Virus record (IMG/VR): IMGVR_UViG_3300022225_001767
DNA length: 64,000 nucleotides
Origin: a virus
Direction: 5' to 3' (one strand)
Part shown: piece by piece, positions 1-64,000 of the stretch
Position numbering within the stretch: the stretch's first letter is position 1
How the letters are laid out: each line of letters starts with the position of its first letter
Notes under the pieces: generated by a model
The model's database searches: none
Seen by the model: the letters and a program-made list of their open reading frames with translations, nothing else
Told to the model about the DNA's origin: nothing
Translations under genes and position numbers: made by a program

Positions 1-439
1 CTGCCTCATACTCAAAAGCATGCAGTTCTTTTTCAAACTTGTAATGAAAGATGTCTGGATACATGTAAAGCATATCAAGTACGCCAACTTCTACACCTTG
101 TTCACGTACTACATTGACGCTTGCGTCATCATACTCACGATGGTGACGAAACAGAGAAACATTGAAGTATTGGACTTGGTAATGCGCAAACATTTCATTA
201 GTGTTGTGAAACCCCAACATGTCAGCGGCGAGCTTATCGGCTGCGCTTTGCTTTATGCTATCACGCGCTTTTTGGCCTACCGCACGCGCAACACTGTCAC
301 CCAGCGATTCCTTTTTAATGGTATGCTTAAATAGACCGACAACTTGCTCTAACGTCAGTGACGCTCGTAAACTTTCTCTTAACGCAGCTAGGTCTTTTTC
401 GTTTTGGATTACTTTTCTTAATGGTATTTCGTTTGACAT
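1..439 (-). CDS. Helical-motif family protein (unit A), runs off window start; paralog of 41804-42775
   Basis: Hand-translated, missing from ORF track: MSNEIPLRKVIQNEKDLAALRESLRAS...AADKLAADMLGFHNTNEMFAHY; GAGGA RBS; frame open to base 1. Confidence 0.85.
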   Translation of the reverse strand, partial: MSNEIPLRKVIQNEKDLAALRESLRASLTLEQVVGLFKHTIKKESLGDSVARAVGQKARDSIKQSAADKLAADMLGFHNTNEMFAHYQVQYFNVSLFRHHREYDDASVNVVREQGVEVGVLDMLYMYPDIFHYKFEKELHAFEYEA

Positions 440-449
440 GATATCATCC

Positions 450-594
450 TCTTGATAGCAGTGTGTTGTGCCCCGTTTCCATCACACTGCTTGACGATGT
501 AACGACAAACGGTGTCATAAAAAAAGTTGATGTAACTATTCATAGTGCGTTGCGCCAAGGGGCGGCGTGGTGCAAAACCACATCTCAAAGAGAC
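450..594 (-). ncRNA. Pseudoknotted leader RNA, unit A
   Basis: Two 5' hairpins; GCCCC (559-563) complementary to GGGGC (470-474) in loop GGAAACGGGGC of terminal stem 458-465/483-490. Confidence 0.7.
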
Positions 595-600
595 CGTTTT

Positions 601-629
601 ATATTAACCACATAACCAACATAAGTCAA
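601..629 (-). promoter_or_regulatory. sigma70-type promoter of unit A
   Basis: TTGACT-N17-TAATAT on minus strand. Confidence 0.65.
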
Positions 630-637
630 ATATTCTG

Positions 638-682
638 TTGACAATAAACACAGTTCTTGAGAGAATAACCTTGTCAACACAC
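638..682 (+). promoter_or_regulatory. Box-type promoter cassette (example)
   Basis: TTGACAataaacacagttcttgaGAGAATaaccttGTCAACAC then GGAG RBS. Confidence 0.8.
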
Positions 683-697
683 TCTTTGGAGATCCTT

Positions 698-1051
698 ATG
701 CCTAAAAACATCCCGATTACGGTAGATAAATTACGTGATGTTATTGAAAGTCAGCGCTGCCTTTATGGTGATGCGCCTGTTGTAGTCCGTCCGGAACCTG
801 CAAACCCTTTTTTTATCAAAGTGGCCAACCACTATATCCTTGATTGTCAGCGCGACGTCGATATGGCGGAAGACGGCATTACGCTGAAAACGCTATCAGA
901 GGCGCTTAAGGGCTTGCCGGGGCATGCTCGCGTTATGTCTGAAGATCGCATTCGCAACAATACTGAAATTGGTTTTTATTCCCCCGAAGAAGGTTTCGTG
1001 GCCACATTGATGGCGAATGAAATAGGGCGTAAGCGCATACAAGCCGCGTAG
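698..1051 (+). CDS. hypothetical protein
   Basis: ATG after cassette and GGAG RBS. Confidence 0.7.
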   Translation: MPKNIPITVDKLRDVIESQRCLYGDAPVVVRPEPANPFFIKVANHYILDCQRDVDMAEDGITLKTLSEALKGLPGHARVMSEDRIRNNTEIGFYSPEEGFVATLMANEIGRKRIQAA

Positions 1052-1150
1052 CCTAAATTTCACCTTCTCTCGCAGCAAGTTACCCTTGACGGTGAGTGCT
1101 TTTGCTGCGAGAATGGGTACGTCAACACAGCAACAGGAACCATTCTGTCA

Positions 1151-1795
1151 ATGAAATCACCTACGCCATTTTCGTGTAAAGATATTACACTTACACTATC
1201 GCCTATCACTTCTGATAACGATTCAGTTGTAGGTGATATGCCTAATCCAGAGCGCGTAAGCACATCGCGATTATGCATGACGTTTAGCGCTATGAATCAG
1301 TACGTCATGGACAATTATCTTTCTAGCGAAGAACGTGAAAATGAATTTGTAGTTCAGTTCAGCGCGCCCGCGACGGGTTACCATACCGACGGCTCGAATG
1401 AGACGTTTATTCGCAGCGTGATCACTTACATCACGGCATGTCAAACCGCCTTTGATCATGAGCAAGCATCACTCACCGTTGATAATCCTTCTCACGCACG
1501 TCAGTTTCTTGGTAACCACACACCTAACCATTACCAAGACGTCAGCAATGTTATGCTGGCTAAATTCATCGAACTTGTCAGCCCAGAACGCTCAACTTTT
1601 TCCACTAGTGAGCTCGACTTGATTGATGACTATCGACTTATTTGCTATCACACTATGAAGTGGTTGTATTGCGCGATTTCTGGCGATGACTTTACTACCA
1701 TGGTGGGTAACGATGGCAGCGTTTACGATGCCAGCAACGTGCCGCTTTTTGATTGTGTAGATGATGTTCTCGCTGTGCTACACAACCAACTTTAA
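1151..1795 (+). CDS. hypothetical protein
   Basis: 214-aa ORF, co-oriented with neighbours. Confidence 0.7.
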   Translation: MKSPTPFSCKDITLTLSPITSDNDSVVGDMPNPERVSTSRLCMTFSAMNQYVMDNYLSSEERENEFVVQFSAPATGYHTDGSNETFIRSVITYITACQTAFDHEQASLTVDNPSHARQFLGNHTPNHYQDVSNVMLAKFIELVSPERSTFSTSELDLIDDYRLICYHTMKWLYCAISGDDFTTMVGNDGSVYDASNVPLFDCVDDVLAVLHNQL

Positions 1796-1872
1796 CTCCC
1801 TAACCCACATTCTTTGTGTTGACTTGAACACTTACTTTTGAGATAATTAACATGTCAACACAACGAGGAAAT

Positions 1873-2355
1873 ATGATGTCTTTACTTAAAAGCAGTTCGG
1901 TAACACTTCATTTCTTACCAGCAAAGGCGATTAAACCCGGTCTAACCATTGCTATTGAAAACGACGATGGTTCCGTGGTTACAGGTGAGGTATCCAATGT
2001 GCACGTAGGCGGCGAGTCACCGGATTCGCCAACTGACTTTGCCATTCTCATCAATAACGATGAACACTTCAAGGTGATGGATGCGGATGACCCCGTTAAG
2101 CTTATTGTGCCGTATTTAGCAGGTGCTGACCTTACGATTTTGCAGCGGGCTGCGTTATCGTTACTCAACGACATCAATGTGGCGGGTGGACTTTATGAAC
2201 GTAACGGCAACTTTGATACGGTCGAAGGTTGGGACGAAGATGGATGGCCTGACCTTGCTGAGTCAGTAGTTCAAACCTACCATGCACTAAAGAACGAAGG
2301 CGTGATGGACGCTTGTCTTTTGATTACTGATGTTAGTGATGATGAAGACAACTAG
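1873..2355 (+). CDS. hypothetical acidic protein
   Basis: ATG after cassette and GAGG RBS. Confidence 0.75.
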   Translation: MMSLLKSSSVTLHFLPAKAIKPGLTIAIENDDGSVVTGEVSNVHVGGESPDSPTDFAILINNDEHFKVMDADDPVKLIVPYLAGADLTILQRAALSLLNDINVAGGLYERNGNFDTVEGWDEDGWPDLAESVVQTYHALKNEGVMDACLLITDVSDDEDN

Positions 2356-2442
2356 TTTATGAGGGCGGCGTAAAGTCGCCTATTGACAACCTACTCAAGT
2401 TTTGAGATACTTATTCCTGTCAACACAACACAGGAAAATGTT

Positions 2443-2646
2443 ATGTATCCAAATATTGTTACATTTGTGCCAGGCGTAGACAAAAAACCTGAAGGCCTAG
2501 GCAAATGCATCGGTTCTTTAGTGTATCGGATGTCATCAGGCACGGTAAAAGCTGCGGTGCACGTTGCGCCTAACGGCAACGAGGCGCTGGCACGAAAAGA
2601 GCTGGATGCCATTAATCTTAACAGTCAGCGCGCACAGATGCGCTGA
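2443..2646 (+). CDS. small hypothetical protein
   Basis: ATG after cassette and AGGA RBS. Confidence 0.65.
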   Translation: MYPNIVTFVPGVDKKPEGLGKCIGSLVYRMSSGTVKAAVHVAPNGNEALARKELDAINLNSQRAQMR

Positions 2647-2838
2647 TTGTTGTTGACAAGAGGCCATCTCATTGAGATAATGCCATCGTCAACACACGTA
2701 CATGTCGCACACTTTAGGCAACCGTAGATCATTATTCTACAACTTGCCACGCAAACAATCACTACGCTCATGCTGCGATAACTCGATTATACGTCGGGAT
2801 AAAGCTTGAGCTGAACAACGTATTTATTGGAGTCTATT

Positions 2839-3129
2839 ATGACACAGAAAGTTTCTAAAGCGATCCTAAACGTATCGCGTATCGACACGGCCATTAAAAA
2901 AGCCAAAGAGGTACTTGTTAAGCGCGCAAAGAAAAGCGGAATCACTGAGAACTTTGGACGGGCAGAAGTGGACGCTATTCGTGAGAAGTTTATCAACCCC
3001 TCTGATTTTAGTAATGATGAACTTAAGAAGCGTTCTCAGCTAACGGCGTTCTCTGATTGGGCAGCTTCGCTTAGTTTAGAAGACCTTGAAGATAAACCGG
3101 CAAGCAAACGGATTTCTATGTTTGACTAG
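2839..3129 (+). CDS. hypothetical protein
   Basis: GGAG RBS; about 150-nt leader after cassette at 2653. Confidence 0.75.
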   Translation: MTQKVSKAILNVSRIDTAIKKAKEVLVKRAKKSGITENFGRAEVDAIREKFINPSDFSNDELKKRSQLTAFSDWAASLSLEDLEDKPASKRISMFD

Positions 3130-3185
3130 AAGGCCTGGTATTATGGCGTTTCTTAATCTGGCGATTTCACTGTATTGGAGGGAGC

Positions 3186-3467
3186 GTGGCTGATAGCAAC
3201 CTCGATGGCGTTGTCGCCTTGTATAAGTCTGATATCAATGCGATAATTGATGCACTTGAGAAGGAGGTCTCACCCTCTCTTTTCATTAAGCTCTCGGGCT
3301 TCCTTATGCCTACGCTAAACGTTAACGTCATGGACGAAGAGGGTAACGCTCTCCCCTATCTTTGTGCCGTTTACGTACACAGATTGAATGGGTTTTACGC
3401 CACTCTCGCGTCCTCGGTTCCTTTGCGTACAAGACGAGCGCTACCCAGGATCCGACCCACTCAATAA
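3186..3467 (+). CDS. hypothetical protein
   Basis: GGAGG RBS, GTG start. Confidence 0.55.
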   Translation: MADSNLDGVVALYKSDINAIIDALEKEVSPSLFIKLSGFLMPTLNVNVMDEEGNALPYLCAVYVHRLNGFYATLASSVPLRTRRALPRIRPTQ

Positions 3468-3743
3468 CATAGAGGATTGCTCTTTTATTAGGCTGTGACG
3501 GAAGGCCGCACGCGCATCCCACGTCCCGTCATCTTCGAGCTCAGCCAGGCGCTCAGCAGCGTCTGGGTAAGTGCTCATGTTTTCTTTTGTTATTTCAAAC
3601 ACACTTATTGCCATGTGCTGCAATCTTGGCATCTCAGCCAATGGTGCATCGCAAATGATACGCGAGACAGCTTGCTTATCACCGCTATTTGAGGCTTTTG
3701 CCATCGCCACCATCCAATCCCATTCGGATTTAGATTGACTCAT
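3441..3743 (-). CDS. hypothetical protein
   Basis: AAGGG RBS, 100 aa. Confidence 0.65.
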   Translation of the reverse strand: MSQSKSEWDWMVAMAKASNSGDKQAVSRIICDAPLAEMPRLQHMAISVFEITKENMSTYPDAAERLAELEDDGTWDARAAFRHSLIKEQSSMLLSGSDPG

Positions 3744-3850
3744 AAATATCCCTTCGCGTTGTTTAATGTCACCTCTATACTATCACAAAACGATTGCTTT
3801 TTGAGTCCATTTTTGGCATACTTAATTATGTCAACACACAAGGAAAAACC

Positions 3851-4486
3851 ATGCGAACCCTAACCAAAAGTTACACAGGTCAAACAGAGTCAACCGACAA
3901 CTTACAACGCGCACTTCATGCCATTATGCATGCCAATAGTATTATCAGTGCACGTGAAGAGTCATTTGATCCTTCATTTGTTACGCTCGCAGCTTCTGAG
4001 GTGCTAGAAGAGACGGCAACTCTGGCCAACGCTTTCCCGTGTCCTGAAATCGAGGCCATTCAGGCCGTTCTGCCTCGGATTGTCGCAGGTACCATCGCAT
4101 CGACAGAGTTTCGCTTAACGCTTCAAGAACCGGAGTTTCAAAAAGCGTCGTTTGGCACACTCCCGGACAAGCGAACTGTGTGTTTTTCATTCCCAAGCGT
4201 GAATGGTGATAAAGAAATGCGTGTTGCGTTTTCTGTTAAGCGCGTAGCTGCGTTTAGCGAGCATCATTACGAAATAGACCGTGATGGTGAAGTGTCTCAC
4301 CCTTACTCAACGTTAGGTACGCCATCGGCCGCGACCCTTGATTTTTTTACTACACTCCTTAACCGCATTGTCTTCAGCGACCTCTCATTCCCTCTGACTG
4401 TCACTGATGATGAACTTGTGGAGGCGCAAAACACGCTACGTAAATACCGCGCTTTACTTGATGCGGCAGATGAACTGCAAGGATAA
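3851..4486 (+). CDS. hypothetical protein
   Basis: ATG after cassette and AGGA RBS. Confidence 0.75.
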   Translation: MRTLTKSYTGQTESTDNLQRALHAIMHANSIISAREESFDPSFVTLAASEVLEETATLANAFPCPEIEAIQAVLPRIVAGTIASTEFRLTLQEPEFQKASFGTLPDKRTVCFSFPSVNGDKEMRVAFSVKRVAAFSEHHYEIDRDGEVSHPYSTLGTPSAATLDFFTTLLNRIVFSDLSFPLTVTDDELVEAQNTLRKYRALLDAADELQG

Positions 4487-4490
4487 AAGC

Positions 4491-5783
4491 ATGAACCCAC
4501 TTGGCAAACGCCTTAACAAGTTAAACATTACCCCTTCCTCATCAGTGTCGCTAGATACAGCACACCTTGTTGAGGTGTACTGCCCCGACACGTCGGTTGC
4601 CTCATGGTTACTTTCGATGCTAAAAGAAACGGGGGTTGTACTATTTCACAAGGAGCAAATAGCGATCCTTTACCCGGGGTCTGGCTATGGGTTGGCTGCG
4701 CATTGGTATTTTGCTGATGCCAACGCTGTCACCGTCATGCGTTCTCTCATACAGAAGGCTAAGCGCGAGGTGTTCAGCGAGGTGTTTACAGATAAAGAGA
4801 CCTTTAAAGACACCTCAACATTCCTCTCAACAGCGACACAGGCCGCTACGCTAAGTGATATTGACTTCACCCATCTTGATGGCGCGCTTCACCGTTCGGT
4901 TACCACGCCCGACGAAGCAGCCGTGTTCATCAAGCATAGAGTTGACAACATTGACAACAAGCGCATCAGTATCGCTCACCGTCTTATTGCGCAACGCCAG
5001 TGCGACCATATCAATGCACAGATAGCGCAACAGCACAGCTTTTCTGCTCGCTGCAACAATGTGGCAACACTTATGTGTGAAGGGTTTATCTCCTTTCCTC
5101 TTGATGCTGTACTTGACATCATGTCATCGATGTTACCCTGGTGCACACAGGAAATGACATCCCTACTTGGTGATGGCGGCAACAATAGTGATATGTGGAC
5201 ACTGCTGAATGCTTATCGCCAACATGTATTTAATGACCATAATTCATTGGATTTAGATGTTAGCTTTGCCCCTACAGAGATAATTACGCAGCTTTTTTTA
5301 CCCACCTTACCCAAGGAGATTGACGACGCTATCGAGGTGCTGATCAAAGATATAACTGTTGGGTTTGAGCCTTTAATGACAGGTGCGTTTAAAACACCGT
5401 TTATTGGTATGCTTTCGGCGGGGTATGAAAATTTCTCCGAACATTTGCTTAGCGCAATGCGCACTATTCATGCGCACACGGAATCTCAACGGCATGCGCA
5501 GTACGAGCCTCAAATGCTTTCTTCCACACTCAACTTTGAGGCTCGTGCAGGTGGAAGCAATGCAGCGCCAAAACAACGTGAAACAGTGAAAGAAGTCATT
5601 AAGCGCCTAATGGTCAACACTCTTGTTGATATCATAAGAATGGCGCGACAATGTGATGCACACGCCGCGGTGTGCTACAGCTTGTTTGAACAAGGTGCTG
5701 ACGGCAATCAAGAGCCTAAAGCGCAGTTTCATGCGCTTATTGAAGAGCTTAGCGCTATCAGCAATAGGCGATACGGCTGTTAG
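4491..5783 (+). CDS. hypothetical protein
   Basis: 430-aa ORF starting a few bases after the upstream stop. Confidence 0.75.
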   Translation: MNPLGKRLNKLNITPSSSVSLDTAHLVEVYCPDTSVASWLLSMLKETGVVLFHKEQIAILYPGSGYGLAAHWYFADANAVTVMRSLIQKAKREVFSEVFTDKETFKDTSTFLSTATQAATLSDIDFTHLDGALHRSVTTPDEAAVFIKHRVDNIDNKRISIAHRLIAQRQCDHINAQIAQQHSFSARCNNVATLMCEGFISFPLDAVLDIMSSMLPWCTQEMTSLLGDGGNNSDMWTLLNAYRQHVFNDHNSLDLDVSFAPTEIITQLFLPTLPKEIDDAIEVLIKDITVGFEPLMTGAFKTPFIGMLSAGYENFSEHLLSAMRTIHAHTESQRHAQYEPQMLSSTLNFEARAGGSNAAPKQRETVKEVIKRLMVNTLVDIIRMARQCDAHAAVCYSLFEQGADGNQEPKAQFHALIEELSAISNRRYGC

Positions 5784-6625
5784 CCAGCAGCGTTCTTAAT
5801 ATCCTCACCAATAAGCCTTGCAAAGACAGGGCTTTTGCTCAAATCAAACCCATGCCGGGCACCTTTCGACAAATAATCAGCGACCAGCATATGACCTTGC
5901 GCATCCCGGGTATGAATAACCCCGGTGTGCTCGCTACCCGGACGAAGCAGTCCCAAGTGAACAACCGGATCACGTAGATTAGCGAAATGCTCTTGCACTA
6001 TCGCCTCATGCAGTTGATTTTCTCTAAAACCTGCCCCAAACGTGATGTATCTTACGCGCTGCAACTGCGCACGGCCTAAACGCGCTGTCAATATGCTTAG
6101 CGCCCTCGTCGCAATAATTGCACCCTGTGAATAACCAACTACGGTCACCGGATAGGGGGATGTTTTCAGTGTGTATTCGATTTGCGCGACCAATCCATGT
6201 GCAAGCATTGTCGGCTCGCCATAACGATCTTGGTGGCATTCGAGCAAATCAGCAATGAGGCTTTCAGTAGGGTTATAAACCAGGCCGACAGGTTGCTTAA
6301 ACAGCATTTGTAGGCAGTCGCGCTGCCATTGGGCTAAGCTATAGGGTGTCATCACCCCATTGACAAAAAGAATACGTGCGTTTTTGCATCCATCGAGACA
6401 GACCCCGGCAAAATCTTTTTTAGACAGACTGTCAGAGACGACTTTTAACATGTTTCTCCCGCCGCTCAGGTCACAGTCTTTGCGTATCATCGTTCTTAAA
6501 TTGAAGAGATGGTGTAATTGGAATTTCCCACCCAGCAGCAACCCTACGTCATCGCGAACCGCTTCACCGTATCGGTCGACAAGGTACTGTGTTATCGTCT
6601 CGTCTATTTTTTTTAACATCATCAT
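5780..6625 (-). CDS. alpha/beta-hydrolase fold protein
   Basis: Nucleophile elbow VVGYSQGA, FVNGV oxyanion-like segment, DPV and GH candidates for Asp/His. Confidence 0.7.
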   Translation of the reverse strand: MMMLKKIDETITQYLVDRYGEAVRDDVGLLLGGKFQLHHLFNLRTMIRKDCDLSGGRNMLKVVSDSLSKKDFAGVCLDGCKNARILFVNGVMTPYSLAQWQRDCLQMLFKQPVGLVYNPTESLIADLLECHQDRYGEPTMLAHGLVAQIEYTLKTSPYPVTVVGYSQGAIIATRALSILTARLGRAQLQRVRYITFGAGFRENQLHEAIVQEHFANLRDPVVHLGLLRPGSEHTGVIHTRDAQGHMLVADYLSKGARHGFDLSKSPVFARLIGEDIKNAAG

Positions 6626-6793
6626 CTTTCTTATAGGATTCCGCTTAACAATGGTGGACGCGCATTGTGATACTGCGGGACAAATAATATATTGTTTATT
6701 ATATCATCAAAACAAAAAACTGCACCAAATTTATTGACTTCATACACAGACTTTGAGATACTAGCTCCGTCAACACAACTAACGGAGTCATCC

Positions 6794-7474
6794 ATGCCAT
6801 CATTAAATACCCTTTGGTCTCGCGAGAACATCAACGCACTCTCTGATATGACCAAGAAATTACACGCTGCACGCACCACCTTAGACACGTACAACTCTTT
6901 TGATCAGAGTGAAGCACCCATGCATCTGAAAAACTTCATTTCATATGTGGGCTTGAAAACCATCACCTCACTGATAAAAAAAGAAATCAAAGATGCCGCC
7001 ATTTTAGATACTGTGCTTAACACTATTTCTGAAGGCATTGCTGAGTTTGCCGATGGTAAAGACCAAGCGGTCAAACTTATCCGAAAGCGCATCGACAATG
7101 ACACCAATGGCAATAACCATTATGCCAACATCCTTCGCTTCACCAGCACCGCGTCCGGCGACACCACGGTGGAACTGTTGGGTGTTATTTTTTACGAGCG
7201 GGATGTGCACGGTTATAATCTTGAGGTATCTCAATTCAACTGTGAACACGCGGGAGTTTACCTAAACGGCGAAAAAATTACCATTGACACCGACCAATTT
7301 GGTGATTCACCACTGTTAACTAAGCTCGGTGCCTTCTCGGAACGCTGTGAAGATGATGAAGACTGCCCTTATTTCCCAGATAAACCTACGATAGAGGAAT
7401 ACAACGCCGCTCGCTTGCTGTTTTCTGATACCCAGTCGATTAGAGAGGCACTACTCTCTTTACCGCAACGCTAA
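6794..7474 (+). CDS. hypothetical protein
   Basis: ATG after cassette and GGAG RBS. Confidence 0.75.
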   Translation: MPSLNTLWSRENINALSDMTKKLHAARTTLDTYNSFDQSEAPMHLKNFISYVGLKTITSLIKKEIKDAAILDTVLNTISEGIAEFADGKDQAVKLIRKRIDNDTNGNNHYANILRFTSTASGDTTVELLGVIFYERDVHGYNLEVSQFNCEHAGVYLNGEKITIDTDQFGDSPLLTKLGAFSERCEDDEDCPYFPDKPTIEEYNAARLLFSDTQSIREALLSLPQR

Positions 7475-7541
7475 TACAGGCTCTGAGGGCAAGGCGAACG
7501 TCTTGCCTTTTCTGCTTAACTTACCCAAGGAACTACTGCTC

Positions 7542-7856
7542 ATGTCGTATTCACTACTCACTGAAATAGATGACATCGAAAACCGCGTTCGCAATATCAT
7601 CGTCGACTTAAGAGAACGTCATAACCAGGATTCGCTGCCTGACGTTGGTGGCGCACCTACAGATCAACCTCTTTTTCTATTTCCTCAGGGCGATCATCTG
7701 CCGGAGCTGCTTATTGATGGCTACCCTGTTGTGGCGGCGAGTGAAGATTATGTTTTCACCAACAGCGAGTACCCTGGACAAATGGATCTTACTTCATTTG
7801 TGGAAGACAACCTTAAGGCGCTGTGTGAGGTGTTGGATTTTTGCCGGGACGTATAA
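7542..7856 (+). CDS. hypothetical protein
   Basis: AAGGA RBS. Confidence 0.65.
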   Translation: MSYSLLTEIDDIENRVRNIIVDLRERHNQDSLPDVGGAPTDQPLFLFPQGDHLPELLIDGYPVVAASEDYVFTNSEYPGQMDLTSFVEDNLKALCEVLDFCRDV

Positions 7857-7889
7857 GCTCTTGTTACGCTAAACCCTAAACAAACCATT

Positions 7890-7914
7890 AAAACCTGCCT
7901 AGCGCAGGTTTTTT
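7890..7914 (+). terminator. intrinsic terminator upstream of unit B
   Basis: AAAACCTGC-ctagc-GCAGGTTTTTT. Confidence 0.7.
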
Positions 7915-7949
7915 GTTGACTTTTTACGCCTATATGTTATCCTTTTTTT

Positions 7950-8149
7950 TGTGAGATGCACTTGCTTTGCATGTGTCAGTCATCTCATGGGGCAGCTCCC
8001 CTCTACGACCCACCCGCTCGCCGGGTTACGCATAAGCGTCACTGGAAAACCGCCAGCAACACCCTTGATTGACACCGGACATTATCATGGTGGCAAGGAG
8101 GAACGGGTCGGACTCTACCATGCCACAACATTGATAGGACGGTACCCTT
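7950..8149 (+). ncRNA. Pseudoknotted leader RNA, unit B
   Basis: TGAGATG/CATCTCA and GGGG/CCCC hairpins; CGACCC 8006-8011 pairs GGGTCG 8105-8110 in loop GGAACGGGTCG of stem 8090-8095/8121-8126; TTGACT promoter at 7916. Confidence 0.7.
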
Positions 8150-8821
8150 ATGCAAATTACATTTTCGCTTCGCAACAACAATCTTATTATCGACAGCTCA
8201 CAGAGCTTAGATGACTTTTCCGCCGCATTCGCTGACCTTACAAAGCTGAAAAAGACGCACGTCAAAAGTACGATAAGCAAAACCTTAGGTTTCAGCCATA
8301 TCAAGGCGCTTGAGAGCGCACTTACACCATACATTAGCGCCCCAGATGTTCGCCTTGCCGATAAAACGATAAAGGGGCTTCAAGATCTTTACTGGTGGCT
8401 TGATGATAACATCGACATGAACACTGAGATGTATTTTGATAGCAATGGTGAGGTTGACTCAAAAGCGTTGCAGGACATGTTATCGCCTTTGTTTGATATG
8501 ATGCGACAACAACAGGCATCAGGTAAACCTATCACGAACCGTGCAGAGGAAATCACCGCTAAGCGCGATGGTATACTTTCCGACATGACGAAACATGCCC
8601 TTCAGCATGCGGATGTCGACAACGAAGCGCAGCTAGAGCAAAAACATTATTACGCGGTTCAAGATGACGTTGAAGCACTCAACCGAAAATTATTTAACCA
8701 TGATGATTATGGGAAAGCCTTGGCGCTACTTGAACGTGAGGGCATGCAAGATTTTGCGAACCTTCTTGCCGAGATGACAGAAACGAAAACGGCAGAGGAT
8801 CACATCGCGCATACACTGTAG
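8150..8821 (+). CDS. Helical-motif family protein (unit B); paralog of 61637-62251
   Basis: KSTISKTLGFSHIKAL motif; IIDSSQSLDDFS matches IIDSKHSLDQFS. Confidence 0.8.
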   Translation: MQITFSLRNNNLIIDSSQSLDDFSAAFADLTKLKKTHVKSTISKTLGFSHIKALESALTPYISAPDVRLADKTIKGLQDLYWWLDDNIDMNTEMYFDSNGEVDSKALQDMLSPLFDMMRQQQASGKPITNRAEEITAKRDGILSDMTKHALQHADVDNEAQLEQKHYYAVQDDVEALNRKLFNHDDYGKALALLEREGMQDFANLLAEMTETKTAEDHIAHTL

Positions 8822-8844
8822 CACCATGCTCTCGCCAATCACTT

Positions 8845-8869
8845 AAAGCCCGTACATACGGGCTTTTTT
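8845..8869 (+). terminator. intrinsic terminator between units B and C
   Basis: AAAGCCCGTA-ca-TACGGGCTTTTTT. Confidence 0.75.
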
Positions 8870-8946
8870 ATTTTTGGTTATTTTCAATAAATGTATATTT
8901 TTTCTGATGGATATTGACATCACTCACAGGCGGTGAGATAATCACC

Positions 8947-9174
8947 ATACCTGCTCGACCCTACACTGCGGTGCGTGGTAACAGCAGAGGGAGGCTCCAG
9001 ACCTTCGTCGCATCTCAGGTGCAACAGTACACAATACCGTCGCACTCATGGCTAATACTGGCAACGTCTTCACTTAATAAAGACAACACACCCCTTTTTC
9101 GACATAACGTTACTTGACGAGTCGCAATTGGAACGAGATGCACAATGATGATTACGACTCACTTGGAGAATGAT
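8947..9174 (+). ncRNA. Pseudoknotted leader RNA, unit C
   Basis: GCATCTC 9010-9016 pairs GAGATGC 9135-9141 in loop GGAACGAGATGC of stem GAGTCG 9119-9124/CGACTC 9155-9160; promoter TTGACA-N17-GATAAT at 8914. Confidence 0.7.
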
Positions 9175-9825
9175 ATGTCTACACCTGTTACTATCTTGGG
9201 CGCTGATCGCGCCACGTTAATGAACAACACCCGACGCGCACTGGAAGGATTCCAAAAAGGACGTCCTGTTACGCGTGATGCATTGGTGAGAAAAGCGCTG
9301 GCCACCATCTTAGGGCAAGATAATGAGCACCTCCCTACCGCGGACTTCTCAATTAATAATGCCTCACTGGAGACACGCTTGCGTAACGCTATGGCGCCAC
9401 TTACGTTTTTGCAAGACTGGGGCACTGGGGATGACGAGTACCTTGATTTAAACTTTGAAGCGCGCGCGTGGGATGCCAATGCAGAGAAGGACGACATTAC
9501 CGTCGACTACCGCATCAGCTTCCATATTCCGGGTAAATACGCCTATTTCATTATCGGTAAAAATTATGGCAGTGGGATGGTCGGTGCCATTGAAATCCCG
9601 CTCTCACACCTACCTTACGCGCCGATGTTATTGCTTGAAGGCAGCCGTGATGCGCAGTGGCTTGACGAGTCAGAGATTTTTGTTGGCATCGAAAAGATGT
9701 TGGATGTTTACCATGCTATTTGCGCCGATCCATTGCTAAAAGAAGTTTTTATCGATAACCGCCCTGCACTTTCTCTTAAATCCGCGAAAGATGCAGTCAC
9801 AACATCGCACAGCGAGGTGCGTTGA
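9175..9825 (+). CDS. Helical-motif family protein (unit C)
   Basis: RKALATILGQDNEHL motif; GGAG RBS. Confidence 0.8.
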   Translation: MSTPVTILGADRATLMNNTRRALEGFQKGRPVTRDALVRKALATILGQDNEHLPTADFSINNASLETRLRNAMAPLTFLQDWGTGDDEYLDLNFEARAWDANAEKDDITVDYRISFHIPGKYAYFIIGKNYGSGMVGAIEIPLSHLPYAPMLLLEGSRDAQWLDESEIFVGIEKMLDVYHAICADPLLKEVFIDNRPALSLKSAKDAVTTSHSEVR

Positions 9826-9826
9826 T

Positions 9827-10417
9827 ATGAGCAGCATACTGCTTCATGAGAACAACCAAAGATTAGTGTATGACGATGCCACCTTAACGTGGGTGGCACC
9901 GCAAACCCAATACCCACTCATTAACCCTCATTCTCAGCTTCCGGCCATCCCTAGCCCCCGGCATAAGCATGAGATTGTGGGCACATTAACAATTCGGGTT
10001 TATGATACACGCTCACGTAAAGTAGAGCTTTTCCCCTTGGCATTGCGCCAGGGGGTAATACATACGCCAAAACGTTGCTATGTCGGTGCAAGCTTAACGC
10101 TTGACGCTGTCAATAAGATGGGAATGTGGCTAAAATCCTGCGGAATTAACCATGAGTGGTCGCATCGCTATGTGACAAACATCATCCAAGCACTCAATCA
10201 CGGCGATGTGCTATGTGGCGAAATTGAAGCCATCTACCGCAAAAAGAAACCCAATCCATCTGGAAAGCTTTATTTTGACCGCGCCGCCTACGAGTCTCGC
10301 CCGACCATTTTGACGTGGGGGGTTAACGTTGACCCACCACGCCAACGCGCATGCTCACCCTTGTTGACGTTGGCGGTAAACAACAGTAAAACCATTGACA
10401 ACGCTCACACCTTGTGA
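9827..10417 (+). CDS. hypothetical protein
   Basis: GAGG RBS, starts immediately after the upstream stop. Confidence 0.65.
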   Translation: MSSILLHENNQRLVYDDATLTWVAPQTQYPLINPHSQLPAIPSPRHKHEIVGTLTIRVYDTRSRKVELFPLALRQGVIHTPKRCYVGASLTLDAVNKMGMWLKSCGINHEWSHRYVTNIIQALNHGDVLCGEIEAIYRKKKPNPSGKLYFDRAAYESRPTILTWGVNVDPPRQRACSPLLTLAVNNSKTIDNAHTL

Positions 10418-10456
10418 GACACTGACATTGTCAACACAACGGTTAGAGAACCCATT

Positions 10457-11092
10457 ATGAATCAACCAACATGCGCTTCCATTTTGTCATACGCACCCAC
10501 AGGCTGTCCGTCTCACTTACCATCCGCAGCAGGGGATGTTGATTTATATTTCAACACAGGCGCGCGCCATCATCGTTTTCACGCATTTGCGCTGCTAGAT
10601 GGCAATCAGCTGACAAGCGTTGAGTTTTCACGTTGTCGTACGCATTGCAAGCACAGTGAAGAAAGGCTTAACGCCGTTGTCAAAAGCTATCAGTCATATG
10701 ACAAAAAGCTGGCTCGACAGTACCCTTTTGCCTACGGATTTTTCGCTCACGCTGAGGCAGATACACCGTCACCTAAGGACGCATACCTTGACGACCACCA
10801 ATTCTCGCTTGAGCTCATTGACGCCGAAACAACCATTGATTATTACTGTTGCAGCGTCCCTGTCGCATTAGAGCATGGACGCCAAGGCTACCGCCACTAC
10901 CACAGCCTCCATCTTGTTTTTCATGAGAAGGGGAAGGAGTACGCTTACTCTCTCTTTGATGCGTCCCTGTGTCGTGACGCAATCCAACGCTACAATCAAT
11001 GCGTGGAAGGCACTCGACGCTCACCTAAGTGCGCTGACGACGGTTCACTACCACAGCACTTCTGCCCTGAAGCTTACGCGCTGCAACATTAA
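10457..11092 (+). CDS. hypothetical Cys/His-rich protein
   Basis: ATG after cassette. Confidence 0.7.
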   Translation: MNQPTCASILSYAPTGCPSHLPSAAGDVDLYFNTGARHHRFHAFALLDGNQLTSVEFSRCRTHCKHSEERLNAVVKSYQSYDKKLARQYPFAYGFFAHAEADTPSPKDAYLDDHQFSLELIDAETTIDYYCCSVPVALEHGRQGYRHYHSLHLVFHEKGKEYAYSLFDASLCRDAIQRYNQCVEGTRRSPKCADDGSLPQHFCPEAYALQH

Positions 11093-11111
11093 CTTTGATA
11101 AGGATTAAACC

Positions 11112-11414
11112 ATGCCTACACTAAAGGACTGCATCATTACTGCGCCCAGCACAGGCGCGTGTGAAATTGATATAGAAAAAGCTAAAAAGTACTTCGATAA
11201 ACACTGTTTCATCTCAAAGTGGCAAGGCGAGAAAGGCGATGAATATCGACTGGTGAGAACCAAAGCCAATGCGCGAAATTTCAATCACGTCAAGGTCACC
11301 ATCAGCGAAGAAGATGCATTAACCATCATCGACGCCCTTAACATGTACGAAATCACAAGCCGCATGTTTAACCGCGGCTCAACATTCCACGCGCCACAGG
11401 ACTCAGATTTTTAG
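11112..11414 (+). CDS. hypothetical protein
   Basis: AAGGA RBS. Confidence 0.7.
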   Translation: MPTLKDCIITAPSTGACEIDIEKAKKYFDKHCFISKWQGEKGDEYRLVRTKANARNFNHVKVTISEEDALTIIDALNMYEITSRMFNRGSTFHAPQDSDF

Positions 11415-11474
11415 ATATTGACTTTGCACACAGCATGTGAGACACTAATATTGTCAACACATCAGGGAAAATCA

Positions 11475-11783
11475 ATGCCCAAAACAACCAAAGAACAGCT
11501 TGCTGCCATCAAAGCGGATTACGAGTACGTTAAACGTACGTATGGTGACGTCATCGACTTCACTGGCTCTGGCATGGAAGCGATTCAGCTTGAAAACCTG
11601 CTTAACGCTCCTAGCATAGAGACAGCGGTAGACTGCTTTAAAGAGCGCCTCATTTCCCTTTATGAGGATGGTTACGAAGTGTCGGACAGGGAGTCTAAGG
11701 CTTTGCCGTACTTTGATGATGAACGACTTCAAGCAATTGGAGACCGCCATTTACTGCCCATACCGGACGTCGAACTCGCATAA
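11475..11783 (+). CDS. hypothetical protein
   Basis: ATG after cassette. Confidence 0.7.
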   Translation: MPKTTKEQLAAIKADYEYVKRTYGDVIDFTGSGMEAIQLENLLNAPSIETAVDCFKERLISLYEDGYEVSDRESKALPYFDDERLQAIGDRHLLPIPDVELA

Positions 11784-11827
11784 TGTGAGTATCGAGGCAT
11801 TGTTCACCACATAGAGAGAAAGCCAAA

Positions 11828-12526
11828 ATGAATACACTGTCTAGCATCGCGCCCATCCCAACAACGCTACCTATCCTTATCCATGAGAATGAGGATTATG
11901 GGCAAACGGGGTTTATTTTGCGTCAGTTTGCCACTATGGACAATCCACTGGTGGATTTTGGGAGCGGTGAAATGCTTGCGCACGACATCGTAGAACACAT
12001 TAACGGACTTGACGCAGTGGGGACTATTCATGATGAACTCGTGGCCTTAGGTGCGATGTTCGCCGTGCGTGTCGAAACGGGTGCGATGAGTACGCAAAAA
12101 TGGGCGGGGATGTTTTACGATCAGCTTGTGACGTACTGTGAGTCGCCTTACGCACTACCTTACACCGAGGATGCTGACAGTGCTAGTGCCAATCCAGTGA
12201 ATGCACCATTGTCAAAAGCACTGGCGGCATTACAGGATGATTACGGCATTGTGAGAACGCCAGAAGAACAAAAGGCGTTTGAGGACTTTTGCCGTGCAGC
12301 CAAGTGCCTAGTGGTGCAGGGGTATCAACGTCTCCTACGTGGGTATGCGTGGGCGGGAAACTCAGGGAAAGCCGCCTTGGCGCTTTTTAATCACATTCAA
12401 TCATCGGTGCAACAACACCAAAGCGCGGTAGATGACGAACTCATTGGTACGCCATATGTGCTTTCAATTCACAAACTGTCTGCCACAATGGAACAAGAAG
12501 TATTTGATGGAACAATACAAAATTAA
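11828..12526 (+). CDS. hypothetical protein with possible metal-binding AHDIVEH...E motif
   Basis: AHDIVEHING...HDELVALGA segment. Confidence 0.65.
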   Translation: MNTLSSIAPIPTTLPILIHENEDYGQTGFILRQFATMDNPLVDFGSGEMLAHDIVEHINGLDAVGTIHDELVALGAMFAVRVETGAMSTQKWAGMFYDQLVTYCESPYALPYTEDADSASANPVNAPLSKALAALQDDYGIVRTPEEQKAFEDFCRAAKCLVVQGYQRLLRGYAWAGNSGKAALALFNHIQSSVQQHQSAVDDELIGTPYVLSIHKLSATMEQEVFDGTIQN

Positions 12527-12652
12527 TTACGATAACGCGCGTCATAATGTGCGCTTCTGTGATACCATCTTTTTTATCAGTAATGATAAGGGCTGGCAGG
12601 AAGCAACGTCCATAAAAACCTGCCGCACAGACAATAACGATGCGAGGGCATT

Positions 12653-13144
12653 ATGACGGACAAAACAGCAACACTACTTTCACTCTTTCCTGGCGACATC
12701 AGCCGCACCCATGAGCAATACCAAACGATTAAAACGGGACGCGCGCCATCACTGACACAAGATATATTCATTAGAAATATCTTGCGCGGTGTGCAGCAAC
12801 ACTCACACGCACACCTTGGCAAAGCGGCCCTTTTACTGTCGGCAGATAAGGCCATTCCTCAAAAAGAAGGCGTAACGTTTCTTGATGCAGCCATTGCAAC
12901 CTCAGCGGCCGCTATTTTTAGCTACGTCGTTGGCGTGCTCCACAGCGATGATGTGCCAGAACGTATTGACGGCATCGTTGCTACGACATGGAGATACATG
13001 GAAAAAGAAACGATGGGTGTGCAAACTCAAGAACATCCCGACACACCTAATAAAACGTCGAACGCTCGCACCTTCACAGAATCTCAAATTCGGGCAGAAC
13101 TTGATGCAATGGCGGATGGCTGCGGGGGCGCTTGCACCATATAG
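12653..13144 (+). CDS. hypothetical protein with C-terminal GCGGACTI Cys pair; paralog of 59794-60279
   Basis: GAGG RBS; shared C-terminal tail. Confidence 0.75.
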   Translation: MTDKTATLLSLFPGDISRTHEQYQTIKTGRAPSLTQDIFIRNILRGVQQHSHAHLGKAALLLSADKAIPQKEGVTFLDAAIATSAAAIFSYVVGVLHSDDVPERIDGIVATTWRYMEKETMGVQTQEHPDTPNKTSNARTFTESQIRAELDAMADGCGGACTI

Positions 13145-13246
13145 CACGGCCAACTTTCACACTAATAAAACAAAGTTTTCTTGACAACATACACTGTTTT
13201 TGAGATACTAATTCTGCCAACACAACAGATAACAAAGGAAACATTT

Positions 13247-13831
13247 ATGGCCACTAAGGGCGTAAACAAAGTCATCCTTGTAGGTAATCTTGGGAACGAT
13301 CCTGAGGTTCGCTACATGCCTAACGGCAATGCCGTTGCCAACTTAAGTCTAGCAACAAGCGAAAGCTGGAAAGATCAGCAGGGTCAAGTTCAGGAACGCA
13401 CTGAATGGCACCGACTTACCATGTATCGCCGACTGGCTGAGATTGCTGGTGAATACCTGAAAAAAGGTTCACAAATTTACGTTGAAGGTAAACTTCAAAC
13501 GCGCAAATGGCAAGACCAGCAGGGTCAAGACAAGTACACTACTGAAATCATTGTCGATCAGATGCAAATGCTAGGCGGTCGCAATAACAATGGTGGCGGC
13601 AACCAAGGTGGTTACAACCAAGGCAATAACCAAAATCAAGGCGGTTACAACCAAGGCAACAACCAAAACCAAGGCGGCGGTAATCAAGGTGGTTACAACC
13701 AGAACCAAGGCGGCAATAATGGCGGTGGCAACCAAGGTGGCGGTAATCAAAATCAAGGCGGTCAGAACGCTGGTAAGAACCCACCTATGGCAGAACCAGA
13801 TTTTGACTTTGATGACGATATTCCTTTTTAG
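13247..13831 (+). CDS. ssb: single-stranded DNA-binding protein
   Basis: [21 protein letters not shown] fold, G/N/Q linker, C-terminal DDDIPF; start at MATKG. Confidence 0.97.
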
Positions 13832-13951
13832 CGAAGGTTAAGTTATTGATTTATAAGGTTTTTTTTGAGGGGTGGGTTCCCACCCACTACCTGCCCCTCA
13901 CCCTCCCCGCTACGCCAAACAATAATACCAAAAACACAAAGAGGCACCGCT

Positions 13952-15208
13952 ATGCGACGCGTATTACGTTTAATTGTTCCCACTCTCGTTTTCTCTTTTG
14001 TTACACTCACCAATATTGCACTCGCGTCACCGACTACAGAAGAAAGACTTGTCGCCAAATACAACAGCGCAATGTTCCAAATATCGACATCACTAAAAGG
14101 CGCAAGCGGCATCACCTCATACGGCACAGGCTTTCTCATAAAAAACAATCTCCTTGTTACCAATTATCACGTTATTGATGATTATTTTCTTGCGCAGGAA
14201 GACTATAAAATTATTGTTACGCGAGGCACCGACAAAACCATCTATCCGGTATCGCTTCACACCGTCGATATGCTCAACGACCTCGCCATATTTACGGTAG
14301 AGACAAATACAGACGACATTACGCCTTTTACATTAGGGGAAAGTAACGTTCAACAGGGCGCAACCGTATACAGCATGGGCAACCCAAAAAGCTCTGGTTT
14401 TATGATTGTGCCTGGCGTATACAACGGTGTACGAGAGGCTTCCAAAAAGGAACTCCTTAATTTTACTGGCTCGCTTAATAGCGGCATGAGCGGAGGACCT
14501 GTTATCGACAGTAACGAAATACTCGTAGGTGTCAATGTGTCCTCTTCTGGCAATGGCATGGGATACGCGGTCAATGCAAAACACCTTAAGGCGCTAGTGG
14601 CTCACGTCAACAGCAACCCGCCCAATACAGATAGCCTTTCTGTTGCAGAAGAACAGCTTCATGCGTGGTCATCGCTTATCACCGATATGCTGAAAGGTAA
14701 ATTCAGCGCGCCGTCAAATGCACTAGAAGTAGACTCGCCGTTCGTGAAATGCAACAGCGATAAAGTTGATGATGACGCTATCTCTGTCCATATAAAACAT
14801 TGCTATACCTTGGAGGATTTGGGACTTGGCGGTAGACACACATTAGAGGGTTTTTCAGTATTTTCTTACCACGTAGAAGACAGCGAACCAAGCTTTATAC
14901 GGCGTATAATGGGGTTAACCCCTCTGTTTCTCTTGTCTCAATTATCCCCTCTCATTCAGGACGATGACGCTTCTCTCTACAGCAGTTCATCCTGTGAGTT
15001 TATCGTTACCACATTAACAAACAATCGTCGGGCAAAGATCAGAAACTGCGCAGTACGTGGCAACACATCGCCGTCCTATTGGATACATCGCGTCACCATT
15101 TCTTACGCCATCGACAGCAACAATGCGATCGCCAATGACATTACATTTCAAGGGCTATCCCCCATGGCGAGTGCCACATTGCTTGCTGACATTATAGAGG
15201 AGCTTTAA
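13952..15208 (+). CDS. exported trypsin-like (S1) serine protease
   Basis: Signal-like N-terminus; VTNYHV (His), DLAI (Asp), SGMSGGP (Ser). Confidence 0.85.
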   Translation: MRRVLRLIVPTLVFSFVTLTNIALASPTTEERLVAKYNSAMFQISTSLKGASGITSYGTGFLIKNNLLVTNYHVIDDYFLAQEDYKIIVTRGTDKTIYPVSLHTVDMLNDLAIFTVETNTDDITPFTLGESNVQQGATVYSMGNPKSSGFMIVPGVYNGVREASKKELLNFTGSLNSGMSGGPVIDSNEILVGVNVSSSGNGMGYAVNAKHLKALVAHVNSNPPNTDSLSVAEEQLHAWSSLITDMLKGKFSAPSNALEVDSPFVKCNSDKVDDDAISVHIKHCYTLEDLGLGGRHTLEGFSVFSYHVEDSEPSFIRRIMGLTPLFLLSQLSPLIQDDDASLYSSSSCEFIVTTLTNNRRAKIRNCAVRGNTSPSYWIHRVTISYAIDSNNAIANDITFQGLSPMASATLLADIIEEL

Positions 15209-16077
15209 TGATGCGCACTTATGGATTCCAATACGCGACGTCAGGCGAACCTCAAGACAACCACTTCATTTCACTTGATGAATATTATTCATCGGTAGGC
15301 TCTGACTATAGCACCACACTTAATATAAAATCATCAACGCTTCCTTATAAAGCCTTTCGCGTCAAATCACTAAAGGGCAAGCTTTGCGTGGATGCGTTGA
15401 GTCCAGGCGTAACGATAACGCTCAAGGACAGCCGTTCGGAAATGCTTCCGCAAAACAAAGTGAGTCGATATAACATTGATGATGTCGCCTCAATCTCTTA
15501 TGGCTCGCACGTTTTCAACATTGTTCCTCCTATTGAAATAACACTGCCTGACATTGTCAGCCCTGCAAAGCCAACGCAAGACAATGTACCTTTTTTAAAG
15601 AAGCTAGGCATTACGCTTATCACTGTATTGGCCATTATTTTAAACTACGGCTCCCCCTCATGGCTCTATGCCGCTTTTCCACTCTTACTAGGGGTTTCTA
15701 CGCAGGTGGTTTGGTTAGCGTCCCCACGCACAGCTACGCGCGCGCTTAACATCGCTTTCACGTTTGGCGTTGCATTTTTACTTGCCCCGTTTTTCTCCCT
15801 GCTCTCAATCATTGATGAAAACTGGGTGTCTGTCTTTATCATTATGGCGATAACATTTTTTATGCCCATGCTGCTGGCCGTTGTGTTCTATCCTAACTAC
15901 GAACGCAAAAGTAGCCTGCTCGTCACCTCGGCGCTAAAGGTGCTGCCATTGATGTTCTTTATGTCGACGTTCCTTGATGCAGGGGTGGTTCCACAAAACA
16001 CACTTTCCTCACTGCTGCTTGAGCAAAGTCGTGAGGACATCATATGGCATTCGACGTTCTCAAATATAGACAATTAA
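15208..16077 (+). CDS. membrane protein coupled to the protease gene
   Basis: TAATG overlap; several hydrophobic segments in C-terminal half. Confidence 0.7.
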   Translation: MMRTYGFQYATSGEPQDNHFISLDEYYSSVGSDYSTTLNIKSSTLPYKAFRVKSLKGKLCVDALSPGVTITLKDSRSEMLPQNKVSRYNIDDVASISYGSHVFNIVPPIEITLPDIVSPAKPTQDNVPFLKKLGITLITVLAIILNYGSPSWLYAAFPLLLGVSTQVVWLASPRTATRALNIAFTFGVAFLLAPFFSLLSIIDENWVSVFIIMAITFFMPMLLAVVFYPNYERKSSLLVTSALKVLPLMFFMSTFLDAGVVPQNTLSSLLLEQSREDIIWHSTFSNIDN

Positions 16078-16171
16078 ATTTTCCGCCTCGCGTCTCCATT
16101 TTTAGCGCGAGGCATTGACAACCATCGCAGATTTTGAGATACTGATCCTGTCAACACAACAGGAGAATGAC

Positions 16172-16579
16172 ATGCCTAAAATCACCCGCATTGATAAGAG
16201 CAACGCACGTGATGTTGCTAATATTATTAGAGATAAACTGAGCGAACTTAAAAACGAGTACGGTCTGACGGTCACGCTAGAAGGAAGTATGACACTTCAA
16301 GCGGATGGGTCCGGCATGTCGTCAAAAATCAACATTGCGGCTGACATCAACAGAGAAGACATAGAGGCTCAGGCCAAGGCGGATTGGGCGCTTTACGCAC
16401 CACGCTTCGACCTTCCTGCCGATGGTTACGGTACGGTGCTTATTATTAACAACAAGCAGTACACTGCCGCTGGCATTAAACCCAACCGACCTAAGAACTC
16501 ATTGGTTATCAGGGATGTCAAAACAGGCGAAACCCGCATTGGTCCACCTTCGCTTTTTCATACCTGCAAAGTGGCGTAA
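16172..16579 (+). CDS. hypothetical protein
   Basis: ATG after cassette and AGGAG RBS. Confidence 0.75.
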   Translation: MPKITRIDKSNARDVANIIRDKLSELKNEYGLTVTLEGSMTLQADGSGMSSKINIAADINREDIEAQAKADWALYAPRFDLPADGYGTVLIINNKQYTAAGIKPNRPKNSLVIRDVKTGETRIGPPSLFHTCKVA

Positions 16580-16647
16580 CCACACAACAAGAGGTGCCCT
16601 ACGTGGCCCCTCGCCCTATTTTTAGAACAAAACATTAAGGCAACACC

Positions 16648-17004
16648 ATGAATATGGAAGACGTTAAAGCAATGACTGAGGGTGAATCTCTCAACACTCC
16701 TATGGCACTATCTGTGGCCGACGCGGTGTATGCAATAGGCTGGTGGATCGCTATTCCTAGCGACGGTGCTGAGGCGACGCTTGATGACGCAAAAGCGGCC
16801 ATCAACAAGGTTGACGGTGCCGCTATTGATGTGGTTGTTCCGTTTGAACCTGATTATTGCGATAGCGTTCGCGTGAGCGGTACTGACGACGGTGTGTTTT
16901 CTGTTTACGTGTTGTGTAATACGGCGACACCGAGCTACACCTGCTCACTAGAAACGCTAACGGGCACCATCTGGAAAGCTGTTACTGAGTACAACAACCG
17001 CTGA
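16648..17004 (+). CDS. hypothetical protein
   Basis: AAGG RBS. Confidence 0.7.
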   Translation: MNMEDVKAMTEGESLNTPMALSVADAVYAIGWWIAIPSDGAEATLDDAKAAINKVDGAAIDVVVPFEPDYCDSVRVSGTDDGVFSVYVLCNTATPSYTCSLETLTGTIWKAVTEYNNR

Positions 17005-17034
17005 GTGTAATGCTCACACTATCGGAGATAAGCG

Positions 17035-17379
17035 ATGTCATCAGCTCTATTAAGACAACTACCAATGCCTGCATTGAAGCGCTTGCTTAAGCAATGTGGC
17101 ATTCCATCTGAAAAAGGTGACATCGAAAAAACGTTCAATGTTGCGATCACTTTTAGTAGCAATAATAATGGCGAGATGTTCGCCACGGTGGATACGCGAA
17201 CGGCGGATGATCTTTGGTGGATAGAAAACAAGCACAACCTTAAACATGCTGTGCGATGGCGTGAGTCATGCCACTCTAGGTACATTTTCACCAATTTTGC
17301 AGACACCTATGAGCGCGCCATGTTTATCGCCGTTATTGATGCTGTTAAGCCGGAGACATGCGCAATGCACCTTACTTAA
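17035..17379 (+). CDS. hypothetical protein
   Basis: GGAG RBS. Confidence 0.65.
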   Translation: MSSALLRQLPMPALKRLLKQCGIPSEKGDIEKTFNVAITFSSNNNGEMFATVDTRTADDLWWIENKHNLKHAVRWRESCHSRYIFTNFADTYERAMFIAVIDAVKPETCAMHLT

Positions 17380-17483
17380 CCGGTGGTGCATCATTCGTTC
17401 TCAACGGCAGATAGGTGTATTATCTGTTGACAAAAAACACAGGCTGTGCGAACCTGTTTTAGTCAACACAAATGGAGCGCATT

Positions 17484-17810
17484 ATGGCGTTAACAGAGAA
17501 AGACAAGAAGCTATTAATCAACAAGCCTAACCGACACTTTGCTCGAACTGGCGACGGCATGGGCGTACGCATGATAGTGTGCAGCGCAACGCAAGCCATC
17601 CTTGATGTCTACGAAAGCGAACGTGACAATATTCAAGGCGAGCTGATCATTGTTCGTAACCGAAAGGATGAAACCCTGGCGGCCTCCGCGCGAAACAGTG
17701 CCTGCAACGCCTTATTGGTCTTCACTTATCAACCTGACAGTTATTTTACATCGACTTGTTATGAAGTTACGCTATCCGATGCGCTACGCAAGCGTGCGTT
17801 AACTGATTAA
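17484..17810 (+). CDS. hypothetical protein
   Basis: ATG after cassette and GGAG RBS. Confidence 0.7.
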   Translation: MALTEKDKKLLINKPNRHFARTGDGMGVRMIVCSATQAILDVYESERDNIQGELIIVRNRKDETLAASARNSACNALLVFTYQPDSYFTSTCYEVTLSDALRKRALTD

Positions 17811-17825
17811 TTACCACGGGAACCT

Positions 17826-18452
17826 ATGATGTCGCCAACAGAATTTATGCCGCCTTTATTGTGGTTGCTACCGCAGGAAAAGTACCGTTTTTACTTTTCA
17901 CAAACCAGCAAGAATGCTTCAGGCAGTCAAAAAACCAACTCGCGTCAGAGCGGGATGGAAATCGCCGTCAGTGCAGCCGACATGGTAGCCTACGTCGGCA
18001 AGGCTATCCCAGAACATTTACGTCACCTTACTCACGTACAGAACGCGCAAGGGGCATTTATTTGGAGTGCAAAACACGGTTGGGAAAACGAGTGGTTTGT
18101 TGAACTTGTTGGACAGTGGGTCGCGCTGATTGATGCGGGTATGGAGGTTAATAACCAGAGCATTGAATCCCTTGCCCAAAATAATGTTAGCCTACCTTAT
18201 TGTCTTGACTGTGTGTTTGACGACACCCCATTTACACCCAAATTTGATATAGGTTTTGACGACGCTACGCAGCGTGTAAAGCTCACCATGAAGCTCAATT
18301 GGCCTCTTGATGAACCTCGAACACCGATTGATAGCGCGACCTTGCTACTGCCAGCAGACCCGCATACGCTGTTTGATGTTCGCCGTAGCGATGGTGAAAC
18401 TATCCGTGGACGACTTGAAGACGGCCTATTACCTAGCGCATTACGCGCATAA
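17826..18452 (+). CDS. hypothetical protein
   Basis: 208-aa ORF in operon. Confidence 0.7.
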   Translation: MMSPTEFMPPLLWLLPQEKYRFYFSQTSKNASGSQKTNSRQSGMEIAVSAADMVAYVGKAIPEHLRHLTHVQNAQGAFIWSAKHGWENEWFVELVGQWVALIDAGMEVNNQSIESLAQNNVSLPYCLDCVFDDTPFTPKFDIGFDDATQRVKLTMKLNWPLDEPRTPIDSATLLLPADPHTLFDVRRSDGETIRGRLEDGLLPSALRA

Positions 18453-18472
18453 CGTTATCACTGGAATGCACG

Positions 18473-18688
18473 ATGAAACTTGTCGACCGAATATTGGCCC
18501 ATTTGCGAACGCAGCCTAATGGAAGCGATTCCGACTGGGGGATAATGAACGCGCTTTATCCTGACGCGCAACAAGGCACTCCATCGAATGGCGCACGCAT
18601 CGCCAACATCCGGCGAACGGTTCACTCGCACGAAGACTTATGCTTCTCGCAGAATGACAGTCGAATAGTGCTGCTTATTGAAAGATAA
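18473..18688 (+). CDS. small hypothetical protein
   Basis: 71-aa ORF followed by terminator 18720-18745. Confidence 0.6.
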   Translation: MKLVDRILAHLRTQPNGSDSDWGIMNALYPDAQQGTPSNGARIANIRRTVHSHEDLCFSQNDSRIVLLIER

Positions 18689-18780
18689 GCTTCTTAAACC
18701 TCACAATATTTCGTTAACAAAAAGCGCCATTTTAGGCGTTTTTTTGTTGACTTTCATGTTCAATACTGCCAAAATGAAAA

Positions 18781-18965
18781 TGCTTCACAGTGATGTGCGG
18801 CAAACACAGGTGAGAACCTAGCAGCCTTCCGGCGCCATGCGCTTGCAAATATCATTAACGATGAACATTACGCTATCATTTAGCAATCCACGTTTACATT
18901 ATGAACTGTAGCGTGTCATCACCCCGGGAAGGCAAGAAAAAGACACGCAATACGGAGAATGATGT
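18781..18965 (+). ncRNA. Pseudoknotted leader RNA, unit D
   Basis: GCCTTCC 18824-18830 pairs GGAAGGC 18927-18933 in loop of stem GCGTGTC 18911-18917/GACACGC 18942-18948; TTGACT at 18747. Confidence 0.7.
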
Positions 18966-19778
18966 ATGAACACACCTAAGTTATTTTTTACCACGCTTGT
19001 TAATGCTCTGCGCACTAAAGATGATGCAAAGGCATTGCGTCAGCACATGAATGACGTGAACGCCAAGCACTTCGGAAACACCCAAAAACCCGCCAAATTG
19101 TTCGCTTATTTCGCTGACATGATGGGCACATCAAACGCAAACAAGCTATCAGCGTTACTTGATGAAAAAGTCAGCGACAATTTTGACGATCCTGCAACCT
19201 TCATCAGCACACTACTTAGCCCCATGATGTCGCGTGTTGCGCGTGTTGGCGAAGTGGGTAGAGTGATTTCAGGTAGCGACCCAGCCCCTAGCTGGTTTAT
19301 GAACCTTCCATTATTAACCATAAAAACGACGGGATACACCGACGATCCTGAAAAAACCACCTGCTATCTTGGCGTTATTATCAACGTTGAATACTCTAGG
19401 GCCTTCGGTAAACTTCTCGTTGATGCGACATTAAAACTGTTTGATGATGCTGATCTCTCTGCCTGTGATATTGGGTACGAAGTAGAACTTGAAACGCAAA
19501 ATGACATCACCGAATACTTTAGCAGCGAGATGGAAATGGGATTTGGTCAAGCGACAAGCATCTCACTTCATGAGGGCGGCAAATTATTCTCCTCGTTAAC
19601 TGGATTAACAACCTCTACGTTTGATGAAGGTGACGACCCCATTATTCCCTTTCTCGTCAGCGGGATTGGCCATGAGCTCATTCGAACATTGTCGCCGGTG
19701 TGCGATTTAACGTTAAATTGCGGTGACATCGCATGCCAACAGATGTTTTTAGCATCCGGTAAAATAGAAAAACGTTAA
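18966..19778 (+). CDS. Helical-motif family protein (unit D)
   Basis: LFAYFADMMGTSNANKLSALL motif; GGAG RBS. Confidence 0.78.
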   Translation: MNTPKLFFTTLVNALRTKDDAKALRQHMNDVNAKHFGNTQKPAKLFAYFADMMGTSNANKLSALLDEKVSDNFDDPATFISTLLSPMMSRVARVGEVGRVISGSDPAPSWFMNLPLLTIKTTGYTDDPEKTTCYLGVIINVEYSRAFGKLLVDATLKLFDDADLSACDIGYEVELETQNDITEYFSSEMEMGFGQATSISLHEGGKLFSSLTGLTTSTFDEGDDPIIPFLVSGIGHELIRTLSPVCDLTLNCGDIACQQMFLASGKIEKR

Positions 19779-19830
19779 TTTGTTCATAAAAAAACGCCAC
19801 CGGCAACCTGGTGGCGCTTGTGTTCTTTAT

Positions 19831-19888
19831 CGAAAATCGTCGAGAAAACCCCGTGAACAGAGCGAAGCGATGTCGCTGGGTAGTTCAC
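19831..19888 (+). mobile_element. 58-bp non-autonomous derivative of the IS200/IS605 element at 42772-44166
   Basis: TTTAT target, then left-end CGAGAAAACCCCGTGA fused to right-end CAGAGCGAAGCGATGTCGCTGGGTAGTTCAC. Confidence 0.8.
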
Positions 19889-19960
19889 TTTAGAGGTGAT
19901 TGACTACCTACACTGCCTGTGAGACAATGGCTATTGTCAACACAACGTAGGTAATCATTT

Positions 19961-20677
19961 ATGACATGCTCTCACCACCCAATGCCAGAGTTACAGGTAA
20001 GCTACCATGATGCCTCTTGCATTATTGACGGTAAAGGAATTTCTTTTGTTGACGACAATCTCATCATGCACTCAGGGCTTCATGAGCTGGGTATGACATA
20101 TGTTATCGCCAACAGCCTCCAAAAGAACGACCAAGAAAATCACATCTTTCTTAGGCGTGCCGACATGGTGCCTGATGGCATTATTGATACAATAAAAACG
20201 ACTGTTAATGTAAAAAGGAATCACTTAACACTCTATCGCAAAGATGTGGCGGACTTCTTTCACGACGCAACCGGCTTTTTCGTCACTTACTTTGAACATG
20301 GTATTGGGATAACTAAGCTTCATAGCGCTGGTGGCCCTTGCGTTAAACAAAACGTCTATGCCACCGTGGTAACCCCAGATGGCGAATCTTTTACCGGCAC
20401 AAACCTTTGCCGCAACCCTCAAAAGGTATGCCCTCGTGAGGTGCAGGGCATGAAATCCGGCGAAGGATACGAACTTTGTCAAAGCGTGTGCCAGCAGGAC
20501 GGGCACGCAGAGGTTAATGCGCTTCGTGCGGCGGGAAATAAAGCAAAAGGCAGCATCCTGTACCTCTCTGGTCACCTCTATGCCTGTGGTGGCTGCCAGT
20601 CAGCGATAAAAGAAGCGAACATTGCAGAACTTCGCATCATGAACAATCGCGTTCCTTTCTATCGCTCAAAACCATAA
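19961..20677 (+). CDS. protein with C-terminal cytidine/dCMP deaminase-like domain
   Basis: GHAEVNAL ... HLYACGGC zinc motif (HxE/CxxC). Confidence 0.75.
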   Translation: MTCSHHPMPELQVSYHDASCIIDGKGISFVDDNLIMHSGLHELGMTYVIANSLQKNDQENHIFLRRADMVPDGIIDTIKTTVNVKRNHLTLYRKDVADFFHDATGFFVTYFEHGIGITKLHSAGGPCVKQNVYATVVTPDGESFTGTNLCRNPQKVCPREVQGMKSGEGYELCQSVCQQDGHAEVNALRAAGNKAKGSILYLSGHLYACGGCQSAIKEANIAELRIMNNRVPFYRSKP

Positions 20678-20718
20678 ATAATAGTTGCATTGATGCCTGT
20701 ATTTTGTTAATATTTAAC

Positions 20719-20887
20719 TGTCGCCGCTAATAGCGACTGCCTCCTCCGCCCTAACGGGTAAGGCCCATATTAGCAAGTTACACCGACCTGATTTTTATTG
20801 AAACTACTGTCACCAGCGGTTCTCCAATAACAGGCGCAAGGGAGGAACGAGCTGTTAAACTGAACCGAAAACGGAAACAGTACAATC
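20719..20887 (+). ncRNA. Pseudoknotted leader RNA, unit E
   Basis: TCCTCC 20742-20747 pairs GGAGGA 20841-20846 in loop of nested stems CGGTTC/GAACCG and TAACAG/CTGTTA; TTGCAT-N17-TAATAT at 20685. Confidence 0.65.
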
Positions 20888-21817
20888 ATGAAATTCACTA
20901 CTTCATTTATCAATGCGGCCCTTACACGTCTACGTAACAGCATGACGCTTCATACCTCACGCGATCGTGTTTCCGCTGCCATTAAGCAGATGGCCTACAA
21001 AGCCAATGATGAGGACAAAACACAACTCGATACGCTACGCCATCAACTCGATACGCTTACGCTTGAAGATGCACCGATGGACAGAAAGCGCGCGCAAGAA
21101 ACATTGGCAACGATCCTTACCGGTCAGAATTATGCCCTTTTGAAGCGCGATGCAGATGCGCCACTCTCGCCCACGCACAATGATTTTAATGCGGCGAAGG
21201 GTATGTTGAACAACGCATTGAGCATGATCAATGATATGCAACATTATGAGCGAGAATCTGAACGCGCTTACAATAAGCTACTTAAATTGTTAACCGACAA
21301 TGCAGGTGATGCAGCTGCTGTAAAAGGAGATGCGCTTTCACCATGGACGAGCAATGCAGCCCTGTGCGCTTACTACCGCGACAAACTCATTGAACACAAA
21401 TCGTCGTTTAAATTCCGCATTAAAGACCTAGACGGCCCCATGTTTAGCCGTTCAGGCAGTGATGCCTATGAGGTTAAGGTTTCTTTCCTTTTTGGTGGCC
21501 ACAGCATCAATGTTCTTTGGGAAGTTAAAAACAATGAGTATGCTGAGTTTGACGATGAGTTTGTTTCTGTTGAACTTGATGGCGACGACATTGAATCTGT
21601 CACATCCAGTGAACCGTGCAACAATGGGCATTATGTTTTTGACTTATTCAACGACATAATGTCAGATTACTTACGCGACAACGTTCGGTTAGGTGACGAT
21701 GACGTGTGCTCTCCTGATGAAGCATCACGTGACGCCGAGAGGGAACTCGCTTTGCAAGCGTTGACAATGGGTCACCGTTGGTTCGAGAAGCAAAAAAAGA
21801 GAGAAAAACACTCGTGA
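20888..21817 (+). CDS. Helical-motif family protein (unit E)
   Basis: RAQETLATILTGQNYALLK motif. Confidence 0.78.
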   Translation: MKFTTSFINAALTRLRNSMTLHTSRDRVSAAIKQMAYKANDEDKTQLDTLRHQLDTLTLEDAPMDRKRAQETLATILTGQNYALLKRDADAPLSPTHNDFNAAKGMLNNALSMINDMQHYERESERAYNKLLKLLTDNAGDAAAVKGDALSPWTSNAALCAYYRDKLIEHKSSFKFRIKDLDGPMFSRSGSDAYEVKVSFLFGGHSINVLWEVKNNEYAEFDDEFVSVELDGDDIESVTSSEPCNNGHYVFDLFNDIMSDYLRDNVRLGDDDVCSPDEASRDAERELALQALTMGHRWFEKQKKREKHS

Positions 21818-22440
21818 ATTTAATAAAAGAGGTGGCGGCATTGTCGCCACTTCGCCGTAATCAACAAATCATGTCGTTCTACCTACTGTTTGTCAATGCG
21901 TTGCTTGGCGCAGCAATTGTCATGCTGTACGTTGATTTATTTAATGCAGATGGACTAGTGCTTAAAAACTATGCGCTGTCAGTACTTGGCCTTGCTATTT
22001 TCATTCCTGCCTTAGGGAAAATGGCTAAAGAGCATCCTATGAAAACCTTTCATATCGCCATTGGTTTTGAGGTGCTCGCTTTTGTTTTCTATATGCTTAC
22101 AATCTATGACGTTTTTCCTCACGTGATATTGCCGATTGCGACAATTGTTACGTATTCTTCAAATATTATTATGTCGCCCATACTCAACCAAACCACCAGC
22201 ATTGTTACCGCAGGTTGCGCTGACTATTCGTTACTTAAATCAAAGCTTGATATGCTCTATACCGCAATAGGTGCGGCGGTAGGTGCCTGCTTTGTGATCT
22301 TTGACGTCCACCTTACCGTCGTCATGGTAAGTTACGCGTCAGCATTGATTATGGCGCGCTATTATCGCCACAAAGTGTTAACTGAAATATATAAGGACAC
22401 GCCAGAAAACATCCTTGATGGCGACGCCTCAAAAGCATAA
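21814..22440 (+). CDS. multi-pass membrane protein
   Basis: GTGA overlap; about 6 hydrophobic segments. Confidence 0.72.
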   Translation: MNLIKEVAALSPLRRNQQIMSFYLLFVNALLGAAIVMLYVDLFNADGLVLKNYALSVLGLAIFIPALGKMAKEHPMKTFHIAIGFEVLAFVFYMLTIYDVFPHVILPIATIVTYSSNIIMSPILNQTTSIVTAGCADYSLLKSKLDMLYTAIGAAVGACFVIFDVHLTVVMVSYASALIMARYYRHKVLTEIYKDTPENILDGDASKA

Positions 22441-22503
22441 AAAGATTGCATTTAGCCTCTCTTTTTGAGACAATAAAAACGTCAACACAACAGGAGAAAC
22501 TTC

Positions 22504-23004
22504 ATGCCAACATCTGTTTATCCGGCAGAGCACCCGGTAGCGATACAAGATAGCTTCGCATTGCCTTTGCGTGTCGTCAGCGAGCAGGTTGTCGCGTTAG
22601 ATAAGATTGCTACCATACTGGCAACGAATCTGTCGAAAAGCGACTTGCTGAGTGAAACGTGTATCACCGCACACCGCACTGCTATCACTAATATGCTGTC
22701 ATTCCGCGACGCCCTGATGGCGGCCGAGGATGCCGTGGGTTACCGCGACCAGAGTCGCCTGCTTACTGGCATTAGCGAAGCGCGAATTGTGACCGACCCG
22801 AATCCACCAGCATATACGGAAGAAGAGGAGTTTGACCTTCTCATTGAACAAGACATTCGTTTTCGCACCGTGTTTTCTGAGCTTGAGCGATTCAAAGACA
22901 CTTCACTTGTTGCGCCTGACTATCAAGACGCAATCACTGAGCTTAGCGCGTTCGTTTGCCAACACATTCGCTCAGCGAAGTATATCGTTCAAGCCTATCT
23001 TTAA
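22504..23004 (+). CDS. hypothetical protein
   Basis: ATG after cassette. Confidence 0.72.
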   Translation: MPTSVYPAEHPVAIQDSFALPLRVVSEQVVALDKIATILATNLSKSDLLSETCITAHRTAITNMLSFRDALMAAEDAVGYRDQSRLLTGISEARIVTDPNPPAYTEEEEFDLLIEQDIRFRTVFSELERFKDTSLVAPDYQDAITELSAFVCQHIRSAKYIVQAYL

Positions 23005-23047
23005 TTAATGGAGGGCGGCACATCGGCCGCTCTCAAGAGGACTTCTT

Positions 23048-23305
23048 ATGTCAGATACACTATTTAAGTCGAGCTACTACGATCAGTACTTTACGGAAGA
23101 TTGCGTTGAACGTGCGCTTGAGGAATATGAAAGCTTCTGCAAACGTGACAACTTGCCATTTGAGATCGGTGACGATGTGGAACACGCCCTCGAAGCGCTT
23201 AAAATGGAACGTGATGCAGGTGAGGACGCGATGCTAAACACCGTGATGTACCACGCCATTGAAATCATGGGCATGGAAAACCCTAATGATGATGACGATG
23301 ATTAG
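23048..23305 (+). CDS. small highly acidic protein
   Basis: GAGG RBS; D/E-rich. Confidence 0.72.
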   Translation: MSDTLFKSSYYDQYFTEDCVERALEEYESFCKRDNLPFEIGDDVEHALEALKMERDAGEDAMLNTVMYHAIEIMGMENPNDDDDD

Positions 23306-23348
23306 TTTAATGAGTGATTGCTGGTTCCGACAGCGATAGCCACGACAA

Positions 23349-23693
23349 ATGAACTCAATTCATCGCAAACAAGATAAGGCCCGGGTCGACACCATTGTCA
23401 TCCCAGCCTATTACATCCCATTGTCGAGTATACGTCGCCTGTATAAGCGATATGCTCACCCACAGCATGACACGGGCTCATTGTGCAACATCATCGAGAA
23501 CGTGGCATTACTCGCCTCTGAGCTTAAGCAAACACAGGTGGAGATAGAGCACCTTCAAGCGCGCGTCGTTGGCGACATGACACGTATATCGGCGTTACAA
23601 CAACACTACCACCTTGTACTTAATCTCAAAGCGCACGTTCATCAATTTGGTAGCGCACGGGAAACCACGTTAGCGCTGACGATGCTTGGCTAA
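23349..23693 (+). CDS. hypothetical protein
   Basis: 114-aa ORF. Confidence 0.55.
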   Translation: MNSIHRKQDKARVDTIVIPAYYIPLSSIRRLYKRYAHPQHDTGSLCNIIENVALLASELKQTQVEIEHLQARVVGDMTRISALQQHYHLVLNLKAHVHQFGSARETTLALTMLG

Positions 23694-23763
23694 CCACATT
23701 GACATGTTGACATCACTCACAGAATTTGAGACACTGACATTGTCAACACAACAAGGAATACAC

Positions 23764-24189
23764 ATGCTTTCACATACCCCTATTTATAAAAACGACGACA
23801 AGCAAGCCGTACTTGGTTATGAGCTGTCATTTGCGCTACGCGTTGGTAACGTCAGCCTTAATGTGCTGTATGAAGAAGACGAAGATGGCTCCGCGTCAAT
23901 TGTCGTCAAAAGCGCCTACAAGCCACTGAACTTGACCGTTGATGTTGTTTTTGAAGATAAGCCAACACCCACCATCCAAAAAAATGACGACGAGCAAACA
24001 GCGACCGTTAATTTCCACGATTGCAGTGTTGTAGCAAGTTGGAAAAGGTTGCCTTCATGCACTGACGGCAACGGCTTTATTCAAGTTGAAATTGTTGAGA
24101 CCGACATTGATGGCTCTAAGGCTGTCCTCGCTGAAGCAGGATTAAGCGGTTTAGGTATTTTGCAACTTGATGGGGTGCGCCTGCTATGA
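23764..24189 (+). CDS. hypothetical protein
   Basis: ATG after cassette. Confidence 0.72.
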   Translation: MLSHTPIYKNDDKQAVLGYELSFALRVGNVSLNVLYEEDEDGSASIVVKSAYKPLNLTVDVVFEDKPTPTIQKNDDEQTATVNFHDCSVVASWKRLPSCTDGNGFIQVEIVETDIDGSKAVLAEAGLSGLGILQLDGVRLL

Positions 24190-24605
24190 GTCTCTTAGAT
24201 CGTGTTTTGTCATCAAAAATCACACCGGCACCGCTGCCTGAAATAGCGGCGAAACTTGGGGCGTCTTACGATGATATTGAGGACCTCAACTTGCCTTTCT
24301 ATGACATCGCCACATCGAGCTATCCAGACAGTTACATCATTGTAAAAACGGCGCTGTATACGCATCAAAATGCTTCATGTATGATGCTGTCTAGCGATTT
24401 ATATGATGAGAACGGTAACGGTGATCATGTTGATTCATTGCTTGACGCAGAATCACCGTGCAGCTTCGCTTCTGGACTCATGGAGACATGGACGCTTGAT
24501 CTCAGTCTCAGTAAAGCGCGGATTGACGCCATCCGAGACATTGTGAAAGCAACGGTTGCCGCCAACCTTGACGGTGAGCTCGCAGAAGACTTTAAAAATT
24601 GGTAA
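24186..24605 (+). CDS. hypothetical acidic protein
   Basis: ATGA overlap. Confidence 0.72.
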   Translation: MSLLDRVLSSKITPAPLPEIAAKLGASYDDIEDLNLPFYDIATSSYPDSYIIVKTALYTHQNASCMMLSSDLYDENGNGDHVDSLLDAESPCSFASGLMETWTLDLSLSKARIDAIRDIVKATVAANLDGELAEDFKNW

Positions 24606-24657
24606 TGATATGGCGAGAGCGCGTGCTTTCGCCACATCTCTTAAAAGGAAACTTATC

Positions 24658-24855
24658 ATGTTTAAAGAAGGTGAAAAGGTGCGTTTTATCAAGGCGCACG
24701 GCTCAATGAACGCTCACTTGAAAGCCCTAGAAGGACATGTTGGCACTGTATCATGTGACAGCTACTCGTATGGAAAAACGATGGTTCGATTCAACGATGC
24801 ACCCATGAAGCCTCAATTTAATATTGCCAATGAAAGGCTCGTCGCTGTGACGTGA
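24658..24855 (+). CDS. small beta-barrel-like hypothetical protein
   Basis: AAGGA RBS; MFKEGEKVRF...GTV...VRF pattern. Confidence 0.6.
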   Translation: MFKEGEKVRFIKAHGSMNAHLKALEGHVGTVSCDSYSYGKTMVRFNDAPMKPQFNIANERLVAVT

Positions 24856-24925
24856 CACTAAAACATTGACAACGCCCACATGTTTTGAGATACTTGATTT
24901 GTCAACACAACATGGAGCGGCACTC

Positions 24926-25522
24926 ATGCCAACATTTACTATTTACCAAGAAACCGATGCACTGAACCCACGCGAAGCTGAGAACAAAGGCCGAATGCTG
25001 TGCAAACATCGTCGCTATATATTAGGCGATGTTGATGCTTCTGGTGATCTTTCAGATATGATTTCTGGGCATCCTGATTTTGATTCAGTATCTGCCGACT
25101 TTGACCGCCAAGATCCTGCATCATTGTTTCGACTGGCTCAAGGTTTAGGCATTATTGCCGTCTACTTGGAACTGCATCTTTACGACCACTCTGGCATCAC
25201 CATGTCAACGATCCCGTTCTCATGCGCTTTTGATAGCGGACAGGTCGGAGTCATTTACATGACGCACAGCGACATGGACACCTATTATGGCGGCACTGAA
25301 GCTCACCACTGCAACCAAGCTAAAGAACACATGAAAGCCGAGGTTAAAGCGTACGACGCCTTTATTTCGGAAGACACTTTCGGCTTTCTTCTGGTCGATG
25401 ATGACGGCACGATGATTTGCGAACGTTCTGGCTATGAAGGCTGTGACATCGAGTCTAATGGTATGCTCAATGACATTGATGCGCAATATCACGAGTTAGT
25501 GCGCAAGTCCGTAAACGCCTAG
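24926..25522 (+). CDS. phage/plasmid-type hypothetical protein
   Basis: LYDHSGITMST...FDSGQVG segment; after cassette. Confidence 0.75.
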   Translation: MPTFTIYQETDALNPREAENKGRMLCKHRRYILGDVDASGDLSDMISGHPDFDSVSADFDRQDPASLFRLAQGLGIIAVYLELHLYDHSGITMSTIPFSCAFDSGQVGVIYMTHSDMDTYYGGTEAHHCNQAKEHMKAEVKAYDAFISEDTFGFLLVDDDGTMICERSGYEGCDIESNGMLNDIDAQYHELVRKSVNA

Positions 25523-25585
25523 GCACCATTTTCTTTTTTTGACTAAACCACAGGGCCGCGGTCAGCGGCCTAATAAGGAATTGCT

Positions 25586-25945
25586 ATGACGCAAAAAACA
25601 AGCTACATCAAAACCCAGCTGTCACGCCTAGAAAACAAAAACAGCGATGGCCTTAAACCTTCTGTTCAACTGTATGGAGCCGTATCCGGCAAGACGAACC
25701 AACTTAGCGTTTCGCCAACGCAACTTGATGCCATCTCAACCGTGTTAATGATGGACGATTCAGGCGATGAAGCAAGCGCCTCAGCGCAAGAAAATGTGGG
25801 CAACGCCATTGCACAAATGCTTGGACTAAAGACAGGTGCTGATGGCCGCTATGTTACCAACCGTGGGGCCAAAACCGCACGTGGGTTGGGCGCAACCGTA
25901 CTGCAAACGATGGCGGAATCATTAAAATCTACCGCCGAGTCCTAA
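25586..25945 (+). CDS. hypothetical protein
   Basis: AAGGA RBS; terminator follows. Confidence 0.72.
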   Translation: MTQKTSYIKTQLSRLENKNSDGLKPSVQLYGAVSGKTNQLSVSPTQLDAISTVLMMDDSGDEASASAQENVGNAIAQMLGLKTGADGRYVTNRGAKTARGLGATVLQTMAESLKSTAES

Positions 25946-26039
25946 TTAATAATCAATCAACAACACAGAAGCGAGTTTCCCCCGCCATAACCTCGCTTCT
26001 TTTTTATTGACATTTTAATCAATACTGGTATTATTAACA

Positions 26040-26238
26040 CAAGTTTCGAGAGCGTTACGACGCTATGACCGAAATGTGTGTTGCAGCACACGCCGCCTAC
26101 CGCCCTTTGGGTGTTTGTTTTATACAGACCGGCCACTCTTGCACCATTGAATGCACACTTACGTTTATAATCGTTTACCGCGTGAGGCTTCAAGGTTAAT
26201 TGGTAGGGCTTGAACATTCACATTCGGAGAACGCTATT
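26040..26238 (+). ncRNA. Pseudoknotted leader RNA, unit F
   Basis: CCTACC 26096-26101 pairs GGTAGG 26202-26207 in loop of TTCAAG/CTTGAA stem; two 5' hairpins; TTGACA at 26007. Confidence 0.68.
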
Positions 26239-26865
26239 ATGAGCAACCCATTACGCCACCTTGCCACCGCCATTGTTACTGCTTGTCAAACTAAAGACAA
26301 CGCAAAACACGTCAAACAGAGCACCGTCCTTGATGTTCTTACTAAGCATGAAGGCTACAGAAGTATACAGGCGCGAGACAACGCAACTGCTACGCGTAAC
26401 GATGACAAACCACTGCCATCGGACGTTGTCGCATTGCGAGGGCTTCTTTACGCCAACTATCCACATTCTGACTTACTTCCCATAGAACTTGGTGAAGCCA
26501 TCACATTTAAAGGCTCCCTCGTTTCGCACCCTGATTGGGGATGCGATGCACCCTTCGCCGTCATGTGGGATTTACTCAGTAATGAACTACATGCAGCGGT
26601 CGATGAGCTTGAGCGCTGGAACCGCTTGTGCGACCGCCTTGAAGACGTTATTGAGTCTGGCACTGACGCTATAAACGAAGTGTTGATTGCTTTCCCACCA
26701 CGTATTGCGCAGTTTCTTCACGCAGAGTTTGATGAAGTGACCGACGACACCATGTTGCCTGTTAAACAGGCTGCGGAGAAATATCGCGCCCTAGAGCGCT
26801 TTCAATCTGATGTTGAGAGTGTCACGGATGCGCTTCGCAATGCCCGTTCGGCACAAGACAGATAA
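26239..26865 (+). CDS. Helical-motif family protein (unit F)
   Basis: VKQSTVLDVLTKHEGYRSIQA motif; GGAG RBS. Confidence 0.78.
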   Translation: MSNPLRHLATAIVTACQTKDNAKHVKQSTVLDVLTKHEGYRSIQARDNATATRNDDKPLPSDVVALRGLLYANYPHSDLLPIELGEAITFKGSLVSHPDWGCDAPFAVMWDLLSNELHAAVDELERWNRLCDRLEDVIESGTDAINEVLIAFPPRIAQFLHAEFDEVTDDTMLPVKQAAEKYRALERFQSDVESVTDALRNARSAQDR

Positions 26866-26951
26866 CCATCAATTTGTGGCCTGTGTTTGTTGACACAGGC
26901 TGTGTTTGTTGTTAATATAATAACCGTCAACACAACAACAGGAATGCACAC

Positions 26952-27194
26952 ATGAAAGTATCTCGTTTACTTGAACTCAACGAAGACCGTCGCATGAAAA
27001 AGGCGAAAACGGAAGACTTGCACGGTACGGTAACGGTCTCTGATACGCTCGCTTGCTTGGACACCTATACGTTCATCAGACAAAAAGAAGAAGGCTTCTA
27101 CTTGCTGAACGTTGACCCCCTCAGCGAAGAAATCACCAGCATTCTGGTTAAATCAGAGTTCCTCAGTGCAGACGTGCTGGCTATCTTTAAATAG
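26952..27194 (+). CDS. hypothetical protein
   Basis: ATG after cassette. Confidence 0.7.
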   Translation: MKVSRLLELNEDRRMKKAKTEDLHGTVTVSDTLACLDTYTFIRQKEEGFYLLNVDPLSEEITSILVKSEFLSADVLAIFK

Positions 27195-27261
27195 CCACTT
27201 CGTTTTACGCTACAGCTAGGCGCTTCGGCGCCTTCACAGTCTCATTGATAAAGGGAACGCC

Positions 27262-27753
27262 ATGTATAAGCATGTCACCGTTACGCTCATTCGCGCATTT
27301 TTTGCCAACGTTAAATCATTAGCTGTATTGGTTAACCGAGTGCCTGTCTTAACCTCAGATCAAGTGGGGGATGACGAGGTCTTTGAGCGTTTAGCATCGA
27401 CGCTGATCGCCCGGTTAAAGGAAGCCCATAGTCATGTGGACTACGGCATCTACGACGTCATTATGAGTACGACATCAGCAGAAGTGGATTGGGTTAAAAC
27501 CATCGACTACCTCACAGAGAAGAACATACCGCCCACATCGTCTGATACCGCCATGTATGTCAAAGAAGTCACGGTCACCGATCCTGACACGCAACTTCCC
27601 GTCGACATCGTTATCTACAAAGACCGTGGTACTGACGCCATGTTTGGCGTGGACAGCGCATACATATCAAGGCTCGGAGACGATGAAGGCGTGATCAGCC
27701 CTGTTAGCGGAAAAGGTGTTATTCTCGTTGAGCCAGAAGAAACCTCTTCCTAA
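27262..27753 (+). CDS. hypothetical protein
   Basis: 163-aa ORF with RBS. Confidence 0.7.
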   Translation: MYKHVTVTLIRAFFANVKSLAVLVNRVPVLTSDQVGDDEVFERLASTLIARLKEAHSHVDYGIYDVIMSTTSAEVDWVKTIDYLTEKNIPPTSSDTAMYVKEVTVTDPDTQLPVDIVIYKDRGTDAMFGVDSAYISRLGDDEGVISPVSGKGVILVEPEETSS

Positions 27754-27855
27754 CGAGCAGCGACAAGACGAACCAAGCCACCGTCAGCCTTTTTAATTAG
27801 ACCATGGCGACACAGCACACACTGTGATTGCCATGACTCCTACGGAGCCTTTGTT

Positions 27856-28326
27856 ATGTATATCACGACTTACGAAACGCGACACTTTGAGTTTATTGCC
27901 GTAGGCACCACGCCTGAGAGCGCCAAGACTGGACTGGACAGTGCCGTTCAGCGCCACGGTAAGATCTACCCTGACTGCAACGCAGAAGAACTGTTAAACG
28001 ACATTAGAGATGACGGCGTTAACCTCTACTTTATCCCCTGCGGAGAAGGCATCAATATGCTTTCTTCAGACTGCGAGACATTTAACGGCCCGCATAACAA
28101 TGTCAGCGTTCCGTTAACCATTAACATCTATAACGGCATAACGCCAACCAACCCAGCGCCAACGCAACGCTGCATCCCGCTTCATGGTGTTAGCGACATG
28201 CTGAGTCATGCGTCCCAATTACTTGCTGCACGAAAGGCGTTACGTGAAGGGCGTATAACCGAAGCCGCATTCGATGCACTGTTCGATGAACTTGATGAGT
28301 CATTGTCGACATACTTGTCTGAATAA
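27856..28326 (+). CDS. hypothetical protein
   Basis: GGAG RBS. Confidence 0.7.
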   Translation: MYITTYETRHFEFIAVGTTPESAKTGLDSAVQRHGKIYPDCNAEELLNDIRDDGVNLYFIPCGEGINMLSSDCETFNGPHNNVSVPLTINIYNGITPTNPAPTQRCIPLHGVSDMLSHASQLLAARKALREGRITEAAFDALFDELDESLSTYLSE

Positions 28327-28389
28327 ATTTTGTTGCACTTTGTCAAATTTATTGATATATTTAAACTGTCAACACAACAGGAGAGAAAC

Positions 28390-28587
28390 ATGCACCTTAG
28401 TCAACTTATCGACAACGCTTGCGAGGCTGTAACCAACATTAACCTTACGCTGCAAAAAAGCAAGATGGCGCTCATGTCAGATGCCTCATTCACACAAGAG
28501 CAAAAGCAAGCCATTTTAACAATGCTGGAGCCAACTGAAAGCGCAATATCACAAGCTACTCAAAGCTTCGTCATTTCGGAAGAGTAA
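28390..28587 (+). CDS. small hypothetical protein
   Basis: ATG after cassette. Confidence 0.65.
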   Translation: MHLSQLIDNACEAVTNINLTLQKSKMALMSDASFTQEQKQAILTMLEPTESAISQATQSFVISEE

Positions 28588-28681
28588 TCTTTCCTTAATT
28601 CACGCGACACACTTGTCGGAAATATTGACAACGCTCTCTGACTTTGAGACGCTGACATGGTCAACACAACAGGAGAATGCC

Positions 28682-28918
28682 ATGACGCTTAATGACTTTG
28701 TCTTATCTCGCCAACGAGCAATAAGCGCTAATTTTGCATTACGTAATCGCGCTCCCTACTCCCGACAACGCAATCCTGAAAGGGTGCTTCAATGGCGTGC
28801 GCAGCAGCGTGCTACAATACGCCGTTTCATCCAGGAAGTCAGGCTTTCGGAAAACAAAGATACCGCTCATATCATGAGTAAGGCCGTCGCCAACTTGGTG
28901 ACACCTAAGTTTAACTAA
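28682..28918 (+). CDS. small basic hypothetical protein
   Basis: ATG after cassette. Confidence 0.65.
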   Translation: MTLNDFVLSRQRAISANFALRNRAPYSRQRNPERVLQWRAQQRATIRRFIQEVRLSENKDTAHIMSKAVANLVTPKFN

Positions 28919-28942
28919 TACGAGCAATATGTCGGTTTCTTA

Positions 28943-28993
28943 TTGACAACACTCTCAGTTTTTGAGATACTAATCCTGTCAACACAACAGGAG
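28943..28993 (+). promoter_or_regulatory. Box-type promoter cassette (closest to consensus)
   Basis: TTGACAacactctcagtttttgaGATACTaatcctGTCAACACAACAGGAG. Confidence 0.85.
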
Positions 28994-28999
28994 AGAGAC

Positions 29000-29269
29000 A
29001 TGGCTTTATCTGAACAAGCAATGATCAGCAAAATCAATAAGGCGCTACCAGAAGCGAACGCCGTACCTATGGCTGAATTTTACGGCGACCCGTCACGTAA
29101 AGGCATCTGGCTACGAGGCAGCGAAGAGTTTGCATCAGATGGTTTACCTATCTTTAACGCAGGCACTATCGAGGACGCTCTGCACCCTACACTACAAGCT
29201 ATCGTCGATGACAATGGCTGGTACGGCGAACCCTATGACGGTGGCACGCTAATGCTATACAAGGTGTAG
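29000..29269 (+). CDS. hypothetical protein
   Basis: ATG after cassette. Confidence 0.72.
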   Translation: MALSEQAMISKINKALPEANAVPMAEFYGDPSRKGIWLRGSEEFASDGLPIFNAGTIEDALHPTLQAIVDDNGWYGEPYDGGTLMLYKV

Positions 29270-29271
29270 CC

Positions 29272-29577
29272 GTGTGCTGGGCCACGCCTTATATCACTAA
29301 GTTGCAGCGAGGCGAAACCGTGTCGTTTCGTCCGCGAGGCAACTCAATGACAGGGCGCATATCGTCAGGACAAAAGGTCACCGTGCGCCCTCTTGGCAGC
29401 GACGAGGGCCTTAAAAAACGTGATATTGTGCTCTGTACGGTATCAGGGGTGCAGTATTTGCACCTTGTCACTGCGGTGCAGCCAGGTCGCGTCCAAATAT
29501 CCAACAACCACGGCAAGGTTAATGGGTGGACACCGATAAAAAATATTTACGGCAAGTGCATCCGCGTAGAACCGTAG
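29272..29577 (+). CDS. S24/S26 peptidase-like domain protein
   Basis: FRPRGNSM...GQKVTVRP...DIVLC...YLHLV resembles the LexA/signal-peptidase fold. Confidence 0.65.
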   Translation: MCWATPYITKLQRGETVSFRPRGNSMTGRISSGQKVTVRPLGSDEGLKKRDIVLCTVSGVQYLHLVTAVQPGRVQISNNHGKVNGWTPIKNIYGKCIRVEP

Positions 29578-29611
29578 GTGCACATGTTAAAAACGAGTTG
29601 AGGAAATAACG

Positions 29612-29821
29612 ATGGCGAATAAAAGACGCCCTTACGGGATTTATAAAGGCAACCCTGAACACATCTCGCCCTACGGGCCGGATGTTGCAGACTGCCAAGA
29701 GTTTCTTCCTCAGGGAGAACGCATTCGCAACAAGAAAGCGAAACGTCGCTACCACAACAAAGTGGCACGAGCGACGGCTAAAAAAGCCATGAACGACGAT
29801 GTTCGCGATAGCTTTTCTTGA
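29612..29821 (+). CDS. small basic hypothetical protein
   Basis: GAGGA RBS. Confidence 0.65.
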   Translation: MANKRRPYGIYKGNPEHISPYGPDVADCQEFLPQGERIRNKKAKRRYHNKVARATAKKAMNDDVRDSFS

Positions 29822-29906
29822 TTTTTCTGGATGTTCTTCACGCGATTATTGACAAAAAACACAGCTTTTGCAATACTCGCTCTGTCAGCACAACAGAGGA
29901 AATATT

Positions 29907-30191
29907 ATGGTCTTACGCAACATCCCAACGGTCTACATATCCGTACTTGAAAATGGCACTTTCAATATGGTCGACCGTCATGTAAATTTTCGTGTAGGCG
30001 ACGAGGGGCAACTTTTTTGTTCAGACATCGACGCCATCAGCTACGATTGCGAAGTCAGAGGCTATCAGTGGATTGCCCCTGCACTTGAACAATGGGCAAA
30101 GAAGCAAAAGGGCTACTGGGAATGGGAGAATGCGGAAACTATTGTTTTCGTACACGAAAGTGATCAGGTTCGTTTTCGAGCCCCACAATAA
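29907..30191 (+). CDS. hypothetical protein
   Basis: ATG after cassette. Confidence 0.7.
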   Translation: MVLRNIPTVYISVLENGTFNMVDRHVNFRVGDEGQLFCSDIDAISYDCEVRGYQWIAPALEQWAKKQKGYWEWENAETIVFVHESDQVRFRAPQ

Positions 30192-30241
30192 ACAATGAGG
30201 GGGGCACCCCTTATTCAATCTATGCAAAATAAGGTTTATCT

Positions 30242-30613
30242 ATGAACAACGCATCACAACCACAGGGCGACACCCTTTATCTTAGCCGACAGATTGCCGC
30301 ACGCCTCACCGATTTCGTCAAGGCAACCAAATCGCCCATTATTATCACCAACCCGTGGTTGGCTCAGGCGCTGTTTATGCTAAAGCGAACATTGCCGCTT
30401 CGTTATGATAACGCGCCATATGCTGATTTAGAGTACTTGTTTACGCAATACCCTGGCTTCTCTATTGCATTTGTTAACGAAAACATTGCAATTGGATGGG
30501 AAGGTTGCAACGACAACCCCTTAATACCCATTGACCTTGCGACGTTAGGTAATATGCTTTGCCCTACATCACGGGCGACGCTGCGAAGCATCATTGATTT
30601 GGATGAACAATAA
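30242..30613 (+). CDS. hypothetical protein
   Basis: AAGG RBS. Confidence 0.65.
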   Translation: MNNASQPQGDTLYLSRQIAARLTDFVKATKSPIIITNPWLAQALFMLKRTLPLRYDNAPYADLEYLFTQYPGFSIAFVNENIAIGWEGCNDNPLIPIDLATLGNMLCPTSRATLRSIIDLDEQ

Positions 30614-30963
30614 TGTCACGACTATCATCTAAAGCGATAAACGCCTTTCTCAGCGAGAACTTTGGAGGTGAACTCTCTGCTAATGTGGCCGCCAGCACGA
30701 CATCTGAACTCGTTCAGATCATGACGGATGCAGGCATCCCACCCGGCGAACCCGAAAATGACAGCGTGCTTTTAAGCGATATTCGCGATGTCATCGTTGA
30801 GCTTGCGGCAGTATACGAGTGTTTGCTTAACACGACGAACACGGGCGCGCCACTGGCAATTGACATCCCCTCAATAGAGACACCATTAGGGCAGCGTATC
30901 AACGACATCTTACCTCGCCCAGGTGAAACCCCTAACATCAACGATAACAAAGGCAGAGATTAA
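30613..30963 (+). CDS. hypothetical protein
   Basis: TAATG overlap. Confidence 0.68.
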   Translation: MSRLSSKAINAFLSENFGGELSANVAASTTSELVQIMTDAGIPPGEPENDSVLLSDIRDVIVELAAVYECLLNTTNTGAPLAIDIPSIETPLGQRINDILPRPGETPNINDNKGRD

Positions 30964-30964
30964 C

Positions 30965-31243
30965 ATGGGCCCTTACGACAACGAGACCGGCAAGTACCTC
31001 TTTGACAATGATATTATGTCAGCACACTGGCTTTACCATGATGACAGTGAATCACTGTATATTATCGGGCGTGATGAGCACGGCTTTGAAGGCTATGGCA
31101 ATGATGATGACATCGAGGCGGCGCTTTTTGCGCTTACTGACAGCGAGTTAGACAATGACGCGCTCATGGAAAGCAAAGGCTTTACGCTTGTGCCAGACCC
31201 GCTACGCCGCTTTGGTGTGAATGAAGGTTATTACGCGGCATAA
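30965..31243 (+). CDS. small acidic hypothetical protein
   Basis: starts immediately after the upstream stop. Confidence 0.68.
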   Translation: MGPYDNETGKYLFDNDIMSAHWLYHDDSESLYIIGRDEHGFEGYGNDDDIEAALFALTDSELDNDALMESKGFTLVPDPLRRFGVNEGYYAA

Positions 31244-31332
31244 CGTTGCAAGAGGCGGCCTTTTGCCTAATTTACTTGACAACGCTCACACCATTTGAGA
31301 TACTTGTCTTGTCAACACAACAGGAGGCCGTC

Positions 31333-31554
31333 ATGCCGTCAATATGCAAATACTGTAATCAACCCGTTATCCTTTCACCTTCAGCGTCAGAACGCGCAAA
31401 GAAGAGTGATAAGCCGGCATCGTATTACACTGCGCTTTTTCCCAATCACTCTGAATGTGAAGTGGCTGCGAGAAGTGCAGGCTCTGTTGCGCTAATGCGC
31501 AGTATCAAAAAGCAGCGTGCTGCCGAGCGCGTCACTTATCCACTTGGGCAGTAA
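31333..31554 (+). CDS. small CxxC-containing hypothetical protein
   Basis: AGGAGG RBS after cassette; CKYC...HSEC. Confidence 0.7.
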   Translation: MPSICKYCNQPVILSPSASERAKKSDKPASYYTALFPNHSECEVAARSAGSVALMRSIKKQRAAERVTYPLGQ

Positions 31555-31579
31555 GCTGCCCTCACAAGGAATCTCAATC

Positions 31580-32200
31580 ATGAACGAAAAACGCTACTTT
31601 TACTTTGTCAGCACGCCTGATGCAGCCAAAGCGATATTGAGTAACTTTGATGCCAACATCGCCCCTAAGCGTGATGAAATTGTGAACTCGCTTTATATCG
31701 AAGCCGGTGGTGCCGTCGCGCATACTGAAGCGTCCAACTGGGGCAGGGCGTCTAGCATTCGCTATTTGGTCTACCCCGTCGCTCACCCAATTGTGTCTGC
31801 CTCGCACATTAAAGTCCATGACACCCGTGAGCATAACGGTGAGAAAGTGGCGATTGTCGGTGGCAAAGGCAATCATAAGCTTGGTAAGGCACTGAACGCC
31901 CTTGTTGCCAAAGCCAATGACGCACTGACCGAGTATCCGTACCTTAGCGACTGGTTTATTTCTTCTAATAACCTGATGCGAACCATGATTGGCGATCGCG
32001 TGCCTAACAGCAGCGCCAGTTCAATGATATCGACAAACTTCGGTATTGCCAAAGATGATAATGGCGAGGATGTTGCTGTGCTTCGCGTGCCCAAGTACAC
32101 CGAGCGCACGGGCGATGCCCCGCCTGTTGACGAGCCCGTTGATGTGCCGGAAGGTTTTAGTGAGATCACGTATGGTCAGTTTTTCGACCTCGTCAACTAA
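31580..32200 (+). CDS. hypothetical protein
   Basis: AAGGA RBS. Confidence 0.72.
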   Translation: MNEKRYFYFVSTPDAAKAILSNFDANIAPKRDEIVNSLYIEAGGAVAHTEASNWGRASSIRYLVYPVAHPIVSASHIKVHDTREHNGEKVAIVGGKGNHKLGKALNALVAKANDALTEYPYLSDWFISSNNLMRTMIGDRVPNSSASSMISTNFGIAKDDNGEDVAVLRVPKYTERTGDAPPVDEPVDVPEGFSEITYGQFFDLVN

Positions 32201-32331
32201 TCCTCACCGCACTCGTGCATCGAACAAACAAAGCCATCTTGATTGATGGCTTTGTTTTATTGCATACAAAAGCTTGACAACACTCACCGTTTTTGCGATA
32301 CTAAACCTGTCAACACAACCGAGGAAAAACG

Positions 32332-32838
32332 ATGGAACATCTCAAAACTATTTTTGGCTCAGTTCTACTTTTTGGCGCTATTGCTTATGGCGCATCAGCG
32401 TTCCCCGCTAAACAAGACAATACGTTTGGGCACGTTGAGTTAGGTCAGGCGACCAATGTCCCTAACGTCGTAGATGGCGTGCTGTATCAATCAACACCTG
32501 CCATTGCCTTTCCGACCACAACGGACAAGCGCCTTACGGCGTTCTTACCGACGGGCATTGAAGGCAAGGTCACAGCCGTCAAAGGACAGTCAGGGAAGTA
32601 TGTGCCGGTCAAGGTTGACTACAACTTATCGTATCGTTACGACGATATACAAAGCTGCCAAGATGCCATGCGTCTTATCCGCACGCGTTATGCGTCAATG
32701 GGGATTGCAAAGCAATCGCTTGAATTGGACGGTTGTACGCAAAGTCTTGATGGTAGAGCGTTCAAAAAACCCATCACCTTAACAGTATCACAGCGTATCC
32801 ACGACAGTCTTTTTGTCGACATCATCACGCGCACCTAG
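32332..32838 (+). CDS. exported hypothetical protein
   Basis: signal-peptide-like N-terminus ending ASA; after cassette. Confidence 0.72.
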   Translation: MEHLKTIFGSVLLFGAIAYGASAFPAKQDNTFGHVELGQATNVPNVVDGVLYQSTPAIAFPTTTDKRLTAFLPTGIEGKVTAVKGQSGKYVPVKVDYNLSYRYDDIQSCQDAMRLIRTRYASMGIAKQSLELDGCTQSLDGRAFKKPITLTVSQRIHDSLFVDIITRT

Positions 32839-33067
32839 CGTCACGAGGCAGGGCACACGCCCTGCCACTATCAACCAGTATCAAAGAGCGATTTTTTGTT
32901 ATGAATAACGTTGAACGTGAGCGCCGTGAGCGCAACTTTCTTGCTGAATGCGGCTTTGATTTAGACAACGGTTACTTTAGTGAAGATGTTGATTTTTGGC
33001 GACGCCAAGAACCCTCACTGTACGAATACCATATAAAAAACCCCCTTGCTTAGCACGACTGAATTTT

Positions 33068-33325
33068 ATGAACAATCAAGTAGCAAAACTCATATCAGAA
33101 CTACTGTCATCCACGTTTAAGCGCACAGAGAAGTGCATTGATGGACACCACGGCAAGGCGCTGATTGATGCATTGAAGGCGCAAGGTGTTCGTTCTGTAC
33201 GTAACACTGCGGGAGAGCGACGTGACAATATCAATGCAACATTAAATGCCAGGTATGCGACGTTTACAATCACAGAGTCTACTTGTATGGGACCATTCAC
33301 TGCCATAGTGATGCAGAAACACTAA
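33068..33325 (+). CDS. hypothetical protein
   Basis: ORF, start uncertain. Confidence 0.55.
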   Translation: MNNQVAKLISELLSSTFKRTEKCIDGHHGKALIDALKAQGVRSVRNTAGERRDNINATLNARYATFTITESTCMGPFTAIVMQKH

Positions 33326-33466
33326 CTTAACGTGAGCTGCTCAGCGAGGGCAGAGAGTGGACAAAAATCGGCTTCCACTAGAAACGCCAATAGACTCTAG
33401 TTTTGTCAATACGGTGTCGCTACCTTTTTGACAAGATTACCCGTCAAGTTAACCAAGGACACATTC

Positions 33467-33766
33467 ATGAAAAAAGCAAAACCAAGTGGATTTTACGATC
33501 TAGAAAACCCAGAGCAGTTTAATGACTTTCAAAATAGCCTTACCCCATACGCCCAAGATGATGCTATGGGAGGCGTTTACGGGATTGAACTTGGAAAGAC
33601 AGCAGAAAGAATTGAATTAGATAACCTATATTCACTTTCTCAAATTCAAGAGTCGAAATTTGACTTGATTATTGTTGATTACGGTAATAGCGCAGGTGAT
33701 GCTTCTAAACTATTTATTAATATCAGCACTTTATCTGCTTTCTGGCTAGATGAAAGCCCGCTTTAA
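33467..33766 (+). CDS. hypothetical protein
   Basis: AAGGA RBS. Confidence 0.65.
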   Translation: MKKAKPSGFYDLENPEQFNDFQNSLTPYAQDDAMGGVYGIELGKTAERIELDNLYSLSQIQESKFDLIIVDYGNSAGDASKLFINISTLSAFWLDESPL

Positions 33767-33833
33767 ATAGTTGAGAGCCTCATTGAGACGCTTTTTCTTT
33801 TTTATCAACATAGGCGTACATCAAGGAAACAAC

Positions 33834-34262
33834 ATGAATACTGAAACGCAACGCATCATCAACGTAGGCAATTGGACACTTGTTATCAACCAGAATGAAG
33901 GACAGAGTGCAGAATCGCCACGCGAAGACGTCGTGTCGTGTATCGTGACTCACAACAGCTTCACACCGGTGGTAGACACCGATCAAGATATTGGCGCTGA
34001 AGATGAATTGGGCTATCGCCTCACCGCGAAAGCGATTGAGCGCAAGTATGATGTTGAGGGTGAAGCACGCCTTGACCAAATATGCGAGAACGTTTCCGCG
34101 TTTGGCCTTACTTTTTCTATTGTGATAGACAGTGATGAACACTTCAATTTATATGTGAAAGCGGTGTGTGAAAAACGAGACGTCAAGCATGTCAGCATCG
34201 ATGATGGCAATGACGCGGTGCCACCTTGTGAACTAATGATAGGTGTTGCTTGTTCTCGTTAG
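33834..34262 (+). CDS. hypothetical protein
   Basis: AAGGA RBS. Confidence 0.7.
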   Translation: MNTETQRIINVGNWTLVINQNEGQSAESPREDVVSCIVTHNSFTPVVDTDQDIGAEDELGYRLTAKAIERKYDVEGEARLDQICENVSAFGLTFSIVIDSDEHFNLYVKAVCEKRDVKHVSIDDGNDAVPPCELMIGVACSR

Positions 34263-34345
34263 CGTTTTAATACGCCATCGCCATTGACAACACACTCACC
34301 TTGTGAGATACTCTTTTCTGTCAACACAGCAAAGGAAAAACACGT

Positions 34346-35116
34346 ATGCATCCCATCTTATCATCACTGTCATTAACTGCGAATGAACGTGGCACAAAAG
34401 CTTTTGTGGCCGCATTTTCAGATACACCAGACGGTATGTCACTTTCAGCATCTGGCACAGTGACAGGCGCGTCTAGCCAAGCCCCAGACAAGCTTACTAT
34501 GATGGCAGCGCTTCTTTTTTCAGAGGTAGATAATGTGGGTGGCTTTTCGATTACCGTAGAGCAGTGGGCCCACGATAACACTTCTGATGATGAAACCACA
34601 CAGTTGCGTGTATGCGTTGCCGACGATTCAGGTGACAACACAGCGACATTTACGCTTGGTTTTCGCGACCCCAACAACGAGTTAAACGCATTAAGCCGCA
34701 TGGTGTCAGTCAGTTCGCTGGCAATGGTTGAGGCATGGTGTCAATACGTGGTGGATGCGGACATTATTTCACAGGATGTCTACCGCTCAACACTACTGCT
34801 TGGGCTTCAAATCCGTGGCCTATGGCGCAAAGATGATATGCCACTGGCTGAACTGGTGAACGAATGCAAAGATGCCGACCCCGTTTTGTTTCATGCCACT
34901 ACGGATGAATTGCGAGAGGCCGCTGTCCGTCGTATGCGCCATGTGCTTGTTACGGATGCGATGCCGAGCTTTGACGTTATGGAGCTTAAGCTTTACGTTG
35001 ACCGCTGTGAGCAAACGATTAATATGCGTGACATTAGTTCGCAAAAGAAGCCCTTTTTCCTGTCTGACCGTCGCCAGCACATTGGTAAAAAAGCGCGCCG
35101 TATGCATCGCGGCTAG
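34346..35116 (+). CDS. hypothetical protein
   Basis: ATG after cassette. Confidence 0.72.
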   Translation: MHPILSSLSLTANERGTKAFVAAFSDTPDGMSLSASGTVTGASSQAPDKLTMMAALLFSEVDNVGGFSITVEQWAHDNTSDDETTQLRVCVADDSGDNTATFTLGFRDPNNELNALSRMVSVSSLAMVEAWCQYVVDADIISQDVYRSTLLLGLQIRGLWRKDDMPLAELVNECKDADPVLFHATTDELREAAVRRMRHVLVTDAMPSFDVMELKLYVDRCEQTINMRDISSQKKPFFLSDRRQHIGKKARRMHRG

Positions 35117-35199
35117 TCGTGCGAGGGCGTTGTTTTCATTGACAACGCCCTCACACCATGAGATACTATTCCTGTCAACACAGCAAAAGGAATACCTCT

Positions 35200-35640
35200 A
35201 TGTCTACGACGAAAACAATGGCTTACGCGGATGCGTTAGCGATAAAAATTCTTGCAGCTAAAGCATTAGGTCAAGAGACCACCTGCCATGACATTGCAAC
35301 AAAACAATTGCAATGTGAGACGCTGCACCCTATGGATGGCGCTCGATTAGAACGCGAAGCCACGGCCATTCACAATGCGCTTGCGGCCAACGAAGCCAAG
35401 ATGAAAGAAGCCAACCTTGTTGCACAGCGCCTCGCCGTTGAATACGGTTTTGCTCAAGCTTCAACCTCATACTTAATCTCAGATATTGATTATGATGAGG
35501 GCCATGATGCATTACCCACCTCACTTACCATGACGCTGGATACGCCGTTGGACGGAGAAGCGCTTCAAGAACGTGCCTCCGACTTTATCTCAAACGAAAC
35601 CGGCTTTTGTCATAACGGCTTTAGCGTTTCACTGGCATAG
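35200..35640 (+). CDS. hypothetical protein
   Basis: ATG after cassette. Confidence 0.72.
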   Translation: MSTTKTMAYADALAIKILAAKALGQETTCHDIATKQLQCETLHPMDGARLEREATAIHNALAANEAKMKEANLVAQRLAVEYGFAQASTSYLISDIDYDEGHDALPTSLTMTLDTPLDGEALQERASDFISNETGFCHNGFSVSLA

Positions 35641-35652
35641 GAGGAGTACATT

Positions 35653-35889
35653 ATGTCACCTTTGAATGCATACCTTGACCACCTCAACAAACGTCAAGCT
35701 TTCTTTAATGCTAAACCTTACACCTTACCTGACGACGCGGTGCGTGTATTGCAAACGGTGGAGTGTGATCTCAGCCCTGAAAACCTTCATGCTGACGGTG
35801 AACGTTCACGCAGTGATGTCAAAGCACGACGCGACTTTTTAGAGCGGGTTAAGCAAGAGATTGACGACATGCTTCAAACGACAGCCTGA
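35653..35889 (+). CDS. phage-type hypothetical protein
   Basis: AGGAGG RBS; LSPENLHADGE segment. Confidence 0.72.
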   Translation: MSPLNAYLDHLNKRQAFFNAKPYTLPDDAVRVLQTVECDLSPENLHADGERSRSDVKARRDFLERVKQEIDDMLQTTA

Positions 35890-35990
35890 TTCGAGATTGT
35901 CGAACACATCAACACAAAAATGTGATACCTTCTTTATATCATTTTTATGCCACTGCTGACGGTGGCATTTTCATTTACTGAGGAATAAAT

Positions 35991-36611
35991 ATGGTTAAAC
36001 TACGCACTGACAACATTAACCCAAAACATCTTGCGCACATTGTGTGTGTTGACGCTATGCATTTTGTAAACCGCAGCGAAGATGGTTTTTGCGACTTCAC
36101 GCTAGAACCAGGCGATATCATCATTGCACGCCGCCACGAGCTTGAAAGAGATTATCGCTTCCGTCAAGTTATGCCTATGCTGGTGTTTACGCACAAGGGC
36201 AAAATCTGGGCATATCGCCGCACTGAAAAAGGCGGTGAAAAGGGGCTTCATAACAAGGTTGCTGTGGTGGTGGGCGGTCATTTTGACCTTGGCGACCTAG
36301 TGTATGATAAAAGTGTCATTGATCTTGAAAAGTCACTTGAGAACGCTACTGCGCGTGAAATTGACGAAGAGGTCTTATTGAATGGGGCCAACGTGGTGAG
36401 TCAAACCAAGTTGGACAAAGTGATCACTGCTGATGAGACCGGTGTTGATGCGAAACACGTTGCCTTGGTTACGATGATAGAGCTTGATGCCATGACGGTA
36501 GAAAGCAAAGAAGACGAGCTTGAGTCTCTCGGCTTCTTTTCGCCTGATGAACTGCTCAATGGCGACTATGCCCTCGAAACGTGGGCGACCATGATTTGCA
36601 AAATGATGTAA
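35991..36611 (+). CDS. NUDIX-superfamily hydrolase-like protein
   Basis: YRRTEKGGE...GGH and AREIDEEV NUDIX-box-like segment. Confidence 0.8.
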   Translation: MVKLRTDNINPKHLAHIVCVDAMHFVNRSEDGFCDFTLEPGDIIIARRHELERDYRFRQVMPMLVFTHKGKIWAYRRTEKGGEKGLHNKVAVVVGGHFDLGDLVYDKSVIDLEKSLENATAREIDEEVLLNGANVVSQTKLDKVITADETGVDAKHVALVTMIELDAMTVESKEDELESLGFFSPDELLNGDYALETWATMICKMM

Positions 36612-36761
36612 GATAAAAAACGCATCGCTAAAGTAACGCGGCATAGGTCGCGTTACTATTCTTGATTATTTACAATAATAAAAACCACCTTCACCTCGCC
36701 GCACTTGACAAAATTCACACGCTTTGAGACACTTATACAGTCAACACAACGGAGAGAACAC

Positions 36762-37067
36762 ATGCCACTAACGCCAGCACAAAAACGCGCAACCGATCCA
36801 GTTCGTTCAGCATGGAAAGCAATGCCTAACCACAAACTTATTCCTGCGCTGGAGTCTCGACTTGGAAAAGACGTTACCGTGCGCGTGTGTAACAGCACCA
36901 ATCGCCATATCAAGGTTATCGGACCTGCACGAACCGTTGAGCTTTACGCAACCACGGGACTGGTTAACTGCGCGCCACACAATAATCTGAAACCGTGCAA
37001 GTTTACTAATATGATGCCCTCACGTGCCATTGAACGTGTAGCGACACTTGCCACGCAAGGCTGGTGA
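36762..37067 (+). CDS. hypothetical protein
   Basis: ATG after cassette. Confidence 0.7.
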   Translation: MPLTPAQKRATDPVRSAWKAMPNHKLIPALESRLGKDVTVRVCNSTNRHIKVIGPARTVELYATTGLVNCAPHNNLKPCKFTNMMPSRAIERVATLATQGW

Positions 37068-37138
37068 TAACGTTTTGGCAACATTAACGCTGATGCACGC
37101 ATCCAATGTGATGCACAACACTGACAACGAGGACTTAC

Positions 37139-37714
37139 ATGGATAGACTATCATTATCTATTAATGGCAAAACCATCAATGCCACGCTAATTAAATGGCA
37201 ACACTTACGCTTCTATATTCAAGACGATGTTAACCTTAATGAGTTTGAAATCTACGCTCGCCGTGCGTCATCTGACGTGCCTAGCACCATGCATGTGACG
37301 ACAAACACACTGCGCGAGCTTAATGCACTTGGCTTTGTTCCCGTTTACTTTGATATAGAAACGACAGAGCAACGTGGCACACAGCTATCCCTTGCGCTGG
37401 TGCATCAAGATGATTACTCATCTGCCCTTAGCGTCATCGATCGCACTTACGAACCTGACGGCCTCAGCAAATTTCACGCTCAGTTATCGGACATTGACGA
37501 TTCGCTCGTTTTTAATGATGAGGTAAGCGAGTATATAGTCTGTATCACTAACGACAACTGTGACAAGGAATGGTTGCGCGTCGCCACACGTCTTTCTCTG
37601 TATGCAATGGAATACGATGCGGTGGTGAAAGCGCTAGGATACACTATCGACATTAATCCTGATAAAGAAGAGGTGAGCTTTACATCATTACCTCAATCAA
37701 AGCACTTGATTTAG
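37139..37714 (+). CDS. hypothetical protein
   Basis: GAGG RBS. Confidence 0.7.
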   Translation: MDRLSLSINGKTINATLIKWQHLRFYIQDDVNLNEFEIYARRASSDVPSTMHVTTNTLRELNALGFVPVYFDIETTEQRGTQLSLALVHQDDYSSALSVIDRTYEPDGLSKFHAQLSDIDDSLVFNDEVSEYIVCITNDNCDKEWLRVATRLSLYAMEYDAVVKALGYTIDINPDKEEVSFTSLPQSKHLI

Positions 37715-37763
37715 GTCATTGCTAAAGGTGTCGTTTATTAGTCACTTTGAGTTTCAGCATAAG

Positions 37764-37793
37764 AAAAGGCAGTTCGAAAGAACCGCCTTTTTT
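37764..37793. terminator. bidirectional intrinsic terminator
   Basis: AAAAGGCaGTTC-gaaa-GAACcGCCTTTTTT between convergent genes. Confidence 0.7.
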
Positions 37794-37819
37794 GTATGTT
37801 AAGTGAGTTCTGTGGCGTG

Positions 37820-38167
37820 CTATTCGCTTCCTTCCAGCCTTGCGATTTTACGCTCTACTTGAGCTGGAGAGTTTTTGCCAGACGTACGAATACCTTTTTC
37901 TTCAAACACAATGTTTCTCACCTTGTTCATGTTTGACGTTTCACCACGTCCAATGTTCATCTCAACATGGACTCGCTCAACCTCTTGGTATACGCGCAGG
38001 TCTTGATAGGCTTCAAGCAGGCTCGTTTTCAGCTTACGCCTATTCCATATCGCATTGGTTGTGATTAATAGCCCCACCAGCGCGACAAGTGAACCAAAAA
38101 TGGTTGCCGTTGCTTGTATGAGCGATGACAGGATGCGTGGCTCTTGGAGTAGTTGTTCAATGTTCAT
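37820..38167 (-). CDS. hypothetical protein with N-terminal TM segment
   Basis: GAGG RBS after minus-strand cassette 38180-38226. Confidence 0.72.
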   Translation of the reverse strand: MNIEQLLQEPRILSSLIQATATIFGSLVALVGLLITTNAIWNRRKLKTSLLEAYQDLRVYQEVERVHVEMNIGRGETSNMNKVRNIVFEEKGIRTSGKNSPAQVERKIARLEGSE

Positions 38168-38305
38168 GGCTGTTACCTCGTTGTGTTGACGTAGTCAATT
38201 TTACTAAAATTAACATCATAAGTCAACTTTTTTGAGGTTTTTGGTGTGAGCTATGAGGGTAAAACTCGCCCCAGAAAAAACGGGGCGAGGTATGAAATTG
38301 AGATG

Positions 38306-39067
38306 TTAGCGCGCGGCGCTCTTACGTCTTTTTAGACCGGCTAAAGACAACAACCCCAATCCCGCCATGACAGCGCCTGGCGCGCTTACATTGGCTAACC
38401 GGGCATTAGCATTATTCTCCACCAGGGACATATCTTCTTGCGTGGTCAATGTGGCGCCACCGTCAGCAACCAGGTAAACGCCCCGACTTGCTGCTGTTGC
38501 GTCTAACGTATATGACTCATGCGTGTAATCAATATAGGAATACGAATAATACCGCGTTCGCTGCGTTGTCATCGGATCTTTGAACCAACGTACACCCGCC
38601 ATATTCACATTGCCTTCATTAACATACATGCCGTAGGAGTAATAGTCATGTTCTACATTCCATGACGAACCCGATATGCGCTTGTACGTCCACCCGAACT
38701 GAGCACTAAAATCGTCAACAATTTCTTGTACTGCTGGTGAGCTTTCGCGGTTGTTGTAATAATAGCGAGATTGACTGGTGTCATATCCCGTTAAATCAGT
38801 CACAATATCCTGTACTTCAAGTGCCGTTGCAAAACGCCACCCGTCAAACAAACCGCCCTCGCCGAGCTCTGCACTCACCTGGTTAATTGACATCCCTTTT
38901 GTCTGGTCAAGCTTTAACCACTCTATCCCGGTGTCATAGTCAAGAAAAGCAAGCCCGTCACCTTCTGCCTTCCAGTCTAGCGGAATATAGTTTGCAGCGT
39001 TTGCACCACTTACCATTGCAATGGTTATTGCAAAAGCAGCAACACCTTTTTTGAAAAAATTTTTCAT
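38306..39067 (-). CDS. PEP-CTERM-like sorting-domain surface protein
   Basis: Signal peptide ending ANA; C-terminal NVSAP, TM segment, KRRK. Confidence 0.78.
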   Translation of the reverse strand: MKNFFKKGVAAFAITIAMVSGANAANYIPLDWKAEGDGLAFLDYDTGIEWLKLDQTKGMSINQVSAELGEGGLFDGWRFATALEVQDIVTDLTGYDTSQSRYYYNNRESSPAVQEIVDDFSAQFGWTYKRISGSSWNVEHDYYSYGMYVNEGNVNMAGVRWFKDPMTTQRTRYYSYSYIDYTHESYTLDATAASRGVYLVADGGATLTTQEDMSLVENNANARLANVSAPGAVMAGLGLLSLAGLKRRKSAAR

Positions 39068-39326
39068 ACTTCTTCCCCACTTTACATTTGTATGTTTATC
39101 CTTAAATCGCCCCACTCCATGCAATGCTTATGCCGCCTTTTTCACGCATTTAAAAGCGCACCCGCAGTCGTTCAGCGCCTTGTATATTCACACATTTACA
39201 CTCCTTATGGATATACACCCACCAGTGTAAAACAACCTGACACTTGCAGCACCATAAAACAAACCATTGACACCCCACACAGACTGTGAGATACTAACAT
39301 TGTCAACACAACAAGAGAACTTCGCT

Positions 39327-39635
39327 ATGAGCAAAACCAGACTTCAGAACATCTACACCACACGCCTTATCAGCAGCAACACAGATGGAAAGCGCGATGA
39401 TGGCACCGTGGTTAAAATCAATTACCAGGTCGACCTGGTGACGGCTTTTGACAACTCACCAGGAGCGGATGACTATGATCCTGAAATTCCTATGCGAAGT
39501 GGGACCAAAATTAGAATCACATACCGCACACCTGAGTCTTTCCGAAACAAAGTGTTCTTTGCACTGAGAGAGCAAGCTGAACACGTCATCTCAGAGCTTC
39601 AAAACCCTAACAGTGATCTTTACGCCGCTGAGTAA
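39327..39635 (+). CDS. hypothetical protein
   Basis: ATG after cassette. Confidence 0.7.
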   Translation: MSKTRLQNIYTTRLISSNTDGKRDDGTVVKINYQVDLVTAFDNSPGADDYDPEIPMRSGTKIRITYRTPESFRNKVFFALREQAEHVISELQNPNSDLYAAE

Positions 39636-39719
39636 AAGCGCCATTAAGTGCGTTATCATTGACAACGCACTCACATTGTGAGATGATACACGGGTCAACA
39701 CAACAAAGAAGGTAATTCC

Positions 39720-40124
39720 ATGAATAGACGTAATGTCATTGCACGTATCGACTGCCTAACATCAGACAGCTGCCCGCTAACCAAAGGCTTGCCTACCTAT
39801 ATCGAGGTAGAGGTCGCATTTAATGATGGCAGCGTTCCGCGTGCCCGTGGCGGTAAGCCACCCAAGCGTTATGAAGCCAATGCGCAGCTTAAGTCACGCG
39901 ACGGCAGCTTTGTTAAAGCCTATGGCGGTAAAGGTGTCACTATGGGATTAAAGGAAGCGGCACGCTTTAGTGTTAAAACGCTTGAGTCCTTATCTCTGCC
40001 TAGCGCTGATGTTGAGAAGCTCGTTGCGCGCGTGTGTGAAATGAGTGGGCTCACACTCAGTGAAAAAGGCGAGGCTCAGATGGCTTATCTTAAAGACACT
40101 GAGGCTGCCAAAGAGACAGCCTAA
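39720..40124 (+). CDS. hypothetical protein
   Basis: ATG after cassette. Confidence 0.7.
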   Translation: MNRRNVIARIDCLTSDSCPLTKGLPTYIEVEVAFNDGSVPRARGGKPPKRYEANAQLKSRDGSFVKAYGGKGVTMGLKEAARFSVKTLESLSLPSADVEKLVARVCEMSGLTLSEKGEAQMAYLKDTEAAKETA

Positions 40125-40143
40125 CGCTACATTGTTGGCGTAA

Positions 40144-40302
40144 CTATACGTTACGCCGCCCTGCATACCCAACAGCCAAACCTAGCGCTGAAAGTGCGAC
40201 AGGGGCTACTGTTTGTAGTTCGGGTAAAAATAAAGCGATAAGTGATATTCCCAGCGCCACGGCACCACCGAACACGACGCCATATATTCCGTTAGTCATC
40301 AT
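40144..40302 (-). CDS. 52-aa two-TM membrane protein (below ORF-track cutoff)
   Basis: AAGGAGG RBS; MMTNGIYGVVFGGAVALGISLIALFLPELQTVAPVALSALGLAVGYAGRRNV. Confidence 0.65.
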   Translation of the reverse strand: MMTNGIYGVVFGGAVALGISLIALFLPELQTVAPVALSALGLAVGYAGRRNV

Positions 40303-40428
40303 CCAACCTCCTTGTGAACATGATGTTAATAATAGCAGATTATTTTATTTGTGATAGCCTTTTTATTTGACAACGCTCTCAGTTTTTGAGATACTAACCT
40401 TGTCAACACAGCAGCAGGATAAAACACC

Positions 40429-40818
40429 ATGAGCACTACCGTTCAAGCGTCAACCATTACCCCAGAGCAGGTTGCTTTCTTCATTGAACGCGCCAGTCAG
40501 GTTCGCACCTCTTTAACGCTATCAGCACGAGACGATGGCAAAAAGAACACTATCCGACTAAAACCCTTCCAGGATTTCACGGATGAAGGGGATGACAACG
40601 GAGAAGGTATCGATATTCTTGTCAATGGCAAAGAGGGTTTTGGACGCTTGCATTTAGTTGAAGATCCTGAGAACCCTAATGACGACATGCTGTCTGGCTC
40701 ATGCCTTGGCTTTGATCTTGTCGTGTCATGGAGAAAAGCCGATGAAGTGTGTGGCGCACTTGCCAATACGCTTGTCTCGACGCTTGACGGTGAATGGGCA
40801 TTTAAAGGCTGCAACTGA
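40429..40818 (+). CDS. hypothetical acidic protein
   Basis: ATG after cassette. Confidence 0.72.
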   Translation: MSTTVQASTITPEQVAFFIERASQVRTSLTLSARDDGKKNTIRLKPFQDFTDEGDDNGEGIDILVNGKEGFGRLHLVEDPENPNDDMLSGSCLGFDLVVSWRKADEVCGALANTLVSTLDGEWAFKGCN

Positions 40819-40867
40819 GCCTTTTTATCTCCTAGCACCACGACTATTAACTAGAGGACATATCGGC

Positions 40868-41233
40868 ATGAATGAGCTTCGCATCCCACAGTGGTACCTT
40901 GCATTAGCAAGCACGCTACACCTTAACATCGTTTTCCCTATCGCGATGGTTCTTGGTAGCGTGGTAGCCGGTCTCACGCTCACAGAGGCAATGAGTGGCT
41001 TCTTAGCAGGCACATTGGCTTTTACCTTCTTGATGCTTGCCTACACGCTCAACAAAGGGTATGGGCGTGGCAACATCATCACACGCGCTTTATTTACGTT
41101 GTGTGTGTTCTTGGAGGTGCCAGAGCACAACGACAATAACGCGGGTCTTGCCTACTTCTTTATTTTTATTGCAACAGGGCTTGTTTTATTGCTCATCCAG
41201 CTCTCGTTGCTTGGTGCGCGCCTCATAGCATAG
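40868..41233 (+). CDS. membrane protein
   Basis: GAGGA RBS; 3-4 hydrophobic segments. Confidence 0.68.
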   Translation: MNELRIPQWYLALASTLHLNIVFPIAMVLGSVVAGLTLTEAMSGFLAGTLAFTFLMLAYTLNKGYGRGNIITRALFTLCVFLEVPEHNDNNAGLAYFFIFIATGLVLLLIQLSLLGARLIA

Positions 41234-41311
41234 CGCCACGCAACTCATTACACTCTATTTCCAACTAGCCTGCGGGCGTATCCGCAGGCGAATACACCAA
41301 GCGAGGTTTTT

Positions 41312-41560
41312 ATGGCAGCAACGGTTCTCTTTGTTTCACCCGAAGATGCTGAGGTGCTACGCAAGTACATGACGCCGGGAGACAGCAATCAAGGCATCGC
41401 GCTTATTTTTAGCAAAGAGGCGCAGACCGCGCTTGAGGATGCAGGCATAGAAGATGGCGAAACGGTCGATTATGACTTTGGCGGGGACGCAGACGCTTAC
41501 GTTGAAACCGTCAACACCGTCACGCATCACTTTGTGCTTTCGCAAAAAGACAACGCGTAA
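41312..41560 (+). CDS. small acidic protein
   Basis: GAGG RBS. Confidence 0.7.
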   Translation: MAATVLFVSPEDAEVLRKYMTPGDSNQGIALIFSKEAQTALEDAGIEDGETVDYDFGGDADAYVETVNTVTHHFVLSQKDNA

Positions 41561-41580
41561 GCGGCACTCAGCGCTCTAAC

Positions 41581-41606
41581 AAAAAGACCCTAAAGGGTCT
41601 TTTTTT
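41581..41606 (+). terminator. intrinsic terminator upstream of unit G
   Basis: AAAAAGACCC-taaa-GGGTCTTTTTTT. Confidence 0.78.
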
Positions 41607-41641
41607 GTTGACTCTAGTTTGTTCGTTTGATATATTTAAGT

Positions 41642-41803
41642 TGCTCCGATGGAGTGTAGGCCATACGACCTACGCCGCCCCTTTGGCCAAAATCGTAAGC
41701 AACATCTTTACCTATTCACCTGTGGTACGTTACATACAACGACATAACACCTTGGGTGCGATTGGGAACGGGGCACAAGCGCACCATTAATGAGGAATAC
41801 CTT
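41642..41803 (+). ncRNA. Pseudoknotted leader RNA, unit G
   Basis: GCCCC 41677-41681 pairs GGGGC 41770-41774 in loop GGAACGGGGCA of stem GGTGCG/CGCACC; TTGACT at 41608. Confidence 0.72.
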
Positions 41804-42775
41804 ATGTCATTACGTCAACAGATCGTGTCTAAATCACACATGCAGGGGCTACGAGACTCACTGCGAGAATCATTCTCCCCGAATAAGCTTGCTGTCCTGC
41901 TATCACACACCATTAATGATCCTGCTGTCCAGGCTGCAATGAGCAAAGCCATCGGTTCAAAAGGCGAGAGCAAGCTCGACGTGCGCGTCGCCGACGACAT
42001 CACAGCCACCCTGCTTGGCTTTAATAACACCCATGAAATGTTCGCGCATTACAATAGTGTGACGCATGTTCGTCGCTGGGAGTTTTTACACAAAAACAAA
42101 CACGAAGACTATGCACCCGACTATTTGGTTGAAGTTGGCGTCCACTTTTCTGTACTTGATGCCATCGCCCTAGAGGACAACGATTTCGAACATGATCGCA
42201 TTGATGAACGTTTTGAGCTCCTTGCTATGGATGAGGCCTACCCTGCCAGTGATGAAGATCTCGCAACCTGCATCACGTCAAAAAGCGATGCGCCTGCGGT
42301 TGTGTTATCGATGTCAAGAGATGGCCTGTTTGATGACATTAAAATGTCAGACAGCGCAATGGCGTCACAGGCATTCACCTTGCTCGAATCAATGATTTTA
42401 ACCACAAGCGCCGGCATCCCCTTTGCACTGGATAGCGACGAGGTAATGAAACGCTACACGCTCTCTGATATGGCGATATTCTCGGTTTCCCAGGATGTCG
42501 TTGATAGCGAGCTAGACCTCCTGACCGTCTTTCTTGAAGAGGGGGTGCTGGAGGGGACAATCACCGTTCCACTACCAGCCGCATTGCTACCACTCGCGCC
42601 ACTTTCAATCAGAGACGGCATGCATATCTATACGTTACTGGATGGGTACACACTGCATTTTTCTCCGGCATCGATGATGTTCATCTTGGCGCACAACGAC
42701 GCACCCTGCTTTGGCGGCGGCATACACCTCCATGAGGACGACCTTCGACGTCAGGCATTTACTGGCTTGGCGTGA
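41804..42775 (+). CDS. Helical-motif family protein (unit G)
   Basis: VADDITATLLGFNNTHEMFAHY; paralog of 1-439; GAGGA RBS. Confidence 0.8.
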   Translation: MSLRQQIVSKSHMQGLRDSLRESFSPNKLAVLLSHTINDPAVQAAMSKAIGSKGESKLDVRVADDITATLLGFNNTHEMFAHYNSVTHVRRWEFLHKNKHEDYAPDYLVEVGVHFSVLDAIALEDNDFEHDRIDERFELLAMDEAYPASDEDLATCITSKSDAPAVVLSMSRDGLFDDIKMSDSAMASQAFTLLESMILTTSAGIPFALDSDEVMKRYTLSDMAIFSVSQDVVDSELDLLTVFLEEGVLEGTITVPLPAALLPLAPLSIRDGMHIYTLLDGYTLHFSPASMMFILAHNDAPCFGGGIHLHEDDLRRQAFTGLA

Positions 42776-44166
42776 ACTACCCAGCGACATCGCTTCGCTC
42801 TGATCACTGGGCTTCTACAGTCTAGCTTTGAAGCTAGGCCGCTTCTTTTTTCTCAGATCCAACAGCAAACTTCGATAGCTCGAAGGCTTTCGCTTTACTA
42901 GCTGATTTCTGCTGAGATATGGGGATTACCCTTGCGACGATCCCAGCCGCAATTAAGTCTGTCTCACCTGTTTTTGCTATGCTTTTAGCCGCTGAGAAGT
43001 CGCGGTTTTGATACGTTCCGCAAGCAGTACAGGTGAAATATCTATCGCTCAATGTTAAAACATGGCGTTGGCCGCATTCTGAACAAATCCCTGTGGATTT
43101 TTCAAAGCGACCAATTTCGTGATAGAGCTTACCTTCCAACTCAGCCTTGTATTTCGAGAGCTGGGTAATTAAGCCCATCACATTGTCAGCCACCATACTG
43201 CCGTTGAACTTTTGCATCGCTTTCACATTCAAATCCTCAAACACCAGAATATCAGTTTCATTGGCTATCTGTCGTGACACTTGATGTGCAAAGTCGAGTC
43301 TTTGCCGTGAGATTTTGCCGTGAAGCTTATTGATGCGTTGCTTGGTCTTTTGCCAGCGATTAGACCCTTTCTTTCGCCTTGCAAGCTGGCGTTGCAAGTG
43401 GCTTAATTTCTCTTTTGATTGTTTTAAGAACTTCGGGTTGTTGGCAGTAAAGCCATTTGAGCCCACTACCGTTTGCTTAGAGTTAATATCAAAACCTGTG
43501 ATGCTTTCCAGTAGTTTTTTAGCGGCTTTACATTCCACTTCTTGCGTAATGCTGCATTCCCATTTTCCATGACGATACTGGACAGTAACGGTCTTAATTT
43601 GGCTCACTAAGTCGCGGTGTAAGATGATGGGTATTTTACCCACTTTTGGGATGCTAATAGAGTCATTTTCAATGCGTATGCAATTGGAATTGTTCACCGC
43701 TCGAAAGCTGTCATTGTGAAGCTTCTTTCGCTTATAAGAGACTTTATGTTTTGGAAAACGTTGCAACCGACCTTTTGAAAAGGCGTTTTTTAGTGCTGTT
43801 TCCAGATCTCTTGCGACTTGCTGGGCTGCTGCTGAGTCAAACGCCTTTACCCAAGCAAACTCATCAAAAGACTTTAGTTCTTTGAGCAATGAAGCCATAT
43901 CCCTGTAAAACAAGAACGTCTTATCGTACTCGTATCGACGCATTGTTTCAGACAACAGCAGGTTCCAAATGCCACGGGCTGTTGCACCAAACTCAATGAG
44001 TCTAGCCTCCTGCTCCAGCGTTGGCTTAAGCCTGTAATTGTATCTGAGCGTCTTTTTCATATACTGTATAGATTACTGTATATAGTAGAGCTGTCAACCT
44101 GAATTTACCGATTCATCCCCGCGACATCACTTCGTTCTGATCACGGGGTTTTCTCGGCAACATTAG
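42772..44166 (-). mobile_element. IS200/IS605-family tnpB-only element
   Basis: Related subterminal hairpins at about 42780-42812 and 44116-44148; right end TTCAC; TTTAT target 5' of left end; no tnpA. Confidence 0.85.
42834..44060 (-). CDS. tnpB: RNA-guided endonuclease TnpB
   Basis: N-terminal YRLKPT helix-turn-helix-type segment, RuvC GFDIN / VFEDLNV / RD, Zn finger CSECG...CTACG. Confidence 0.93.
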   Translation of the reverse strand: MKKTLRYNYRLKPTLEQEARLIEFGATARGIWNLLLSETMRRYEYDKTFLFYRDMASLLKELKSFDEFAWVKAFDSAAAQQVARDLETALKNAFSKGRLQRFPKHKVSYKRKKLHNDSFRAVNNSNCIRIENDSISIPKVGKIPIILHRDLVSQIKTVTVQYRHGKWECSITQEVECKAAKKLLESITGFDINSKQTVVGSNGFTANNPKFLKQSKEKLSHLQRQLARRKKGSNRWQKTKQRINKLHGKISRQRLDFAHQVSRQIANETDILVFEDLNVKAMQKFNGSMVADNVMGLITQLSKYKAELEGKLYHEIGRFEKSTGICSECGQRHVLTLSDRYFTCTACGTYQNRDFSAAKSIAKTGETDLIAAGIVARVIPISQQKSASKAKAFELSKFAVGSEKKEAA

Positions 44167-44526
44167 ATAAACGCACACGGCGCTTGCGTGGCACGTTCAC
44201 TGTCACGCAATACGTAAACAACAAGGAAATATATAATGGTTAACTTTGATTTGGGTCCTAAAGGGGCCGAAGCAAGATGACAGCAAATGCAGAGACTTGT
44301 TTTGGGTCAATGCCCAAGGTGAATGGTGGTCTGAAAACGACCAAGAGTGGGTGCCAGCAGAGCGCTATGACGTAACGTGGCTGCAAACGATTGCCGCTAA
44401 GTACGCGGCATAATAAATTAAGTTTTGACTTTCGCTGTTTTTTTAGGAAAACATGAAAAAAACGTTGACAATAAACACAGGTTTTGCGATACTAATCCTG
44501 TCAACACAACAACGGAGTAACACTTT

Positions 44527-44877
44527 ATGTCAACACTGACTGCCTCACTTAAAACAGCAATCTTGGCTTCATGCGCAAGCATTCAAGCGCGTATGGACAA
44601 CAACGACGACAGCACAAACATTGCGGGCGTGGATGCACTGTTCAAAGAAGCGGTAGAGGCCTCTCTTGAAAACCTTGCGGTAAACATTAAACGCGTCGAT
44701 GATACCTTCATGGAGTGGGTCAATGCGATGAATACCGTAGAGGCAATTGAGGCTGCTGAGGAAGAGGGTGACGACGATGTTGATGATATCGATGACGCTC
44801 ACGAAGCAGTAGAGTTTACTCAGGGCGAGCTTGCTGATGCGCTGCGTGATTTGCGCAACGCCGTGGAAGCAATGTAG
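44527..44877 (+). CDS. highly acidic helical protein
   Basis: ATG after cassette; EEEGDDDVDDIDD. Confidence 0.75.
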   Translation: MSTLTASLKTAILASCASIQARMDNNDDSTNIAGVDALFKEAVEASLENLAVNIKRVDDTFMEWVNAMNTVEAIEAAEEEGDDDVDDIDDAHEAVEFTQGELADALRDLRNAVEAM

Positions 44878-44995
44878 TTATCGTTAGCGGGGAGATATTT
44901 ATCTACAATAATCTCCCCACGCTTATAAAAAAACATTGACAATACACACAGCATTTGAGACACTAGCCCTGTCAACACAACAACGGAGCAACACC

Positions 44996-45487
44996 ATGAT
45001 TTCAACCCTAACCAAAGCTGAATGCATCGACGCGCTATCTCACTTTGATCGCGATGACATTGTTGTAGCAACATGCACGTTCGGTGACCGCGCTAGAACG
45101 ATGCAGGCAGTACCACTGGGCGACCTTACATCTGGCTTTATCACCTCATCGAGCTACTCAGACTCTGGGTATGCCGTGGTTGAGGAGGGCGATGAAGATG
45201 ACAGCGACACCCCTATTCACTTCTTCGAACCGGGCGACGTCTCTGAACATATGACGGTAGGCGACTTTCTCGATAACCTAACGGGACTTGATGATGACGA
45301 CCTTGTTGTCGCTGCGTGGAACTACGGAGACCGCGGAAATACGATTCAGGCGATTGGTTTTAATGAGGTTAATGAGGTTTATCTTAACCGCAGCCCATCC
45401 TCGGACTCTGGCTACGCCGTAGTTGAGGAGGGGGATGAGGATGATGACGCAGTGCGCGCGCTGGTCATCAACTACGAGGCCCTTTAA
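44996..45487 (+). CDS. acidic protein with two tandem about 75-aa repeats
   Basis: SDSGYAVVEEGDEDD occurs twice; GDRARTMQA / GDRGNTIQA. Confidence 0.78.
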   Translation: MISTLTKAECIDALSHFDRDDIVVATCTFGDRARTMQAVPLGDLTSGFITSSSYSDSGYAVVEEGDEDDSDTPIHFFEPGDVSEHMTVGDFLDNLTGLDDDDLVVAAWNYGDRGNTIQAIGFNEVNEVYLNRSPSSDSGYAVVEEGDEDDDAVRALVINYEAL

Positions 45488-45559
45488 GTAACACTATGCG
45501 GGTGGCGATTTGCCACCCCTATCAAGACCTAACACAATCATCGTTCAACAGGAGCTATC

Positions 45560-45928
45560 ATGTCTCACGCATCAACGAACAATAAACAAAAAACAAACCG
45601 TGTTAACGTGGGGAAACTGTGGACAGCGCTGCGAGATAAACTGAATGCGCAATCGTCGCTATTGGCGATGAAGCTTGATGATGTGCTCAAAATGGAACAA
45701 AAACTTAATGCTGAAAACGGGGTCTGCGGCAGTGAGTACATCGCCAAAACCTCCCTGCTCTATCATATTGCGAGCCAGCCGTTAGGTAACATGAACTATA
45801 AGTTAGTAGGTCAGATGCGAGATAGCCTTATCATTGTGCTTACACTCGTCTTAGCCACTAACCCTGAGAGCGATTACTTATCCGAATACGAAGGTGCCTT
45901 GGCAACCATTCTAATGAATCAAGGATAA
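45560..45928 (+). CDS. hypothetical protein upstream of candidate sRNA
   Basis: AGGAG RBS. Confidence 0.72.
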   Translation: MSHASTNNKQKTNRVNVGKLWTALRDKLNAQSSLLAMKLDDVLKMEQKLNAENGVCGSEYIAKTSLLYHIASQPLGNMNYKLVGQMRDSLIIVLTLVLATNPESDYLSEYEGALATILMNQG

Positions 45929-45940
45929 GGATAATGCGCC

Positions 45941-46121
45941 CTGATGCGTCAACCATCAGTATTGAACTTAAAGTCCCGGCACCTGTTGTTTTGTTGACGT
46001 AAAACGCCTTCGCCGGGCACCCTTTACGTCGGCGGCCTGTTGTGTTGACGCCTTCTCGCCGCCGACCCTCACATTGTTGTGACGACAACGCCCGTACCAG
46101 GTTATGCTGGCGGGCTTTTTT
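45941..46121 (+). ncRNA. candidate antisense sRNA against the GTCAACACAAC leader box
   Basis: GC stems 45975-45980/46012-46017 and 46028-46036/46058-46066 enclose CCTGTTG(TTT)TGTTGACG; U-tract terminator 46090-46121. Confidence 0.6.
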
Positions 46122-46218
46122 GCGCCTGTTAAATTTGATTATTTTCAATTTAATGAGAAAAACATTGACAACGCACGCATAATTTGAGATGCTCACCTGG
46201 TCAACACAACAACGGAGA

Positions 46219-46410
46219 ATGACAATGTCAGAAAAGAAAATTCAATTAGTTCGCGAGGTCGCGAGCGAAGCAGGCAAGCTTAAACGTAAAATCATCAATG
46301 CGCTTGATGAGTCTAACCCAAAATCGTACGAAGTGTCTCAGGCAGTCTCACAGCTTATGGCTGATCTTAATGAGCTTGTGCAAAGCGCCCCTGTATCCGA
46401 CAACGGTTAA
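46219..46410 (+). CDS. small hypothetical protein
   Basis: ATG after cassette. Confidence 0.65.
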   Translation: MTMSEKKIQLVREVASEAGKLKRKIINALDESNPKSYEVSQAVSQLMADLNELVQSAPVSDNG

Positions 46411-46461
46411 CTGCGCCTGTGCGCCCATTGTGGCGCACACCCATGTAAAGGAATTCATAAC

Positions 46462-47052
46462 ATGAATAACGCTGTTCCACTATCTGAAGAATACCTTGAT
46501 GCGCTACGCTCTGGCATCAATGGCAAAAGCACTGCGTTTGTTTCGTTGTTACTGGTCGCGTTTGACGAGCTGTGCGATGCAGAAACCCTTGAGGCGAATA
46601 TCGCCGCCATACTTGAAGCCAATGCGGGTGGTGCCGCGGATGTTAATGCCGTTATCCCCATGGCGGTTCAGTTCCGCACCTGCGCTCGCTCATTTGCTGC
46701 CCTACCACCTGAGTACAGTCAGGCTGAGCTAGAGGACGCGAATGCGTTACTTAAAACCCTGGGTTACACTATTGATTTAGTCACGATATACGCCAACGTC
46801 ATAAGCCGCATTCATTTTGCTAAAGAGGGCGTGGTGCTACGCGACTTAGTCAACAACGGTGACACGCCAGAGGATTTGATTGCGCCTTACCCTGACGAAG
46901 CCCCTGAAGGCAAGGTGAGAGAAACGTGGCTGGCACGGGTCAAAGAAGTGGGTCGCGACGACATTGTGGCATGGCATGACGATGTGATGGCTCGCCATGA
47001 TGATGGGGATGCGATCATTACCATGATACTGACGCAATCAGAATGGGAATGA
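46462..47052 (+). CDS. hypothetical protein
   Basis: AAGGA RBS. Confidence 0.72.
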   Translation: MNNAVPLSEEYLDALRSGINGKSTAFVSLLLVAFDELCDAETLEANIAAILEANAGGAADVNAVIPMAVQFRTCARSFAALPPEYSQAELEDANALLKTLGYTIDLVTIYANVISRIHFAKEGVVLRDLVNNGDTPEDLIAPYPDEAPEGKVRETWLARVKEVGRDDIVAWHDDVMARHDDGDAIITMILTQSEWE

Positions 47053-47218
47053 CACGTTGTGACAACATCCATTTGAAAGGCGCACTGCGCCTTTTTTTGC
47101 TTCCCCCTCTGGCGGTTTCGTCGTTTAATAATCAACCACTGTGCACAAAATTATTGACAACGCTCTCAGTTTTTGCGACACTTATCCTGTCAACACAACA
47201 ACAGAGAGAAGCCTCACT

Positions 47219-47563
47219 ATGAGCAACGAACAATCACCATCGACTTCAGAGCTTGAGTCCACCGTGTTAGACTCGCTAGCGAACCATCAGCCTGACACCA
47301 CACTCGTGAAAACACTCGTGGGTGAGTCTATGGGAGAGCGCAATGTCTCTGAGGACGCGGACGCCGATGAGCTTCTTTCGGCATATGAAAATTGGGCGCA
47401 TGCCGTAGGCGAACTTAAACTCGCTGAAGACACCTACTACAACGCTGACATGGAGAGCGAGGAAGCGGAGGAGGCAGAGCAAGAAAAAAATGCGGCTGAA
47501 AGCGAAGCGTCTAGCTATGCCAATGACGTCAAACGCGCACTGCGCACCTACCTTGGCAGCTAA
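47219..47563 (+). CDS. highly acidic helical protein
   Basis: ATG after cassette; ESEEAEEAEQE. Confidence 0.72.
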   Translation: MSNEQSPSTSELESTVLDSLANHQPDTTLVKTLVGESMGERNVSEDADADELLSAYENWAHAVGELKLAEDTYYNADMESEEAEEAEQEKNAAESEASSYANDVKRALRTYLGS

Positions 47564-47677
47564 CGTCAATCGCTATTTCTGACATTGGCCTTGCGTGTGC
47601 GAGGTCAAACCCATTGACAACGCTCTCAGCATCTGAGATACTAACCTTGTCAACACAACAACACAGAGAGCGCGCTC

Positions 47678-48181
47678 ATGAAAAAGAATGTATCACCACG
47701 ATTTGAACTGCCACCGGCGATTAAAAATCTTGCTGCTCAGTTAGACAAAGATAAGATAAGCTACCGCAGCGAAAATCGACTTAAAATGTCGTCGCTTTTA
47801 TCTTTCTTGGATATCAGCTTCACAACACCTGAAAGTTTTCTAGGCAAAGGGAATGGATGGTCGTGTTATTATAATGCCGAGTACGGGATTCAGATTGACG
47901 GCGCTTTCCCTCTTGGTGCAGGTGGCGTAGAATACCTCAGCAAAATCCAAGTAGAAGGCGCAAGGTTGAATAGTGTCTACAATGACTACGTGACTATCTT
48001 CTCGCTGTGGGATTTTCTTAATGAAGAAGGCCGTGCGTATGCGTTGAGTGTGTATGCTGAGGATATTCAGAAACTCAAAGAAGAAAAGACCGCTGAAGTC
48101 AACGCCGCTCAAAAGGCGCTTGATGATATCGTCAACGCAGAACAGGCGCTCTCTCAGTCGCTGTGTAGCAAGGCGTCATAA
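47678..48181 (+). CDS. hypothetical protein
   Basis: ATG after cassette. Confidence 0.72.
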   Translation: MKKNVSPRFELPPAIKNLAAQLDKDKISYRSENRLKMSSLLSFLDISFTTPESFLGKGNGWSCYYNAEYGIQIDGAFPLGAGGVEYLSKIQVEGARLNSVYNDYVTIFSLWDFLNEEGRAYALSVYAEDIQKLKEEKTAEVNAAQKALDDIVNAEQALSQSLCSKAS

Positions 48182-48288
48182 TGTAACGGTATGCGCTTTA
48201 CGAGAGTAAGGCGCAATACGCACTTAATCTTGACAACACTCTCAGTTTTTGAGATACTCATCCTGTCAACGAAACAGGAGTTTACATC

Positions 48289-48567
48289 GTGTTTAACCCT
48301 AACGATAACCCCATTTTCTACAGCAACATGACAGATGATGAGGTGCGAGATGATGATGCAGAGTATGAGGCGATGATGCAGGGGGCTGAACCAACTTCAT
48401 TGCCTATAGAAACACCTATCATCGACACGAGCGAACTTACGCCATTTGACCCAAATAATGGCCTTATTTTTACGAGCGAGGCCAGCGAAGACGAACTTTA
48501 TGCTGACTTCGCGTTGGACTGCGCAACGTATGACGCAGCATCAAACAGCGAACATGGAGACCAATAA
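48289..48567 (+). CDS. small highly acidic protein with internal repeat
   Basis: FNPNDNPIFYS / FDPNNGLIFTS; GTG start after cassette. Confidence 0.68.
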   Translation: MFNPNDNPIFYSNMTDDEVRDDDAEYEAMMQGAEPTSLPIETPIIDTSELTPFDPNNGLIFTSEASEDELYADFALDCATYDAASNSEHGDQ

Positions 48568-48568
48568 C

Positions 48569-48736
48569 ATGCGTACAAGCTTTGTAGCAACACAAAAAAA
48601 CGGCGAAACCTTACGTGGCATAGCGCATAACCTTGCTGACTTCCTAACTCAGATAAACAAAGAGCATGGCGTGACCGCGGAGGATATCACCAATATCTCA
48701 ACATCAAAAGCACCTGCGCCATTGTCGTTATCATAA
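48569..48736 (+). CDS. small hypothetical protein
   Basis: GGAG RBS, follows the upstream stop directly. Confidence 0.55.
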   Translation: MRTSFVATQKNGETLRGIAHNLADFLTQINKEHGVTAEDITNISTSKAPAPLSLS

Positions 48737-48794
48737 AACGTTACCTGCATGCCTCTATCACAAGAGTCATGCAGCGCTTTCAGGGAAATAGCGC

Positions 48795-49229
48795 ATGACA
48801 ACAGACATTGCACCAAACATCAGTAAGGCATACCTTTTATCCCAGGGTTACAAAAACGGCGCTTTTGCTTATGCAATAGAGGTGCTTCAGTGTCGCATTC
48901 AGTGCAGCCCACCCGCGCCTCTTTGGCTTTCATCGGTAGGTCGCGCAACATGGAACAGTGACGAGTTTTGCTTTCGCGGCGAACTTTGCCCGAGGCAGGC
49001 TATATTTACGCCTTCACTGGCGGAACACCCGTTTATTATCCCTCCCCATCCTTGCAACGGACGCTATCGCACAAGACTCTTTGTTAATGATCTGCATCTT
49101 CCTGAGTCCAAATTGTATATTCAACAGGGTATTGAGCGCGCGCTTACTGAAAAGGCGCGGATGCATCGTCGCGTAGCACCAACACGGTATCCACCGCGAA
49201 AAGACAACCTTGTTATCGAACTTTACTGA
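48795..49229 (+). CDS. hypothetical protein
   Basis: 144-aa ORF. Confidence 0.6.
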   Translation: MTTDIAPNISKAYLLSQGYKNGAFAYAIEVLQCRIQCSPPAPLWLSSVGRATWNSDEFCFRGELCPRQAIFTPSLAEHPFIIPPHPCNGRYRTRLFVNDLHLPESKLYIQQGIERALTEKARMHRRVAPTRYPPRKDNLVIELY

Positions 49230-49469
49230 CTTGGCACACAGCTCACTAGACACTCTCTCTTGTTAACACCATAACTTTTAGTGCAGCGGGGCTCACATGA
49301 CTCGTTCGCACAGCAAGTGGTGCAACAATCATCTCGTTTTCCTAAACCCATCAAGAAAACCCAGATATTCGCGCGAAGAATGTTTATGGGTGGCTCACAA
49401 CTGGGCGCTCTGACCTGACAGGCAACAACAGACCACCAGCGGCAGTCTGCTGTTAGGTCTTAGAACCCC

Positions 49470-51641
49470 CTATTCATTCTCTTGTGGCAAGGCCGCTTGC
49501 TCACGTGCCGCCTCACACGCGTCTTTAATGGCGTTAAACACCTCGTACGCCACGCTATTAAGCTCTGGCGGTGTGTCACTATTGGAAAACCCTTTAGCTT
49601 GCGCCAATCGTCCCGAACTGCGTTCAAATTGATAGGTGAACGTTTCATCAGACCTATTACCTGTAGACAGGGCGAAAATCACCGCTGAGCCATCCGTACA
49701 ACGGTCAGCATAGTAGCGTGTGCCTACACAGTGATGTTGAGCACGACCTAATGCACGGAGGGCTTTTGTGTCCTCCGGCAGTGTTAGTGTGACGTGTGAC
49801 GGGAGGCTTTCAGTGATAGTGTCAAGCTGCGCAATAGCATCGGCCTGATAGAAACGCGCATTGACGGTACTGATTGAGAAGTCACGTTGCTGCTTGTTGC
49901 TTAAGTAGCTATGAAATGCTTCACCGTAGTCTTTCTTAGACGCAAGCCATTTACGCACCAACGCACACTGTTTGGCGCTTTCATCAGGGCAATCTCGTGC
50001 AATGAGCGTTGCTAACATACGAAACACATCTCGCGCTTCGGTAATGGCGTTATCCATCACAACGGCTACCATTTCATCGTGTGACAAAAAAGCCAAACAG
50101 GTGCGTAGTGACGGCGCATCAATGGCAAGCCCTGCGCGCTTCTGCGCCTGTTTACCTGTGCCTAATGCACTATTAATCTGCGCAAGAAACTGAATGTATC
50201 CGTGACGGTCGAGTTTGCCACGTGAATTGGTAAACACGCTCTGCAATGCGCTTAGTGCGGTCAAGGACTCCGCCTCTTGACTGTCGAACAAGAACTGCAC
50301 CTCTTGAGGGTGTTTTGAACCAATGAGCATTTTGGTCATCGCCTTGGGCGAATTAACACTCTTGAAGTCAAACAGATCATACCCGTAATCATTATGCAAG
50401 ATGAGGTAGTTCTTTAATGACGTAAGCAACGCGAACGCGGGGCTTTCATTGAAGAGTGTTTTATCATAATCCTTATTAGAACTCATAATGCTCTCACGTA
50501 CACGGTAGAGACACTTAAACGTGCTGTCTGAGACATTGGGGTGCATCGCGACACGCATTTGGATAGTGTGATCGGGGTCGTACGCCAGCATATCCAAGAT
50601 GCCCGACGGGACATTACCACTGCTTAGCAGCTTGCGTACTAATAAGGAGTCAACAGGCTCGCGCTCGATGAATTGTGAAACGACCTCCGGTGACAATGTA
50701 TCTACGCGGTCAAGAATGGCGTAGCACAACGCGTCACAGCTGCCCTGGTATTCCAACAGCATCGCTTCCGCTTGCGCATCTGAGAAATTAAGCCGGTGAA
50801 AACCTTCATCAATACCGTATTGAGAGGCGTCGCACTTAACCAGCTCAATAAAATCGGATTGCTTCATGTCAGCGTTTTTAAATGCGGCGTCGTACACATC
50901 CGATACATACCTTGCTCGACAGTCTGTATTGGCATTGTTTTGCACATACGCTAAAACTTCGCGAAATTGCTCCATCGTATGTTCGTGATTATCTAGCAAC
51001 GCAATGCGTATCCGGCATGTGCTATTAGGCTCTATTTCCAGCGCTAACAGGCGATTAAACAACGAACGTGAACATGCGGCGTTTTCAGCCACTTTGATGT
51101 ATATGTTGGTATGGAGCGTCTTATCTTCAACGCGTGGAACAGCAGCAACGATATCGCTCAATACAGCATCACATGACGCAGCTTGCCCCATTTCAGCAAG
51201 CAGCGATGCATTATTCATTGCAATAATAGCATCAGCACGTTCCCACGGGAATGCGCGATGATTGACTATGTTCTGCGCCATGAAACTTACATTTCCGTCA
51301 GAATACTCACCATCAATAACGCGATTGAGAAGACGGTTATACAGTGCCTCTGGCACTCGCTCGCTGTACAGTGAAAGCACATCCAGCGCAGGATTAAGCG
51401 CCAGCAATTCGCTGACCTCATTGTCGCTAAATGCGGGGTGATTGAGCATCTGTGCCATACTCTCAATACTTTTAGCATTGGCGTAGTACCCCGCCACAAA
51501 TCTCGGTGTCTCGCTTTCTAATACATCCCGCATGATACACTTGGGGAAATTAGGTGCACTCAGTGCGACCTGCATCTTTCGCGAGCAGCAGCTATTAAAC
51601 ATTTTTTTTAGTTGCGATGGACTGTAATAACGGTGAGTCAT
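49470..51641 (-). CDS. helical-repeat protein with C-terminal PcfJ-like domain
   Basis: ALNP/VAENA/VAMHPN repeats; LRALGRAQHHCVG...YADRC...QAKGFSN. Confidence 0.68.
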   Translation of the reverse strand: MTHRYYSPSQLKKMFNSCCSRKMQVALSAPNFPKCIMRDVLESETPRFVAGYYANAKSIESMAQMLNHPAFSDNEVSELLALNPALDVLSLYSERVPEALYNRLLNRVIDGEYSDGNVSFMAQNIVNHRAFPWERADAIIAMNNASLLAEMGQAASCDAVLSDIVAAVPRVEDKTLHTNIYIKVAENAACSRSLFNRLLALEIEPNSTCRIRIALLDNHEHTMEQFREVLAYVQNNANTDCRARYVSDVYDAAFKNADMKQSDFIELVKCDASQYGIDEGFHRLNFSDAQAEAMLLEYQGSCDALCYAILDRVDTLSPEVVSQFIEREPVDSLLVRKLLSSGNVPSGILDMLAYDPDHTIQMRVAMHPNVSDSTFKCLYRVRESIMSSNKDYDKTLFNESPAFALLTSLKNYLILHNDYGYDLFDFKSVNSPKAMTKMLIGSKHPQEVQFLFDSQEAESLTALSALQSVFTNSRGKLDRHGYIQFLAQINSALGTGKQAQKRAGLAIDAPSLRTCLAFLSHDEMVAVVMDNAITEARDVFRMLATLIARDCPDESAKQCALVRKWLASKKDYGEAFHSYLSNKQQRDFSISTVNARFYQADAIAQLDTITESLPSHVTLTLPEDTKALRALGRAQHHCVGTRYYADRCTDGSAVIFALSTGNRSDETFTYQFERSSGRLAQAKGFSNSDTPPELNSVAYEVFNAIKDACEAAREQAALPQENE

Positions 51642-51813
51642 TATGTAAACCCTGTGTGTTGACGATTTATGCCAATTATATCTAAATAAAGCCGTTAAAT
51701 CAACATAAAAGTGCGAGCGTTGCCCTCGCTATGATGCCGCAAAACCAAAACAATTGACTTCACTCACAGGCTGTGAGACACTTCTTTTTGTCAACACAAC
51801 ACAGGAATACATT

Positions 51814-52332
51814 ATGACAATTGTACTGCAAACAGCACTCGCACCGACGCAAATGGTTCAGCACGTTGAAAACTTATTTGCTGCAATTGAACGCCACTAT
51901 ATGGTTGAGCACAGCGAACGCAGCGCCAGCTACGGGCTGTCTATTCAGTTCGGACGTAACCCCATCAAAGAAAACAGCTTAAAGTTTGTACCTAAAGATG
52001 ACAGTGGCTATATGGAACTGTACATTTACAACATCAGTGATACGCTAGCTAAGAAGCTAACCGGAAAAAGTGCGGTTGAACTTGGTGAAGAGGCAAAACG
52101 CCGTCGAGAAGAGGGGAACGCACGGATCAGCGAGGCATACGCCGAGCCCGTTGCCTCATTTTTTGGTACTAGTGGCGTCAATCTTGATGTTAATACCTAC
52201 ATGGGCTCAACCGTTAATGTGCACTACACCTTCCACACGATAGATGAAAACACCCTATCTGTGATCAGCACATTACTACAGCACTGCGGCATGACGCCAA
52301 AAGCACCGAGCATTATGGCCTACGCCCTGTAA
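51814..52332 (+). CDS. hypothetical protein
   Basis: ATG after cassette. Confidence 0.72.
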   Translation: MTIVLQTALAPTQMVQHVENLFAAIERHYMVEHSERSASYGLSIQFGRNPIKENSLKFVPKDDSGYMELYIYNISDTLAKKLTGKSAVELGEEAKRRREEGNARISEAYAEPVASFFGTSGVNLDVNTYMGSTVNVHYTFHTIDENTLSVISTLLQHCGMTPKAPSIMAYAL

Positions 52333-52432
52333 TGGCTAAGAGCGCGGACGTTTGGGTTCGCGCTAAAAACCAACTTGACAACACTCTCAGATTTTGAGAT
52401 ACTTGTTTTGTCAACACAACGCAGGAATTTTT

Positions 52433-52675
52433 ATGTCGCCGACCGCTCTTTTGCTTATCACGCTGGCTTCTATTTTCGTCTTTTACTTATGGCCGATAAT
52501 TGTTTACCCGTTCCAGCTACGCCCCTATACAATCAAAAACAGTTGTGACCGCGACTGTGGCATTATCTGGCTCACGCAAAAAGAGTGCACAGCCATCACC
52601 ACCGACATTGATAACGCCACGCTTCACCGCGCGCCATTTAGACCTGCGCTTCTGGACTTGCTGAAGAGAAATTAG
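52433..52675 (+). CDS. small membrane-anchored protein
   Basis: N-terminal TM segment; after cassette. Confidence 0.65.
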   Translation: MSPTALLLITLASIFVFYLWPIIVYPFQLRPYTIKNSCDRDCGIIWLTQKECTAITTDIDNATLHRAPFRPALLDLLKRN

Positions 52676-52695
52676 CCTGCTTACTGGGATTAACT

Positions 52696-53208
52696 ATGCA
52701 AAAAATAACACTCACCTTGTCTGCGTTTGATATTCAAAACATCGGCGCTGACGTAAGAAAATTACACGTCTTAACCCAAGATGACACCGATCAAAAGGAA
52801 CTGTATAAACGCGTCGAGTCACTGACTGCGTTCAGACAGTTTGTGCGCGATAAGTTGGTGCGGTTAGATAAAATTGACGCCCTCGATAGTGGGAAACTGC
52901 CCAAGAATCTCGCGGCTTGCTTTTACAAGGCTGAAGGTGAACGTAACGGGCTTAAGCACCAAGCCAATCAGCTTAAAAAACGCGTCGCTCAAGAGGGCGC
53001 TTATTACTTCAATCTTTACGTCGAAGAGGTGCTCTTCAAAGTCTATGACGCCTGCGTCGGTGATGACTTTTACACCCACCCTCACGGGTATGAGGCTTAC
53101 CAGATTGCCTGCAAAGAGATTGCTGAACGCTATCCTGAGTATTACAGCACCGTTATCGCTGTCATTAGTGTTGCATTGGGTGCATCGCAATCACACAAAA
53201 AAGATTGA
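52696..53208 (+). CDS. hypothetical protein
   Basis: 170-aa ORF. Confidence 0.7.
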   Translation: MQKITLTLSAFDIQNIGADVRKLHVLTQDDTDQKELYKRVESLTAFRQFVRDKLVRLDKIDALDSGKLPKNLAACFYKAEGERNGLKHQANQLKKRVAQEGAYYFNLYVEEVLFKVYDACVGDDFYTHPHGYEAYQIACKEIAERYPEYYSTVIAVISVALGASQSHKKD

Positions 53209-53264
53209 CAATACACACAGTTTTTGAGATGCTGGTCATGTCAACACAGCAATGAGGAAAACAC

Positions 53265-53534
53265 ATGGCCTTCATCAAAACCGTAAACCTTTGGGATCCC
53301 GCTATCGCCCGCCAAATCGAGGATGGCACGCTTGTCCTTCAAACAGGCCAATGGGTAACGTGCGGGAGTGATGGCATGAAAAGCCGCTTTGTCGGGTTTG
53401 ACGCGAAGCGGAAAACCTACGATGTCGTGCACGGCGCCACCATTGAGGAAGTTAACCGACGCTTTGCTGAACGCATCAAGTTTCGTCGATTAGCACACAA
53501 ACGCCACCACGACATGCGTGCGCTTGCAGCATAA
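53265..53534 (+). CDS. hypothetical protein
   Basis: ATG after cassette. Confidence 0.72.
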   Translation: MAFIKTVNLWDPAIARQIEDGTLVLQTGQWVTCGSDGMKSRFVGFDAKRKTYDVVHGATIEEVNRRFAERIKFRRLAHKRHHDMRALAA

Positions 53535-53589
53535 CGCGCTAGCGGGCCTGTAGGCTCGCTTCCACCACCACGTTTTACCAAGGATCATC

Positions 53590-54504
53590 ATGAACAATAC
53601 AAACACAGGTCACATTGAACTAACGACTGAATGCGGCACCCCGCTTCGCGCTATCGTCATCGACAGCGGCACGCCTGACGTTCCATCGACCATCCAATTT
53701 TTCGATGCTGACGCCTCATCAGTGAAGCCGGTTTCAGAAATCTCCCAGACCCTGTTTACCATCTCTTTTGAAAAAGGGTTGTACAAGGAACGCTTTGTGT
53801 TGCCTGACGCACCTCAATCCACCAGCCTTAACTTTGATCAAGCAGGTAAACTTTACGCTTGGCTTGATAAAGGCCGGGACACGCTGTCTCCTTTCATTGA
53901 GCAGCCTTTATTGGGCGAAAAACAGCGTCGTAAATTGCTTTCCATGCTTATTTCGCTTGCTGCAAAAATCAACACCATGCCGGATAAAAGCTATAACGTA
54001 GACGTGGTCAAAGTGCGCTATATACCGCTACTCATTTTGCAGATCACGCAAGGGCAAAAGCCTTCTTTGGCCGCTATCATTGCCATTGAAAATTTAATCA
54101 ACCCAGAAGGTGACGCAGAAATGTGGTCGACCGACATGCTGGCCTTTCTAAAGGAAGCAGGGTTGCAGGATGTTCTCAAAATCGTTGTGTCTACCATGAA
54201 GCAGGCGAGTGAAAGGGAGAGCGTCGCTTGGATCACTAAAGCAATACAGGGGGGCTCGCCACTCACACGCTATGTATGGTCAGACTTCAACCCTTTCATC
54301 TTCGCCGAGCAGTATTATCGAATCTGCCCTGCAAGCATGCAAAAACGCTTGCTGTGCGCTGATCCTCATATTTTTGAGGTAATGTTACACAACGGCGAAA
54401 TTGACGTGCAAACGCTCTCTTACGACGACTTGATGTTGTTTTTGTCATTGGTAGATGATCCTGCCGAAATCGCAGCAAAACTTAACGATGTCACCACTGG
54501 GTGA
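53590..54504 (+). CDS. hypothetical protein
   Basis: AAGGA RBS. Confidence 0.72.
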   Translation: MNNTNTGHIELTTECGTPLRAIVIDSGTPDVPSTIQFFDADASSVKPVSEISQTLFTISFEKGLYKERFVLPDAPQSTSLNFDQAGKLYAWLDKGRDTLSPFIEQPLLGEKQRRKLLSMLISLAAKINTMPDKSYNVDVVKVRYIPLLILQITQGQKPSLAAIIAIENLINPEGDAEMWSTDMLAFLKEAGLQDVLKIVVSTMKQASERESVAWITKAIQGGSPLTRYVWSDFNPFIFAEQYYRICPASMQKRLLCADPHIFEVMLHNGEIDVQTLSYDDLMLFLSLVDDPAEIAAKLNDVTTG

Positions 54505-54566
54505 CATCGGCCTTGACAACCCTCACTTATTTACACTTATCCTGTCAACACAACGCTGAGGAAGCC

Positions 54567-54929
54567 ATGTCAGAATTAATGCACCGTCAAATAACACGCG
54601 CCGCCACATCACTCGGCTGGTCAGCATCAGAAGCAAACCTTGATGTTTTTGCCACTAAGCGCACCGGCGGCATACCAGGCGCACAAGAGGCTCGCCTATT
54701 GTTAGGTTATGAAGGGCGTCGCGTCCGCTTAACCGGCGAGTGTATTATCGATGGTGTCAATGTGCTATCACACCTCACAGGCTATGTGCCTACCAACGCG
54801 AGCGTTACGGACATTAACTTGGCCGTCAGTGGCTTTATAGGGGTGGTGCACGCGACGCTTGATGATGTCAAAATGTCTCGTATACATCACGCGAAACTTA
54901 TATCGCGCCACGGCCTTGCTTTTCACTAA
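54567..54929 (+). CDS. hypothetical protein
   Basis: GAGG RBS after shortened cassette. Confidence 0.68.
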   Translation: MSELMHRQITRAATSLGWSASEANLDVFATKRTGGIPGAQEARLLLGYEGRRVRLTGECIIDGVNVLSHLTGYVPTNASVTDINLAVSGFIGVVHATLDDVKMSRIHHAKLISRHGLAFH

Positions 54930-55398
54930 TCACGCATTGGATATTACCTATGTCACAAAAACAAACCGAATTCGCCCTTTGTGTTCGTCAAAAACAGTTT
55001 GTCATCACACGTAATGGTCACACCATGTTCTTAGAGGATGTGCTAAAGGAAATTCATGCGCTACAGCGTGAAAACGCAGAACTTCGCCACCAGCTTGCAT
55101 TACGCACAAAAGAAAGCGGCTAACTACTTTTTGCGTTAATATCACAACGTGAGTTCAGGTATTGATATGGAGAAAACAATGGCTACATCTGGCTTTGAAA
55201 GCGCGATAGATGAACATATCGAGCGCCACATAAATCCTGATGAATCATCGCCTGAAAAGGCAGGGGAAGACGGTGAGAACGTGGTTGATAGCATCGACAG
55301 TGAAACAGCGTAGCTGCGCGTAATATTGAGCCGCACCCATTGACAACCCACACTGATTGTGAGACACTACATGCAGTCAACACAACAGAGTCAATGCA

Positions 55399-55869
55399 AT
55401 GAACAAACAACGCATCACCCCTTTTGCAATCACAGCGCCTGTTTTTCAAAAAGGTAACACTTTTACGCAAATTAAAACAAGCGCCCGTCTTCTACCTTCT
55501 TGCATTACCTCTGAAGAACATGCCAACATCAATGTAAAACCCAGCTTCAGCCGATGCGCTTATCGTATCACCCAACCCGCATTAAGCGATGCACCTTCTC
55601 GATTGCGCGCGGTGCCGACGAGTCGTTTAAAATCGCAATCTGTCTGTTTTGACCATGATGACTTTGGTTGTATAACGATAACCCGTCACAACATCGACTT
55701 TTACTGTATTTCTGTCATCGTACCCGACGACATAGAAAGTAAGGCGGTGGCAGATATGGAACAGGCGCTTGTGAGCATCTATTATGATACACTAAACAAA
55801 CTTGTTGGCGAGTGTCGTGACATGTTGTCGCTTATGACTGCGCACATCGAAGCAGCAACAAGCCGTTAA
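55399..55869 (+). CDS. hypothetical protein
   Basis: ATG after cassette. Confidence 0.65.
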   Translation: MNKQRITPFAITAPVFQKGNTFTQIKTSARLLPSCITSEEHANINVKPSFSRCAYRITQPALSDAPSRLRAVPTSRLKSQSVCFDHDDFGCITITRHNIDFYCISVIVPDDIESKAVADMEQALVSIYYDTLNKLVGECRDMLSLMTAHIEAATSR

Positions 55870-55895
55870 GCTTAATTAAAACAAGGAGTACGCTT

Positions 55896-56507
55896 ATGTA
55901 CATCACTGCTATGGCTTCAGCGCTAAACTATGCTGATGCGCTACTTGCTACCATCGAATCTCACCTTGCTCAGAAAGGCGACAAGTCTGACAATGACAAT
56001 GATATTGACATCGAGACGCCACCCACATCATTCCTAATGAGCGTTGACATCAAATTGGCGGCATTAACGCTAGAGGCAAAATCCGCTCATCTTGCATGGC
56101 AAGCCCAGTCTATCCTTTTGCAAAGTGCCCGAGATAATCATGCCTCCCCGCACCTCATTGCTACTGAGAAAGAGAAACTCGATGTTGCATTGGCTAATGC
56201 GCACAACGCGTTGAAATCCCTTCGTGAACACCTCAACACGTGCCACATTAAACCCAAGAAAACATTACCTCACCATATGGAGTTTCGGGCTGGCGGCGAA
56301 CGCTTTGTTGCCTCACTAACGACAGAGCACTCAGTTGATTTCAGTCTCTCTTACGAAGGCAAAAGGCAAATGCGCTGTTCCCTGCCAAGCCTCCGCTTTG
56401 CACTAGATAAATGCGAACTAAGGGGCAGTGGTGGAAACGTATTCAGCCTACCTGAAAAAACGCAAAGTCTGATCATGGATTGGGTTGCGGCCATCGTGGA
56501 CAGTTGA
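55896..56507 (+). CDS. hypothetical protein
   Basis: AAGGAG RBS. Confidence 0.72.
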   Translation: MYITAMASALNYADALLATIESHLAQKGDKSDNDNDIDIETPPTSFLMSVDIKLAALTLEAKSAHLAWQAQSILLQSARDNHASPHLIATEKEKLDVALANAHNALKSLREHLNTCHIKPKKTLPHHMEFRAGGERFVASLTTEHSVDFSLSYEGKRQMRCSLPSLRFALDKCELRGSGGNVFSLPEKTQSLIMDWVAAIVDS

Positions 56508-56580
56508 CACGTTCCCTGTTGACTTTTCACACTACTCTTGAGATAATTTAACCGTCAACACAACTCGGAGTTAATCCATT

Positions 56581-57249
56581 ATGAGCAAGCCTTTATTTAA
56601 CACTGCCGTTGATGCCGCAACAGCAGCACGGCTTTTTGCCAAATCAACACTGGATGCGGCAGCAGGGGAGACAAGCACGGCTATTGCAGACATTGCAAGC
56701 CTACCCACAGAAAGCATCTCTCTGGTAAGCCAACGGCTTGCTGTTCAAGTCGCATTGGTCAACAGCGCGATTGTCGAGTGGTCAAGATGCGCACTTTCAC
56801 ATTACGCCTTTAAAACCGCTGCTGAGTTCACCTCAGATAACGCTGAGATGAAAGCAGCACTTGAACGAGAGATGTGCACCCACCAAGGCGCTGTAAACCG
56901 TGCCAAAGAGACCGCTGCGATGCATGCCGCATCATTACTGTCTGTGGCAAATGACATACTTGGTTTGCGTGTATCGACTAAGAATATGGATATTGTTCAT
57001 CGGCGTGAAGCGTTCGCTGTCACGCTGACGGTTCATCCACCCGAATCTGGCGAGGATGATTCACTTGTACTAGTCAACAAGGAGAATCAAGAAGCCTACA
57101 CAGTCTCGGTATCAAGCTTTTTGAAACAAGCTGATGATGTTGGTAGCGTCGCGTTCACAGGCAGAGAAAAAACATACCACTTGATCTCGCCGTCCGTTGA
57201 GCTCGTTTACCTATGGATTGACGCCAACAGACCGCCAGCTAAGCCTTAG
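56581..57249 (+). CDS. hypothetical protein
   Basis: ATG after cassette; terminator 57266-57296. Confidence 0.72.
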   Translation: MSKPLFNTAVDAATAARLFAKSTLDAAAGETSTAIADIASLPTESISLVSQRLAVQVALVNSAIVEWSRCALSHYAFKTAAEFTSDNAEMKAALEREMCTHQGAVNRAKETAAMHAASLLSVANDILGLRVSTKNMDIVHRREAFAVTLTVHPPESGEDDSLVLVNKENQEAYTVSVSSFLKQADDVGSVAFTGREKTYHLISPSVELVYLWIDANRPPAKP

Positions 57250-57495
57250 CGGACACATTGAACGTAAAAAAAAGAGGCTACACCAAGCCTCTTTTTATGG
57301 TAACTTTAACGCTACTTTTTTCGTCTACGCGCTGCAAGCAAGCCTAACAACCCAAAAGCGCTAATGGCTAATGGTGCGGATGCATCAATCAGATTACCTT
57401 GCGCGTTAAGCGCAATGCCGTTCATTGAATATTTCATTGACAACACTCTCAGAGTTTGAGATACTGGTTTTGTCAGCACAACAATGAGGTTTCAC

Positions 57496-57753
57496 ATGAT
57501 CATTCATACCGAAAACACAGCGAAGAAAGCACCTGAAACGTTTTCGTACTATTTCAGCCACGCCACCGGAAAAATGGTGCACTTTGCTTCTCGCACCAAT
57601 GCAGTGAATTCACCTTCCATGCTGATTGAGATTGTTGTCGATGCCCACCTTTATGCGCAAGACATTGATGTTATTCTTGATATCAATCTTCCTAAAGCCC
57701 AACAGGCCGCGACAGCTGCTATTGAAAAACAACAAAGTGAGGCAACTGTATGA
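57496..57753 (+). CDS. hypothetical protein
   Basis: GAGG RBS after cassette. Confidence 0.65.
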   Translation: MIIHTENTAKKAPETFSYYFSHATGKMVHFASRTNAVNSPSMLIEIVVDAHLYAQDIDVILDINLPKAQQAATAAIEKQQSEATV

Positions 57754-58109
57754 CTTACAGTATAAAATGGGACACGCTGAAAAAACGCGCCATAAAACAC
57801 TTTATGGGTGAAACCGATATCAACAATGGCCTGATTGGAGGGGCGAGCCGAGACCTTGCTATTGCGGCCATCATGAAACACAACATCACACCTTCGTCAT
57901 CGCCACTATGCGATGAAAGCAACAACAACTGGCGCGCCCTTTTTGAGGCTGAGCGTCAAGAGGGTCAGCGAACCATTTCGCATTGGGATGTTAGATTGGC
58001 GCAGACGCTTATCGCAAAATTTCCTACCATTATCAGCGCTAAATATGCCAATGTGAAACCTGATGCTGATGTGAATGACAAAGGCGAATGGGTGCTCTTT
58101 TTCTCTTAG
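57750..58109 (+). CDS. hypothetical protein
   Basis: ATGA overlap. Confidence 0.68.
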   Translation: MTYSIKWDTLKKRAIKHFMGETDINNGLIGGASRDLAIAAIMKHNITPSSSPLCDESNNNWRALFEAERQEGQRTISHWDVRLAQTLIAKFPTIISAKYANVKPDADVNDKGEWVLFFS

Positions 58110-58195
58110 TGTAACGCAGCAATAGACGTAAACCTGTTGACAATCCACACAGGTTTTGAGATACTAACCTTGTCAACACAACAGGAGATAACGCT

Positions 58196-58900
58196 ATGTC
58201 AACTTTCGAGAAACAATGGGGCACACTTCATTTTTCTAAATCAGGCTACCCCGCTTTTGTGCGCCTTGTAAGGAAAGAGTACAACAGCTACATCGCGGAA
58301 CTGCGCGACAACGCCTTAAAGGCACACGCTAAATTAGCCAAGCTTAAGCCTCGCGAGCGCAAGGGGGCGTTTGATAGCATGGTCTCTAGGAACACACTAT
58401 ACCTTAATCCTCCGCGTGAAAGTCACAATTGTCTCGTTTACTCAAACGGCTTTGAGTCATCGGCTGCCGACTTGGACAAGCTTCGCGATGAAATGTTTCG
58501 CGGCAAAAATGACGCGCTGACGAAGCCACGCATGGGAAGCTTTCCAACGCTCACAAATAAACAGACTTCCTTTAGCATTGATTGTGATGACGGCACGTTT
58601 ACACTAGAGCAGTGCAGTGACGGCTCAGGGACGCTACATTGGCTCGTGCAATGGGATAATCATGCCGTTCGAGACGCTCAAAACACCGGCACTTACAGTG
58701 CGGTAGATGCCGCATTATCGAACCACAAATGGAGACGCAATGAAGGGGGCGAGTGGTACTATGAGGATGAGCATTCTCGCGAAGCCGCAGAGGAAAATGG
58801 CACAGAAAGCACATCTGTATCCTCTCGATTCGGGCCGCTAGGCGAACAGATGCATCATGATCGTTTCAACTTGTCTCGCGGCAAACGCAGGCGCGCTTAA
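58196..58900 (+). CDS. hypothetical protein
   Basis: ATG after cassette. Confidence 0.75.
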   Translation: MSTFEKQWGTLHFSKSGYPAFVRLVRKEYNSYIAELRDNALKAHAKLAKLKPRERKGAFDSMVSRNTLYLNPPRESHNCLVYSNGFESSAADLDKLRDEMFRGKNDALTKPRMGSFPTLTNKQTSFSIDCDDGTFTLEQCSDGSGTLHWLVQWDNHAVRDAQNTGTYSAVDAALSNHKWRRNEGGEWYYEDEHSREAAEENGTESTSVSSRFGPLGEQMHHDRFNLSRGKRRRA

Positions 58901-59187
58901 CCCTTAGCAGCAAACACAACGGCACAGCATAGGGTTGTGCCGATTATTTAAGCGGGAGACACTATGGCATTGCCTACATTCCATGAATTACTGTCACTTG
59001 GCATCAAAACGTATGGTGACGCTGATAGCGAAAGCGCAGACGGCATTTATGAATTAAATGGTGAGACGTATGTTTTAACAGGCACCACGGTTATCAAGCA
59101 AAGTGATGTTGATTAGGCTCATCGTCTATTGACAACGCTCATCGAATTTGCGATACTAACCCTGTCAACACAACAAAGGTTAGCCCC

Positions 59188-59703
59188 ATGAACTCAGCTT
59201 ACGCACATGCCAATTTTATCTTTTTGCTTCAACTTTCAGGTGAAGCCCTTAATTACGCGCTTGCTGATGCCATGAGATTGTCACCTCGCATCAATACCGC
59301 AACAGGCCGTACAGAAGTTCCTGTGACGCCAAAGCTTGAGCGAGTCATGAGTATAACTTTTCCTGAAGCGGAATACGGCAGCATGGTTGAATTCTCACCT
59401 GCCACTAACCCTGTCCACGCAGTGATCATTCAAAAGTCGTTTCGCATTAACGCCAAGCGTTTTGATACAACAGGCGACAAGTTCATTCCGCTTCGTAAAA
59501 ACAATACCACGTTTTCCCCTGACGATTCACGCAAAGCGGCCTACTTGACGGGTGATACGGTTATGGAAGCCACCACGCGCCTTGCGCTAATGCTGACGTT
59601 AGGATTGCATGGTATTAAAAACAACCTCCACGGCTATGATGCAGAAAGCGTGAAAATCAATTTTCGCCCCAGTGTCTTAGCACGCCTTCGGACTTTTCCG
59701 TAA
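59188..59703 (+). CDS. hypothetical protein
   Basis: ATG after cassette. Confidence 0.7.
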   Translation: MNSAYAHANFIFLLQLSGEALNYALADAMRLSPRINTATGRTEVPVTPKLERVMSITFPEAEYGSMVEFSPATNPVHAVIIQKSFRINAKRFDTTGDKFIPLRKNNTTFSPDDSRKAAYLTGDTVMEATTRLALMLTLGLHGIKNNLHGYDAESVKINFRPSVLARLRTFP

Positions 59704-59793
59704 GGCGAATCACCTATTAACACATCGTTTTATGTTGACTTTTTTGCTCAAATTTGAGACAATTTAATCGTCAACACAACCAGAGAGAAAACC

Positions 59794-60279
59794 ATGAGCA
59801 AAACCTTTAATCTTTTCGCGCCCGTTGTATCTGATTTGAACACCGTTGTTCAGCAGAACAAAAATACTGTATCTATCGCTTCACTTGTCAGTATTGCGGC
59901 AATCGCAGCCTTTCAAGCCACCATCAATATGGGCAAGCAGGATGTGATCACGAAGGTAGGCAAGCTTGACCCTGACTTCATCTTAACAGAAACTCGTCGC
60001 CCATTGTCGTTTTATGAACAAGCAGTGGTGTGTGCGGCTGAAGCGACCATCATCGAAACCCTGTCACTTCACAGCATCACGCCAGATGAAAAAATTCGTG
60101 ATATCATCGTAGAGCAATGGATAAACGAAGGGGCGTTTTTGACGGCTTCTCGCAGCACCGCAGGGTCAATGATGACAGAGGCAGAGCGTGCCGCTGCACG
60201 AGGCCGATCTGAAGAAGAAATTCTTGCCGAATTAGCTTCCGCAGAGGGCGGATGTGCGGGTGGTGCATGCACCATATAG
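59794..60279 (+). CDS. hypothetical protein with C-terminal GCAGGACTI Cys pair
   Basis: ATG after cassette; paralog of 12653-13144. Confidence 0.75.
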   Translation: MSKTFNLFAPVVSDLNTVVQQNKNTVSIASLVSIAAIAAFQATINMGKQDVITKVGKLDPDFILTETRRPLSFYEQAVVCAAEATIIETLSLHSITPDEKIRDIIVEQWINEGAFLTASRSTAGSMMTEAERAAARGRSEEEILAELASAEGGCAGGACTI

Positions 60280-60385
60280 GGTGCACTTTCGCCACTTCTC
60301 ACTTTTAGGTACGTTGCACGAAACGGCAGCCTGTTATGACACGCTGCCAACATCACCACGTTATAATCACCAACAAGGACACACT

Positions 60386-61105
60386 ATGCGTACGTCATTT
60401 GTCACCTTGCTGTTTTCTGTCTTTCTGTCTACATCGGCTTTCGCTGTTGATGTCGTAAAGAAAAGCAGTAGCGGTATTTGCCACGACACCAGCAGCAGCT
60501 GGTATGAAAAAACGAAGAACTTCACAGCCTATGCCACCATGGAGGCCTGTATTGATTCTGGTGGACGCGCACCGCGCAATTACACCGGCACCAAACCGAA
60601 AGACAACCTGCCGCAAGGCGAACGCTATGATCGCGACGCATGGGAACACTGGGTGGATGACGATAATGATTGTCAGAACACGCGCGCTGAGGTCTTGATT
60701 GCTCACTCAACGACCCCCGTTCTTTACAATAACATTATCAAACGATGTTATGTGACACGGGGGAAGTGGTATGGCGTCTACTCCGGCAAATTCTATTATG
60801 ACGACGACGATCTTGATATTGACCACATTGTGCCCCTTGCTTATGCGCATGCGCACGGTGGTGATAAATGGAGCGCCGCTCAAAAGCGTGCTTTTGCCAA
60901 CGATATGGACAACCTTCTCCCTGTTAGCGCATCATTAAACAGGCAGAAATCGGCAAAAGGGCCGACTGATTGGATGCCGCCCTATCAACCTTACCGCTGT
61001 GAGTATTTGGGTGAGTTTGACGGCATTATGAAAAAGTACTCCCTTGAGTATTTCCCTCACGAACTGCGCGTTATCAACAAAATGAAAAGCGCCTGCGGTA
61101 TGTAA
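60386..61105 (+). CDS. secreted HNH-family endonuclease (DUF1524-like)
   Basis: Signal peptide; YDRDAWEHW, CQNTRAEVL, LDIDHIVPL, NLLPVSASLNRQKS. Confidence 0.85.
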   Translation: MRTSFVTLLFSVFLSTSAFAVDVVKKSSSGICHDTSSSWYEKTKNFTAYATMEACIDSGGRAPRNYTGTKPKDNLPQGERYDRDAWEHWVDDDNDCQNTRAEVLIAHSTTPVLYNNIIKRCYVTRGKWYGVYSGKFYYDDDDLDIDHIVPLAYAHAHGGDKWSAAQKRAFANDMDNLLPVSASLNRQKSAKGPTDWMPPYQPYRCEYLGEFDGIMKKYSLEYFPHELRVINKMKSACGM

Positions 61106-61131
61106 ACACCAAGACGTTTATTGCATGTACT

Positions 61132-61159
61132 AAAAAAGCGCCTCATTTGGCGCTTTTTT
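61132..61159. terminator. bidirectional intrinsic terminator
   Basis: AAAAAAGCGCC-tcattt-GGCGCTTTTTT. Confidence 0.75.
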
Positions 61160-61180
61160 GATTTGTGACCCTTATCGGCA

Positions 61181-61561
61181 TTAGCACAGCAGGTCGACAA
61201 CAACGGCCAATCGCCGCTTCTGTTCATTTAATGCTTCCGCAAGAGTAACCAGTTCATCGTCGGCATCCGCCATTTGAGCCAGCATTACGATGCGCTTTGT
61301 GTGCTCTGCAATACTATGCGACAATTCCGACTTCATTGTTTCGAGGTCGGCCTTTGATGGTGTAGACGCATTAACCTTTGAAGTGAGCGCCTGCATATCA
61401 ACACCTTTTAACGTTCTGCCGATATGAATGTTACCCGACAGTGGGTTTAAGGCATTGCTAAAATAGAAACCATGCTTATTCTTTCTGAGCGTTAAATGCA
61501 TGGCTTTTTCTTTTGTGATAAGCGCACTTAAATGCACTTGTGTTACCGTGACTTCAGACAT
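61181..61561 (-). CDS. hypothetical protein
   Basis: AAGGAG RBS. Confidence 0.7.
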   Translation of the reverse strand: MSEVTVTQVHLSALITKEKAMHLTLRKNKHGFYFSNALNPLSGNIHIGRTLKGVDMQALTSKVNASTPSKADLETMKSELSHSIAEHTKRIVMLAQMADADDELVTLAEALNEQKRRLAVVVDLLC

Positions 61562-61636
61562 TGCTTTTCTCCTTGGTGGTGAAGTTAAATTATACCACCA
61601 TATGACCTATTTTCCAATTGCTTTTGCCCTTCTTAT

Positions 61637-62251
61637 TTAGCGCGACGTTAATACGTCATACTCTAAACTGTTCCTCACAATACTGCCCATGATCTCAGCA
61701 ACATCAACCAGGCCTTGCTGCTCAAGTGTCACCAGGGCTTCTTTTAACAAGGGGTGGTTGGCCAGCTCTCGCGCATCATCACTTAACGCCTCTGCGGTAG
61801 ACTCGTGCGCGTCAGCGGGCACATCGCTCATATCATCCACTTGCTGTGCGTCCAATATGTTTGATGACACTTGTGATTTCCACATATTTATTTTTTGCTC
61901 GCATGCTTTCAATGCATCATTTGGCGCATCTTCATCGCTATGCTTCTGTTGAAATACATGCGCTTTAGGGGGGAGGGCGGCCAGCACGTCTGACGCCCTA
62001 ACCTCGTGTGTATCGTCAAGTAACGCCCCCGCTTTCGCTTGGATTTTTAGCCAGTTGTACAGGCCATCAATAGCCGCAGAGGGAGCAATCACCGGTGCCG
62101 GTGTTAATTGATTGGTTAGTATCGCAATATCAGCACAGTTTTGCCCTTTTGCGATGGCGCTTCGCAGTCGCGTGGCGGGCATCTTCGTGTGCTGCGCAGT
62201 GTCTTTTGAAAATTGGTCGAGTGAATGTTTGCTATCAATAATAATAAACAC
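61637..62251 (-). CDS. Helical-motif family protein (unit H); paralog of 8150-8821
   Basis: IIDSKHSLDQFS...RLRSAIAKGQNCADIAIL; GLYNWL; EALVTLEQQGL. Confidence 0.8.
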   Translation of the reverse strand: MFIIIDSKHSLDQFSKDTAQHTKMPATRLRSAIAKGQNCADIAILTNQLTPAPVIAPSAAIDGLYNWLKIQAKAGALLDDTHEVRASDVLAALPPKAHVFQQKHSDEDAPNDALKACEQKINMWKSQVSSNILDAQQVDDMSDVPADAHESTAEALSDDARELANHPLLKEALVTLEQQGLVDVAEIMGSIVRNSLEYDVLTSR

Positions 62252-62467
62252 AATAATATCCTCTTTGTCGTCGGTATAAGGTGATGAGTTCGGCCATTGC
62301 CCAACAACCGACTAAAAAGTCATATTGTGGTTGATGCAAATAGTGGTTGATGCAGTTTACCTTACTCAGGCAGACCATAAGACAGGTCGGCGAGTGGCCG
62401 TAGAGGGATGCCGTCCCAAGCACCGGCTTATCAGATGCATAACATGCAAATGGGCAGCGCTATGGTG
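62252..62467 (-). ncRNA. Pseudoknotted leader RNA, unit H
   Basis: CGGCCA (62395-62400) pairs UGGCCG (62291-62296) in loop of stem GUCGGU/ACCGAC; TTGACA-N17-TATTAT with -35 at 62494-62499. Confidence 0.7.
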
Positions 62468-62507
62468 AAAATAATATCAACATCAACCTGTGCTGTCAAC
62501 ATAAAGC

Positions 62508-62536
62508 AAAAGGGCTGCAAGCGCAGCCCTTTTTTT
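62508..62536. terminator. intrinsic terminator between units I and H
   Basis: AAAAGGGCTGC-aagc-GCAGCCCTTTTTTT. Confidence 0.72.
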
Positions 62537-62545
62537 GATCACCCA

Positions 62546-63316
62546 CTAACTCGAAAGCGTAACTAAAAAACATCCTTCTGGAATATCATCACGTGGTACC
62601 ACAGCAAGGCCTGATGTCGTTTGGATGTCATGAAAACAAGCCAAAAACCCAGTCTTATTACGCAGCGTTTCCATAACATCTTCGCTGCTTCCATCGAAAC
62701 CAACAGGGACATGAATGGCGACGACAGAGTAAACGCCCTGAATGCGGTCGATCACATGCTCTTCAAATTGGTCAATAGCGCCGATGTTTACTTTATCTGC
62801 ACCCATAAGTGTGGTTGAACTTGCATCTGGCATCACCCACTCTTCATTGGTGTTTTCATTAATATAAAGCGTAAAGCGCTTCGTATCACTCGTTTCAATA
62901 ATATCTTGCATGGCGTATTCTGCCATGCAGTGAACGGTTACATCACCCAATAAACTCTGCTTGAATTGCTGTTCGCCATTCGGGAAGCCGATAAGTTTTA
63001 AGGTAATATCGCGGAGGCGGTCTCGCCCTTTACTTTTATCCGTATTTATCGTGATATCGAGTGTGTCAGCAAGGATGCGCTTGACGTGCTCCTCAGTGAC
63101 ACAAAGTGACGCTTCGTCTTTTACCTCTGCCATAGGGTTGTTGACATAAGTGTTAACTTCACCTTTTACGACAGGGTACGCCAAGCATGAGCAAAGGGGG
63201 CATTCGCAGGTTGTGAAAGACTGACCGCTATCGAAGCGCTCACTTGCACGTCTTACAGCATTAAATTCGCTTTCATTTTGCGTAAAGTTACAGTTATCGC
63301 AGCGATAATACATCAT
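62546..63316 (-). CDS. Helical-motif family protein with N-terminal Zn-ribbon (unit I)
   Basis: GAGGA RBS before MMYYRCDNC...CPLC; RLRDITLKLIGFPNGEQQF motif. Confidence 0.78.
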   Translation of the reverse strand: MMYYRCDNCNFTQNESEFNAVRRASERFDSGQSFTTCECPLCSCLAYPVVKGEVNTYVNNPMAEVKDEASLCVTEEHVKRILADTLDITINTDKSKGRDRLRDITLKLIGFPNGEQQFKQSLLGDVTVHCMAEYAMQDIIETSDTKRFTLYINENTNEEWVMPDASSTTLMGADKVNIGAIDQFEEHVIDRIQGVYSVVAIHVPVGFDGSSEDVMETLRNKTGFLACFHDIQTTSGLAVVPRDDIPEGCFLVTLSS

Positions 63317-63515
63317 CGTATTCCTCATAGTATGACAGGTTGCGTCTACGTTCCTCAACTTGTCACGTATCGTGAACAAGTATGATGTTTTTTGCGTCAT
63401 CGTAAATGGATGTTTGCGTTGCGTTATCAGCACTGCGTTATGCAGTTGTAGACGAGCCAAGGCCGCCGCCTCACATACACCACCATCAACCAATTGGTGT
63501 GGCGTCATACGTGTT
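63317..63515 (-). ncRNA. Pseudoknotted leader RNA, unit I
   Basis: CGUCUAC (63448-63454) pairs GUAGACG (63343-63349) in loop GGAACGUAGACG of stem UGACA-GUUG/CAAC-UGUCA; TTGACA-N17-GATAAT with -35 at 63545-63550. Confidence 0.72.
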
Positions 63516-63646
63516 AAGCCTATTATCCATAAATCTTGGAGTGTTGTCAATGGGTTTATTTTTAATAAGGTTTTCTTTTTATGCTTGACAACGCACTCAG
63601 AGTTTGAGATACTACATCTGTCAACACAACAACTCAGGACGCCATT

Positions 63647-64000
63647 ATGACGACCCCAACATCTACCATTGCACCGTTTGTTATTCCTGCGAACATTATC
63701 GCATCACTGCCAGATTACAGTGATGTCAGTGACACACTGCCATCCATGCAGAGCGAGCTACTTAACGCTGATGCGAATTTAAAGCTTGATGCTGATGCCG
63801 CAATGACCATTGCTATGAAAATGGGCGATGAAGCTAAAGGTCTACTTGATTGGACGCTGCTTGGGGCGTGCGGGTGGACGTTGAGCACGTTAGATGCGAA
63901 AGCTAAGAGTCGTTTCGTCGACTGGACTGAAGTTATGATAGACGCTATCACCAGCGACGACCAATGCCCGCTTAAAGAGACCGGCAAGGTTATTCTTCAT
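63647..64000 (+). CDS. hypothetical protein, runs off window end
   Basis: ATG after cassette 63585; frame open to end. Confidence 0.7.
   Translation, partial: MTTPTSTIAPFVIPANIIASLPDYSDVSDTLPSMQSELLNADANLKLDADAAMTIAMKMGDEAKGLLDWTLLGACGWTLSTLDAKAKSRFVDWTEVMIDAITSDDQCPLKETGKVILH

Follow-up and report, generated by a model that had tools for sequence, protein, structure and literature searches.

Nine dispersed 5' leaders with a covarying long-range pseudoknot: a probable new family of cis-acting RNA elements

The nine non-coding leaders found in the window (the whole stretch of DNA analysed, 64,000 nt) appear to represent a new family of cis-acting, pseudoknotted RNA elements working post-transcriptionally, possibly as feedback operators. 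All nine units described in the first-pass annotation are present where it had placed them, and in all cases a near-consensus σ70 promoter is followed by a non-coding leader and then a gene (Table 1). The promoters carry TTGACx or TTGCAT, a spacer of 16–17 nt and TAnnnT or GATAAT, and the leaders measure 161–232 nt from the end of the -10 box onward. Our best reading is that these are the 5' untranslated regions of nine mRNAs, mostly monocistronic, and the probability that the leader works in cis, post-transcriptionally, on how its own gene is expressed is put at roughly 0.85.

The leaders almost certainly share one fold. In each of the nine, one or two hairpins (P1a, P1b) start a few bases from the predicted transcript start, followed by a short linker and a strand of 5–8 nt, X, which lies directly 5' of a small hairpin, P2. 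A G-poor, weakly structured middle tract of 60–75 nt then leads to the last hairpin, P3, with the complement of X, X', lying 7–11 nt inside its large loop. The two strands are separated by 89–125 nt, and by pairing over this distance they form a long-range pseudoknot that encloses a domain of some 100 nt. X' is 33–47 nt upstream of the start codon, and an exposed Shine-Dalgarno sequence lies 1–25 nt downstream of the foot of P3. Each of the X/X' pairs named in the annotation occurs exactly once in its own leader. The two short motifs that it described are also where it had reported them, GGAAC/GGAAAC immediately 5' of X' in units A, B, C, G, and I, and CGTT(T)AC on the 5' side of P3 in A, C, D, F, and G; conservation of GGAAC and CGTTAC does not extend to every orthologue.

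Table 1. Promoters, leaders and genes of the nine units, with the positions of the paired strands.
Unit	Feature	Coordinates	Strand	Details
A	promoter	601..629	-	TTGACT, 17 nt spacer, TAATAT
A	leader	440..600	-	X GCCCC 559-563, within GCC/GGC hairpin loop; P3 459-489; X' GGGGC 470-474 after GGAAAC
A	gene	2..439	-	A/G family; ORF continues beyond window edge
B	promoter	7916..7943	+	terminator at 7890-7912 upstream; promoter scan 9/12
B	leader	7944..8149	+	X CGACCC 8006-8011; P2 CCCG-CTCGC-CGGG; P3 8086-8122; X' GGGTCG 8105-8110 after GGAAC
B	gene	8150..8821	+	B/H family; terminator 8845-8866
C	promoter	8914..8942	+	11/12 match; operator-like CTCACAG..GTGAGA, like standard promoters
C	leader	8943..9174	+	X GCATCTC 9010-9016; P3 9119-9160; X' GAGATGC 9135-9141
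C	gene	9175..9825	+	C/K family
D	promoter	18747..18775	+	
D	leader	18776..18965	+	X GCCTTCC 18824-18830; P3 18911-18948; X' GGAAGGC 18927-18933
D	gene	18966..19778	+	D/F family
E	promoter	20685..20713	+	TTGCAT, 17 nt spacer, TAATAT
E	leader	20714..20887	+	X TCCTCC 20742-20747; P2 GCCC-TAAC-GGGT; P3 20828-20857; X' GGAGGA 20841-20846
E	gene	20888..21817	+	
F	promoter	26007..26034	+	
F	leader	26035..26238	+	X CCTACC 26096-26101; P2 GCCC-TTT-GGGT; P3 26189-26214, extended by outer GTGAG/TTCAC stem; X' GGTAGG 26202-26207
F	gene	26239..26865	+	D/F family
G	promoter	41608..41636	+	
G	leader	41637..41803	+	X GCCCC 41677-41681; P3 41755-41785; X' GGGGC 41770-41774 after GGGAAC
G	gene	41804..42775	+	A/G family
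H	promoter	62471..62499	-	
H	leader	62252..62470	-	X CGGCCA 62395-62400; P3 62270-62312; X' TGGCCG 62291-62296
H	gene	61637..62251	-	B/H family
I	promoter	63522..63550	-	similar to standard promoter
I	leader	63317..63521	-	X CGTCTAC 63448-63454; P2 ACTGC-ATAAC-GCAGT; P3 63332-63366; X' GTAGACG 63343-63349 after GGAAC
I	gene	62546..63316	-	N-terminal CxxC..CxxC zinc ribbon

Short complements of this kind are not in themselves unusual. When a 30-nt window is compared with the upstream leader the mean longest chance match is 5.6 nt, so that a complement of 5–7 nt is by itself no more than chance would give, and a loose hairpin-plus-complement descriptor has about 850 matches on one strand. The signal therefore lies in position and covariation. 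When the 10 nt immediately 5' of P2 are compared with the P3 loop of the same unit and of the others, the matches within a unit are 5, 6, 7, 7, 6, 6, 5, 4, and 7 nt long, whereas those between units average 3.4. Each X fits the loop of its own unit better than that of any other, and the true assignment of X to loop is the unique best among 5040 permutations. A strict descriptor is matched by 6 of the 9 units and by 16 of 239 other candidate starts. The probability that the pattern is a coincidence of ordinary intergenic hairpins and short chance complements is practically nil, in spite of the frequency of such complements and of loose hairpin architectures; the permutation, the enrichment and the compensatory changes in orthologues all argue against it, and the covariation counts rule it out.

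These counts come from independent orthologues in at least five other samples. In the I family, aligned from the window and L018, L020, and L021, there are 38 pairs, with 98.7% of cells paired and 19 of the 38 changed on both sides; none of 500 shuffles equals this, and controls slid along the alignment are 22–46% paired. The pseudoknot helix of this family (7 bp) is 100% paired, with 4 of its 7 pairs changed on both sides, and a fifth homologue, L022, has GTATGC/GCATAC. The D family has 27 pairs, 100% paired, with three compensatory changes, including one in the pseudoknot (in the L010 orthologue). The stems vary in the leaders orthologous to that of unit C (L015, L017) while X/X' is kept, and the leader of unit H is a paralogue of the B leader in which X:X' differs by two compensatory pairs. 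There are 11 different X:X' helices among 18 leaders, with constant geometry. On this comparison of orthologues the variation of X/X' is genuine covariation, which confirms the conserved structured RNA with long-range loop pairing that had been proposed.

The single architecture also proposed for all nine stands as a shared design with constant geometry, but not as a fully uniform structure: X lies inside a 3-bp hairpin loop in A and G, and the adjacent P2 is lost in H. Covariance models built from the G type find the leader of A (R1, E 1.8e-5; R2, E 2.5e-6) and, weakly, the 5' module of E (R2, E 0.22), and miss the others, which makes the nine leaders several sub-families of one design at the sequence level. 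Their minimum free energies are mildly below those of shuffled sequences (z -0.3 to -2.6). The fold matches no catalogued RNA family, as a search of the leaders against Rfam 15 returned none, whether at the gathering score or with E allowed up to 5; the first reading had likewise recognised no named family.

Transcription, which had been named as a check, is seen in metatranscriptome contigs of units B, C, D, and F, which begin 12–30 nt past the predicted starts and extend into the coding sequence; these are contigs, which give neither true 5' ends nor expression levels. The contig of unit B begins at 7978, with strain variants falling in the loop of P2 and in the middle segment, while those of D and F span 18798–19687 and 26055–26646. 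Leader and gene are thus transcribed together. The frequent G-U pairs of the helices likewise point to RNA of the sense strand as the folded form. There is no conserved ORF among homologous leaders, where indels break the frame, and the leader of unit I is taken as non-coding since the longer in-frame ORF, up to 63550, shows no conservation. The leaders are conserved far better than the coding sequences they precede. Between unit F and L010 the leader alignment has 87% mean column identity and the proteins 48% identity, and conservation of the leader is likewise above that of the protein in D and G. Within each family the loops and linkers are conserved, and the middle tract is the least conserved part.

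The other half of the original proposal, a cognate protein domain, found no support. None of the nine proteins belongs to a Pfam or PHROGs family, and they fall into separate families (A with G, B with H, weakly D with F, and C with K), between which hhalign gives probabilities of at most 1.7%. At the best P-value, 0.028, an LGxxN helix motif of A/G is aligned with that of C/K, which is only a hint of a shared domain; a common RNA-binding or "cognate" domain is statistically not established from these profiles. Conservation of the proteins is concentrated in their N-terminal parts, and the AlphaFold model of G (pLDDT 39) is unusable. The leader sub-families do follow the protein families (A/G/G2, B/H, C/K, I), and the pairing of leader and protein is kept across elements with differing backbones and standard promoters, but this co-inheritance may simply come from duplication of whole units.

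The replicon that carries the units is a very large uncultured marine plasmid-like element. Their surroundings in the window resemble a leading region: small genes follow one another in long arrays of one direction, and a PcfJ-like gene is present. About 45 standard promoters elsewhere in the window have a conserved operator-like repeat, a GTCAACAC tag and a leader of about 20 nt, and among the window promoters compared the nine units are the transcription units without this tagged short leader. Since most of them have strong promoters lacking the operator and 5' tag that govern the rest of the element, they would need a feedback control of their own. A candidate autoregulatory leader is the most attractive single mechanism, and a tentative one. 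The domain closed by X:X' would be a putative translational operator adjoining the ribosome-binding site. The reader would be a protein, most probably the one that the unit itself encodes, acting through the N-terminal part that is conserved, and this reading would give feedback control of the unit. The conserved unpaired bases of the leader could, however, serve tertiary folding instead of a partner. Sequestration of the Shine-Dalgarno sequence is seen in none of the predicted folds, so no simple on/off switch is visible.

It is somewhat unlikely that the leader needs no trans-acting factor at all and acts by protecting the mRNA from 5'-end-dependent decay while offering a fixed ribosome platform or standby site next to the ribosome-binding site, so that expression is constitutively high; an ompA-type stabiliser would be comparable, or an I-complex activating pseudoknot without its antisense layer. 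Hairpins so close to the predicted start of every one of the nine transcripts, an open Shine-Dalgarno sequence, strong promoters and terminators upstream of units would suit such a role; an antisense promoter, a leader peptide and a trans partner were all looked for and none was found. For a simple stabiliser, however, there would be no need of a conserved long-range pseudoknot, or of loops and linkers conserved family by family, and with Shine-Dalgarno sequences already good an activator seems unnecessary. Untranslated leaders of 160–230 nt are natural Rho targets, and the middle tract might be a putative Rho loading site, in which case the pseudoknot would set whether Rho loads on the untranslated leader ahead of the ribosome, as an attenuator or anti-attenuator. 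The middle segments of all nine are 15% G against 22.5% in the window, with C/G of 1.3–2.3, and are poorly structured and little conserved. This is nevertheless an unlikely reading, given that any unstructured spacer would be G-poor too, that C is not enriched (25%, equal to background), and that the RNA contigs are continuous through leader and gene.

A conserved, multi-helix, pseudoknotted fold in a 5' untranslated region adjoining the ribosome-binding site would suit a riboswitch or other sensor of a small molecule, ion or temperature, but such a sensor is highly unlikely here: no expression platform, whether Shine-Dalgarno-sequestering or a terminator, is visible, the downstream genes encode orphan proteins that are neither transporters nor enzymes, there is no Rfam match, and the sub-families have no common nucleotide core, as the failure of one type's models to find the others indicates. 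The leader RNA might instead be the product itself, processed to act in trans, or serving as an RNP scaffold or, together with the downstream protein, as a type III-like antitoxin. Conservation of the leader above the protein and unit-specific, address-like pseudoknot strands would fit; however, tandem repeats are absent, no terminator separates the leader from its gene, the two are contiguous in the RNA contigs, and complementary targets within the window are not above chance. The idea is scarcely probable; the type III toxin-antitoxin possibility raised at first is contradicted by the lack of repeats and by this contiguity, and for an RNP scaffold there is no evidence. The leading-region-like context could also suggest that the element folds as single-stranded DNA in transfer and serves as a single-strand promoter or priming site of the Frpo/ssi type. 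Against this, A, H, and I are encoded on the minus strand of the window and the other units on the plus strand, and the frequent G-U pairs of the helices on the sense strand would become A-C mismatches on the template strand. As a single-strand promoter the reading fails, with ordinary duplex-type consensus -35 and -10 boxes outside the fold, and overall its probability is very small.

Among known systems, the leaders resemble those of the I-complex plasmid replication genes (ColIb-P9 repZ, pMU720 repBA). These are described as having a hairpin loop that pairs about 100 nt away near the ribosome-binding site (PMC8053102), a pairing that matters for translation initiation (PMC8053102, citing Asano and Mizobuchi 1998; Praszkier and Pittard 2002), with a distal strand that abuts the Shine-Dalgarno sequence, a translated leader peptide and a cis-encoded antisense RNA that competes for the loop (PMC8053102). 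Both are plasmid mRNA leaders with loop-to-distant-strand pairing over about 100 nt beside the ribosome-binding site. The genes here are not Rep, however, the loop strand is 33–47 nt before the start codon, and there are at least nine copies per replicon with differing pairing sequences; an IncI-type reading fails, there being no conserved leader ORF and no antisense promoter.

In the autoregulatory operators of E. coli rpsO (S15) and rpmI-rplT (L20, with long-range loop pairing) and in the T4 gene 32 leader, a 5' leader pseudoknot beside the ribosome-binding site is read by the gene's own product. The likeness is the position of the pseudoknot and, for L20, its long range. Here, in contrast, reading by the product is putative, no RNA-binding fold is recognised in the orphan proteins, and several copies of the element sit on one mobile replicon. 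Frpo/ssi single-strand promoters occur in the leading regions of F and ColIb-P9, where structured non-coding stretches of 200–300 nt similarly precede leading-region genes; they differ from the present leaders, in which the promoter boxes are not part of the fold and the pairing fits the sense strand better. The establishment genes of the conjugative plasmid p576 are controlled by the repressor Reg576 (PMC6294495). They too are small genes of early type, arrayed on a transferable element, with their own promoters and a shared layer of control. That layer acts on promoters, and the GTCAACAC tag of this element would represent control through a shared 5' sequence, whereas each of the nine units carries a private structured leader instead.

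The nine leaders that the first-pass annotation had placed ahead of nine genes (units A to I, each a promoter, a non-coding leader and a gene) are all present, with lengths of 161–232 nt measured from the -10 box, and the complementary strands X and X' listed for them were all found, once per leader. X and X' are separated by 89–125 nt, and X' is 33–47 nt from the start codon. At most a few bases separate the predicted transcript start from the first hairpin. X is located 2–5 nt 3' of the 5' hairpin P1b (4–6 bp) and 0–2 nt 5' of the small hairpin P2, the exceptions being A and G, in which X is inside the loop of a 3 bp hairpin, and H, in which the adjacent P2 is lost. X' starts 7–11 nt into the 14–33 nt loop of P3, the last hairpin before the Shine-Dalgarno sequence. 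The compact 5' domain closed by this pseudoknot ends 1–25 nt 5' of a Shine-Dalgarno sequence that stays open, with no sequestration seen in the predicted folds of the leaders. Thermodynamic stability is unremarkable (z -0.3 to -2.6), and a proposed pairing of GGAAC with CGTTAC was inconsistent and was abandoned. All nine leaders are poor in G across the 60–75 nt tract that the pseudoknot encloses (C/G ratios 1.3–2.3), and this tract would be compatible with a spacer or with a site for ribosome standby or Rho loading. In a related element, a possible further unit before a 231-aa gene (L021:2435-2624) contains CACGCCGCCCCGCAC and has a P3 of CGGCA..TGCCG, with the loop sequence GTGCGG complementing CCGCAC.

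The complementarity of X and X' exceeds chance once position is fixed; by itself it does not. The complement between a 30 nt window and a shuffled leader averages 5.6 nt, and the naive shuffle test on complement length was not significant, so that position-defined tests were used instead. The 10 nt 5' of P2 match their own P3 loop over 5–7 nt (4 nt in H), whereas matches to the P3 loops of other units average 3.4 nt, and the true assignment of X to X' is the single best among the 5040 permutations of seven independent units. A strict descriptor, requiring a complement of 6 nt or longer, P2 directly after X, and P3 8–32 nt ahead of a start codon that has a Shine-Dalgarno sequence, matches six of the nine units and 16 of 239 other candidate starts, while a loose one gave about 850 matches on one strand and was useless.

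The variation in X and X' is covariation, as had been claimed: diverged relatives, retrieved via their proteins, retain the pairing through compensatory changes. The I-family homologues, from four other samples and with 39–71% protein identity, have leaders that retain the entire fold. In a four-sequence alignment of this family 38 pairs are 98.7% paired, 19 of them having changed on both sides; none of 500 shuffles reaches the observed value, and slid partners are 22–46% paired. In the pseudoknot helix pairing is complete (100%), and four of its seven pairs have changed on both sides. The leader at L022 was read directly and left out of the pair counts because MAFFT misaligns its loop.

Sites in the window and pseudoknot helices of the I family (L018, L020, L021 and L022 are loci of related elements)
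Feature	Location	Strand	Remark
TnpB/IS605 OrfB, intact	window 42834-44060	-	directly after unit G; DNA 81% identical to Pseudoalteromonas plasmids
Protein I	window 62546-63316	-	residues 1-53 are a CxxC..CxxC zinc-ribbon N-terminus
Standard promoter, example sites	window 2419, 16150, 28978, 47189, 58172	+	about 45 in total
I-family X:X', CGTCTAC/GTAGACG	window and L018		
I-family X:X', TGTGTGC/GCACGCA	L020		one G-U pair
I-family X:X', CGCATAC/GTATGCG	L021		
I-family X:X', GTATGC/GCATAC	L022		

The 27 pairs of the D family all hold and three are compensatory, including one in the pseudoknot, where GCCTTCC/GGAAGGC becomes GCTTTCC/GGAAAGC. Two compensatory pairs distinguish the X:X' helices of the paralogues B and H. 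A third leader of the A/G type, found at locus L010 by R2 (one of two covariance models, R1 and R2, built from G-type leaders) with E 1.9e-11, has GCCCTC/GAGGGC in place of the GCCCC/GGGGC of A and G. A second lineage of elements (L015, L016, L017, L021) uses another promoter palindrome, AACAACA-N4-TGTTGTT, and has the same leader design 5' of C-like, K and I-like genes. The backbone of L015–L017 also differs, with methyltransferases, a PIN protein and an integrase; there the C homologue has an unchanged X:X' and changed stems, and the related unit K has an 8 bp pair, CTTGCTCC/GGAGCAAG. In total, 11 different X:X' helices occur across 18 leaders with constant geometry. R1 and R2 recover A and the L010 paralogue and not B, C, D, F, H or I, so no single model was made for all nine leaders. 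A MAFFT alignment of the nine 3' modules was not meaningful, and the common feature across leader families is the design only.

Within families the constraint extends beyond the stems to loops and linkers. Leaders are more conserved than the genes behind them: the F leader has 87% mean column identity against 48% protein identity, and D and G resemble F. Read as sense-strand RNA, the helices contain many G-U pairs, and the indels, together with the lack of a shared ORF, exclude that the leaders are coding. Metatranscriptome contigs for B, C, D and F start 12–30 nt 3' of the predicted transcript start and extend into the genes, which is weak evidence for leader transcription because it comes from contigs, without transcript ends or expression levels and uninformative where they give no coverage. 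The strain variants of the B leader in these contigs are located in the P2 loop and the middle tract. In the relative represented in one RNA run, 739 other letters replace the 126 nt that precede the predicted transcript start of unit F (window 25914-26041), and similarity starts again at 26041, an indication that leader and gene together may be a module with a boundary of its own.

The window is an array of about 120 small ORFs running one way, with a G+C content of 44–49%, without a tRNA or an Rfam match. The few recognisable genes encode a PcfJ-like protein, TnpB/IS605, a trypsin-like peptidase and a GmrSD_C/HNH protein. Near relatives were found in marine metagenomes only, on contigs reaching 234 and 447 kb, and the element is in none of the isolate genomes, phage records or plasmid records searched; the phage collection gave zero matches to the window and the plasmid collection matched the TnpB segment alone. 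The likeness of that segment to Pseudoalteromonas plasmids is the sole hint of a host lineage. At 13600-13735 (+), within ORF 13181-13831, there is a 33 nt tandem repeat of about 3.4 copies, AACCAAGGCGG..., a region that has a 15 nt deletion and a 3 nt insertion in a relative from an RNA run. Two long intergenic stretches in a related element (L004:6843-7266 and L004:13484-13902), behind standard promoters, carry tRNA-like sequences (GGGGAGAAGCTCAG...TTCGAGTCC...), with another conserved structured segment 5' and a hairpin-plus-terminator with GTGCTGACAC 3'.

The standard promoters of the window follow a single conserved plan, in which TTGACAAC leads to an inverted repeat resembling an operator, and this to GAGATACT, six bases and GTCAACACAAC; the repeat (e.g. 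CTCTCAG..TGAGA) is followed by GATACT and then the six bases. GTCAACACAAC forms the first bases of the leader of about 20 nt behind them, and the design would be compatible with one repressor and a common 5' tag. In species-representative genomes this pattern gave chance-level matches only, and a Paraglaciecola contig was rejected as a relative. At window 45975-46121 (+) there is a gene-free stretch of two GC-rich hairpins and a terminator, the hairpin loops, CTGTTGTTTTGTTGAC and CTGTTGTGTTGAC, being complementary to the shared mRNA tag. The nine units are transcription units outside the standard design: each has a near-consensus σ70 promoter of different sequence, usually a terminator upstream, and usually a single gene. 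Standard-type promoters without the tag occur in units C and I and in the L010 orthologue of D, and the operator governing the remaining genes is absent from seven of the nine unit promoters.

The first-pass annotation had also proposed a cognate helical-motif domain common to the nine proteins, which is not supported as stated. None has a Pfam family, even at E 10, a PHROGs match or a usable relative in the protein atlas; a Glyoxalase_8-like label is likewise unsupported, and the structure prediction for protein G was unusable (pLDDT 39). The proteins fall into the families A/G/G2 (G2 being a further relative of A and G), B/H, C/K, D/F, E and I, and their conserved portion is N-terminal, limited in the I family to the first ~120 residues. 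Protein I shares its zinc-ribbon N-terminus with many short proteins of the representative library. Inspection by eye shows a loose hh-LG-x-x-N-x-x-x-h motif in most unit proteins, newly retrieved ones included, and profile-profile homology between families was not established by hhalign (probability at most 1.7%; best P 0.028, on the LGxxN segment).

The preferred reading, to which a probability of roughly 0.3–0.4 is given, is that the folded leader is a translational operator read by a protein, the unit's own product being the likeliest predicted reader. It is preferred because unpaired bases are conserved in a family-specific manner, because leader and protein N-terminus remain associated in elements whose backbones differ, because the units are monocistronic, and because most of their promoters lack the operator controlling other genes. 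More doubtfully, each unit could be a self-contained RNA-protein feedback cassette, in which the conserved N-terminus, helical or in family I a zinc ribbon, would bind the pseudoknotted leader of its own mRNA, and in which the unit-specific X:X' helix and family-specific loops would be identity elements preventing cross-talk between the paralogous cassettes that share a replicon, at least nine in number. This would give the fast-evolving early genes of giant plasmids a modular, duplicating form of post-transcriptional control.

A leader that acts as a stabiliser or enhancer independently of any factor is a tentative alternative. A Rho-dependent attenuator, for which the G-poor tract inside the pseudoknot would be the site of Rho loading, is somewhat improbable. 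It is very unlikely that the leaders are riboswitches, as no ligand-binding core is common to all, the G-type models finding only the A/G type, and the Shine-Dalgarno sequence is open. Little probability attaches either to a trans-acting RNA or RNP, since a search within the window for partners complementary to the leaders stayed at chance level. Frpo/ssi promoters form their -35 and -10 boxes anew when the transferred strand folds into a long imperfect hairpin; here, in contrast, the consensus duplex promoters are 5' of the fold and not part of it, and the sense-strand G-U pairs would become A-C mismatches on the template strand, which makes a single-strand DNA element highly improbable. That the pattern is chance can scarcely be entertained.

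The RNA design is genuine and uncatalogued in Rfam, and its covariation is unusually clear for a long-range pseudoknot. As had been anticipated, the nine leaders match no Rfam 15 family at the gathering score, and none of the five weak matches at E up to 5 is in a leader. Pseudoknotted cis-regulatory leaders are a known kind; the one described here has no Rfam match and strong compensatory support, which extends to the tertiary pairing. The deployment is unusual, with at least nine copies per replicon, each with a private pairing sequence and attached to an orphan, fast-evolving gene. Kept more constant than the proteins, the leaders recur in related giant marine elements with other backbones and define a second expression class next to the tag-and-small-RNA regulon. 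X, X' and the compensatory pairs offer a mutable handle on early-gene timing and dosing in very large plasmids or plasmid-like elements, and on the roles of the orphan proteins.

Among known systems, the type III toxin-antitoxin (ToxIN-like) reading of the first-pass annotation falls away. Such systems have an antitoxin RNA in tandem repeats 5' of an endoribonuclease toxin gene, and here there are no tandem repeats in or near the leaders and no family for the proteins. Control by CsrA/RsmA, which would call for GGA both in a hairpin loop and in the Shine-Dalgarno sequence and for its retention in orthologues, was rejected: GGA occurs in seven of the nine P3 loops, those of F and H lacking it, and the I-family orthologues at L020 and L022 have lost it. 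Mimicry of a CRISPR repeat by P2, as in an RNA anti-CRISPR, was dropped after inspection by eye because the P2 sequences differ among units. S15, L20 and T4 gp32 have autoregulatory pseudoknot operators, and these, with the rep leader pseudoknot of the I-complex plasmids, are the closest working counterparts. The I-complex rep leaders carry an activating pseudoknot (PMC8053102 and references therein), together with a leader peptide translationally coupled to the gene behind it and an antisense RNA, encoded in cis, against the loop. Unlike these, the leaders described here have no leader peptide ORF shared among units or kept in orthologues, indels breaking the frames, and the downstream gene is not a recognisable replication initiator (no Pfam family could be assigned to any of the nine). 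Antisense RNA control was also rejected, as a pattern scan, blind to weaker promoters, found no antisense promoter site of at least 9/12 in the nine leaders. As in the I-complex (IncI/IncB) rep leader, a hairpin loop pairs with a distant leader strand, and here this pairing is supported by covariation.

Follow-up and report, generated by a model that had tools for sequence, protein, structure and literature searches.

Two units on a marine element and their protein family

A transcription unit is present in two diverged copies, A and G, in the window, a stretch of 64,000 nucleotides of a marine megaplasmid-like element. Both copies have the same layout, in which a sigma-70-type promoter is followed by ~160 nt of structured 5' leader and then by a gene of ~320-340 codons. 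Unit A lies on the minus strand. Its gene (2-439) is truncated at the window edge (P0007, the complete protein, has 340 aa), its leader RNA spans 440-594, beginning at the predicted transcript start and ending immediately before the ATG, and its promoter (601-629; TTGACT, 17-nt spacer, TAATAT) is arranged as in unit G. On the plus strand, unit G comprises a promoter at 41608-41636 (TTGACT, 17-nt spacer, TATATT, and an extended -10 TG; 10/12 matches), a leader RNA at 41643-41803, and the gene for P0001 (41804-42775; 323 aa). The promoter-like sequences of the two units stand at an equal distance from the fold. Upstream, a terminator-like hairpin with a T-run (41586-41606, plus strand), recognized from its sequence and from partial Rfam terminator-like matches, would insulate unit G from the preceding gene. 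No terminator was found between 41640 and 41804, and neither 440-600 nor 41640-41803 contains a direct-repeat family.

The first-pass annotation had described the proteins at 1-439 (-) and 41804 as clear paralogs whose leaders keep the same sequence blocks, and both descriptions hold. The products of 2-439(-) and 41804-42775(+) are 33% identical over 121 residues (E 1e-20), with the quoted peptide motifs present in the translations. The 11-mer CGCCGCCCCTT, common to both leaders, occurs exactly twice in the 64 kb (557-567(-) and 41673-41683(+)), as does the shared 15-mer GG(A/G)AACGGGGCACAA (466-480(-) and 41764-41778(+)). When all ORFs of the window were searched with the family profile, A and G alone were returned.

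The gene family is small (43 clusters among 1.8 billion proteins), fast-evolving, and located on mobile elements, with no metabolic or transport signature. Across 45 members, the median pI is 9.3 for the N-terminal 88 residues, which are basic, and 4.5 for the acidic remainder. The conserved N-terminal domain is helical as well as basic. P0001 and P0007 and their relatives have no match in Pfam, PHROG, or NCBIfam, a sequence-profile search of the PDB gave no match, and Foldseek returned nothing at E 0.001 or better for either the whole protein or the N-terminal domain. The best VIA-align score (Z 4.4) is within the noise range, with a weak helix-turn-helix likeness and no recognizable RNA-binding fold; no nuclease or toxin fold, ToxN-like or other, emerged from the fold searches. 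A Pfam Glyoxalase_8-type helical domain was also considered and rejected, as residues 1-100 of P0001 and P0007 have no Pfam match at E values up to 5.

Fold of the leader and covariation of its stems

The leader fold consists of three 5' hairpins (P0, P2, and P3), a 3' hairpin (P4), two pseudoknots, and a helix, P5. P0 lies at the extreme 5' end, a variable linker separates the 5' domain from P4, and P4 sits above P5. PK1 forms between the P2 loop and bases just 3' of P3, and PK2 between the loops of P3 and P4; P5 base-pairs the Shine-Dalgarno sequence, often together with the start codon. The earlier description of the leader lacked P0, both pseudoknots, and the sequestering helix at the ribosome-binding site.

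In unit A (minus strand), P0 is a 4-bp hairpin (583-593) at the 5' terminus of the predicted transcript, followed by the 5-bp hairpin P2 (567-581), whose loop forms PK1 with the bases just past P3. P3 is a GCC/GGC hairpin (554-566) with the loop GCCCC (559-563), the 5' strand of PK2; the 3' strand, GGGGC (470-474), is the apical loop of the 8-bp hairpin P4 (458-490). The ribosome-binding region (437-457), with GAGGA at 447-451 and the ATG at 437-439, forms P5 with 491-503, just 5' of P4. In unit G (plus strand), the pairing analysis places P0 at 41644-41654; P2 (41656-41673) contributes its loop, 41664-41668, to PK1 with 41693-41697. PK2 again joins GCCCC (41677-41681), in the loop of P3 (41674-41687), to GGGGC (41770-41774), in the loop of a 6-bp P4 (41755-41785). 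The 5' strand of P5 (41743-41754) pairs with GAGG at 41792-41795 and around the start codon; the computed part of this helix is CCUU:GAGG only, and the start-codon pairing was read by eye. RNAalifold independently predicted P0, P2, and the GCCCC:GGGGC pairing. By nested minimum-free-energy folding, neither leader is more stable than its shuffles (z -1.0 and -0.7).

Stem changes between A and G had been called compensatory, and the comparison confirms this. The quoted stems are real, both sides have changed in 3/4 pairs of P0, 2/5 of P2, and 2/6 of P4, and no pair is broken. Among 14 distinct leaders, in alignments fitted to the model structure, 94.2% of stem cells are paired and 11 of the 18 stem pairs have two-sided changes; P0 is 100% paired, with 3/4 of its pairs covarying. 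Compensation across orthologs exceeds chance: covariation is 0.477, compared with 0.207 +/- 0.022 in shuffles (0/500 reach the observed value) and at most 0.145 in slid controls, with the proviso that shuffle tests overstate independence because the leader sequences are related. Cognate arms also pair better than non-cognate arms. Of 20000 permutations, 5 were as good for P0, 0 for P2, 6 for PK1, and 0 each for P4 and P5. The mean P5 pairing energy is -7.5 kcal/mol for cognate versus -4.5 kcal/mol for non-cognate arms (0/20000 permutations as good), and unit G itself ranks poorly (6th of 12). In the two most distant members, L152 and L163, both strands of PK2 have been replaced by different 6-mers that are again perfectly complementary. 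L162 and L163 have a weak PK1 or none.

The stems covary, and nearly invariant unpaired blocks lie at junctions and loops of the leader. The leader is also conserved above the coding sequence: identity is 99.4% for the leader and 87.2% for the CDS between A and L149, and 97.5% and 84.6%, respectively, between G and L003. At the level of sequence comparison, covariation and this excess conservation together support selection on the RNA structure, as had been proposed. No conserved alternative (ON) structure of the leader was found, and a switch is thus putative. One candidate alternative, the linker CCGUU paired with AACGG of the P4 loop, was rejected, being broken by changes in L159, L156, and L152.

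Linkage of leader and gene

Covariance models R1 and R2 match the unit A leader at 437-597(-) (R1, 133.4 bits, E 2.6e-27; R2, 132.3 bits) and the unit G leader (R1, 178.6 bits, E 5.7e-37; R2, 162 bits), and these two are the only matches in the 64-kb window even with search filters off. Outside the window, the leader lies directly upstream of a family gene in all 15 of the locus groups fetched, which include the Alteromonas mediterranea chromid pAMCP48-600. Its position between a promoter-like sequence and a ribosome-binding site is fixed, and its orientation is always sense. One locus, L161, has a tandem second gene copy without a leader of its own. Distances between the RNAs are correlated with those between the proteins (Mantel r 0.68; 0/10000 permutations), and the two pseudoknots with their invariant loops are kept across protein divergence to ~25-30% identity. 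The annotation had argued that RNA and protein subtypes co-vary and that RNA and gene duplicate as one module. Judged from these loci, both views, and with them inheritance of the RNA together with the gene, are supported. Co-inheritance alone is no proof of an RNA-protein partnership, because any 5' UTR is co-inherited with its gene.

Further units of like build are present in the window, with different loop sequences and different protein families, and the proteins of several units in the element have in common a basic N terminus and an acidic body. Our own descriptor search for further units performed no better than on shuffled sequence. Rfam 15 cmscan of the whole window gave no match at gathering thresholds; on 41560-41830, with E up to 10, it gave terminator-like and noise matches only. 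A pattern of the two conserved blocks found 18 loci in viral contigs, none of which fit the covariance model. In genome contigs, for which this pattern is too loose, it found at least 120 loci, mostly in GC-rich genomes, and 0/100 tested fit the model. Protein-based scans returned nothing from viral contigs and phage records and only 3 loci from metagenome contigs. Megablast of 41000-46000 against phages gave no match, and plasmid blastn with the leader gave a single spurious 35-nt match, to Vibrio casei. We found no description of the leader RNA in the literature.

Probable translational control, its alternatives, and known systems

We suggest that the leader, which is inherited along with its gene, is probably of a new kind and controls translation in cis, with the gene's own product as the leading candidate for the trigger. 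We favor this reading because the leader travels with the gene family, its folds are kept by compensating mutations, and the ribosome-binding site is hidden. As part of the mRNA, the leader would determine in cis how the gene that follows it is translated: when folded, it would keep the ribosome-binding site closed, and some trigger would shift the balance. The leading candidate, the gene product, would act through its conserved basic helical N-terminal domain in autogenous control; alternatively, the trigger might be an element-encoded factor or a small ligand. We infer both the regulation of translation by the fold and what triggers it. CsrA sites, comprising the GGA of the P4 loop and the Shine-Dalgarno sequence, were considered and rejected; the loop GGA is absent in L157 and L162.

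The leader has what is looked for in a riboswitch class, a conserved structured aptamer in a 5' UTR with covariation, and a small-molecule riboswitch would place a ligand pocket, closed by PK2, between the 5' domain and the P4 loop, with the ligand setting how far P5 hides the ribosome-binding site. The complex pseudoknotted shape, the invariant unpaired blocks among covarying stems, the adjoining sequestering helix, and the two subdomains joined by a pseudoknot across a variable linker, which recall the ZTP riboswitch, all agree with this. We nevertheless consider it unlikely, given that the downstream gene belongs to a fast-evolving mobile-element family with no metabolic or transport signature, that units of the same build in the window differ in their loops and protein families, which is unexpected for one ligand, and that no Rfam riboswitch matches. 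A role at the DNA level, be it in recombination, as a single-strand origin, or in binding a protein, would be in keeping with the location of the conserved element on a repeat-rich mobile element, but we regard it as highly improbable: on the opposite strand, the six G-U cells in P4 would turn into mismatches, which makes the structure strand-specific, that is, RNA, and the fixed, always sense placement and the pairing with the Shine-Dalgarno sequence point the same way.

The strict RNA-gene linkage, the conservation of the RNA above the protein, and the several units that each combine an RNA variant with a different protein family of basic N terminus and acidic body would also be expected of a functional ribonucleoprotein pair, in which the RNA neutralizes, senses, or guides the protein, as in type III toxin-antitoxin systems or RNA-protein (counter-)defense modules, and unit-distinct loops give cognate specificity. 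Such a pair is distinctly unlikely, however, as tandem RNA repeats, a terminator between RNA and gene, and a nuclease or toxin fold are all missing, and the RNA extends directly into the ribosome-binding site of the gene itself and base-pairs with it, which is the signature of cis-control. A broader speculation, to which we give a small chance, is that leader and protein are cognate partners of an undescribed family of RNA-protein modules with at least seven variants in the element. Loop-loop sequences particular to each unit, together with the basic N-terminal domain, would then match each protein to its own RNA, and the acidic variable body would serve as an effector, such as a counter-defense or defense factor that a disturbance of the RNA fold releases or activates. 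Finally, the leader might be a constitutive mRNA feature that does not switch, protecting the message from 5'-end-dependent decay or fixing a low translation rate. The position of P0 at the predicted first transcript bases and the lack of an alternative conformation fit this reading, but a stabilizer needs a 5' hairpin alone, not two pseudoknots whose invariant loops outlast so much protein divergence, and we consider it very unlikely.

Translational control by the leader remains our preferred reading. The ~160-nt leaders make up a well-supported new family of structured RNAs that has two pseudoknots, strong covariation, and no Rfam counterpart. This family is tied to unannotated proteins without a known fold, and the marine megaplasmid-like elements that carry it are abundant and related to an Alteromonas chromid. 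As a concrete case, it makes RNA-based control on large plasmids open to testing and, with the sister units in the window, provides a natural series of RNA/protein variants for tests of cognate recognition.

Among known systems, type III toxin-antitoxin ToxI/ToxN likewise resides on mobile elements and has a pseudoknotted RNA immediately upstream of the gene for its partner protein. ToxI consists of tandem repeats, is followed by a terminator before toxN, and is processed by ToxN, whereas the present RNA is single and non-repeated, has no terminator before the gene, overlaps the ribosome-binding site, and precedes a protein without a ToxN-like fold. With ZTP (pfl) and other pseudoknot or kissing-loop riboswitches, the leader shares two subdomains, a variable linker, a conserved joining pseudoknot, conserved loops with covarying stems, and a putative expression platform adjoining at the ribosome-binding site; it differs from them in the missing Rfam match, the mobile-element protein context, and the differing loops of its sister units. 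Autogenous operators with pseudoknots include the E. coli rpsO/S15 leader, the long-range pseudoknot of rplT/L20, and the phage T4 gene 32 leader. Unlike these, the A/G leader has a larger fold with two pseudoknots, no sequence or model similarity to them, and a protein that is neither ribosomal nor a known nucleic-acid binder. Like them, it is a structured 5' leader of an mRNA, with a pseudoknot linked to the ribosome-binding site, inherited with a gene whose product has a basic domain that could bind nucleic acid.

Paralogous units that share a leader

Unit A, at the start of the window (2-439 on the minus strand; 146 residues, truncated at the window edge), and unit G (41804-42775 on the plus strand; 323 residues) encode proteins that are 33% identical over 121 aligned residues (E = 1e-20), and both translations contain the peptide motifs on which the first-pass annotation had called them paralogs. 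The complete form of the unit A protein is P0007 (340 aa), which is identical at all 146 window residues. Promoter-like sequences of the sigma-70 type, which share their -35 hexamer and a spacer length of 17 nt, lie at 629-601 (-) for unit A and 41608-41636 (+) for unit G, ~160 nt from the ATG in each case. A terminator-like hairpin and T-run are found upstream of unit G. The conserved 11-mer and 15-mer noted earlier in the leaders occur exactly twice each in the window.

The A/G proteins have no match in Pfam, PHROG, or NCBIfam, and a likeness to Glyoxalase_8 was without support from Pfam. A word-based search gave 4 close relatives, and a HMMER profile run against 1.84 billion representatives gave only 43 clusters at E ≤ 0.001; within the window, A and G are the only members. 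Conservation lies in a helical N-terminal domain of ~90 residues, and the remainder is variable. Across 45 family members, the N-terminal 88 residues have a basic median pI of 9.3, and the sequence after them is acidic, with a median pI of 4.5 and a median net charge of -17. AlphaFold modeled a family protein with confidence (pLDDT 92.5); no significant structural neighbor was found for the full model or for the N-terminal domain by itself, and the top Z of 4.4, to helix-turn-helix domains, is inside noise.

To follow the leader beyond the window, we obtained outside loci via the family proteins and then scanned them with covariance models built from 4 leaders (R1) or 13 leaders (R2). An R1 match lies directly 5' of the family gene in 15/15 outside locus groups fetched (L001, L003, L008, L148, L149, L151, L152, L155, L156, L157, L159, L160, L161, L162, and L163), and the lowest-scoring of these leaders improved under R2 (E = 2e-9, 1e-6, and 5e-6). 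One of them, L152, is the Alteromonas mediterranea chromid pAMCP48-600 (PMC5217437), with one gene and one leader. The sole exception to this one-to-one pattern is a second family gene in L161 (1451-2347), which follows the first after a gap of 10 nt; no other family gene seen lacks a leader of its own. With filters off, R2 found only A and G in the whole window (all other matches, E ≥ 1), and no Rfam family matches the leader. The database protein P0010 (L156, 40-1221) carries ~45 spurious N-terminal residues because its gene call runs in frame through the leader RNA.

Leader fold and compensatory change

Covariance-model alignments give a fold that begins at the predicted transcript 5' end with P0, a hairpin in which 4 bp close a 3-nt loop. 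A 5-bp hairpin, P2, directly abuts P3, a hairpin whose invariant 3-bp stem closes a loop of 7-9 nt; a variable linker of ~40-60 nt then leads to the P4 hairpin, which has 5-13 bp and carries the conserved 15-mer in the apical loop, and the ribosome-binding site is 3' of P4. The arms come in three versions for P0 and five for P2, every one perfectly paired. When 14 distinct leaders were aligned with R2, in an alignment that is model-fitted and holds sequences related to one another, 94.2% of stem cells were paired, and two-sided changes fell at 11/18 pairs (43 cells). Covariation scored 0.477 versus 0.207 ± 0.022 after shuffling, and a slid-partner control gave ≤0.145. The lower score of P3 is due solely to a one-base difference in loop length that the model misplaces; the P3 arms are invariant in the raw sequences. 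Six G-U cells in P4 render the structure specific to the sense strand. An independent RNAalifold run predicted P0, P2, and a long-range pairing of the P3 and P4 loops. Nested folding energy alone is unremarkable in the A and G leaders (z = -1.0 and -0.7), and a search for an alternative ON structure found none.

Two pseudoknots and a further helix join these hairpins. PK1 pairs the P2 loop with 14 nt 3' of P3, in words that vary by subtype, and is weak in L162 and L163. PK2 is GCCCC:GGGGC in most members; L152 and L163 instead have a different P3-loop 6-mer together with its exact complement in the P4 loop, a two-sided change within the tertiary contact itself. In P5, the 16 nt 5' of P4 pair with the interval between P4 and the ATG, and the helix covers the Shine-Dalgarno sequence in most members and the start codon in several. 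We also compared, free of any alignment, the duplex energy of each leader's own two strands with that of non-cognate combinations over 20,000 permutations. Cognate means were lower for P0 (-2.3 versus -1.2 kcal/mol; 5 permutations as good), P2 (-5.5 versus -2.4; 0), PK1 (-3.7 versus -1.7; 6), P4 (-8.8 versus -3.7; 0), and P5 (-7.5 versus -4.5; 0).

The leaders diverge more slowly than the genes behind them: A and L149 are 99.4% identical in the leader, 87.2% in coding sequence, and 80% at third positions, and the values for G and L003 are 97.5%, 84.6%, and 68%. Pairwise RNA and protein distances are correlated (Mantel r = 0.68; 0/10,000 permutations). Stem changes are clearly more compensatory than chance (0/500 shuffles reach the observed score), and hence the earlier proposal that RNA and gene duplicate as one module, with selection on RNA structure, stands.

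Sister units and other features of the window

Six further promoter-leader-gene units of similar general build lie at 7916-8821 (+), 8950-9825 (+), 18745-19778 (+), 20720-21817 (+), 26030-26865 (+), and 61637-62499 (-). Each has a 5' loop complementary to a 3' hairpin loop, with sequences that differ from unit to unit. Units B (8150-8821) and H (61637-62251) encode paralogous proteins (E = 4e-12), and BLAST found no relation among the others. A basic N terminus and acidic body recur in the 5 sister-unit proteins computed (all except 26030-26865). The A/G covariance model matches none of the six, which argues that A/G is a true RNA subtype matching the protein subtype, as first proposed.

A promoter-like repeat of ~60 nt recurs at ~45 sites (629-63643), 5' of most small plus-strand genes, in the order TTGACA, spacer, GATACT-type -10, GTCAACACAAC, and ribosome-binding site; units A and G have a different promoter without this box. 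Immediately after the unit G stop codon is an IS605-type TnpB gene (42834-44060 on the minus strand; OrfB_IS605, Cas12f1-like TNB, and HTH domains), with element ends near 42772 and 44171, that the related contigs L003 and L008 lack; ~60 nt at 19826-19888 match both ends in inverted orientation. Imperfect tandem repeats of 15-33 nt at 13586-13783, inside an ORF at 13181-13831, are rich in AAC, CAA, and GGT codons and encode an N/Q/G-rich segment. A 723-aa protein with a PcfJ-like C-terminal domain (49470-51641 on the minus strand; E = 1.7e-10) and a 206-aa NUDIX hydrolase (35991-36611 on the plus strand; E = 2.6e-5) are consistent with a plasmid-like element.

A putative translational control leader

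Because a promoter is followed by a fold from the first transcribed bases and then by a locked ribosome-binding site, the layout is most likely that of a cis-acting translational control leader. The ribosome-binding site would be locked in P5, a helix that may stack under P4, and PK2 would tie this region to the 5' domain. As the trigger, we prefer either the protein that the gene itself encodes or a different element-borne factor to a metabolite, since the gene encodes a fast-evolving mobile-element protein in which only a basic helical domain is conserved, and since the sister units combine other complementary loop pairs with other protein families.

Follow-up and report, generated by a model that had tools for sequence, protein, structure and literature searches.

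The window analysed here, the whole 64,000-nucleotide stretch of IMG/VR virus record IMGVR_UViG_3300022225_001767, contains two paralogous genes, one on each strand, that are preceded by long leaders with matching hexamer complementarities, and the locus raises the question of whether these leaders share an RNA structure and what such a structure would do for the genes downstream. The element is plasmid-like and carries a PcfJ-like gene.

Paralogous genes and their leaders

The proteins encoded at 8150 (gene B) and 61637 (gene H), described previously as aligning along their length, share 27% identity over 199 aligned residues (BLASTP; E 4e-13), with residues 12-210 of 223 in B matched to residues 3-192 of 204 in H, and constitute the sole strong paralog pair among the long-leader genes of the window. 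The family to which they belong is acidic (pI 4.3-4.9) and, when clustered at 50%, has about 50 representatives, every one of them metagenomic; no member was found in the 185,000 species genomes searched. Neither protein contains a Pfam or NCBIfam domain, and a Rep-like domain is absent. A structure model with a pLDDT of 89 had as its best structural neighbour an uninformative match to a helical hairpin only (Z 6.3), the best match for a low-confidence model of the N-terminal domain scored Z 4.1, and structural comparison of the models yielded no informative fold match. An assignment of B and H as replication initiators was rejected, given the lack of both domain and fold matches. A motif of about 50 amino acids, WLxDNVxMGTxIxFDxxxxV, is common to the family and to two plasmid proteins annotated as "DUF957 domain-containing," from Alteromonas mediterranea pAMCP48-600 and Shewanella baltica pSBAL11702 (tblastn E 2e-5 to 4e-5); the family matched the Alteromonas protein with an hhalign probability of 96% (E 1.3e-9) over this segment of about 50 residues only. 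At the gathering score, the Pfam DUF957 model (PF06117) matched neither the B/H family nor either of the DUF957-annotated plasmid proteins, and the other Pfam and NCBIfam models likewise gave no hit to the plasmid proteins. The Alteromonas gene differs from B and H in having an upstream gap of only 89 nt, in which no copy of the leader 5' domain was found.

Each unit consists of a sigma-70 promoter, similarly placed, followed by a leader of 200 to 212 nt and the gene. Transcription start sites are putative, and RNA helices are predicted.

Unit B:
7890-7912: terminator hairpin 5' of the promoter
7916-7943, + strand: promoter (TTGACT, 16-nt spacer, TATCCT, TG upstream)
7950-8149, + strand: leader B, about 200 nt, with its probable start placed from the -10 box
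7953-7986, + strand: P0 stem, GAGAUG (7953-7958) with CAUCUC (7981-7986), enclosing a small P1 hairpin, UGC/GCA
7989-8001, + strand: P2 hairpin, GGGG-CAGCU-CCCC (DNA, GGGGCAGCTCCCC)
7999-8007, + strand: invariant CCCUCUACG (DNA, CCCTCTACG)
8006-8011, + strand: P3 5' strand, CGACCC
8012-8026, + strand: P4 hairpin, ACCCG-CUCGC-CGGGU
8074-8143, + strand: predicted hairpin masking the ribosome-binding site (RBS), ACCG/CGGU, UAUCA/UGAUA, GUGGCA/UGCCAC
8097-8116, + strand: P7 cap, GGAG/CUCU, with a 12-nt loop holding the P3 3' strand (by inspection; low probability in nested ensembles)
8105-8110, + strand: P3 3' strand, GGGUCG, followed by GACTC in the DNA, 39 nt 5' of AUG
8135-8138, + strand: Shine-Dalgarno (SD) sequence, AGGA, inside the RBS-masking hairpin
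8150-8821, + strand: gene B, encoding an acidic protein of 223 aa (pI 4.9)

Unit H:
62508-62533: bidirectional terminator 5' of the promoter
62471-62499, - strand: promoter (TTGACA, 17-nt spacer, TATTAT, TG upstream)
62252-62464, - strand: leader H, about 212 nt, putative start
62419-62461, - strand: P0 stem, AGCGCUG with CGGUGCU, including two G.U pairs
62436-62448, - strand: P1 hairpin inside P0, UGCAU-GUU-AUGCA
62405-62417, - strand: P2 hairpin, GGGA-CGGCA-UCCC (DNA, GGGACGGCATCCC)
62399-62407, - strand: invariant CCCUCUACG (DNA, CCCTCTACG)
62395-62400, - strand: P3 5' strand, CGGCCA
62365-62394, - strand: P4 hairpin, CUC..GACC/GGUC..GAG
62343-62354 and 62327-62338, - strand: tandem 12-mer UGCAUCAACCAC (DNA, TGCATCAACCAC), 16-nt period
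62249-62329, - strand: predicted RBS-masking hairpin, CACAAUA/UAUUGUG (including the GUG start), CUUUUU/AAAGAG (SD), GUCGGU/ACCGAC
62285-62303, - strand: P7 cap, UGGG/CUCA, with an 11-nt loop holding the P3 3' strand (by inspection)
62291-62296, - strand: P3 3' strand, UGGCCG, followed by AACTC in the DNA, 39 nt 5' of GUG
61637-62251, - strand: gene H, paralogous to gene B and encoding an acidic protein of 204 aa (pI 4.9)

Common to both leaders are P2, the invariant CCCUCUACG (unchanged in 5/5 distinct leaders), a hexamer, and the exact complement of that hexamer downstream. Their 5' blocks align with a score of 16, against 9.2 +/- 1.25 for dinucleotide shuffles, none of 1,000 of which reached 16. 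Within the window there is no further copy of the leader and no match to any Rfam 15 family at gathering thresholds, and the leaders designated L001, L002, and L004 contained no Rfam match of any score at E values up to 10. The leaders share no conserved reading frame, and neither leader B nor leader H contains a terminator, which points to translational control rather than attenuation. The folding energies of the two leaders are not significant (z-scores of the minimum free energy [MFE], -0.39 and -0.71).

The predicted long-range helix P3 and RBS hairpin

The hexamer and its complement constitute a perfect 6-bp Watson-Crick duplex in both B (CGACCC/GGGUCG) and H (CGGCCA/UGGCCG), in which pair 3 is A-U in B and G-C in H and pair 6 is C-G in B and A-U in H. 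The preliminary description had read the leaders as CGACCC-A...GGGTCG-GACTC and CGGCCA-C...TGGCCG-AACTC, with two pairs differing on both strands, and these readings are exact. Its register for the 3' strands, with 8/11 positions identical, is locally clearly better than that of a MAFFT global alignment, which places them one column out of register. In both leaders, the distance from the 3' strand to the start codon is exactly 39 nt, and the RACUC that comes after this strand would form P7; the exact complement of the hexamer occurs downstream by chance in 2.5 to 3% of shuffles per leader. The 6-bp helix is intact in B and its close relative L001 and in H and its close relative L003, and a diverged H-like metagenomic locus, L002, retains five of the six pairs, with pair 6, one of the two compensated pairs, broken (U.U). 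Exact compensation at two sites has an estimated probability of about 0.03 under independent change, but B and H provide one independent comparison and the change at pair 3 could have proceeded via a G.U intermediate.

To the preliminary description we add that the 3' hexamer lies at the tip of a predicted hairpin of about -24 kcal/mol that covers the SD sequence. The 3' domain alone folds with -24.1 kcal/mol in B and -24.0 kcal/mol in H, pair probabilities in the RBS hairpin are 0.62 to 0.99 and 0.75 to 0.92, respectively, and the predicted hairpin hides the SD sequence in both leaders and the start codon also in H. Given the position of the hexamer at this tip, P3 is predicted to be a pseudoknot between a loop and a single strand relative to the most probable local fold. 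The earlier reading of a compensated pseudoknot in a duplicated gene-leader pair is thus upheld as regards the duplication, the two double changes, and the pseudoknot topology relative to the probable local fold; it is weakened by its dependence on a single comparison and by the pair that L002 breaks. The P3 duplex has an energy of -9.5 to -9.9 kcal/mol and, when forced as a nested helix, costs no more than 1.5 kcal/mol relative to the MFE. In nested ensembles, P7 has a probability of about 0 to 8%, and in the H lineage each P3 strand finds competitors for pairing nearby, the strong ones of the 5' strand being GGC/GCC in H (0.71) and GGUCG/CGGCC in L002 (0.81). The CCUCU within CCCUCUACG is complementary to the H-type SD sequence AGAGG; the unconstrained MFE structure of H contains this pairing and leaves P3 unused, and the pairing is clean in the H lineage only.

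Selection and covariation across three lineages

Three lineages (B, H, and L002) were available, so covariation statistics are weak. Between H and L002, identity is 54% in the protein, 33% at third codon positions, 76% in the leader, and approximately 90% in the 3' domain; the excess of leader identity over that at third codon positions reveals purifying selection on the leader. The comparison of B with L001 is uninformative, as the flanking DNA is conserved as much as the leader. L002 covaries in P0, P1, P2, P4, and P7. Within the H lineage, 6 of 53 predicted pairs, contributed by P0, P1, and P4, changed on both sides, and no pair of P0, P1, or P2 was broken. In B, H, and L002, respectively, P2 has G-C, A-U, and U-A as its fourth pair, and P7 reads GGAG/CUCU, UGGG/CUCA, and UGAG/CUCA, its outer pair having changed from G.U to U-A. 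In B, P0 is of unrelated sequence and its stem still forms; P4 of H is replaced in L002 by an unrelated 9-bp hairpin. The G.U pairs of P0, P1, and P7 fit the sense RNA only. The RBS hairpin differs between H and L002 only by one-sided changes from A-U to G.U and lacks compensatory support because the 3' domain is nearly invariant between them.

Models of leader function

We favor, with moderate confidence, the view that the leader is a cis-acting translational gate of its gene. In this model, an old duplication of the whole unit (promoter, 5' untranslated region [UTR] of about 200 nt, and gene) would have given rise to B and H. The 5' domain would be made up of P0/P1, the P2 hairpin with its 4 bp, invariant CCCUCUACG, and the lineage-specific hexamer, and the 3' domain of a stable hairpin (about -24 kcal/mol) in which the SD sequence and, in H, the start codon are concealed; the tip of this hairpin, a small P7 stem with a loop of 11 to 12 nt, would present the complement of the hexamer, so that P3 pairing docks the 5' domain onto the masked RBS. 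The default state would be off, with P3 stabilizing the closed fold or nucleating it; the CCUCU adjoining the hexamer could, in the H lineage, alternatively pair with the SD sequence AGAGG. Opening would require a trigger, for which the encoded protein, another factor, temperature, and cotranscriptional kinetics are options. A FourU/ROSE-type thermometer was rejected as a class, since CUUUUU/AAAGAG of H lies in a hairpin of -24 kcal/mol that is not marginal and B uses UAUCA/UGAUA.

A less probable but substantial competitor accepts a functional leader with a masked RBS but holds that P3 does not form, the 9-mer with its hexamer and the 3' hexamer each having been kept for reasons of their own (an anti-SD role, for example, or binding of a protein or small RNA) and their complementarity and matched changes being coincidental. 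The break at one of the two covarying pairs in L002, the competing local partners in the H lineage, and the CCUCU:SD pairing already present in the unconstrained MFE structure of H are in its favor, and the many helices from which to choose make the naive probability of about 0.03 optimistic; against it, the exact complement occurs once per leader, with the 39-nt spacing and the loop setting shared by both leaders, the change from A-U to G-C affects an internal pair, and four of six positions per strand are kept amid diverged surroundings. We consider it unlikely that the leader is principally a target of the element's trans-acting small RNAs, whose binding would shift the balance of folds and make P3 secondary. 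The 12-nt direct repeat reported earlier in leader H was located at two sites, L002 has the same A-to-U change in both copies, and the 3' copy overlaps the first strand of the RBS hairpin; the tandem UGCAUCAACCAC in H, together with AGCAACAC and UUGACACC in B, resembles the GUCAACAC mRNA tag of the element. However, complementarity to the anti-tag loop spans only 5 to 7 bp and is interrupted by a bulge, the candidate small RNA at 45975-46121 does not form more stable duplexes with the leaders than with shuffled versions of them (fractions, 0.92 and 0.13), and the exact repeat is absent from B. A signal at the DNA level, in which each hexamer is one half-site of an operator with widely spaced inverted repeats and the two change together to suit a dimeric DNA-binding protein, is the least credible of these readings: half-sites do change in concert, and the H arms were reported as an inverted repeat in a repeat search, but the arms are 6 bp only, lie 93 to 98 bp apart inside the transcribed region, have neighboring helices several of which rely on RNA-only G.U pairs, and are accompanied by hairpins of unrelated sequence kept in the same places (P0 and P4).

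Plasmid replication control offers one of the closest known precedents. Upstream of repZ or repA in IncI1, IncB, and IncL/M plasmids, a loop on a 5' stem-loop pairs with a partner that adjoins the SD sequence; an antisense RNA competes for the loop, and translation of a leader peptide is required. Our leaders likewise are plasmid-borne, with an RBS in a hairpin and a short pairing of a loop with a distant strand (here, the loop of the RBS hairpin with the strand after CCCUCUA), the translational role being a prediction. In IncI1 (ColIb-P9), the pseudoknot is essential for initiation of RepZ translation (PMC8053102). A circuit of this type, in which a pseudoknot activates translation of a replication gene and is itself gated by antisense RNA and a leader peptide, is largely refuted and very improbable here, although the plasmid-like element with its PcfJ-like gene, the long-range pseudoknot near a masked RBS, and a 20-codon upstream open reading frame in H that overlaps the start codon speak for it. 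The orientation is reversed, with the loop capping the RBS hairpin rather than a 5' hairpin, and the proteins lack a Rep-like domain. Crude consensus scans found no antisense promoter on the - strand of leader B and one promoter-like site near H, located in the start of the coding sequence and having no counterpart in B, and inspection of the antisense strand after P0 in both leaders revealed A-runs and no U-runs; a promoter-plus-terminator pair is therefore not conserved. An Inc-type leader peptide was likewise rejected: the upstream reading frame differs from that of the gene in H, coincides with it in L002 (from the same AUG), and has only 4 codons in B, so that no frame is conserved.

Two further systems bear comparison. 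In the 5' UTR of the maturation gene of the levivirus MS2, a pyrimidine-rich stretch directly 3' of a 5' hairpin pairs at long range with the SD sequence and encloses several hairpin arms of a cloverleaf, and translation is off except during a folding window (PMC4615214). The H-type CCUCU directly after P2 can similarly pair with AGAGG, but the leaders differ in having a second, local RBS hairpin and P3, in the restriction of clean CCUCU:SD pairing to one lineage, and in belonging to a DNA element rather than an RNA phage. The Escherichia coli rpsO leader, an autoregulatory operator, switches between a hairpin and a pseudoknot around the RBS, and the gene product, ribosomal protein S15, binds the pseudoknot only (PMC3985624); it is a useful model for possible autoregulation here. 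The pseudoknot of rpsO is compact and local and takes in the start region, in contrast to the long-range arrangement here, and binding of the acidic B/H proteins, which have no recognizable fold, to their own leaders would be hypothetical. More speculatively, and in our view doubtfully, the leader could represent a new class of self-contained sensor RNA whose P2, CCCUCUACG, and P3 build a binding pocket, either for a small ligand or for a dedicated protein, which might be the acidic product of B or H; RNA and gene would then be one module, anciently duplicated on giant marine plasmid-like elements beside a separate tag/anti-tag RNA network.

In summary, the leader probably belongs to the translational control RNAs, as a conventional but uncatalogued example represented so far by only three lineages. 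The paralog pair amounts to a natural compensatory-mutation experiment, so that a simple reporter would allow a direct test of the long-range helix; should P3 prove not to exist, the leader would reduce to an ordinary 5' UTR that masks the RBS. If the gate model holds, the leaders would define a cis-regulatory RNA family, so far uncatalogued, that accompanies an uncharacterized protein family, and they would give this very large marine mobile element, which already seems to depend heavily on RNA signals, a second, different layer of RNA control.

Genes B and H and their leaders

Gene B (8150-8821, plus strand; leader of about 200 nt) and gene H (61637-62251, minus strand; leader of about 212 nt) encode proteins that, as the preliminary description had claimed, align near end to end (27% identity, E = 4e-13; BLASTP), and in an all-versus-all comparison of the window ORFs they formed the sole strong paralog pair among the genes with long leaders. 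All of its sequence statements about the hexamers of the two leaders and their flanks were correct; the elements are as follows.

7989-8001, plus strand: leader B, GGGGCAGCTCCCC
7999-8007, plus strand: leader B, CCCTCTACG
8006-8011, plus strand: leader B, CGACCC, 5' strand of the long-range pairing P3
8105-8110, plus strand: leader B, GGGTCG, 3' strand of P3, then GACTC
62405-62417, minus strand: leader H, GGGACGGCATCCC
62399-62407, minus strand: leader H, CCCTCTACG
62395-62400, minus strand: leader H, CGGCCA, 5' strand of P3
62291-62296, minus strand: leader H, TGGCCG, 3' strand of P3, then AACTC

The hexamers of each leader form a perfect Watson-Crick duplex, and two of its pairs have indeed changed on both strands, pair 3 from A-U in B to G-C in H and pair 6 from C-G to A-U. 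When the 5' leader parts were compared with the promoters left out, the local alignment score was 16, a value reached by none of 1,000 dinucleotide shuffles (9.2 ± 1.25); homology therefore holds for the leaders as well as the genes. The hexamer following CCCUCUA has its exact complement downstream in only 2.5 to 3% of shuffles per leader, and in both B and H this complement lies exactly 39 nt 5' of the start codon, despite differing intervening sequence. Given homology, we put the probability of matched, exactly complementary 3' changes at the two altered 5' positions arising by chance at roughly 0.03, our own estimate and an optimistic one, because the helix was picked after inspection.

The 12-nt direct repeat described for leader H is present (TGCATCAACCAC twice, with a 16-nt period; 62327-62354, minus strand); it also occurs in the metagenomic relative L002 at about 2732-2765, both copies there carrying an identical A-to-U change, and leader B holds two looser copies, AGCAACAC and UUGACACC, at about 8055-8076 (plus strand). 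The 12-mer resembles GUCAACAC, the start tag of many short leaders of the element, but duplex energies with a candidate anti-tag RNA were not significant. In the short leaders of many genes, a strong promoter is followed within a few bases by GTCAACAC or GTCAGCAC (plus strand, approximately 2690, 19930, 40420, 44505, 48270, 55385, 57475 and 59165); B and H fall outside this class. Apart from promoter hexamers, the remaining long leaders in the window have no motif in common with B and H, to which they are not related in sequence.

Architecture, alternative folds and conservation

Both units have a sigma-70-type promoter immediately after a terminator hairpin. The common 5' domain comprises, in order, a P0 stem around the small P1 hairpin, the 4-bp P2, the invariant 9-mer CCCUCUACG, the P3 5' hexamer and, directly after it, P4; the common 3' domain is predicted to be a long hairpin within which the ribosome-binding site (RBS) is buried, with folding energies for the isolated domain of -24.0 (H) and -24.1 (B) kcal/mol.

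RBS hairpin of H: CACAAUA/UAUUGUG (takes in the GUG start), CUUUUU/AAAGAG (SD) and GUCGGU/ACCGAC; pair probabilities 0.57-0.92
RBS hairpin of B: ACCG/CGGU, UAUCA/UGAUA (overlaps SD AGGA) and GUGGCA/UGCCAC; pair probabilities 0.62-0.99
P7: GGAG/CUCU in B, UGGG/CUCA in H and UGAG/CUCA in L002

The P3 3' hexamer lies in the apical part of the RBS hairpin, and the conserved RACUC after it can close P7, a 4-bp helix assigned partly by inspection, so that the hexamer is displayed in a loop of 11-12 nt; P3 would therefore be a loop-to-single-strand pseudoknot. P7 carries little weight in the nested-fold ensemble, and a nested algorithm cannot score P3 and the RBS hairpin jointly. The original reading of a pseudoknot with compensatory changes holds in part: the two double changes stand and the loop-to-single-strand pairing is plausible, but L002 keeps five pairs and loses the sixth (U.U).

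The minimum free energy (MFE) z-scores of the leaders are ordinary (-0.39 and -0.71), and with P3 imposed as a nested helix the fold is at most 1.5 kcal/mol less stable than the MFE. With P3 forced in H and L002, the adjoining CCUCU pairs with the SD AGAGG to give a second RBS-masked conformation, of which B has, by inspection, a weak version only. In the H lineage the P3 strands have rival local partners. The second 12-mer copy in H (CAACC), and UUGACACC in B, can pair with the tip of the hairpin in its 5' half; the resulting helix, which is invariant or without covariation support, might compete with the RBS hairpin. An extended helix, P3b (CCGAC/GUUGG in H, CUCAG/CUGAG in L002), is not claimed; it is one base out of register between lineages, has no counterpart in B and would compete with both P4 and P7. 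Two 7-nt stretches far upstream in leader B are perfectly complementary to its start-codon region (CUUAUGC/AUGCAAA; plus strand, 8030-8036 with 8147-8153 and 7966-7972 with 8150-8156), and long-range masking of this start codon is also possible.

H and L002 share 54% identity in their proteins and 33%, a saturated value, at third codon positions, against 76% in the leader and about 90% in its 3' domain; the leader is therefore under purifying selection, and no conserved reading frame was found within it. At its fourth pair, P2 has G-C, A-U and U-A in the three lineages that form the comparative basis (B, H and L002). Within the H lineage, RNAalifold gave changes on both sides at 6 of 53 pairs, in P0, P2 and P4, and no pair was broken in P0, P1 or P2; in B, P0 and P4 are of unrelated sequence yet are still formed at the same places. 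The RBS hairpin, nearly invariant between H and L002, is conserved without compensatory support. The MAFFT alignment moves the P3 3' strand by one column, which makes the automated pair count too low for P3, and the pairs were checked directly.

Comparison of B with the B-like locus L001 was dropped as an uninformative test of conservation, the flanking genes being equally conserved (97-100%). Gene B itself (8150-8821 versus L001 3001-3672) is 81-92% identical per 200-nt block and 79% at third codon positions, far below its leader and upstream genes (97-100%); this local divergence hotspot suggests either recombination or that the protein is under diversifying selection. In H and L003, a 20-codon upstream ORF, out of frame with the gene, starts at an AUG that overlaps the 3' strand of P3 (62291-62298, minus strand); in L002, where this AUG lies at about 2793, a 1-nt deletion places it in frame with the gene. 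The in-frame AUG accounts for the N-terminal extensions, probably not real, of the database family proteins P0007 and P0008.

The protein family and its distribution

Both B and H are acidic, as is the family as a whole (pI 4.3-4.9), and a high-confidence model (pLDDT 89) gives them an N-terminal beta-hairpin and helices, after which come long helical hairpins. Nothing informative turned up in Pfam, NCBIfam, Foldseek against the PDB, a wide VIA-align search (whole protein and N-terminal domain) or the ESM Atlas. The family is small: among 1.8 billion cluster representatives, 50 family representatives were found at E values up to 1e-3, from metagenomes only; none was found in the species-genome and viral collections, and the plasmid and phage collections yielded no close DNA relative. 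The metagenome scan returned four loci only; the related contigs carry CETM/CETR accessions.

L001: B-like, 87% protein identity
L002: H-like gene, 54% protein identity
L003 and L004: H-like, about 91-100% protein identity

The only protein matches in the plasmid and phage collections were to a central 50-aa DUF957-like segment, which the B/H family has in common with plasmid proteins of Alteromonas and Shewanella annotated as DUF957 domain containing; the motif is WLxDNVxMGTxIxFD. Current Pfam and NCBIfam models match neither these plasmid proteins nor B and H.

L005 2968-3642: Alteromonas mediterranea pAMCP48-600, DUF957 domain-containing protein
L006 2980-3351: Shewanella baltica pSBAL11702, DUF957 domain-containing protein

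Searching with a covariance model built on the 5' domain recovered only the six known copies, with no further copy in the window, and Rfam gave no match inside the leaders at gathering or permissive thresholds. The DNA pattern GGGNNNGCNNCCCTCTACG occurred at at least 120 loci in viral contigs, which were treated as chance because no family member was encoded at any of them. Elsewhere in the window lie a trypsin-like serine peptidase gene within a long run of small plus-strand genes (13865-15208, plus strand); an IS605-family TnpB-like gene with OrfB_IS605, Cas12f-like TNB and HTH domains (42834-44060, minus strand), beside which an AT-rich, repeat-bearing flank (44061-44200) could hold the end of the element or its guide RNA; and a gene for a 723-aa protein with a C-terminal PcfJ-like domain (49470-51641, minus strand), whose sole relatives in the plasmid collection, on Vibrio plasmids of roughly 300 kb, are 22% identical.

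Proposed translational control and its alternatives

The reading best supported by the sequences and predicted folds, and one that we hold to be somewhat favored, is that the leader acts in cis as a gate on translation. In all predicted folds of low energy the RBS is masked, and P3 would dock the conserved 5' domain at the apex of the masking hairpin, with stabilization of the OFF state its likelier role. No terminator was found inside leader B or H, which argues against transcription attenuation. A functional leader in which P3 does not form is a less probable but still serious alternative. Targeting of the leader by small RNAs of the element is improbable, since its duplexes with the candidate RNA at 45975-46121 were no better in energy than those of shuffled leaders. 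Action as a DNA-level operator is the least credible explanation, and several predicted G.U pairs fit a sense RNA only.

In IncI1, IncB and IncL/M plasmids a pseudoknot controls repZ/repA translation (PMC8053102), and these are the closest functional analogues of the B and H leaders, in which, however, the geometry is reversed and three tested defining features of the Inc systems were not found. An IncI1/IncB-like antisense circuit is very unlikely; neither an antisense gene nor a leader peptide nor a Rep protein, which define it, was found. In the 5' UTR of the MS2 maturation gene, the sequence right after a 5' hairpin is base-paired to the SD around a cloverleaf (PMC4615214), an arrangement that the H-lineage alternative fold resembles. 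The rpsO operator (PMC3985624) may serve as a model for possible autoregulation of B and H. On comparative grounds, the B/H feature is a real, selected and structured leader family, in which the long-range pseudoknot P3 is plausible; its predicted organization is of a kind already known, that of RBS-masking, pseudoknotted translational leaders, here in three lineages.

Follow-up and report, generated by a model that had tools for sequence, protein, structure and literature searches.

Our analysis points, tentatively, to nine gene products that would each open with a similar small helical module and continue into strongly acidic bodies unrelated to one another, the module possibly cooperating with the mRNA leader that precedes it; we consider this reading plausible, with somewhat less than an even chance of being right. 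The window, i.e., the whole stretch of DNA that was analysed, comprises 64,000 nt of the IMG/VR virus record IMGVR_UViG_3300022225_001767, with positions 8,150 to 63,316 under study. The element behind it is giant (230-490 kb), uncultured, marine and mobile, and is represented by about 100 ocean metagenome contigs. In megablast searches with 12 kb, no match was found among phages, and the sole match among plasmids was a TnpB insertion.

Each of the nine genes forms its own transcription unit, with a promoter, a leader of about 115-215 nt, a single ORF and a terminator, and the units are monocistronic and dispersed. A strong sigma-70-like promoter lies 115-213 nt upstream of seven of them (155-213 nt for six). 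The whole proteins carry a net charge of -11 to -26, the N-modules being near neutral (-4 to +3). The genes and their motif peptides are as follows:

2..439, minus strand: family-B gene, truncated at its C-terminus by the window edge; motif LAADMLGFHNTNEM at 191-232
8150..8821, plus strand: family-A gene, 223 aa; motif ISKTLGFSHIKAL at 8273-8311
9145..9825, plus strand: gene, 226 aa; motif LATILGQDNEHL at 9298-9333
18966..19778, plus strand: gene, 270 aa; motif FADMMGTSNANKL at 19110-19148
20888..21817, plus strand: gene, 309 aa; motif LATILTGQNYALL at 21104-21142
26239..26865, plus strand: gene, 208 aa, ATG at 26239 inside ORF 26200-26865; motif LTKHEGYRSIQA at 26338-26373
41804..42775, plus strand: family-B gene, 323 aa; motif ITATLLGFNNTHEM at 41999-42040
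61637..62251, minus strand: family-A paralogue, 204 aa, GTG start; motif IAKGQNCADIAIL at 62117-62155, without G-F
62546..63400, minus strand: gene of about 284 aa if the ATG at 63400 is used (ORF open to 63550), with an N-terminus rich in Cys; motif ITLKLIGFPNGEQQF at 62963-63007, outside the N-terminal region

The original prediction had described a motif shared by these genes, and all nine peptide strings (9/9) were found where it had placed them. Eight lie within residues 33-85 of the protein; the ninth, in gene 62546-63400/63550 on the minus strand, begins at residue 132 or later, after the Cys-rich stretch, and is therefore not N-terminal. As a regular expression, which was drawn up post hoc, the motif is not significant: the strict form gave 1 match, and the middle form gave 8 vs an expected 3.1, while shuffled sequences reached up to 8. 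Moreover, its G-F is not conserved even inside family A, and all-against-all BLASTP together with family HMMs joined just two pairs, 8150/61637(-) and 41804 (ORF 41756)/2-439(-). The claim of a shared motif thus failed as a text pattern, yet profiles built from outside sequences still rank the nine genes at the top. Its proposed restriction to genes with leaders held in direction, since seven of nine have the strong upstream promoter and the motif is absent from other ORFs with long upstream gaps. In the predicted models, the motif would be the core of the module, where one helix ends, a Gly turn follows and the next helix begins. None of the nine proteins matched a family at threshold in Pfam, NCBIfam, PHROGs or PADLOC.

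Taken singly, the module is certain in the two genes of family B, which has a real N-terminal helical domain of about 85 residues that no database names. The gene at 2-439(-), whose full-length twin is P0008 (340 aa), is 33% identical to 41804 over 121 aa, and an N-domain HMM built from outside members recovered both from the 110-ORF database (E 1e-39 for 41804 and 2e-35 for 2-439(-)). The 41804 product comprises an N-domain at about residues 1-87 followed by an alpha/beta body, and in its AF2 model (pLDDT 93.4) the motif corresponds to helix 61-71, an LGF turn and helix 77-86; the model was built from positions 41801-42772 of the window and therefore has one extra leading residue. This confident predicted structure matches nothing solved. 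Among 1.84 billion proteins, family B is represented by 42 clusters at E <= 1e-3, many of which cover profile positions 1-80 or 1-135 only, in proteins 262-460 aa long. Its tails fall into 13 mutually unrelated BLASTP groups with the N-domain kept, bearing out the earlier claim that the sequence downstream of the motif differs. No relative was found by scanning IMG/VR with the 41801 protein, species-representative genomes with the family-B alignment, or 401 genomes of the Pseudoalteromonas family in six frames.

A likeness to Glyoxalase_8 (PF20066) had also been proposed, and it found support in family B, the best-sampled family, and more weakly in 18966. When 14 Glyoxalase_8 N-modules were aligned with 43 family-B proteins by hhalign, the probability was 72% and P 3.3e-5, with the register exact at the motif (66-72% and P 3e-5 to 6e-5 over runs), and a bridging family-B member, P0043, matches PF20066 positions 26-61 at E 0.0057 and 17.1 bits, the curated cut-off being 23.7 bits. 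These profile alignments indicate a distant relationship between the last three helices of the family-B domain and roughly the first 55 positions of PF20066. All alignments stop by about model position 61; the beta-rich C-terminal part (about 70-142) is unmatched and shows no relation to the nine protein bodies. The Pfam cut-off is not reached by any of the nine, and searches of their N-terminal 100-120 aa gave no PF20066 match even at E <= 10. For five families, the likeness is supported collectively, at the level of the set. Elsewhere, PF20066 positions of about 3-65 stand alone in ORFs of 179-486 aa. The N-module of PF20066 is often plasmid-borne; a literature search for Glyoxalase_8 or PF20066 found no paper, and a broader one nothing relevant. 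PDB sequence searches with profiles of the Glyoxalase_8 N-module, family B and the 18966 family gave nothing below E 0.07.

Beyond family B, the best look-alike of the Glyoxalase_8 N-module in the window is 18966, over residues 15-68. It is the top match of the N-module HMM both among 110 and among 194 ORFs, its hhalign P is 2e-4 to 3e-3 (2e-4 to 7e-4 over the whole module), and in its relatives the N-terminal 66 aa are nearly invariant at 49% overall identity; taken singly, this is suggestive of the module. For 26239, hhalign against the N-module gave P 0.009-0.04, and a relative at L054:5531-6169 reads VLDVLSKDAGFRSIQA. Judged by their profile matches, 18966 and 26239 likely contain diverged module copies.

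The remaining families show fainter signals. For 8150, the AF2 model (pLDDT 68) comprises a beta-hairpin, helices at residues 20-31 and 35-45, a turn and a helix at 51-63; structure searches with the family-A model returned generic helical bundles for residues 91-223 only and did not address the N-terminus, and hhalign of family A vs family B gave P 0.19. Against the family-B N-domain, 9145 aligns in register at P 0.004-0.009, and its 51%-identical relative L055 keeps ALVRKALAT.LGQ.N.HLP. A similar P of 0.006 was obtained for 20888, for which no relatives were retrieved, and BLASTP between the N-termini of 9145 and 20888 was uninformative. The weakest member is 62546 (P 0.65 vs the Glyoxalase_8 N-module and 0.014 vs the family-B N-domain), where a diverged copy is doubtful. 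Against the Glyoxalase_8 N-module, hhalign gave P 0.05-0.65 for the families other than family B, 18966 and 26239. The family-B N-domain HMM yielded no significant match among the other seven genes (E 0.6-3, 110-ORF database), and neither the family-A nor the family-B HMM found the other families.

As a set, the nine stand out. Two ranking profiles were made from outside sequences only, namely the proteobacterial Glyoxalase_8 N-module and the metagenomic family-B N-domain, and with both the nine rank at the top of the 110 window ORFs (Mann-Whitney, nine vs the rest, p = 0.001). When hhalign P values of the non-B proteins were Fisher-combined and compared with an empirical null drawn from 45 further genes at least 140 aa long, the outcome was p = 2e-4 and < 5e-5 (< 2e-5 with single sequences), families A and B contributing two paralogues each. 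On this basis, 8150/61637, 9145 and 20888 are candidate carriers of the module by virtue of the set. It is rather unlikely, in our estimate, that the module is confined to family B and 18966, perhaps with 26239, and that a helix-Gly-helix arose by chance in the others. That possibility is consistent with the non-significant regular expression, the loss of G-F within family A, single hhalign P values of 0.004-0.65 for 8150/61637, 9145, 20888 and 62546, the position of the motif in 62546 and the shallow alignments (Neff 1.4-1.9). It fits poorly with a set-level enrichment that persists against the 45 length-matched genes, with the motif stretch being the best conserved part of the protein in 8150/L001 and 9145/L055, and with the unusual layout that these genes all share, each having its own promoter, a long conserved leader and its own terminator. 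The leaders are:

437..598, minus strand: family-B leader RNA of gene 2-439, -35 box from 629, aligned with eight other family-B leaders
7950..8149, plus strand: leader of about 200 nt of 8150, promoter TTGACT-16-TATCCT from 7916
8949..9144, plus strand: leader of about 196 nt of 9145, promoter TTGACA-17-GATAAT from 8914
18782..18965, plus strand: 18966 leader (about 184 nt), whose weaker promoter, from about 18747, was assigned by eye
20720..20887, plus strand: 20888 leader (about 168 nt), whose weak promoter, TTGCAT-17-TAATAT from about 20685, was assigned by eye
26041..26238, plus strand: leader of about 198 nt of 26239, promoter TTGACA-16-TATTAT from 26007
41639..41803, plus strand: family-B leader RNA of 41804, promoter TTGACT-17-TATATT from 41608
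62252..62464, minus strand: leader of about 213 nt of 61637-62251, promoter TTGACA-17-TATTAT from 62499

Comparison with relatives indicates that the leader and the N-terminus are conserved together. Across four orthologue pairs, identity is 60-86% over the first 60 aa vs 15-66% (mostly 25-50%) beyond, with synonymous-codon identity equal, and it is 62-73% for the leaders vs 55-59% for the coding sequence. Individually, the leader and coding identities are 73% and 59% for 8150 vs L001, 69% and 56% for 18966 vs L054, and 71% and 56% for 26239 vs L054. The pair 9145/L055 follows the same pattern, its N-terminus and leader being better conserved than the rest, and the L055 relative is also preceded by a similar leader. 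At the sequence level, conservation within the unit is highest in the N-terminal stretch and the leader in the five families that have an approximately 50%-identical relative. The prospect raised beforehand, that homologues elsewhere might lack a conserved upstream RNA, did not materialise, since they keep it.

The family-B leader was the most informative. In 41804 it forms hairpins P1 and P2, and a CCCC segment pairs with GGGG in a 3' hairpin loop; across family B this long-range pair covaries (GCCCC/GGGGC, GCACCC/GGGTGC, GCTCTCG/CGAGAGC, TCTTC/GAAGA), and compensatory changes were found in P1, P2 and P4, affecting 12 of 19 predicted pairs. Such changes show the leader to be under selection as an RNA. 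Furthermore, the leader accompanies the N-domain across tail changes, GC content and 25-30% protein identity; since the two adjoin, their joint inheritance may be plain linkage. A covariance model, R1, matched the window only at 41639-41806 and 437-598(-), both of them training rows, and scored 123.6 bits on L005, which lay outside the training set. With filters off it gave <= 7 bits on the other seven leaders, and this failure led us to drop the impression, gained by eye, that the nine leaders form one RNA family. No Rfam family was found for any leader, either at gathering thresholds or at E <= 1.

In this context, the module would bind its own folded leader RNA, or the same stretch as DNA, and the binding would feed back on synthesis of the protein, leaving the acidic tail to perform a job specific to each unit. 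That the module binds RNA proper is a real possibility that we nevertheless hold to be on the unlikely side. The fullest version, which we put forward as speculative and less probable again, is a candidate RNA-protein unit present in at least nine copies on the element, in which each leader, with its covarying long-range and probably loop-loop pairing, would be read by its cognate Glyoxalase_8-like module. The acidic tails, which change fast and may be DNA mimics or anti-defence effectors, would then each be made under private feedback.

Two other roles for the module have to be weighed. It could be a protein-protein handle that docks varied tails to one partner (a protease, a transfer machine or a hub encoded by the element), the leaders serving independent regulation, which on our analysis is a minority prospect. 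Constant N-terminal domains of polymorphic toxins and effector-associated domains act in such a manner. In Proteobacteria, the PF20066 N-module occurs as a free module and in fusions to VOC/Glyoxalase_7, to enzymes and pentapeptide repeats, and to recognition parts of AAA+ proteases (the ClpX zinc finger and the Lon substrate-binding domain), as a handle might. Weak resemblances to effector-associated domains point the same way, with 18966 scoring 13.3 bits (E 0.075) against PF19957 EAD5 and one family-B member giving E 0.19 for EAD1, but these are below threshold, the EAD scores being far under the 27-bit cut-off. Against docking, no partner or hub protein bearing the module alone was found within the window, and it leaves unexplained a covarying leader kept with the N-domain at 25-30% protein identity and across tail swaps.

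It is quite improbable, in turn, that the proteins are ordinary one-component regulators, with an N-terminal HTH that binds operator DNA at the promoter or leader of its own gene, and a C-terminal domain that varies and senses a signal. The classic HTH turn signature is h-A-x-x-h-G-h-x, which the motif carries, and among bacterial regulators no architecture is commoner than an N-terminal binder followed by a variable C-terminus. Compared with TetR-type factors, which join an HTH to a variable ligand domain, no Pfam or NCBIfam HTH family was matched, even at E <= 10, the would-be recognition helix THEMFAHYN contains no basic residue, and the net charge of the proteins is strongly negative (-11 to -26); the compensatory changes, in addition, mark the leader as selected as RNA.

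If the RNA-binding reading is true, the widespread N-module of PF20066 would be an unrecognised RNA-binding domain. This front end is widespread and plasmid-rich, and the annotation 'glyoxalase superfamily protein' is misleading. What is new is a large unnamed sister family of it in uncultured marine giant elements, a module that appears to be the most constrained part of proteins with freely exchanged tails, and a conserved, covarying mRNA leader before each copy, the covariation evidence itself being that of the family-B leader. The acidic orphan proteins are also marked as candidate cargo or effector genes of the element.

Among known systems, the PF20066 N-module is the closest: apparently shared with it are three helices, the N-terminal position, a basic first helix, A-x-x-h-A-x-x-x-G-[FY]-x-[DN] at the turn and unrelated C-terminal fusions. 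The nine proteins lack its conserved S-H-S and D-W-N residues and its beta-rich 70-142 part; family B has two extra helices in front, and in the window every copy is additionally preceded by a long structured leader. Polymorphic toxins, polyvalent proteins and effector-associated domains, with their constant N-terminal domains, likewise combine one small conserved domain with many unrelated tails on mobile elements, but here the units are monocistronic and dispersed, with no toxin, immunity or NTPase partner near the nine genes. Autoregulatory mRNA leaders bound by their own product, as in ribosomal-protein leaders, phage T4 gp32 and RegA, share a conserved folded 5' leader that travels with one protein family. 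In contrast to those, the module resembles no known RNA-binding domain and binding is here a working model; moreover, on this one element at least seven protein families show the layout, with leaders that differ.

All nine occurrences of the short helical motif named in the original prediction were found where they had been reported, and every gene carrying it (2-439(-), 8150, 9145, 18966, 20888, 26239, 41804, also read from 41756, 61637(-) and 62546(-)) forms a separate unit with a promoter upstream and a terminator hairpin. A strong sigma-70-like promoter lies 115-213 nt 5' of the start codon in seven of the nine (155-213 nt in six), those of 18966 and 20888 being weaker. Of the roughly 110 ORFs in the window (44-49% G+C), 95 are on the plus strand, and about 35 genes are preceded by one conserved promoter, TTGACAAC..GAGATACT, and then the leader GTCAACACAAC (about 35 sites, e.g., 44456-44523 and 28934-29001), a combination that is missing from the nine motif genes. 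The motif stands at residues 33-85 in eight proteins and at residue 132 or later in the ninth, 62546-63550(-), behind a Cys-rich N-terminal stretch (CDNC..CECPLCSC; weak RYYR-CCHC match, E 0.074); for this gene a strong promoter at 63550 suggests ATG 63400 as the true start.

As a regular expression among the window ORFs, the motif reached no significance. BLASTP joined 8150 with 61637(-) (family A, 27% identity across 199 aa) and 41756 with 2-439(-) (family B, 33% across 121 aa) and found no further pairs among the nine, nor did family-A and family-B HMMs detect the other five genes. Moreover, the Gly-Phe of the motif is unconserved in family A, where the paralogue has KGQNCADI.

Proteins of the element were found on about 100 metagenome contigs (Tara, JGI, ENA, and Logan, with one NCBI record), the longest of 486 kb. 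A Pfam run on 19 window ORFs, the ten largest and the nine motif genes, gave few family matches, which are listed here with the transposon gene adjoining family B:

49470-51641, minus strand, PcfJ-like protein of 723 aa (Pfam match)
13865-15208, trypsin-like protease (Pfam match)
60254-61105, GmrSD_C/HNH nuclease (Pfam match)
42834-44060, minus strand, IS605-type TnpB gene, directly downstream of the family-B gene 41804-42775

The TnpB gene is absent from the syntenic Tara scaffold L005, and its insertion is therefore recent. Since its relatives, at 83-88% identity, occur in genomes of Pseudoalteromonas, Alteromonas, Paraglaciecola, Thalassotalea, and Fluctibacter, the host of the element probably belongs to the Pseudoalteromonas/Alteromonas/Paraglaciecola/Thalassotalea group. 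Elsewhere, the 272-aa window protein 38306-39124(-) has three paralogues on the related contig L003 (2276-2983, 8988-9641, and 20088-20786), with signal-peptide-like N-termini in both of the two whose N-termini were inspected; one of the three adjoins a family-B gene, divergently oriented.

Family B is a genuine family of domains: a search of 1.84 billion representatives with the 41804-family profile gave 42 clusters, many of which align only to profile positions 1-80 or 1-135 within proteins of 262-460 aa. The variable C-terminal parts that had been predicted were borne out, as the sequences past the family-B N-domain form 13 BLASTP groups. An AlphaFold model of the 41804 product with the family-B alignment (pLDDT 93.4) has five N-terminal helices (11-24, 27-35, 41-56, 61-71, and 77-86) followed by an alpha/beta body, the motif being the end of helix 61-71, an L-G-F turn, and helix 77-86; sequence search of solved structures gave no match. 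On contig L052, a family-B relative lies between two DNA cytosine methylase genes and a DndB-like gene.

Constraint on N-termini was compared in five families, each with a relative of about 50% identity on other metagenome contigs. The first ~60 residues ranked at or near the top in conservation in each (60-86% versus mostly 25-50% downstream), and synonymous-codon identity was equal in the N-terminal and later parts; selection therefore acts at the protein level, recent exchange not being the cause. Furthermore, the 230 nt upstream were 62-73% identical, compared with 55-59% for coding sequence. One leader is common to nine family-B loci, including four whose proteins are alike in the N-domain only and one with a leader at 31% G+C. 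RNAalifold predicted hairpins P1, P2, and P4, in which 12 of 19 pairs show compensatory changes, and a segment 3' of P2 pairs with the P4 loop, covarying across the nine loci (GCCCC/GGGGC in six; GCACCC/GGGTGC, GCTCTCG/CGAGAGC, and TCTTC/GAAGA in the remaining three). The family-B covariance model matched no other leader in the window; thus, each protein family has its own leader, and a common architecture across all of them is only an impression.

A conserved N-terminal module carries exchangeable acidic tails, and a conserved structured leader stays with the module. Net charge is -11 to -26 for whole proteins and -4 to +3 for the N-modules. We infer that module and leader interact, and favor a proposal in which the module would bind its own 5' region and so exert feedback. 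That the target would be RNA, as originally proposed, is a tentative reading, and DNA is a distinctly less probable one. The module might instead be a protein-protein handle, about as likely as RNA binding, and the fusion of the PF20066 (Glyoxalase_8) module to protease recognition domains speaks for it. The tails may be anti-defence or DNA-mimic proteins, a suggestion that comes solely from how acidic they are and from the mobile context.

The predicted likeness to Glyoxalase_8 probably holds for family B; direct hmmscan of the nine proteins gave no PF20066 match even at E <= 10. PF20066 was weakly matched by 2 of 43 family-B proteins; the best match (E 0.0057) aligns residues 50-86 of P0043 with positions 26-61, which are the motif, and carries weight because, of 24,736 families, this single one had been named beforehand. 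With 14 PF20066 modules against the 43 proteins, hhalign aligned 32 columns at the motif with a probability of 72% and P 3.3e-5, and local hhalign 49 columns at P 5.5e-5. Family B is thus a probable distant relative of the PF20066 N-module, as judged by sequence comparison.

The other motif families were compared using a proteobacterial-module HMM built without any sequence of the element, which gave 18966 the top rank (E 0.009-0.026) among the 110 ORFs of the window, with 2-439(-), 26239, and 8150 close behind. Against the PF20066 module, hhalign gave P 2e-4 to 3e-3 for 18966, over the whole module, and 0.009-0.04 for 26239; against the family-B N-domain, P was about 0.005 for 9145 and 20888. 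For family A, P was 0.05-0.2. At the sequence level, these matches are insufficient singly and supported collectively: the nine ranked above the remaining window ORFs (Mann-Whitney, p 0.001), and Fisher-combined P gave p 2e-4 and < 5e-5 (< 2e-5 with single sequences only) when the empirical null consisted of 45 further window genes, each at least 140 aa long. These statistics are limited by the small size of the null, by the inclusion of paralogues among the nine, and by the shallowness of the alignments. On related contigs, L054:4392-5255 and L049:1683-2660 have 230-260-nt upstream gaps and helix-Gly-helix N-termini (e.g., LHKFAETFGLTSAEPFVAAL), and may represent further families of this type.

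PF20066 itself occurs in 41 of the 401 Pseudomonadota genomes searched, in a full-length form (positions 1-142, ORFs of 139-299 aa) and a short form (positions ~3-65 only, ORFs of 179-486 aa). Fusion partners of the short form are Glyoxalase_7/VOC domains or a ClpX zinc finger and, on plasmids, Lon substrate-binding domains or pentapeptide repeats; with such varied partners, the front part of PF20066 is an independent module, displaying the very behavior foreseen for the motif, that of a module on unrelated domains. On the Agrobacterium plasmid pAtA74a_b (record 4202-5023), the Lon-type fusion gene lies directly after repC with a 529-nt gap upstream, and about 10 other Agrobacterium plasmids listed have N-module matches at record positions ~4,000-4,460; in Rhizobium, a copy joined to pentapeptide repeats is preceded by a gap of 244 nt. 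A literature search found no PF20066 paper. What is new here is the family-B sister domain, its confidently predicted orphan fold, and its coupling to covarying leaders.
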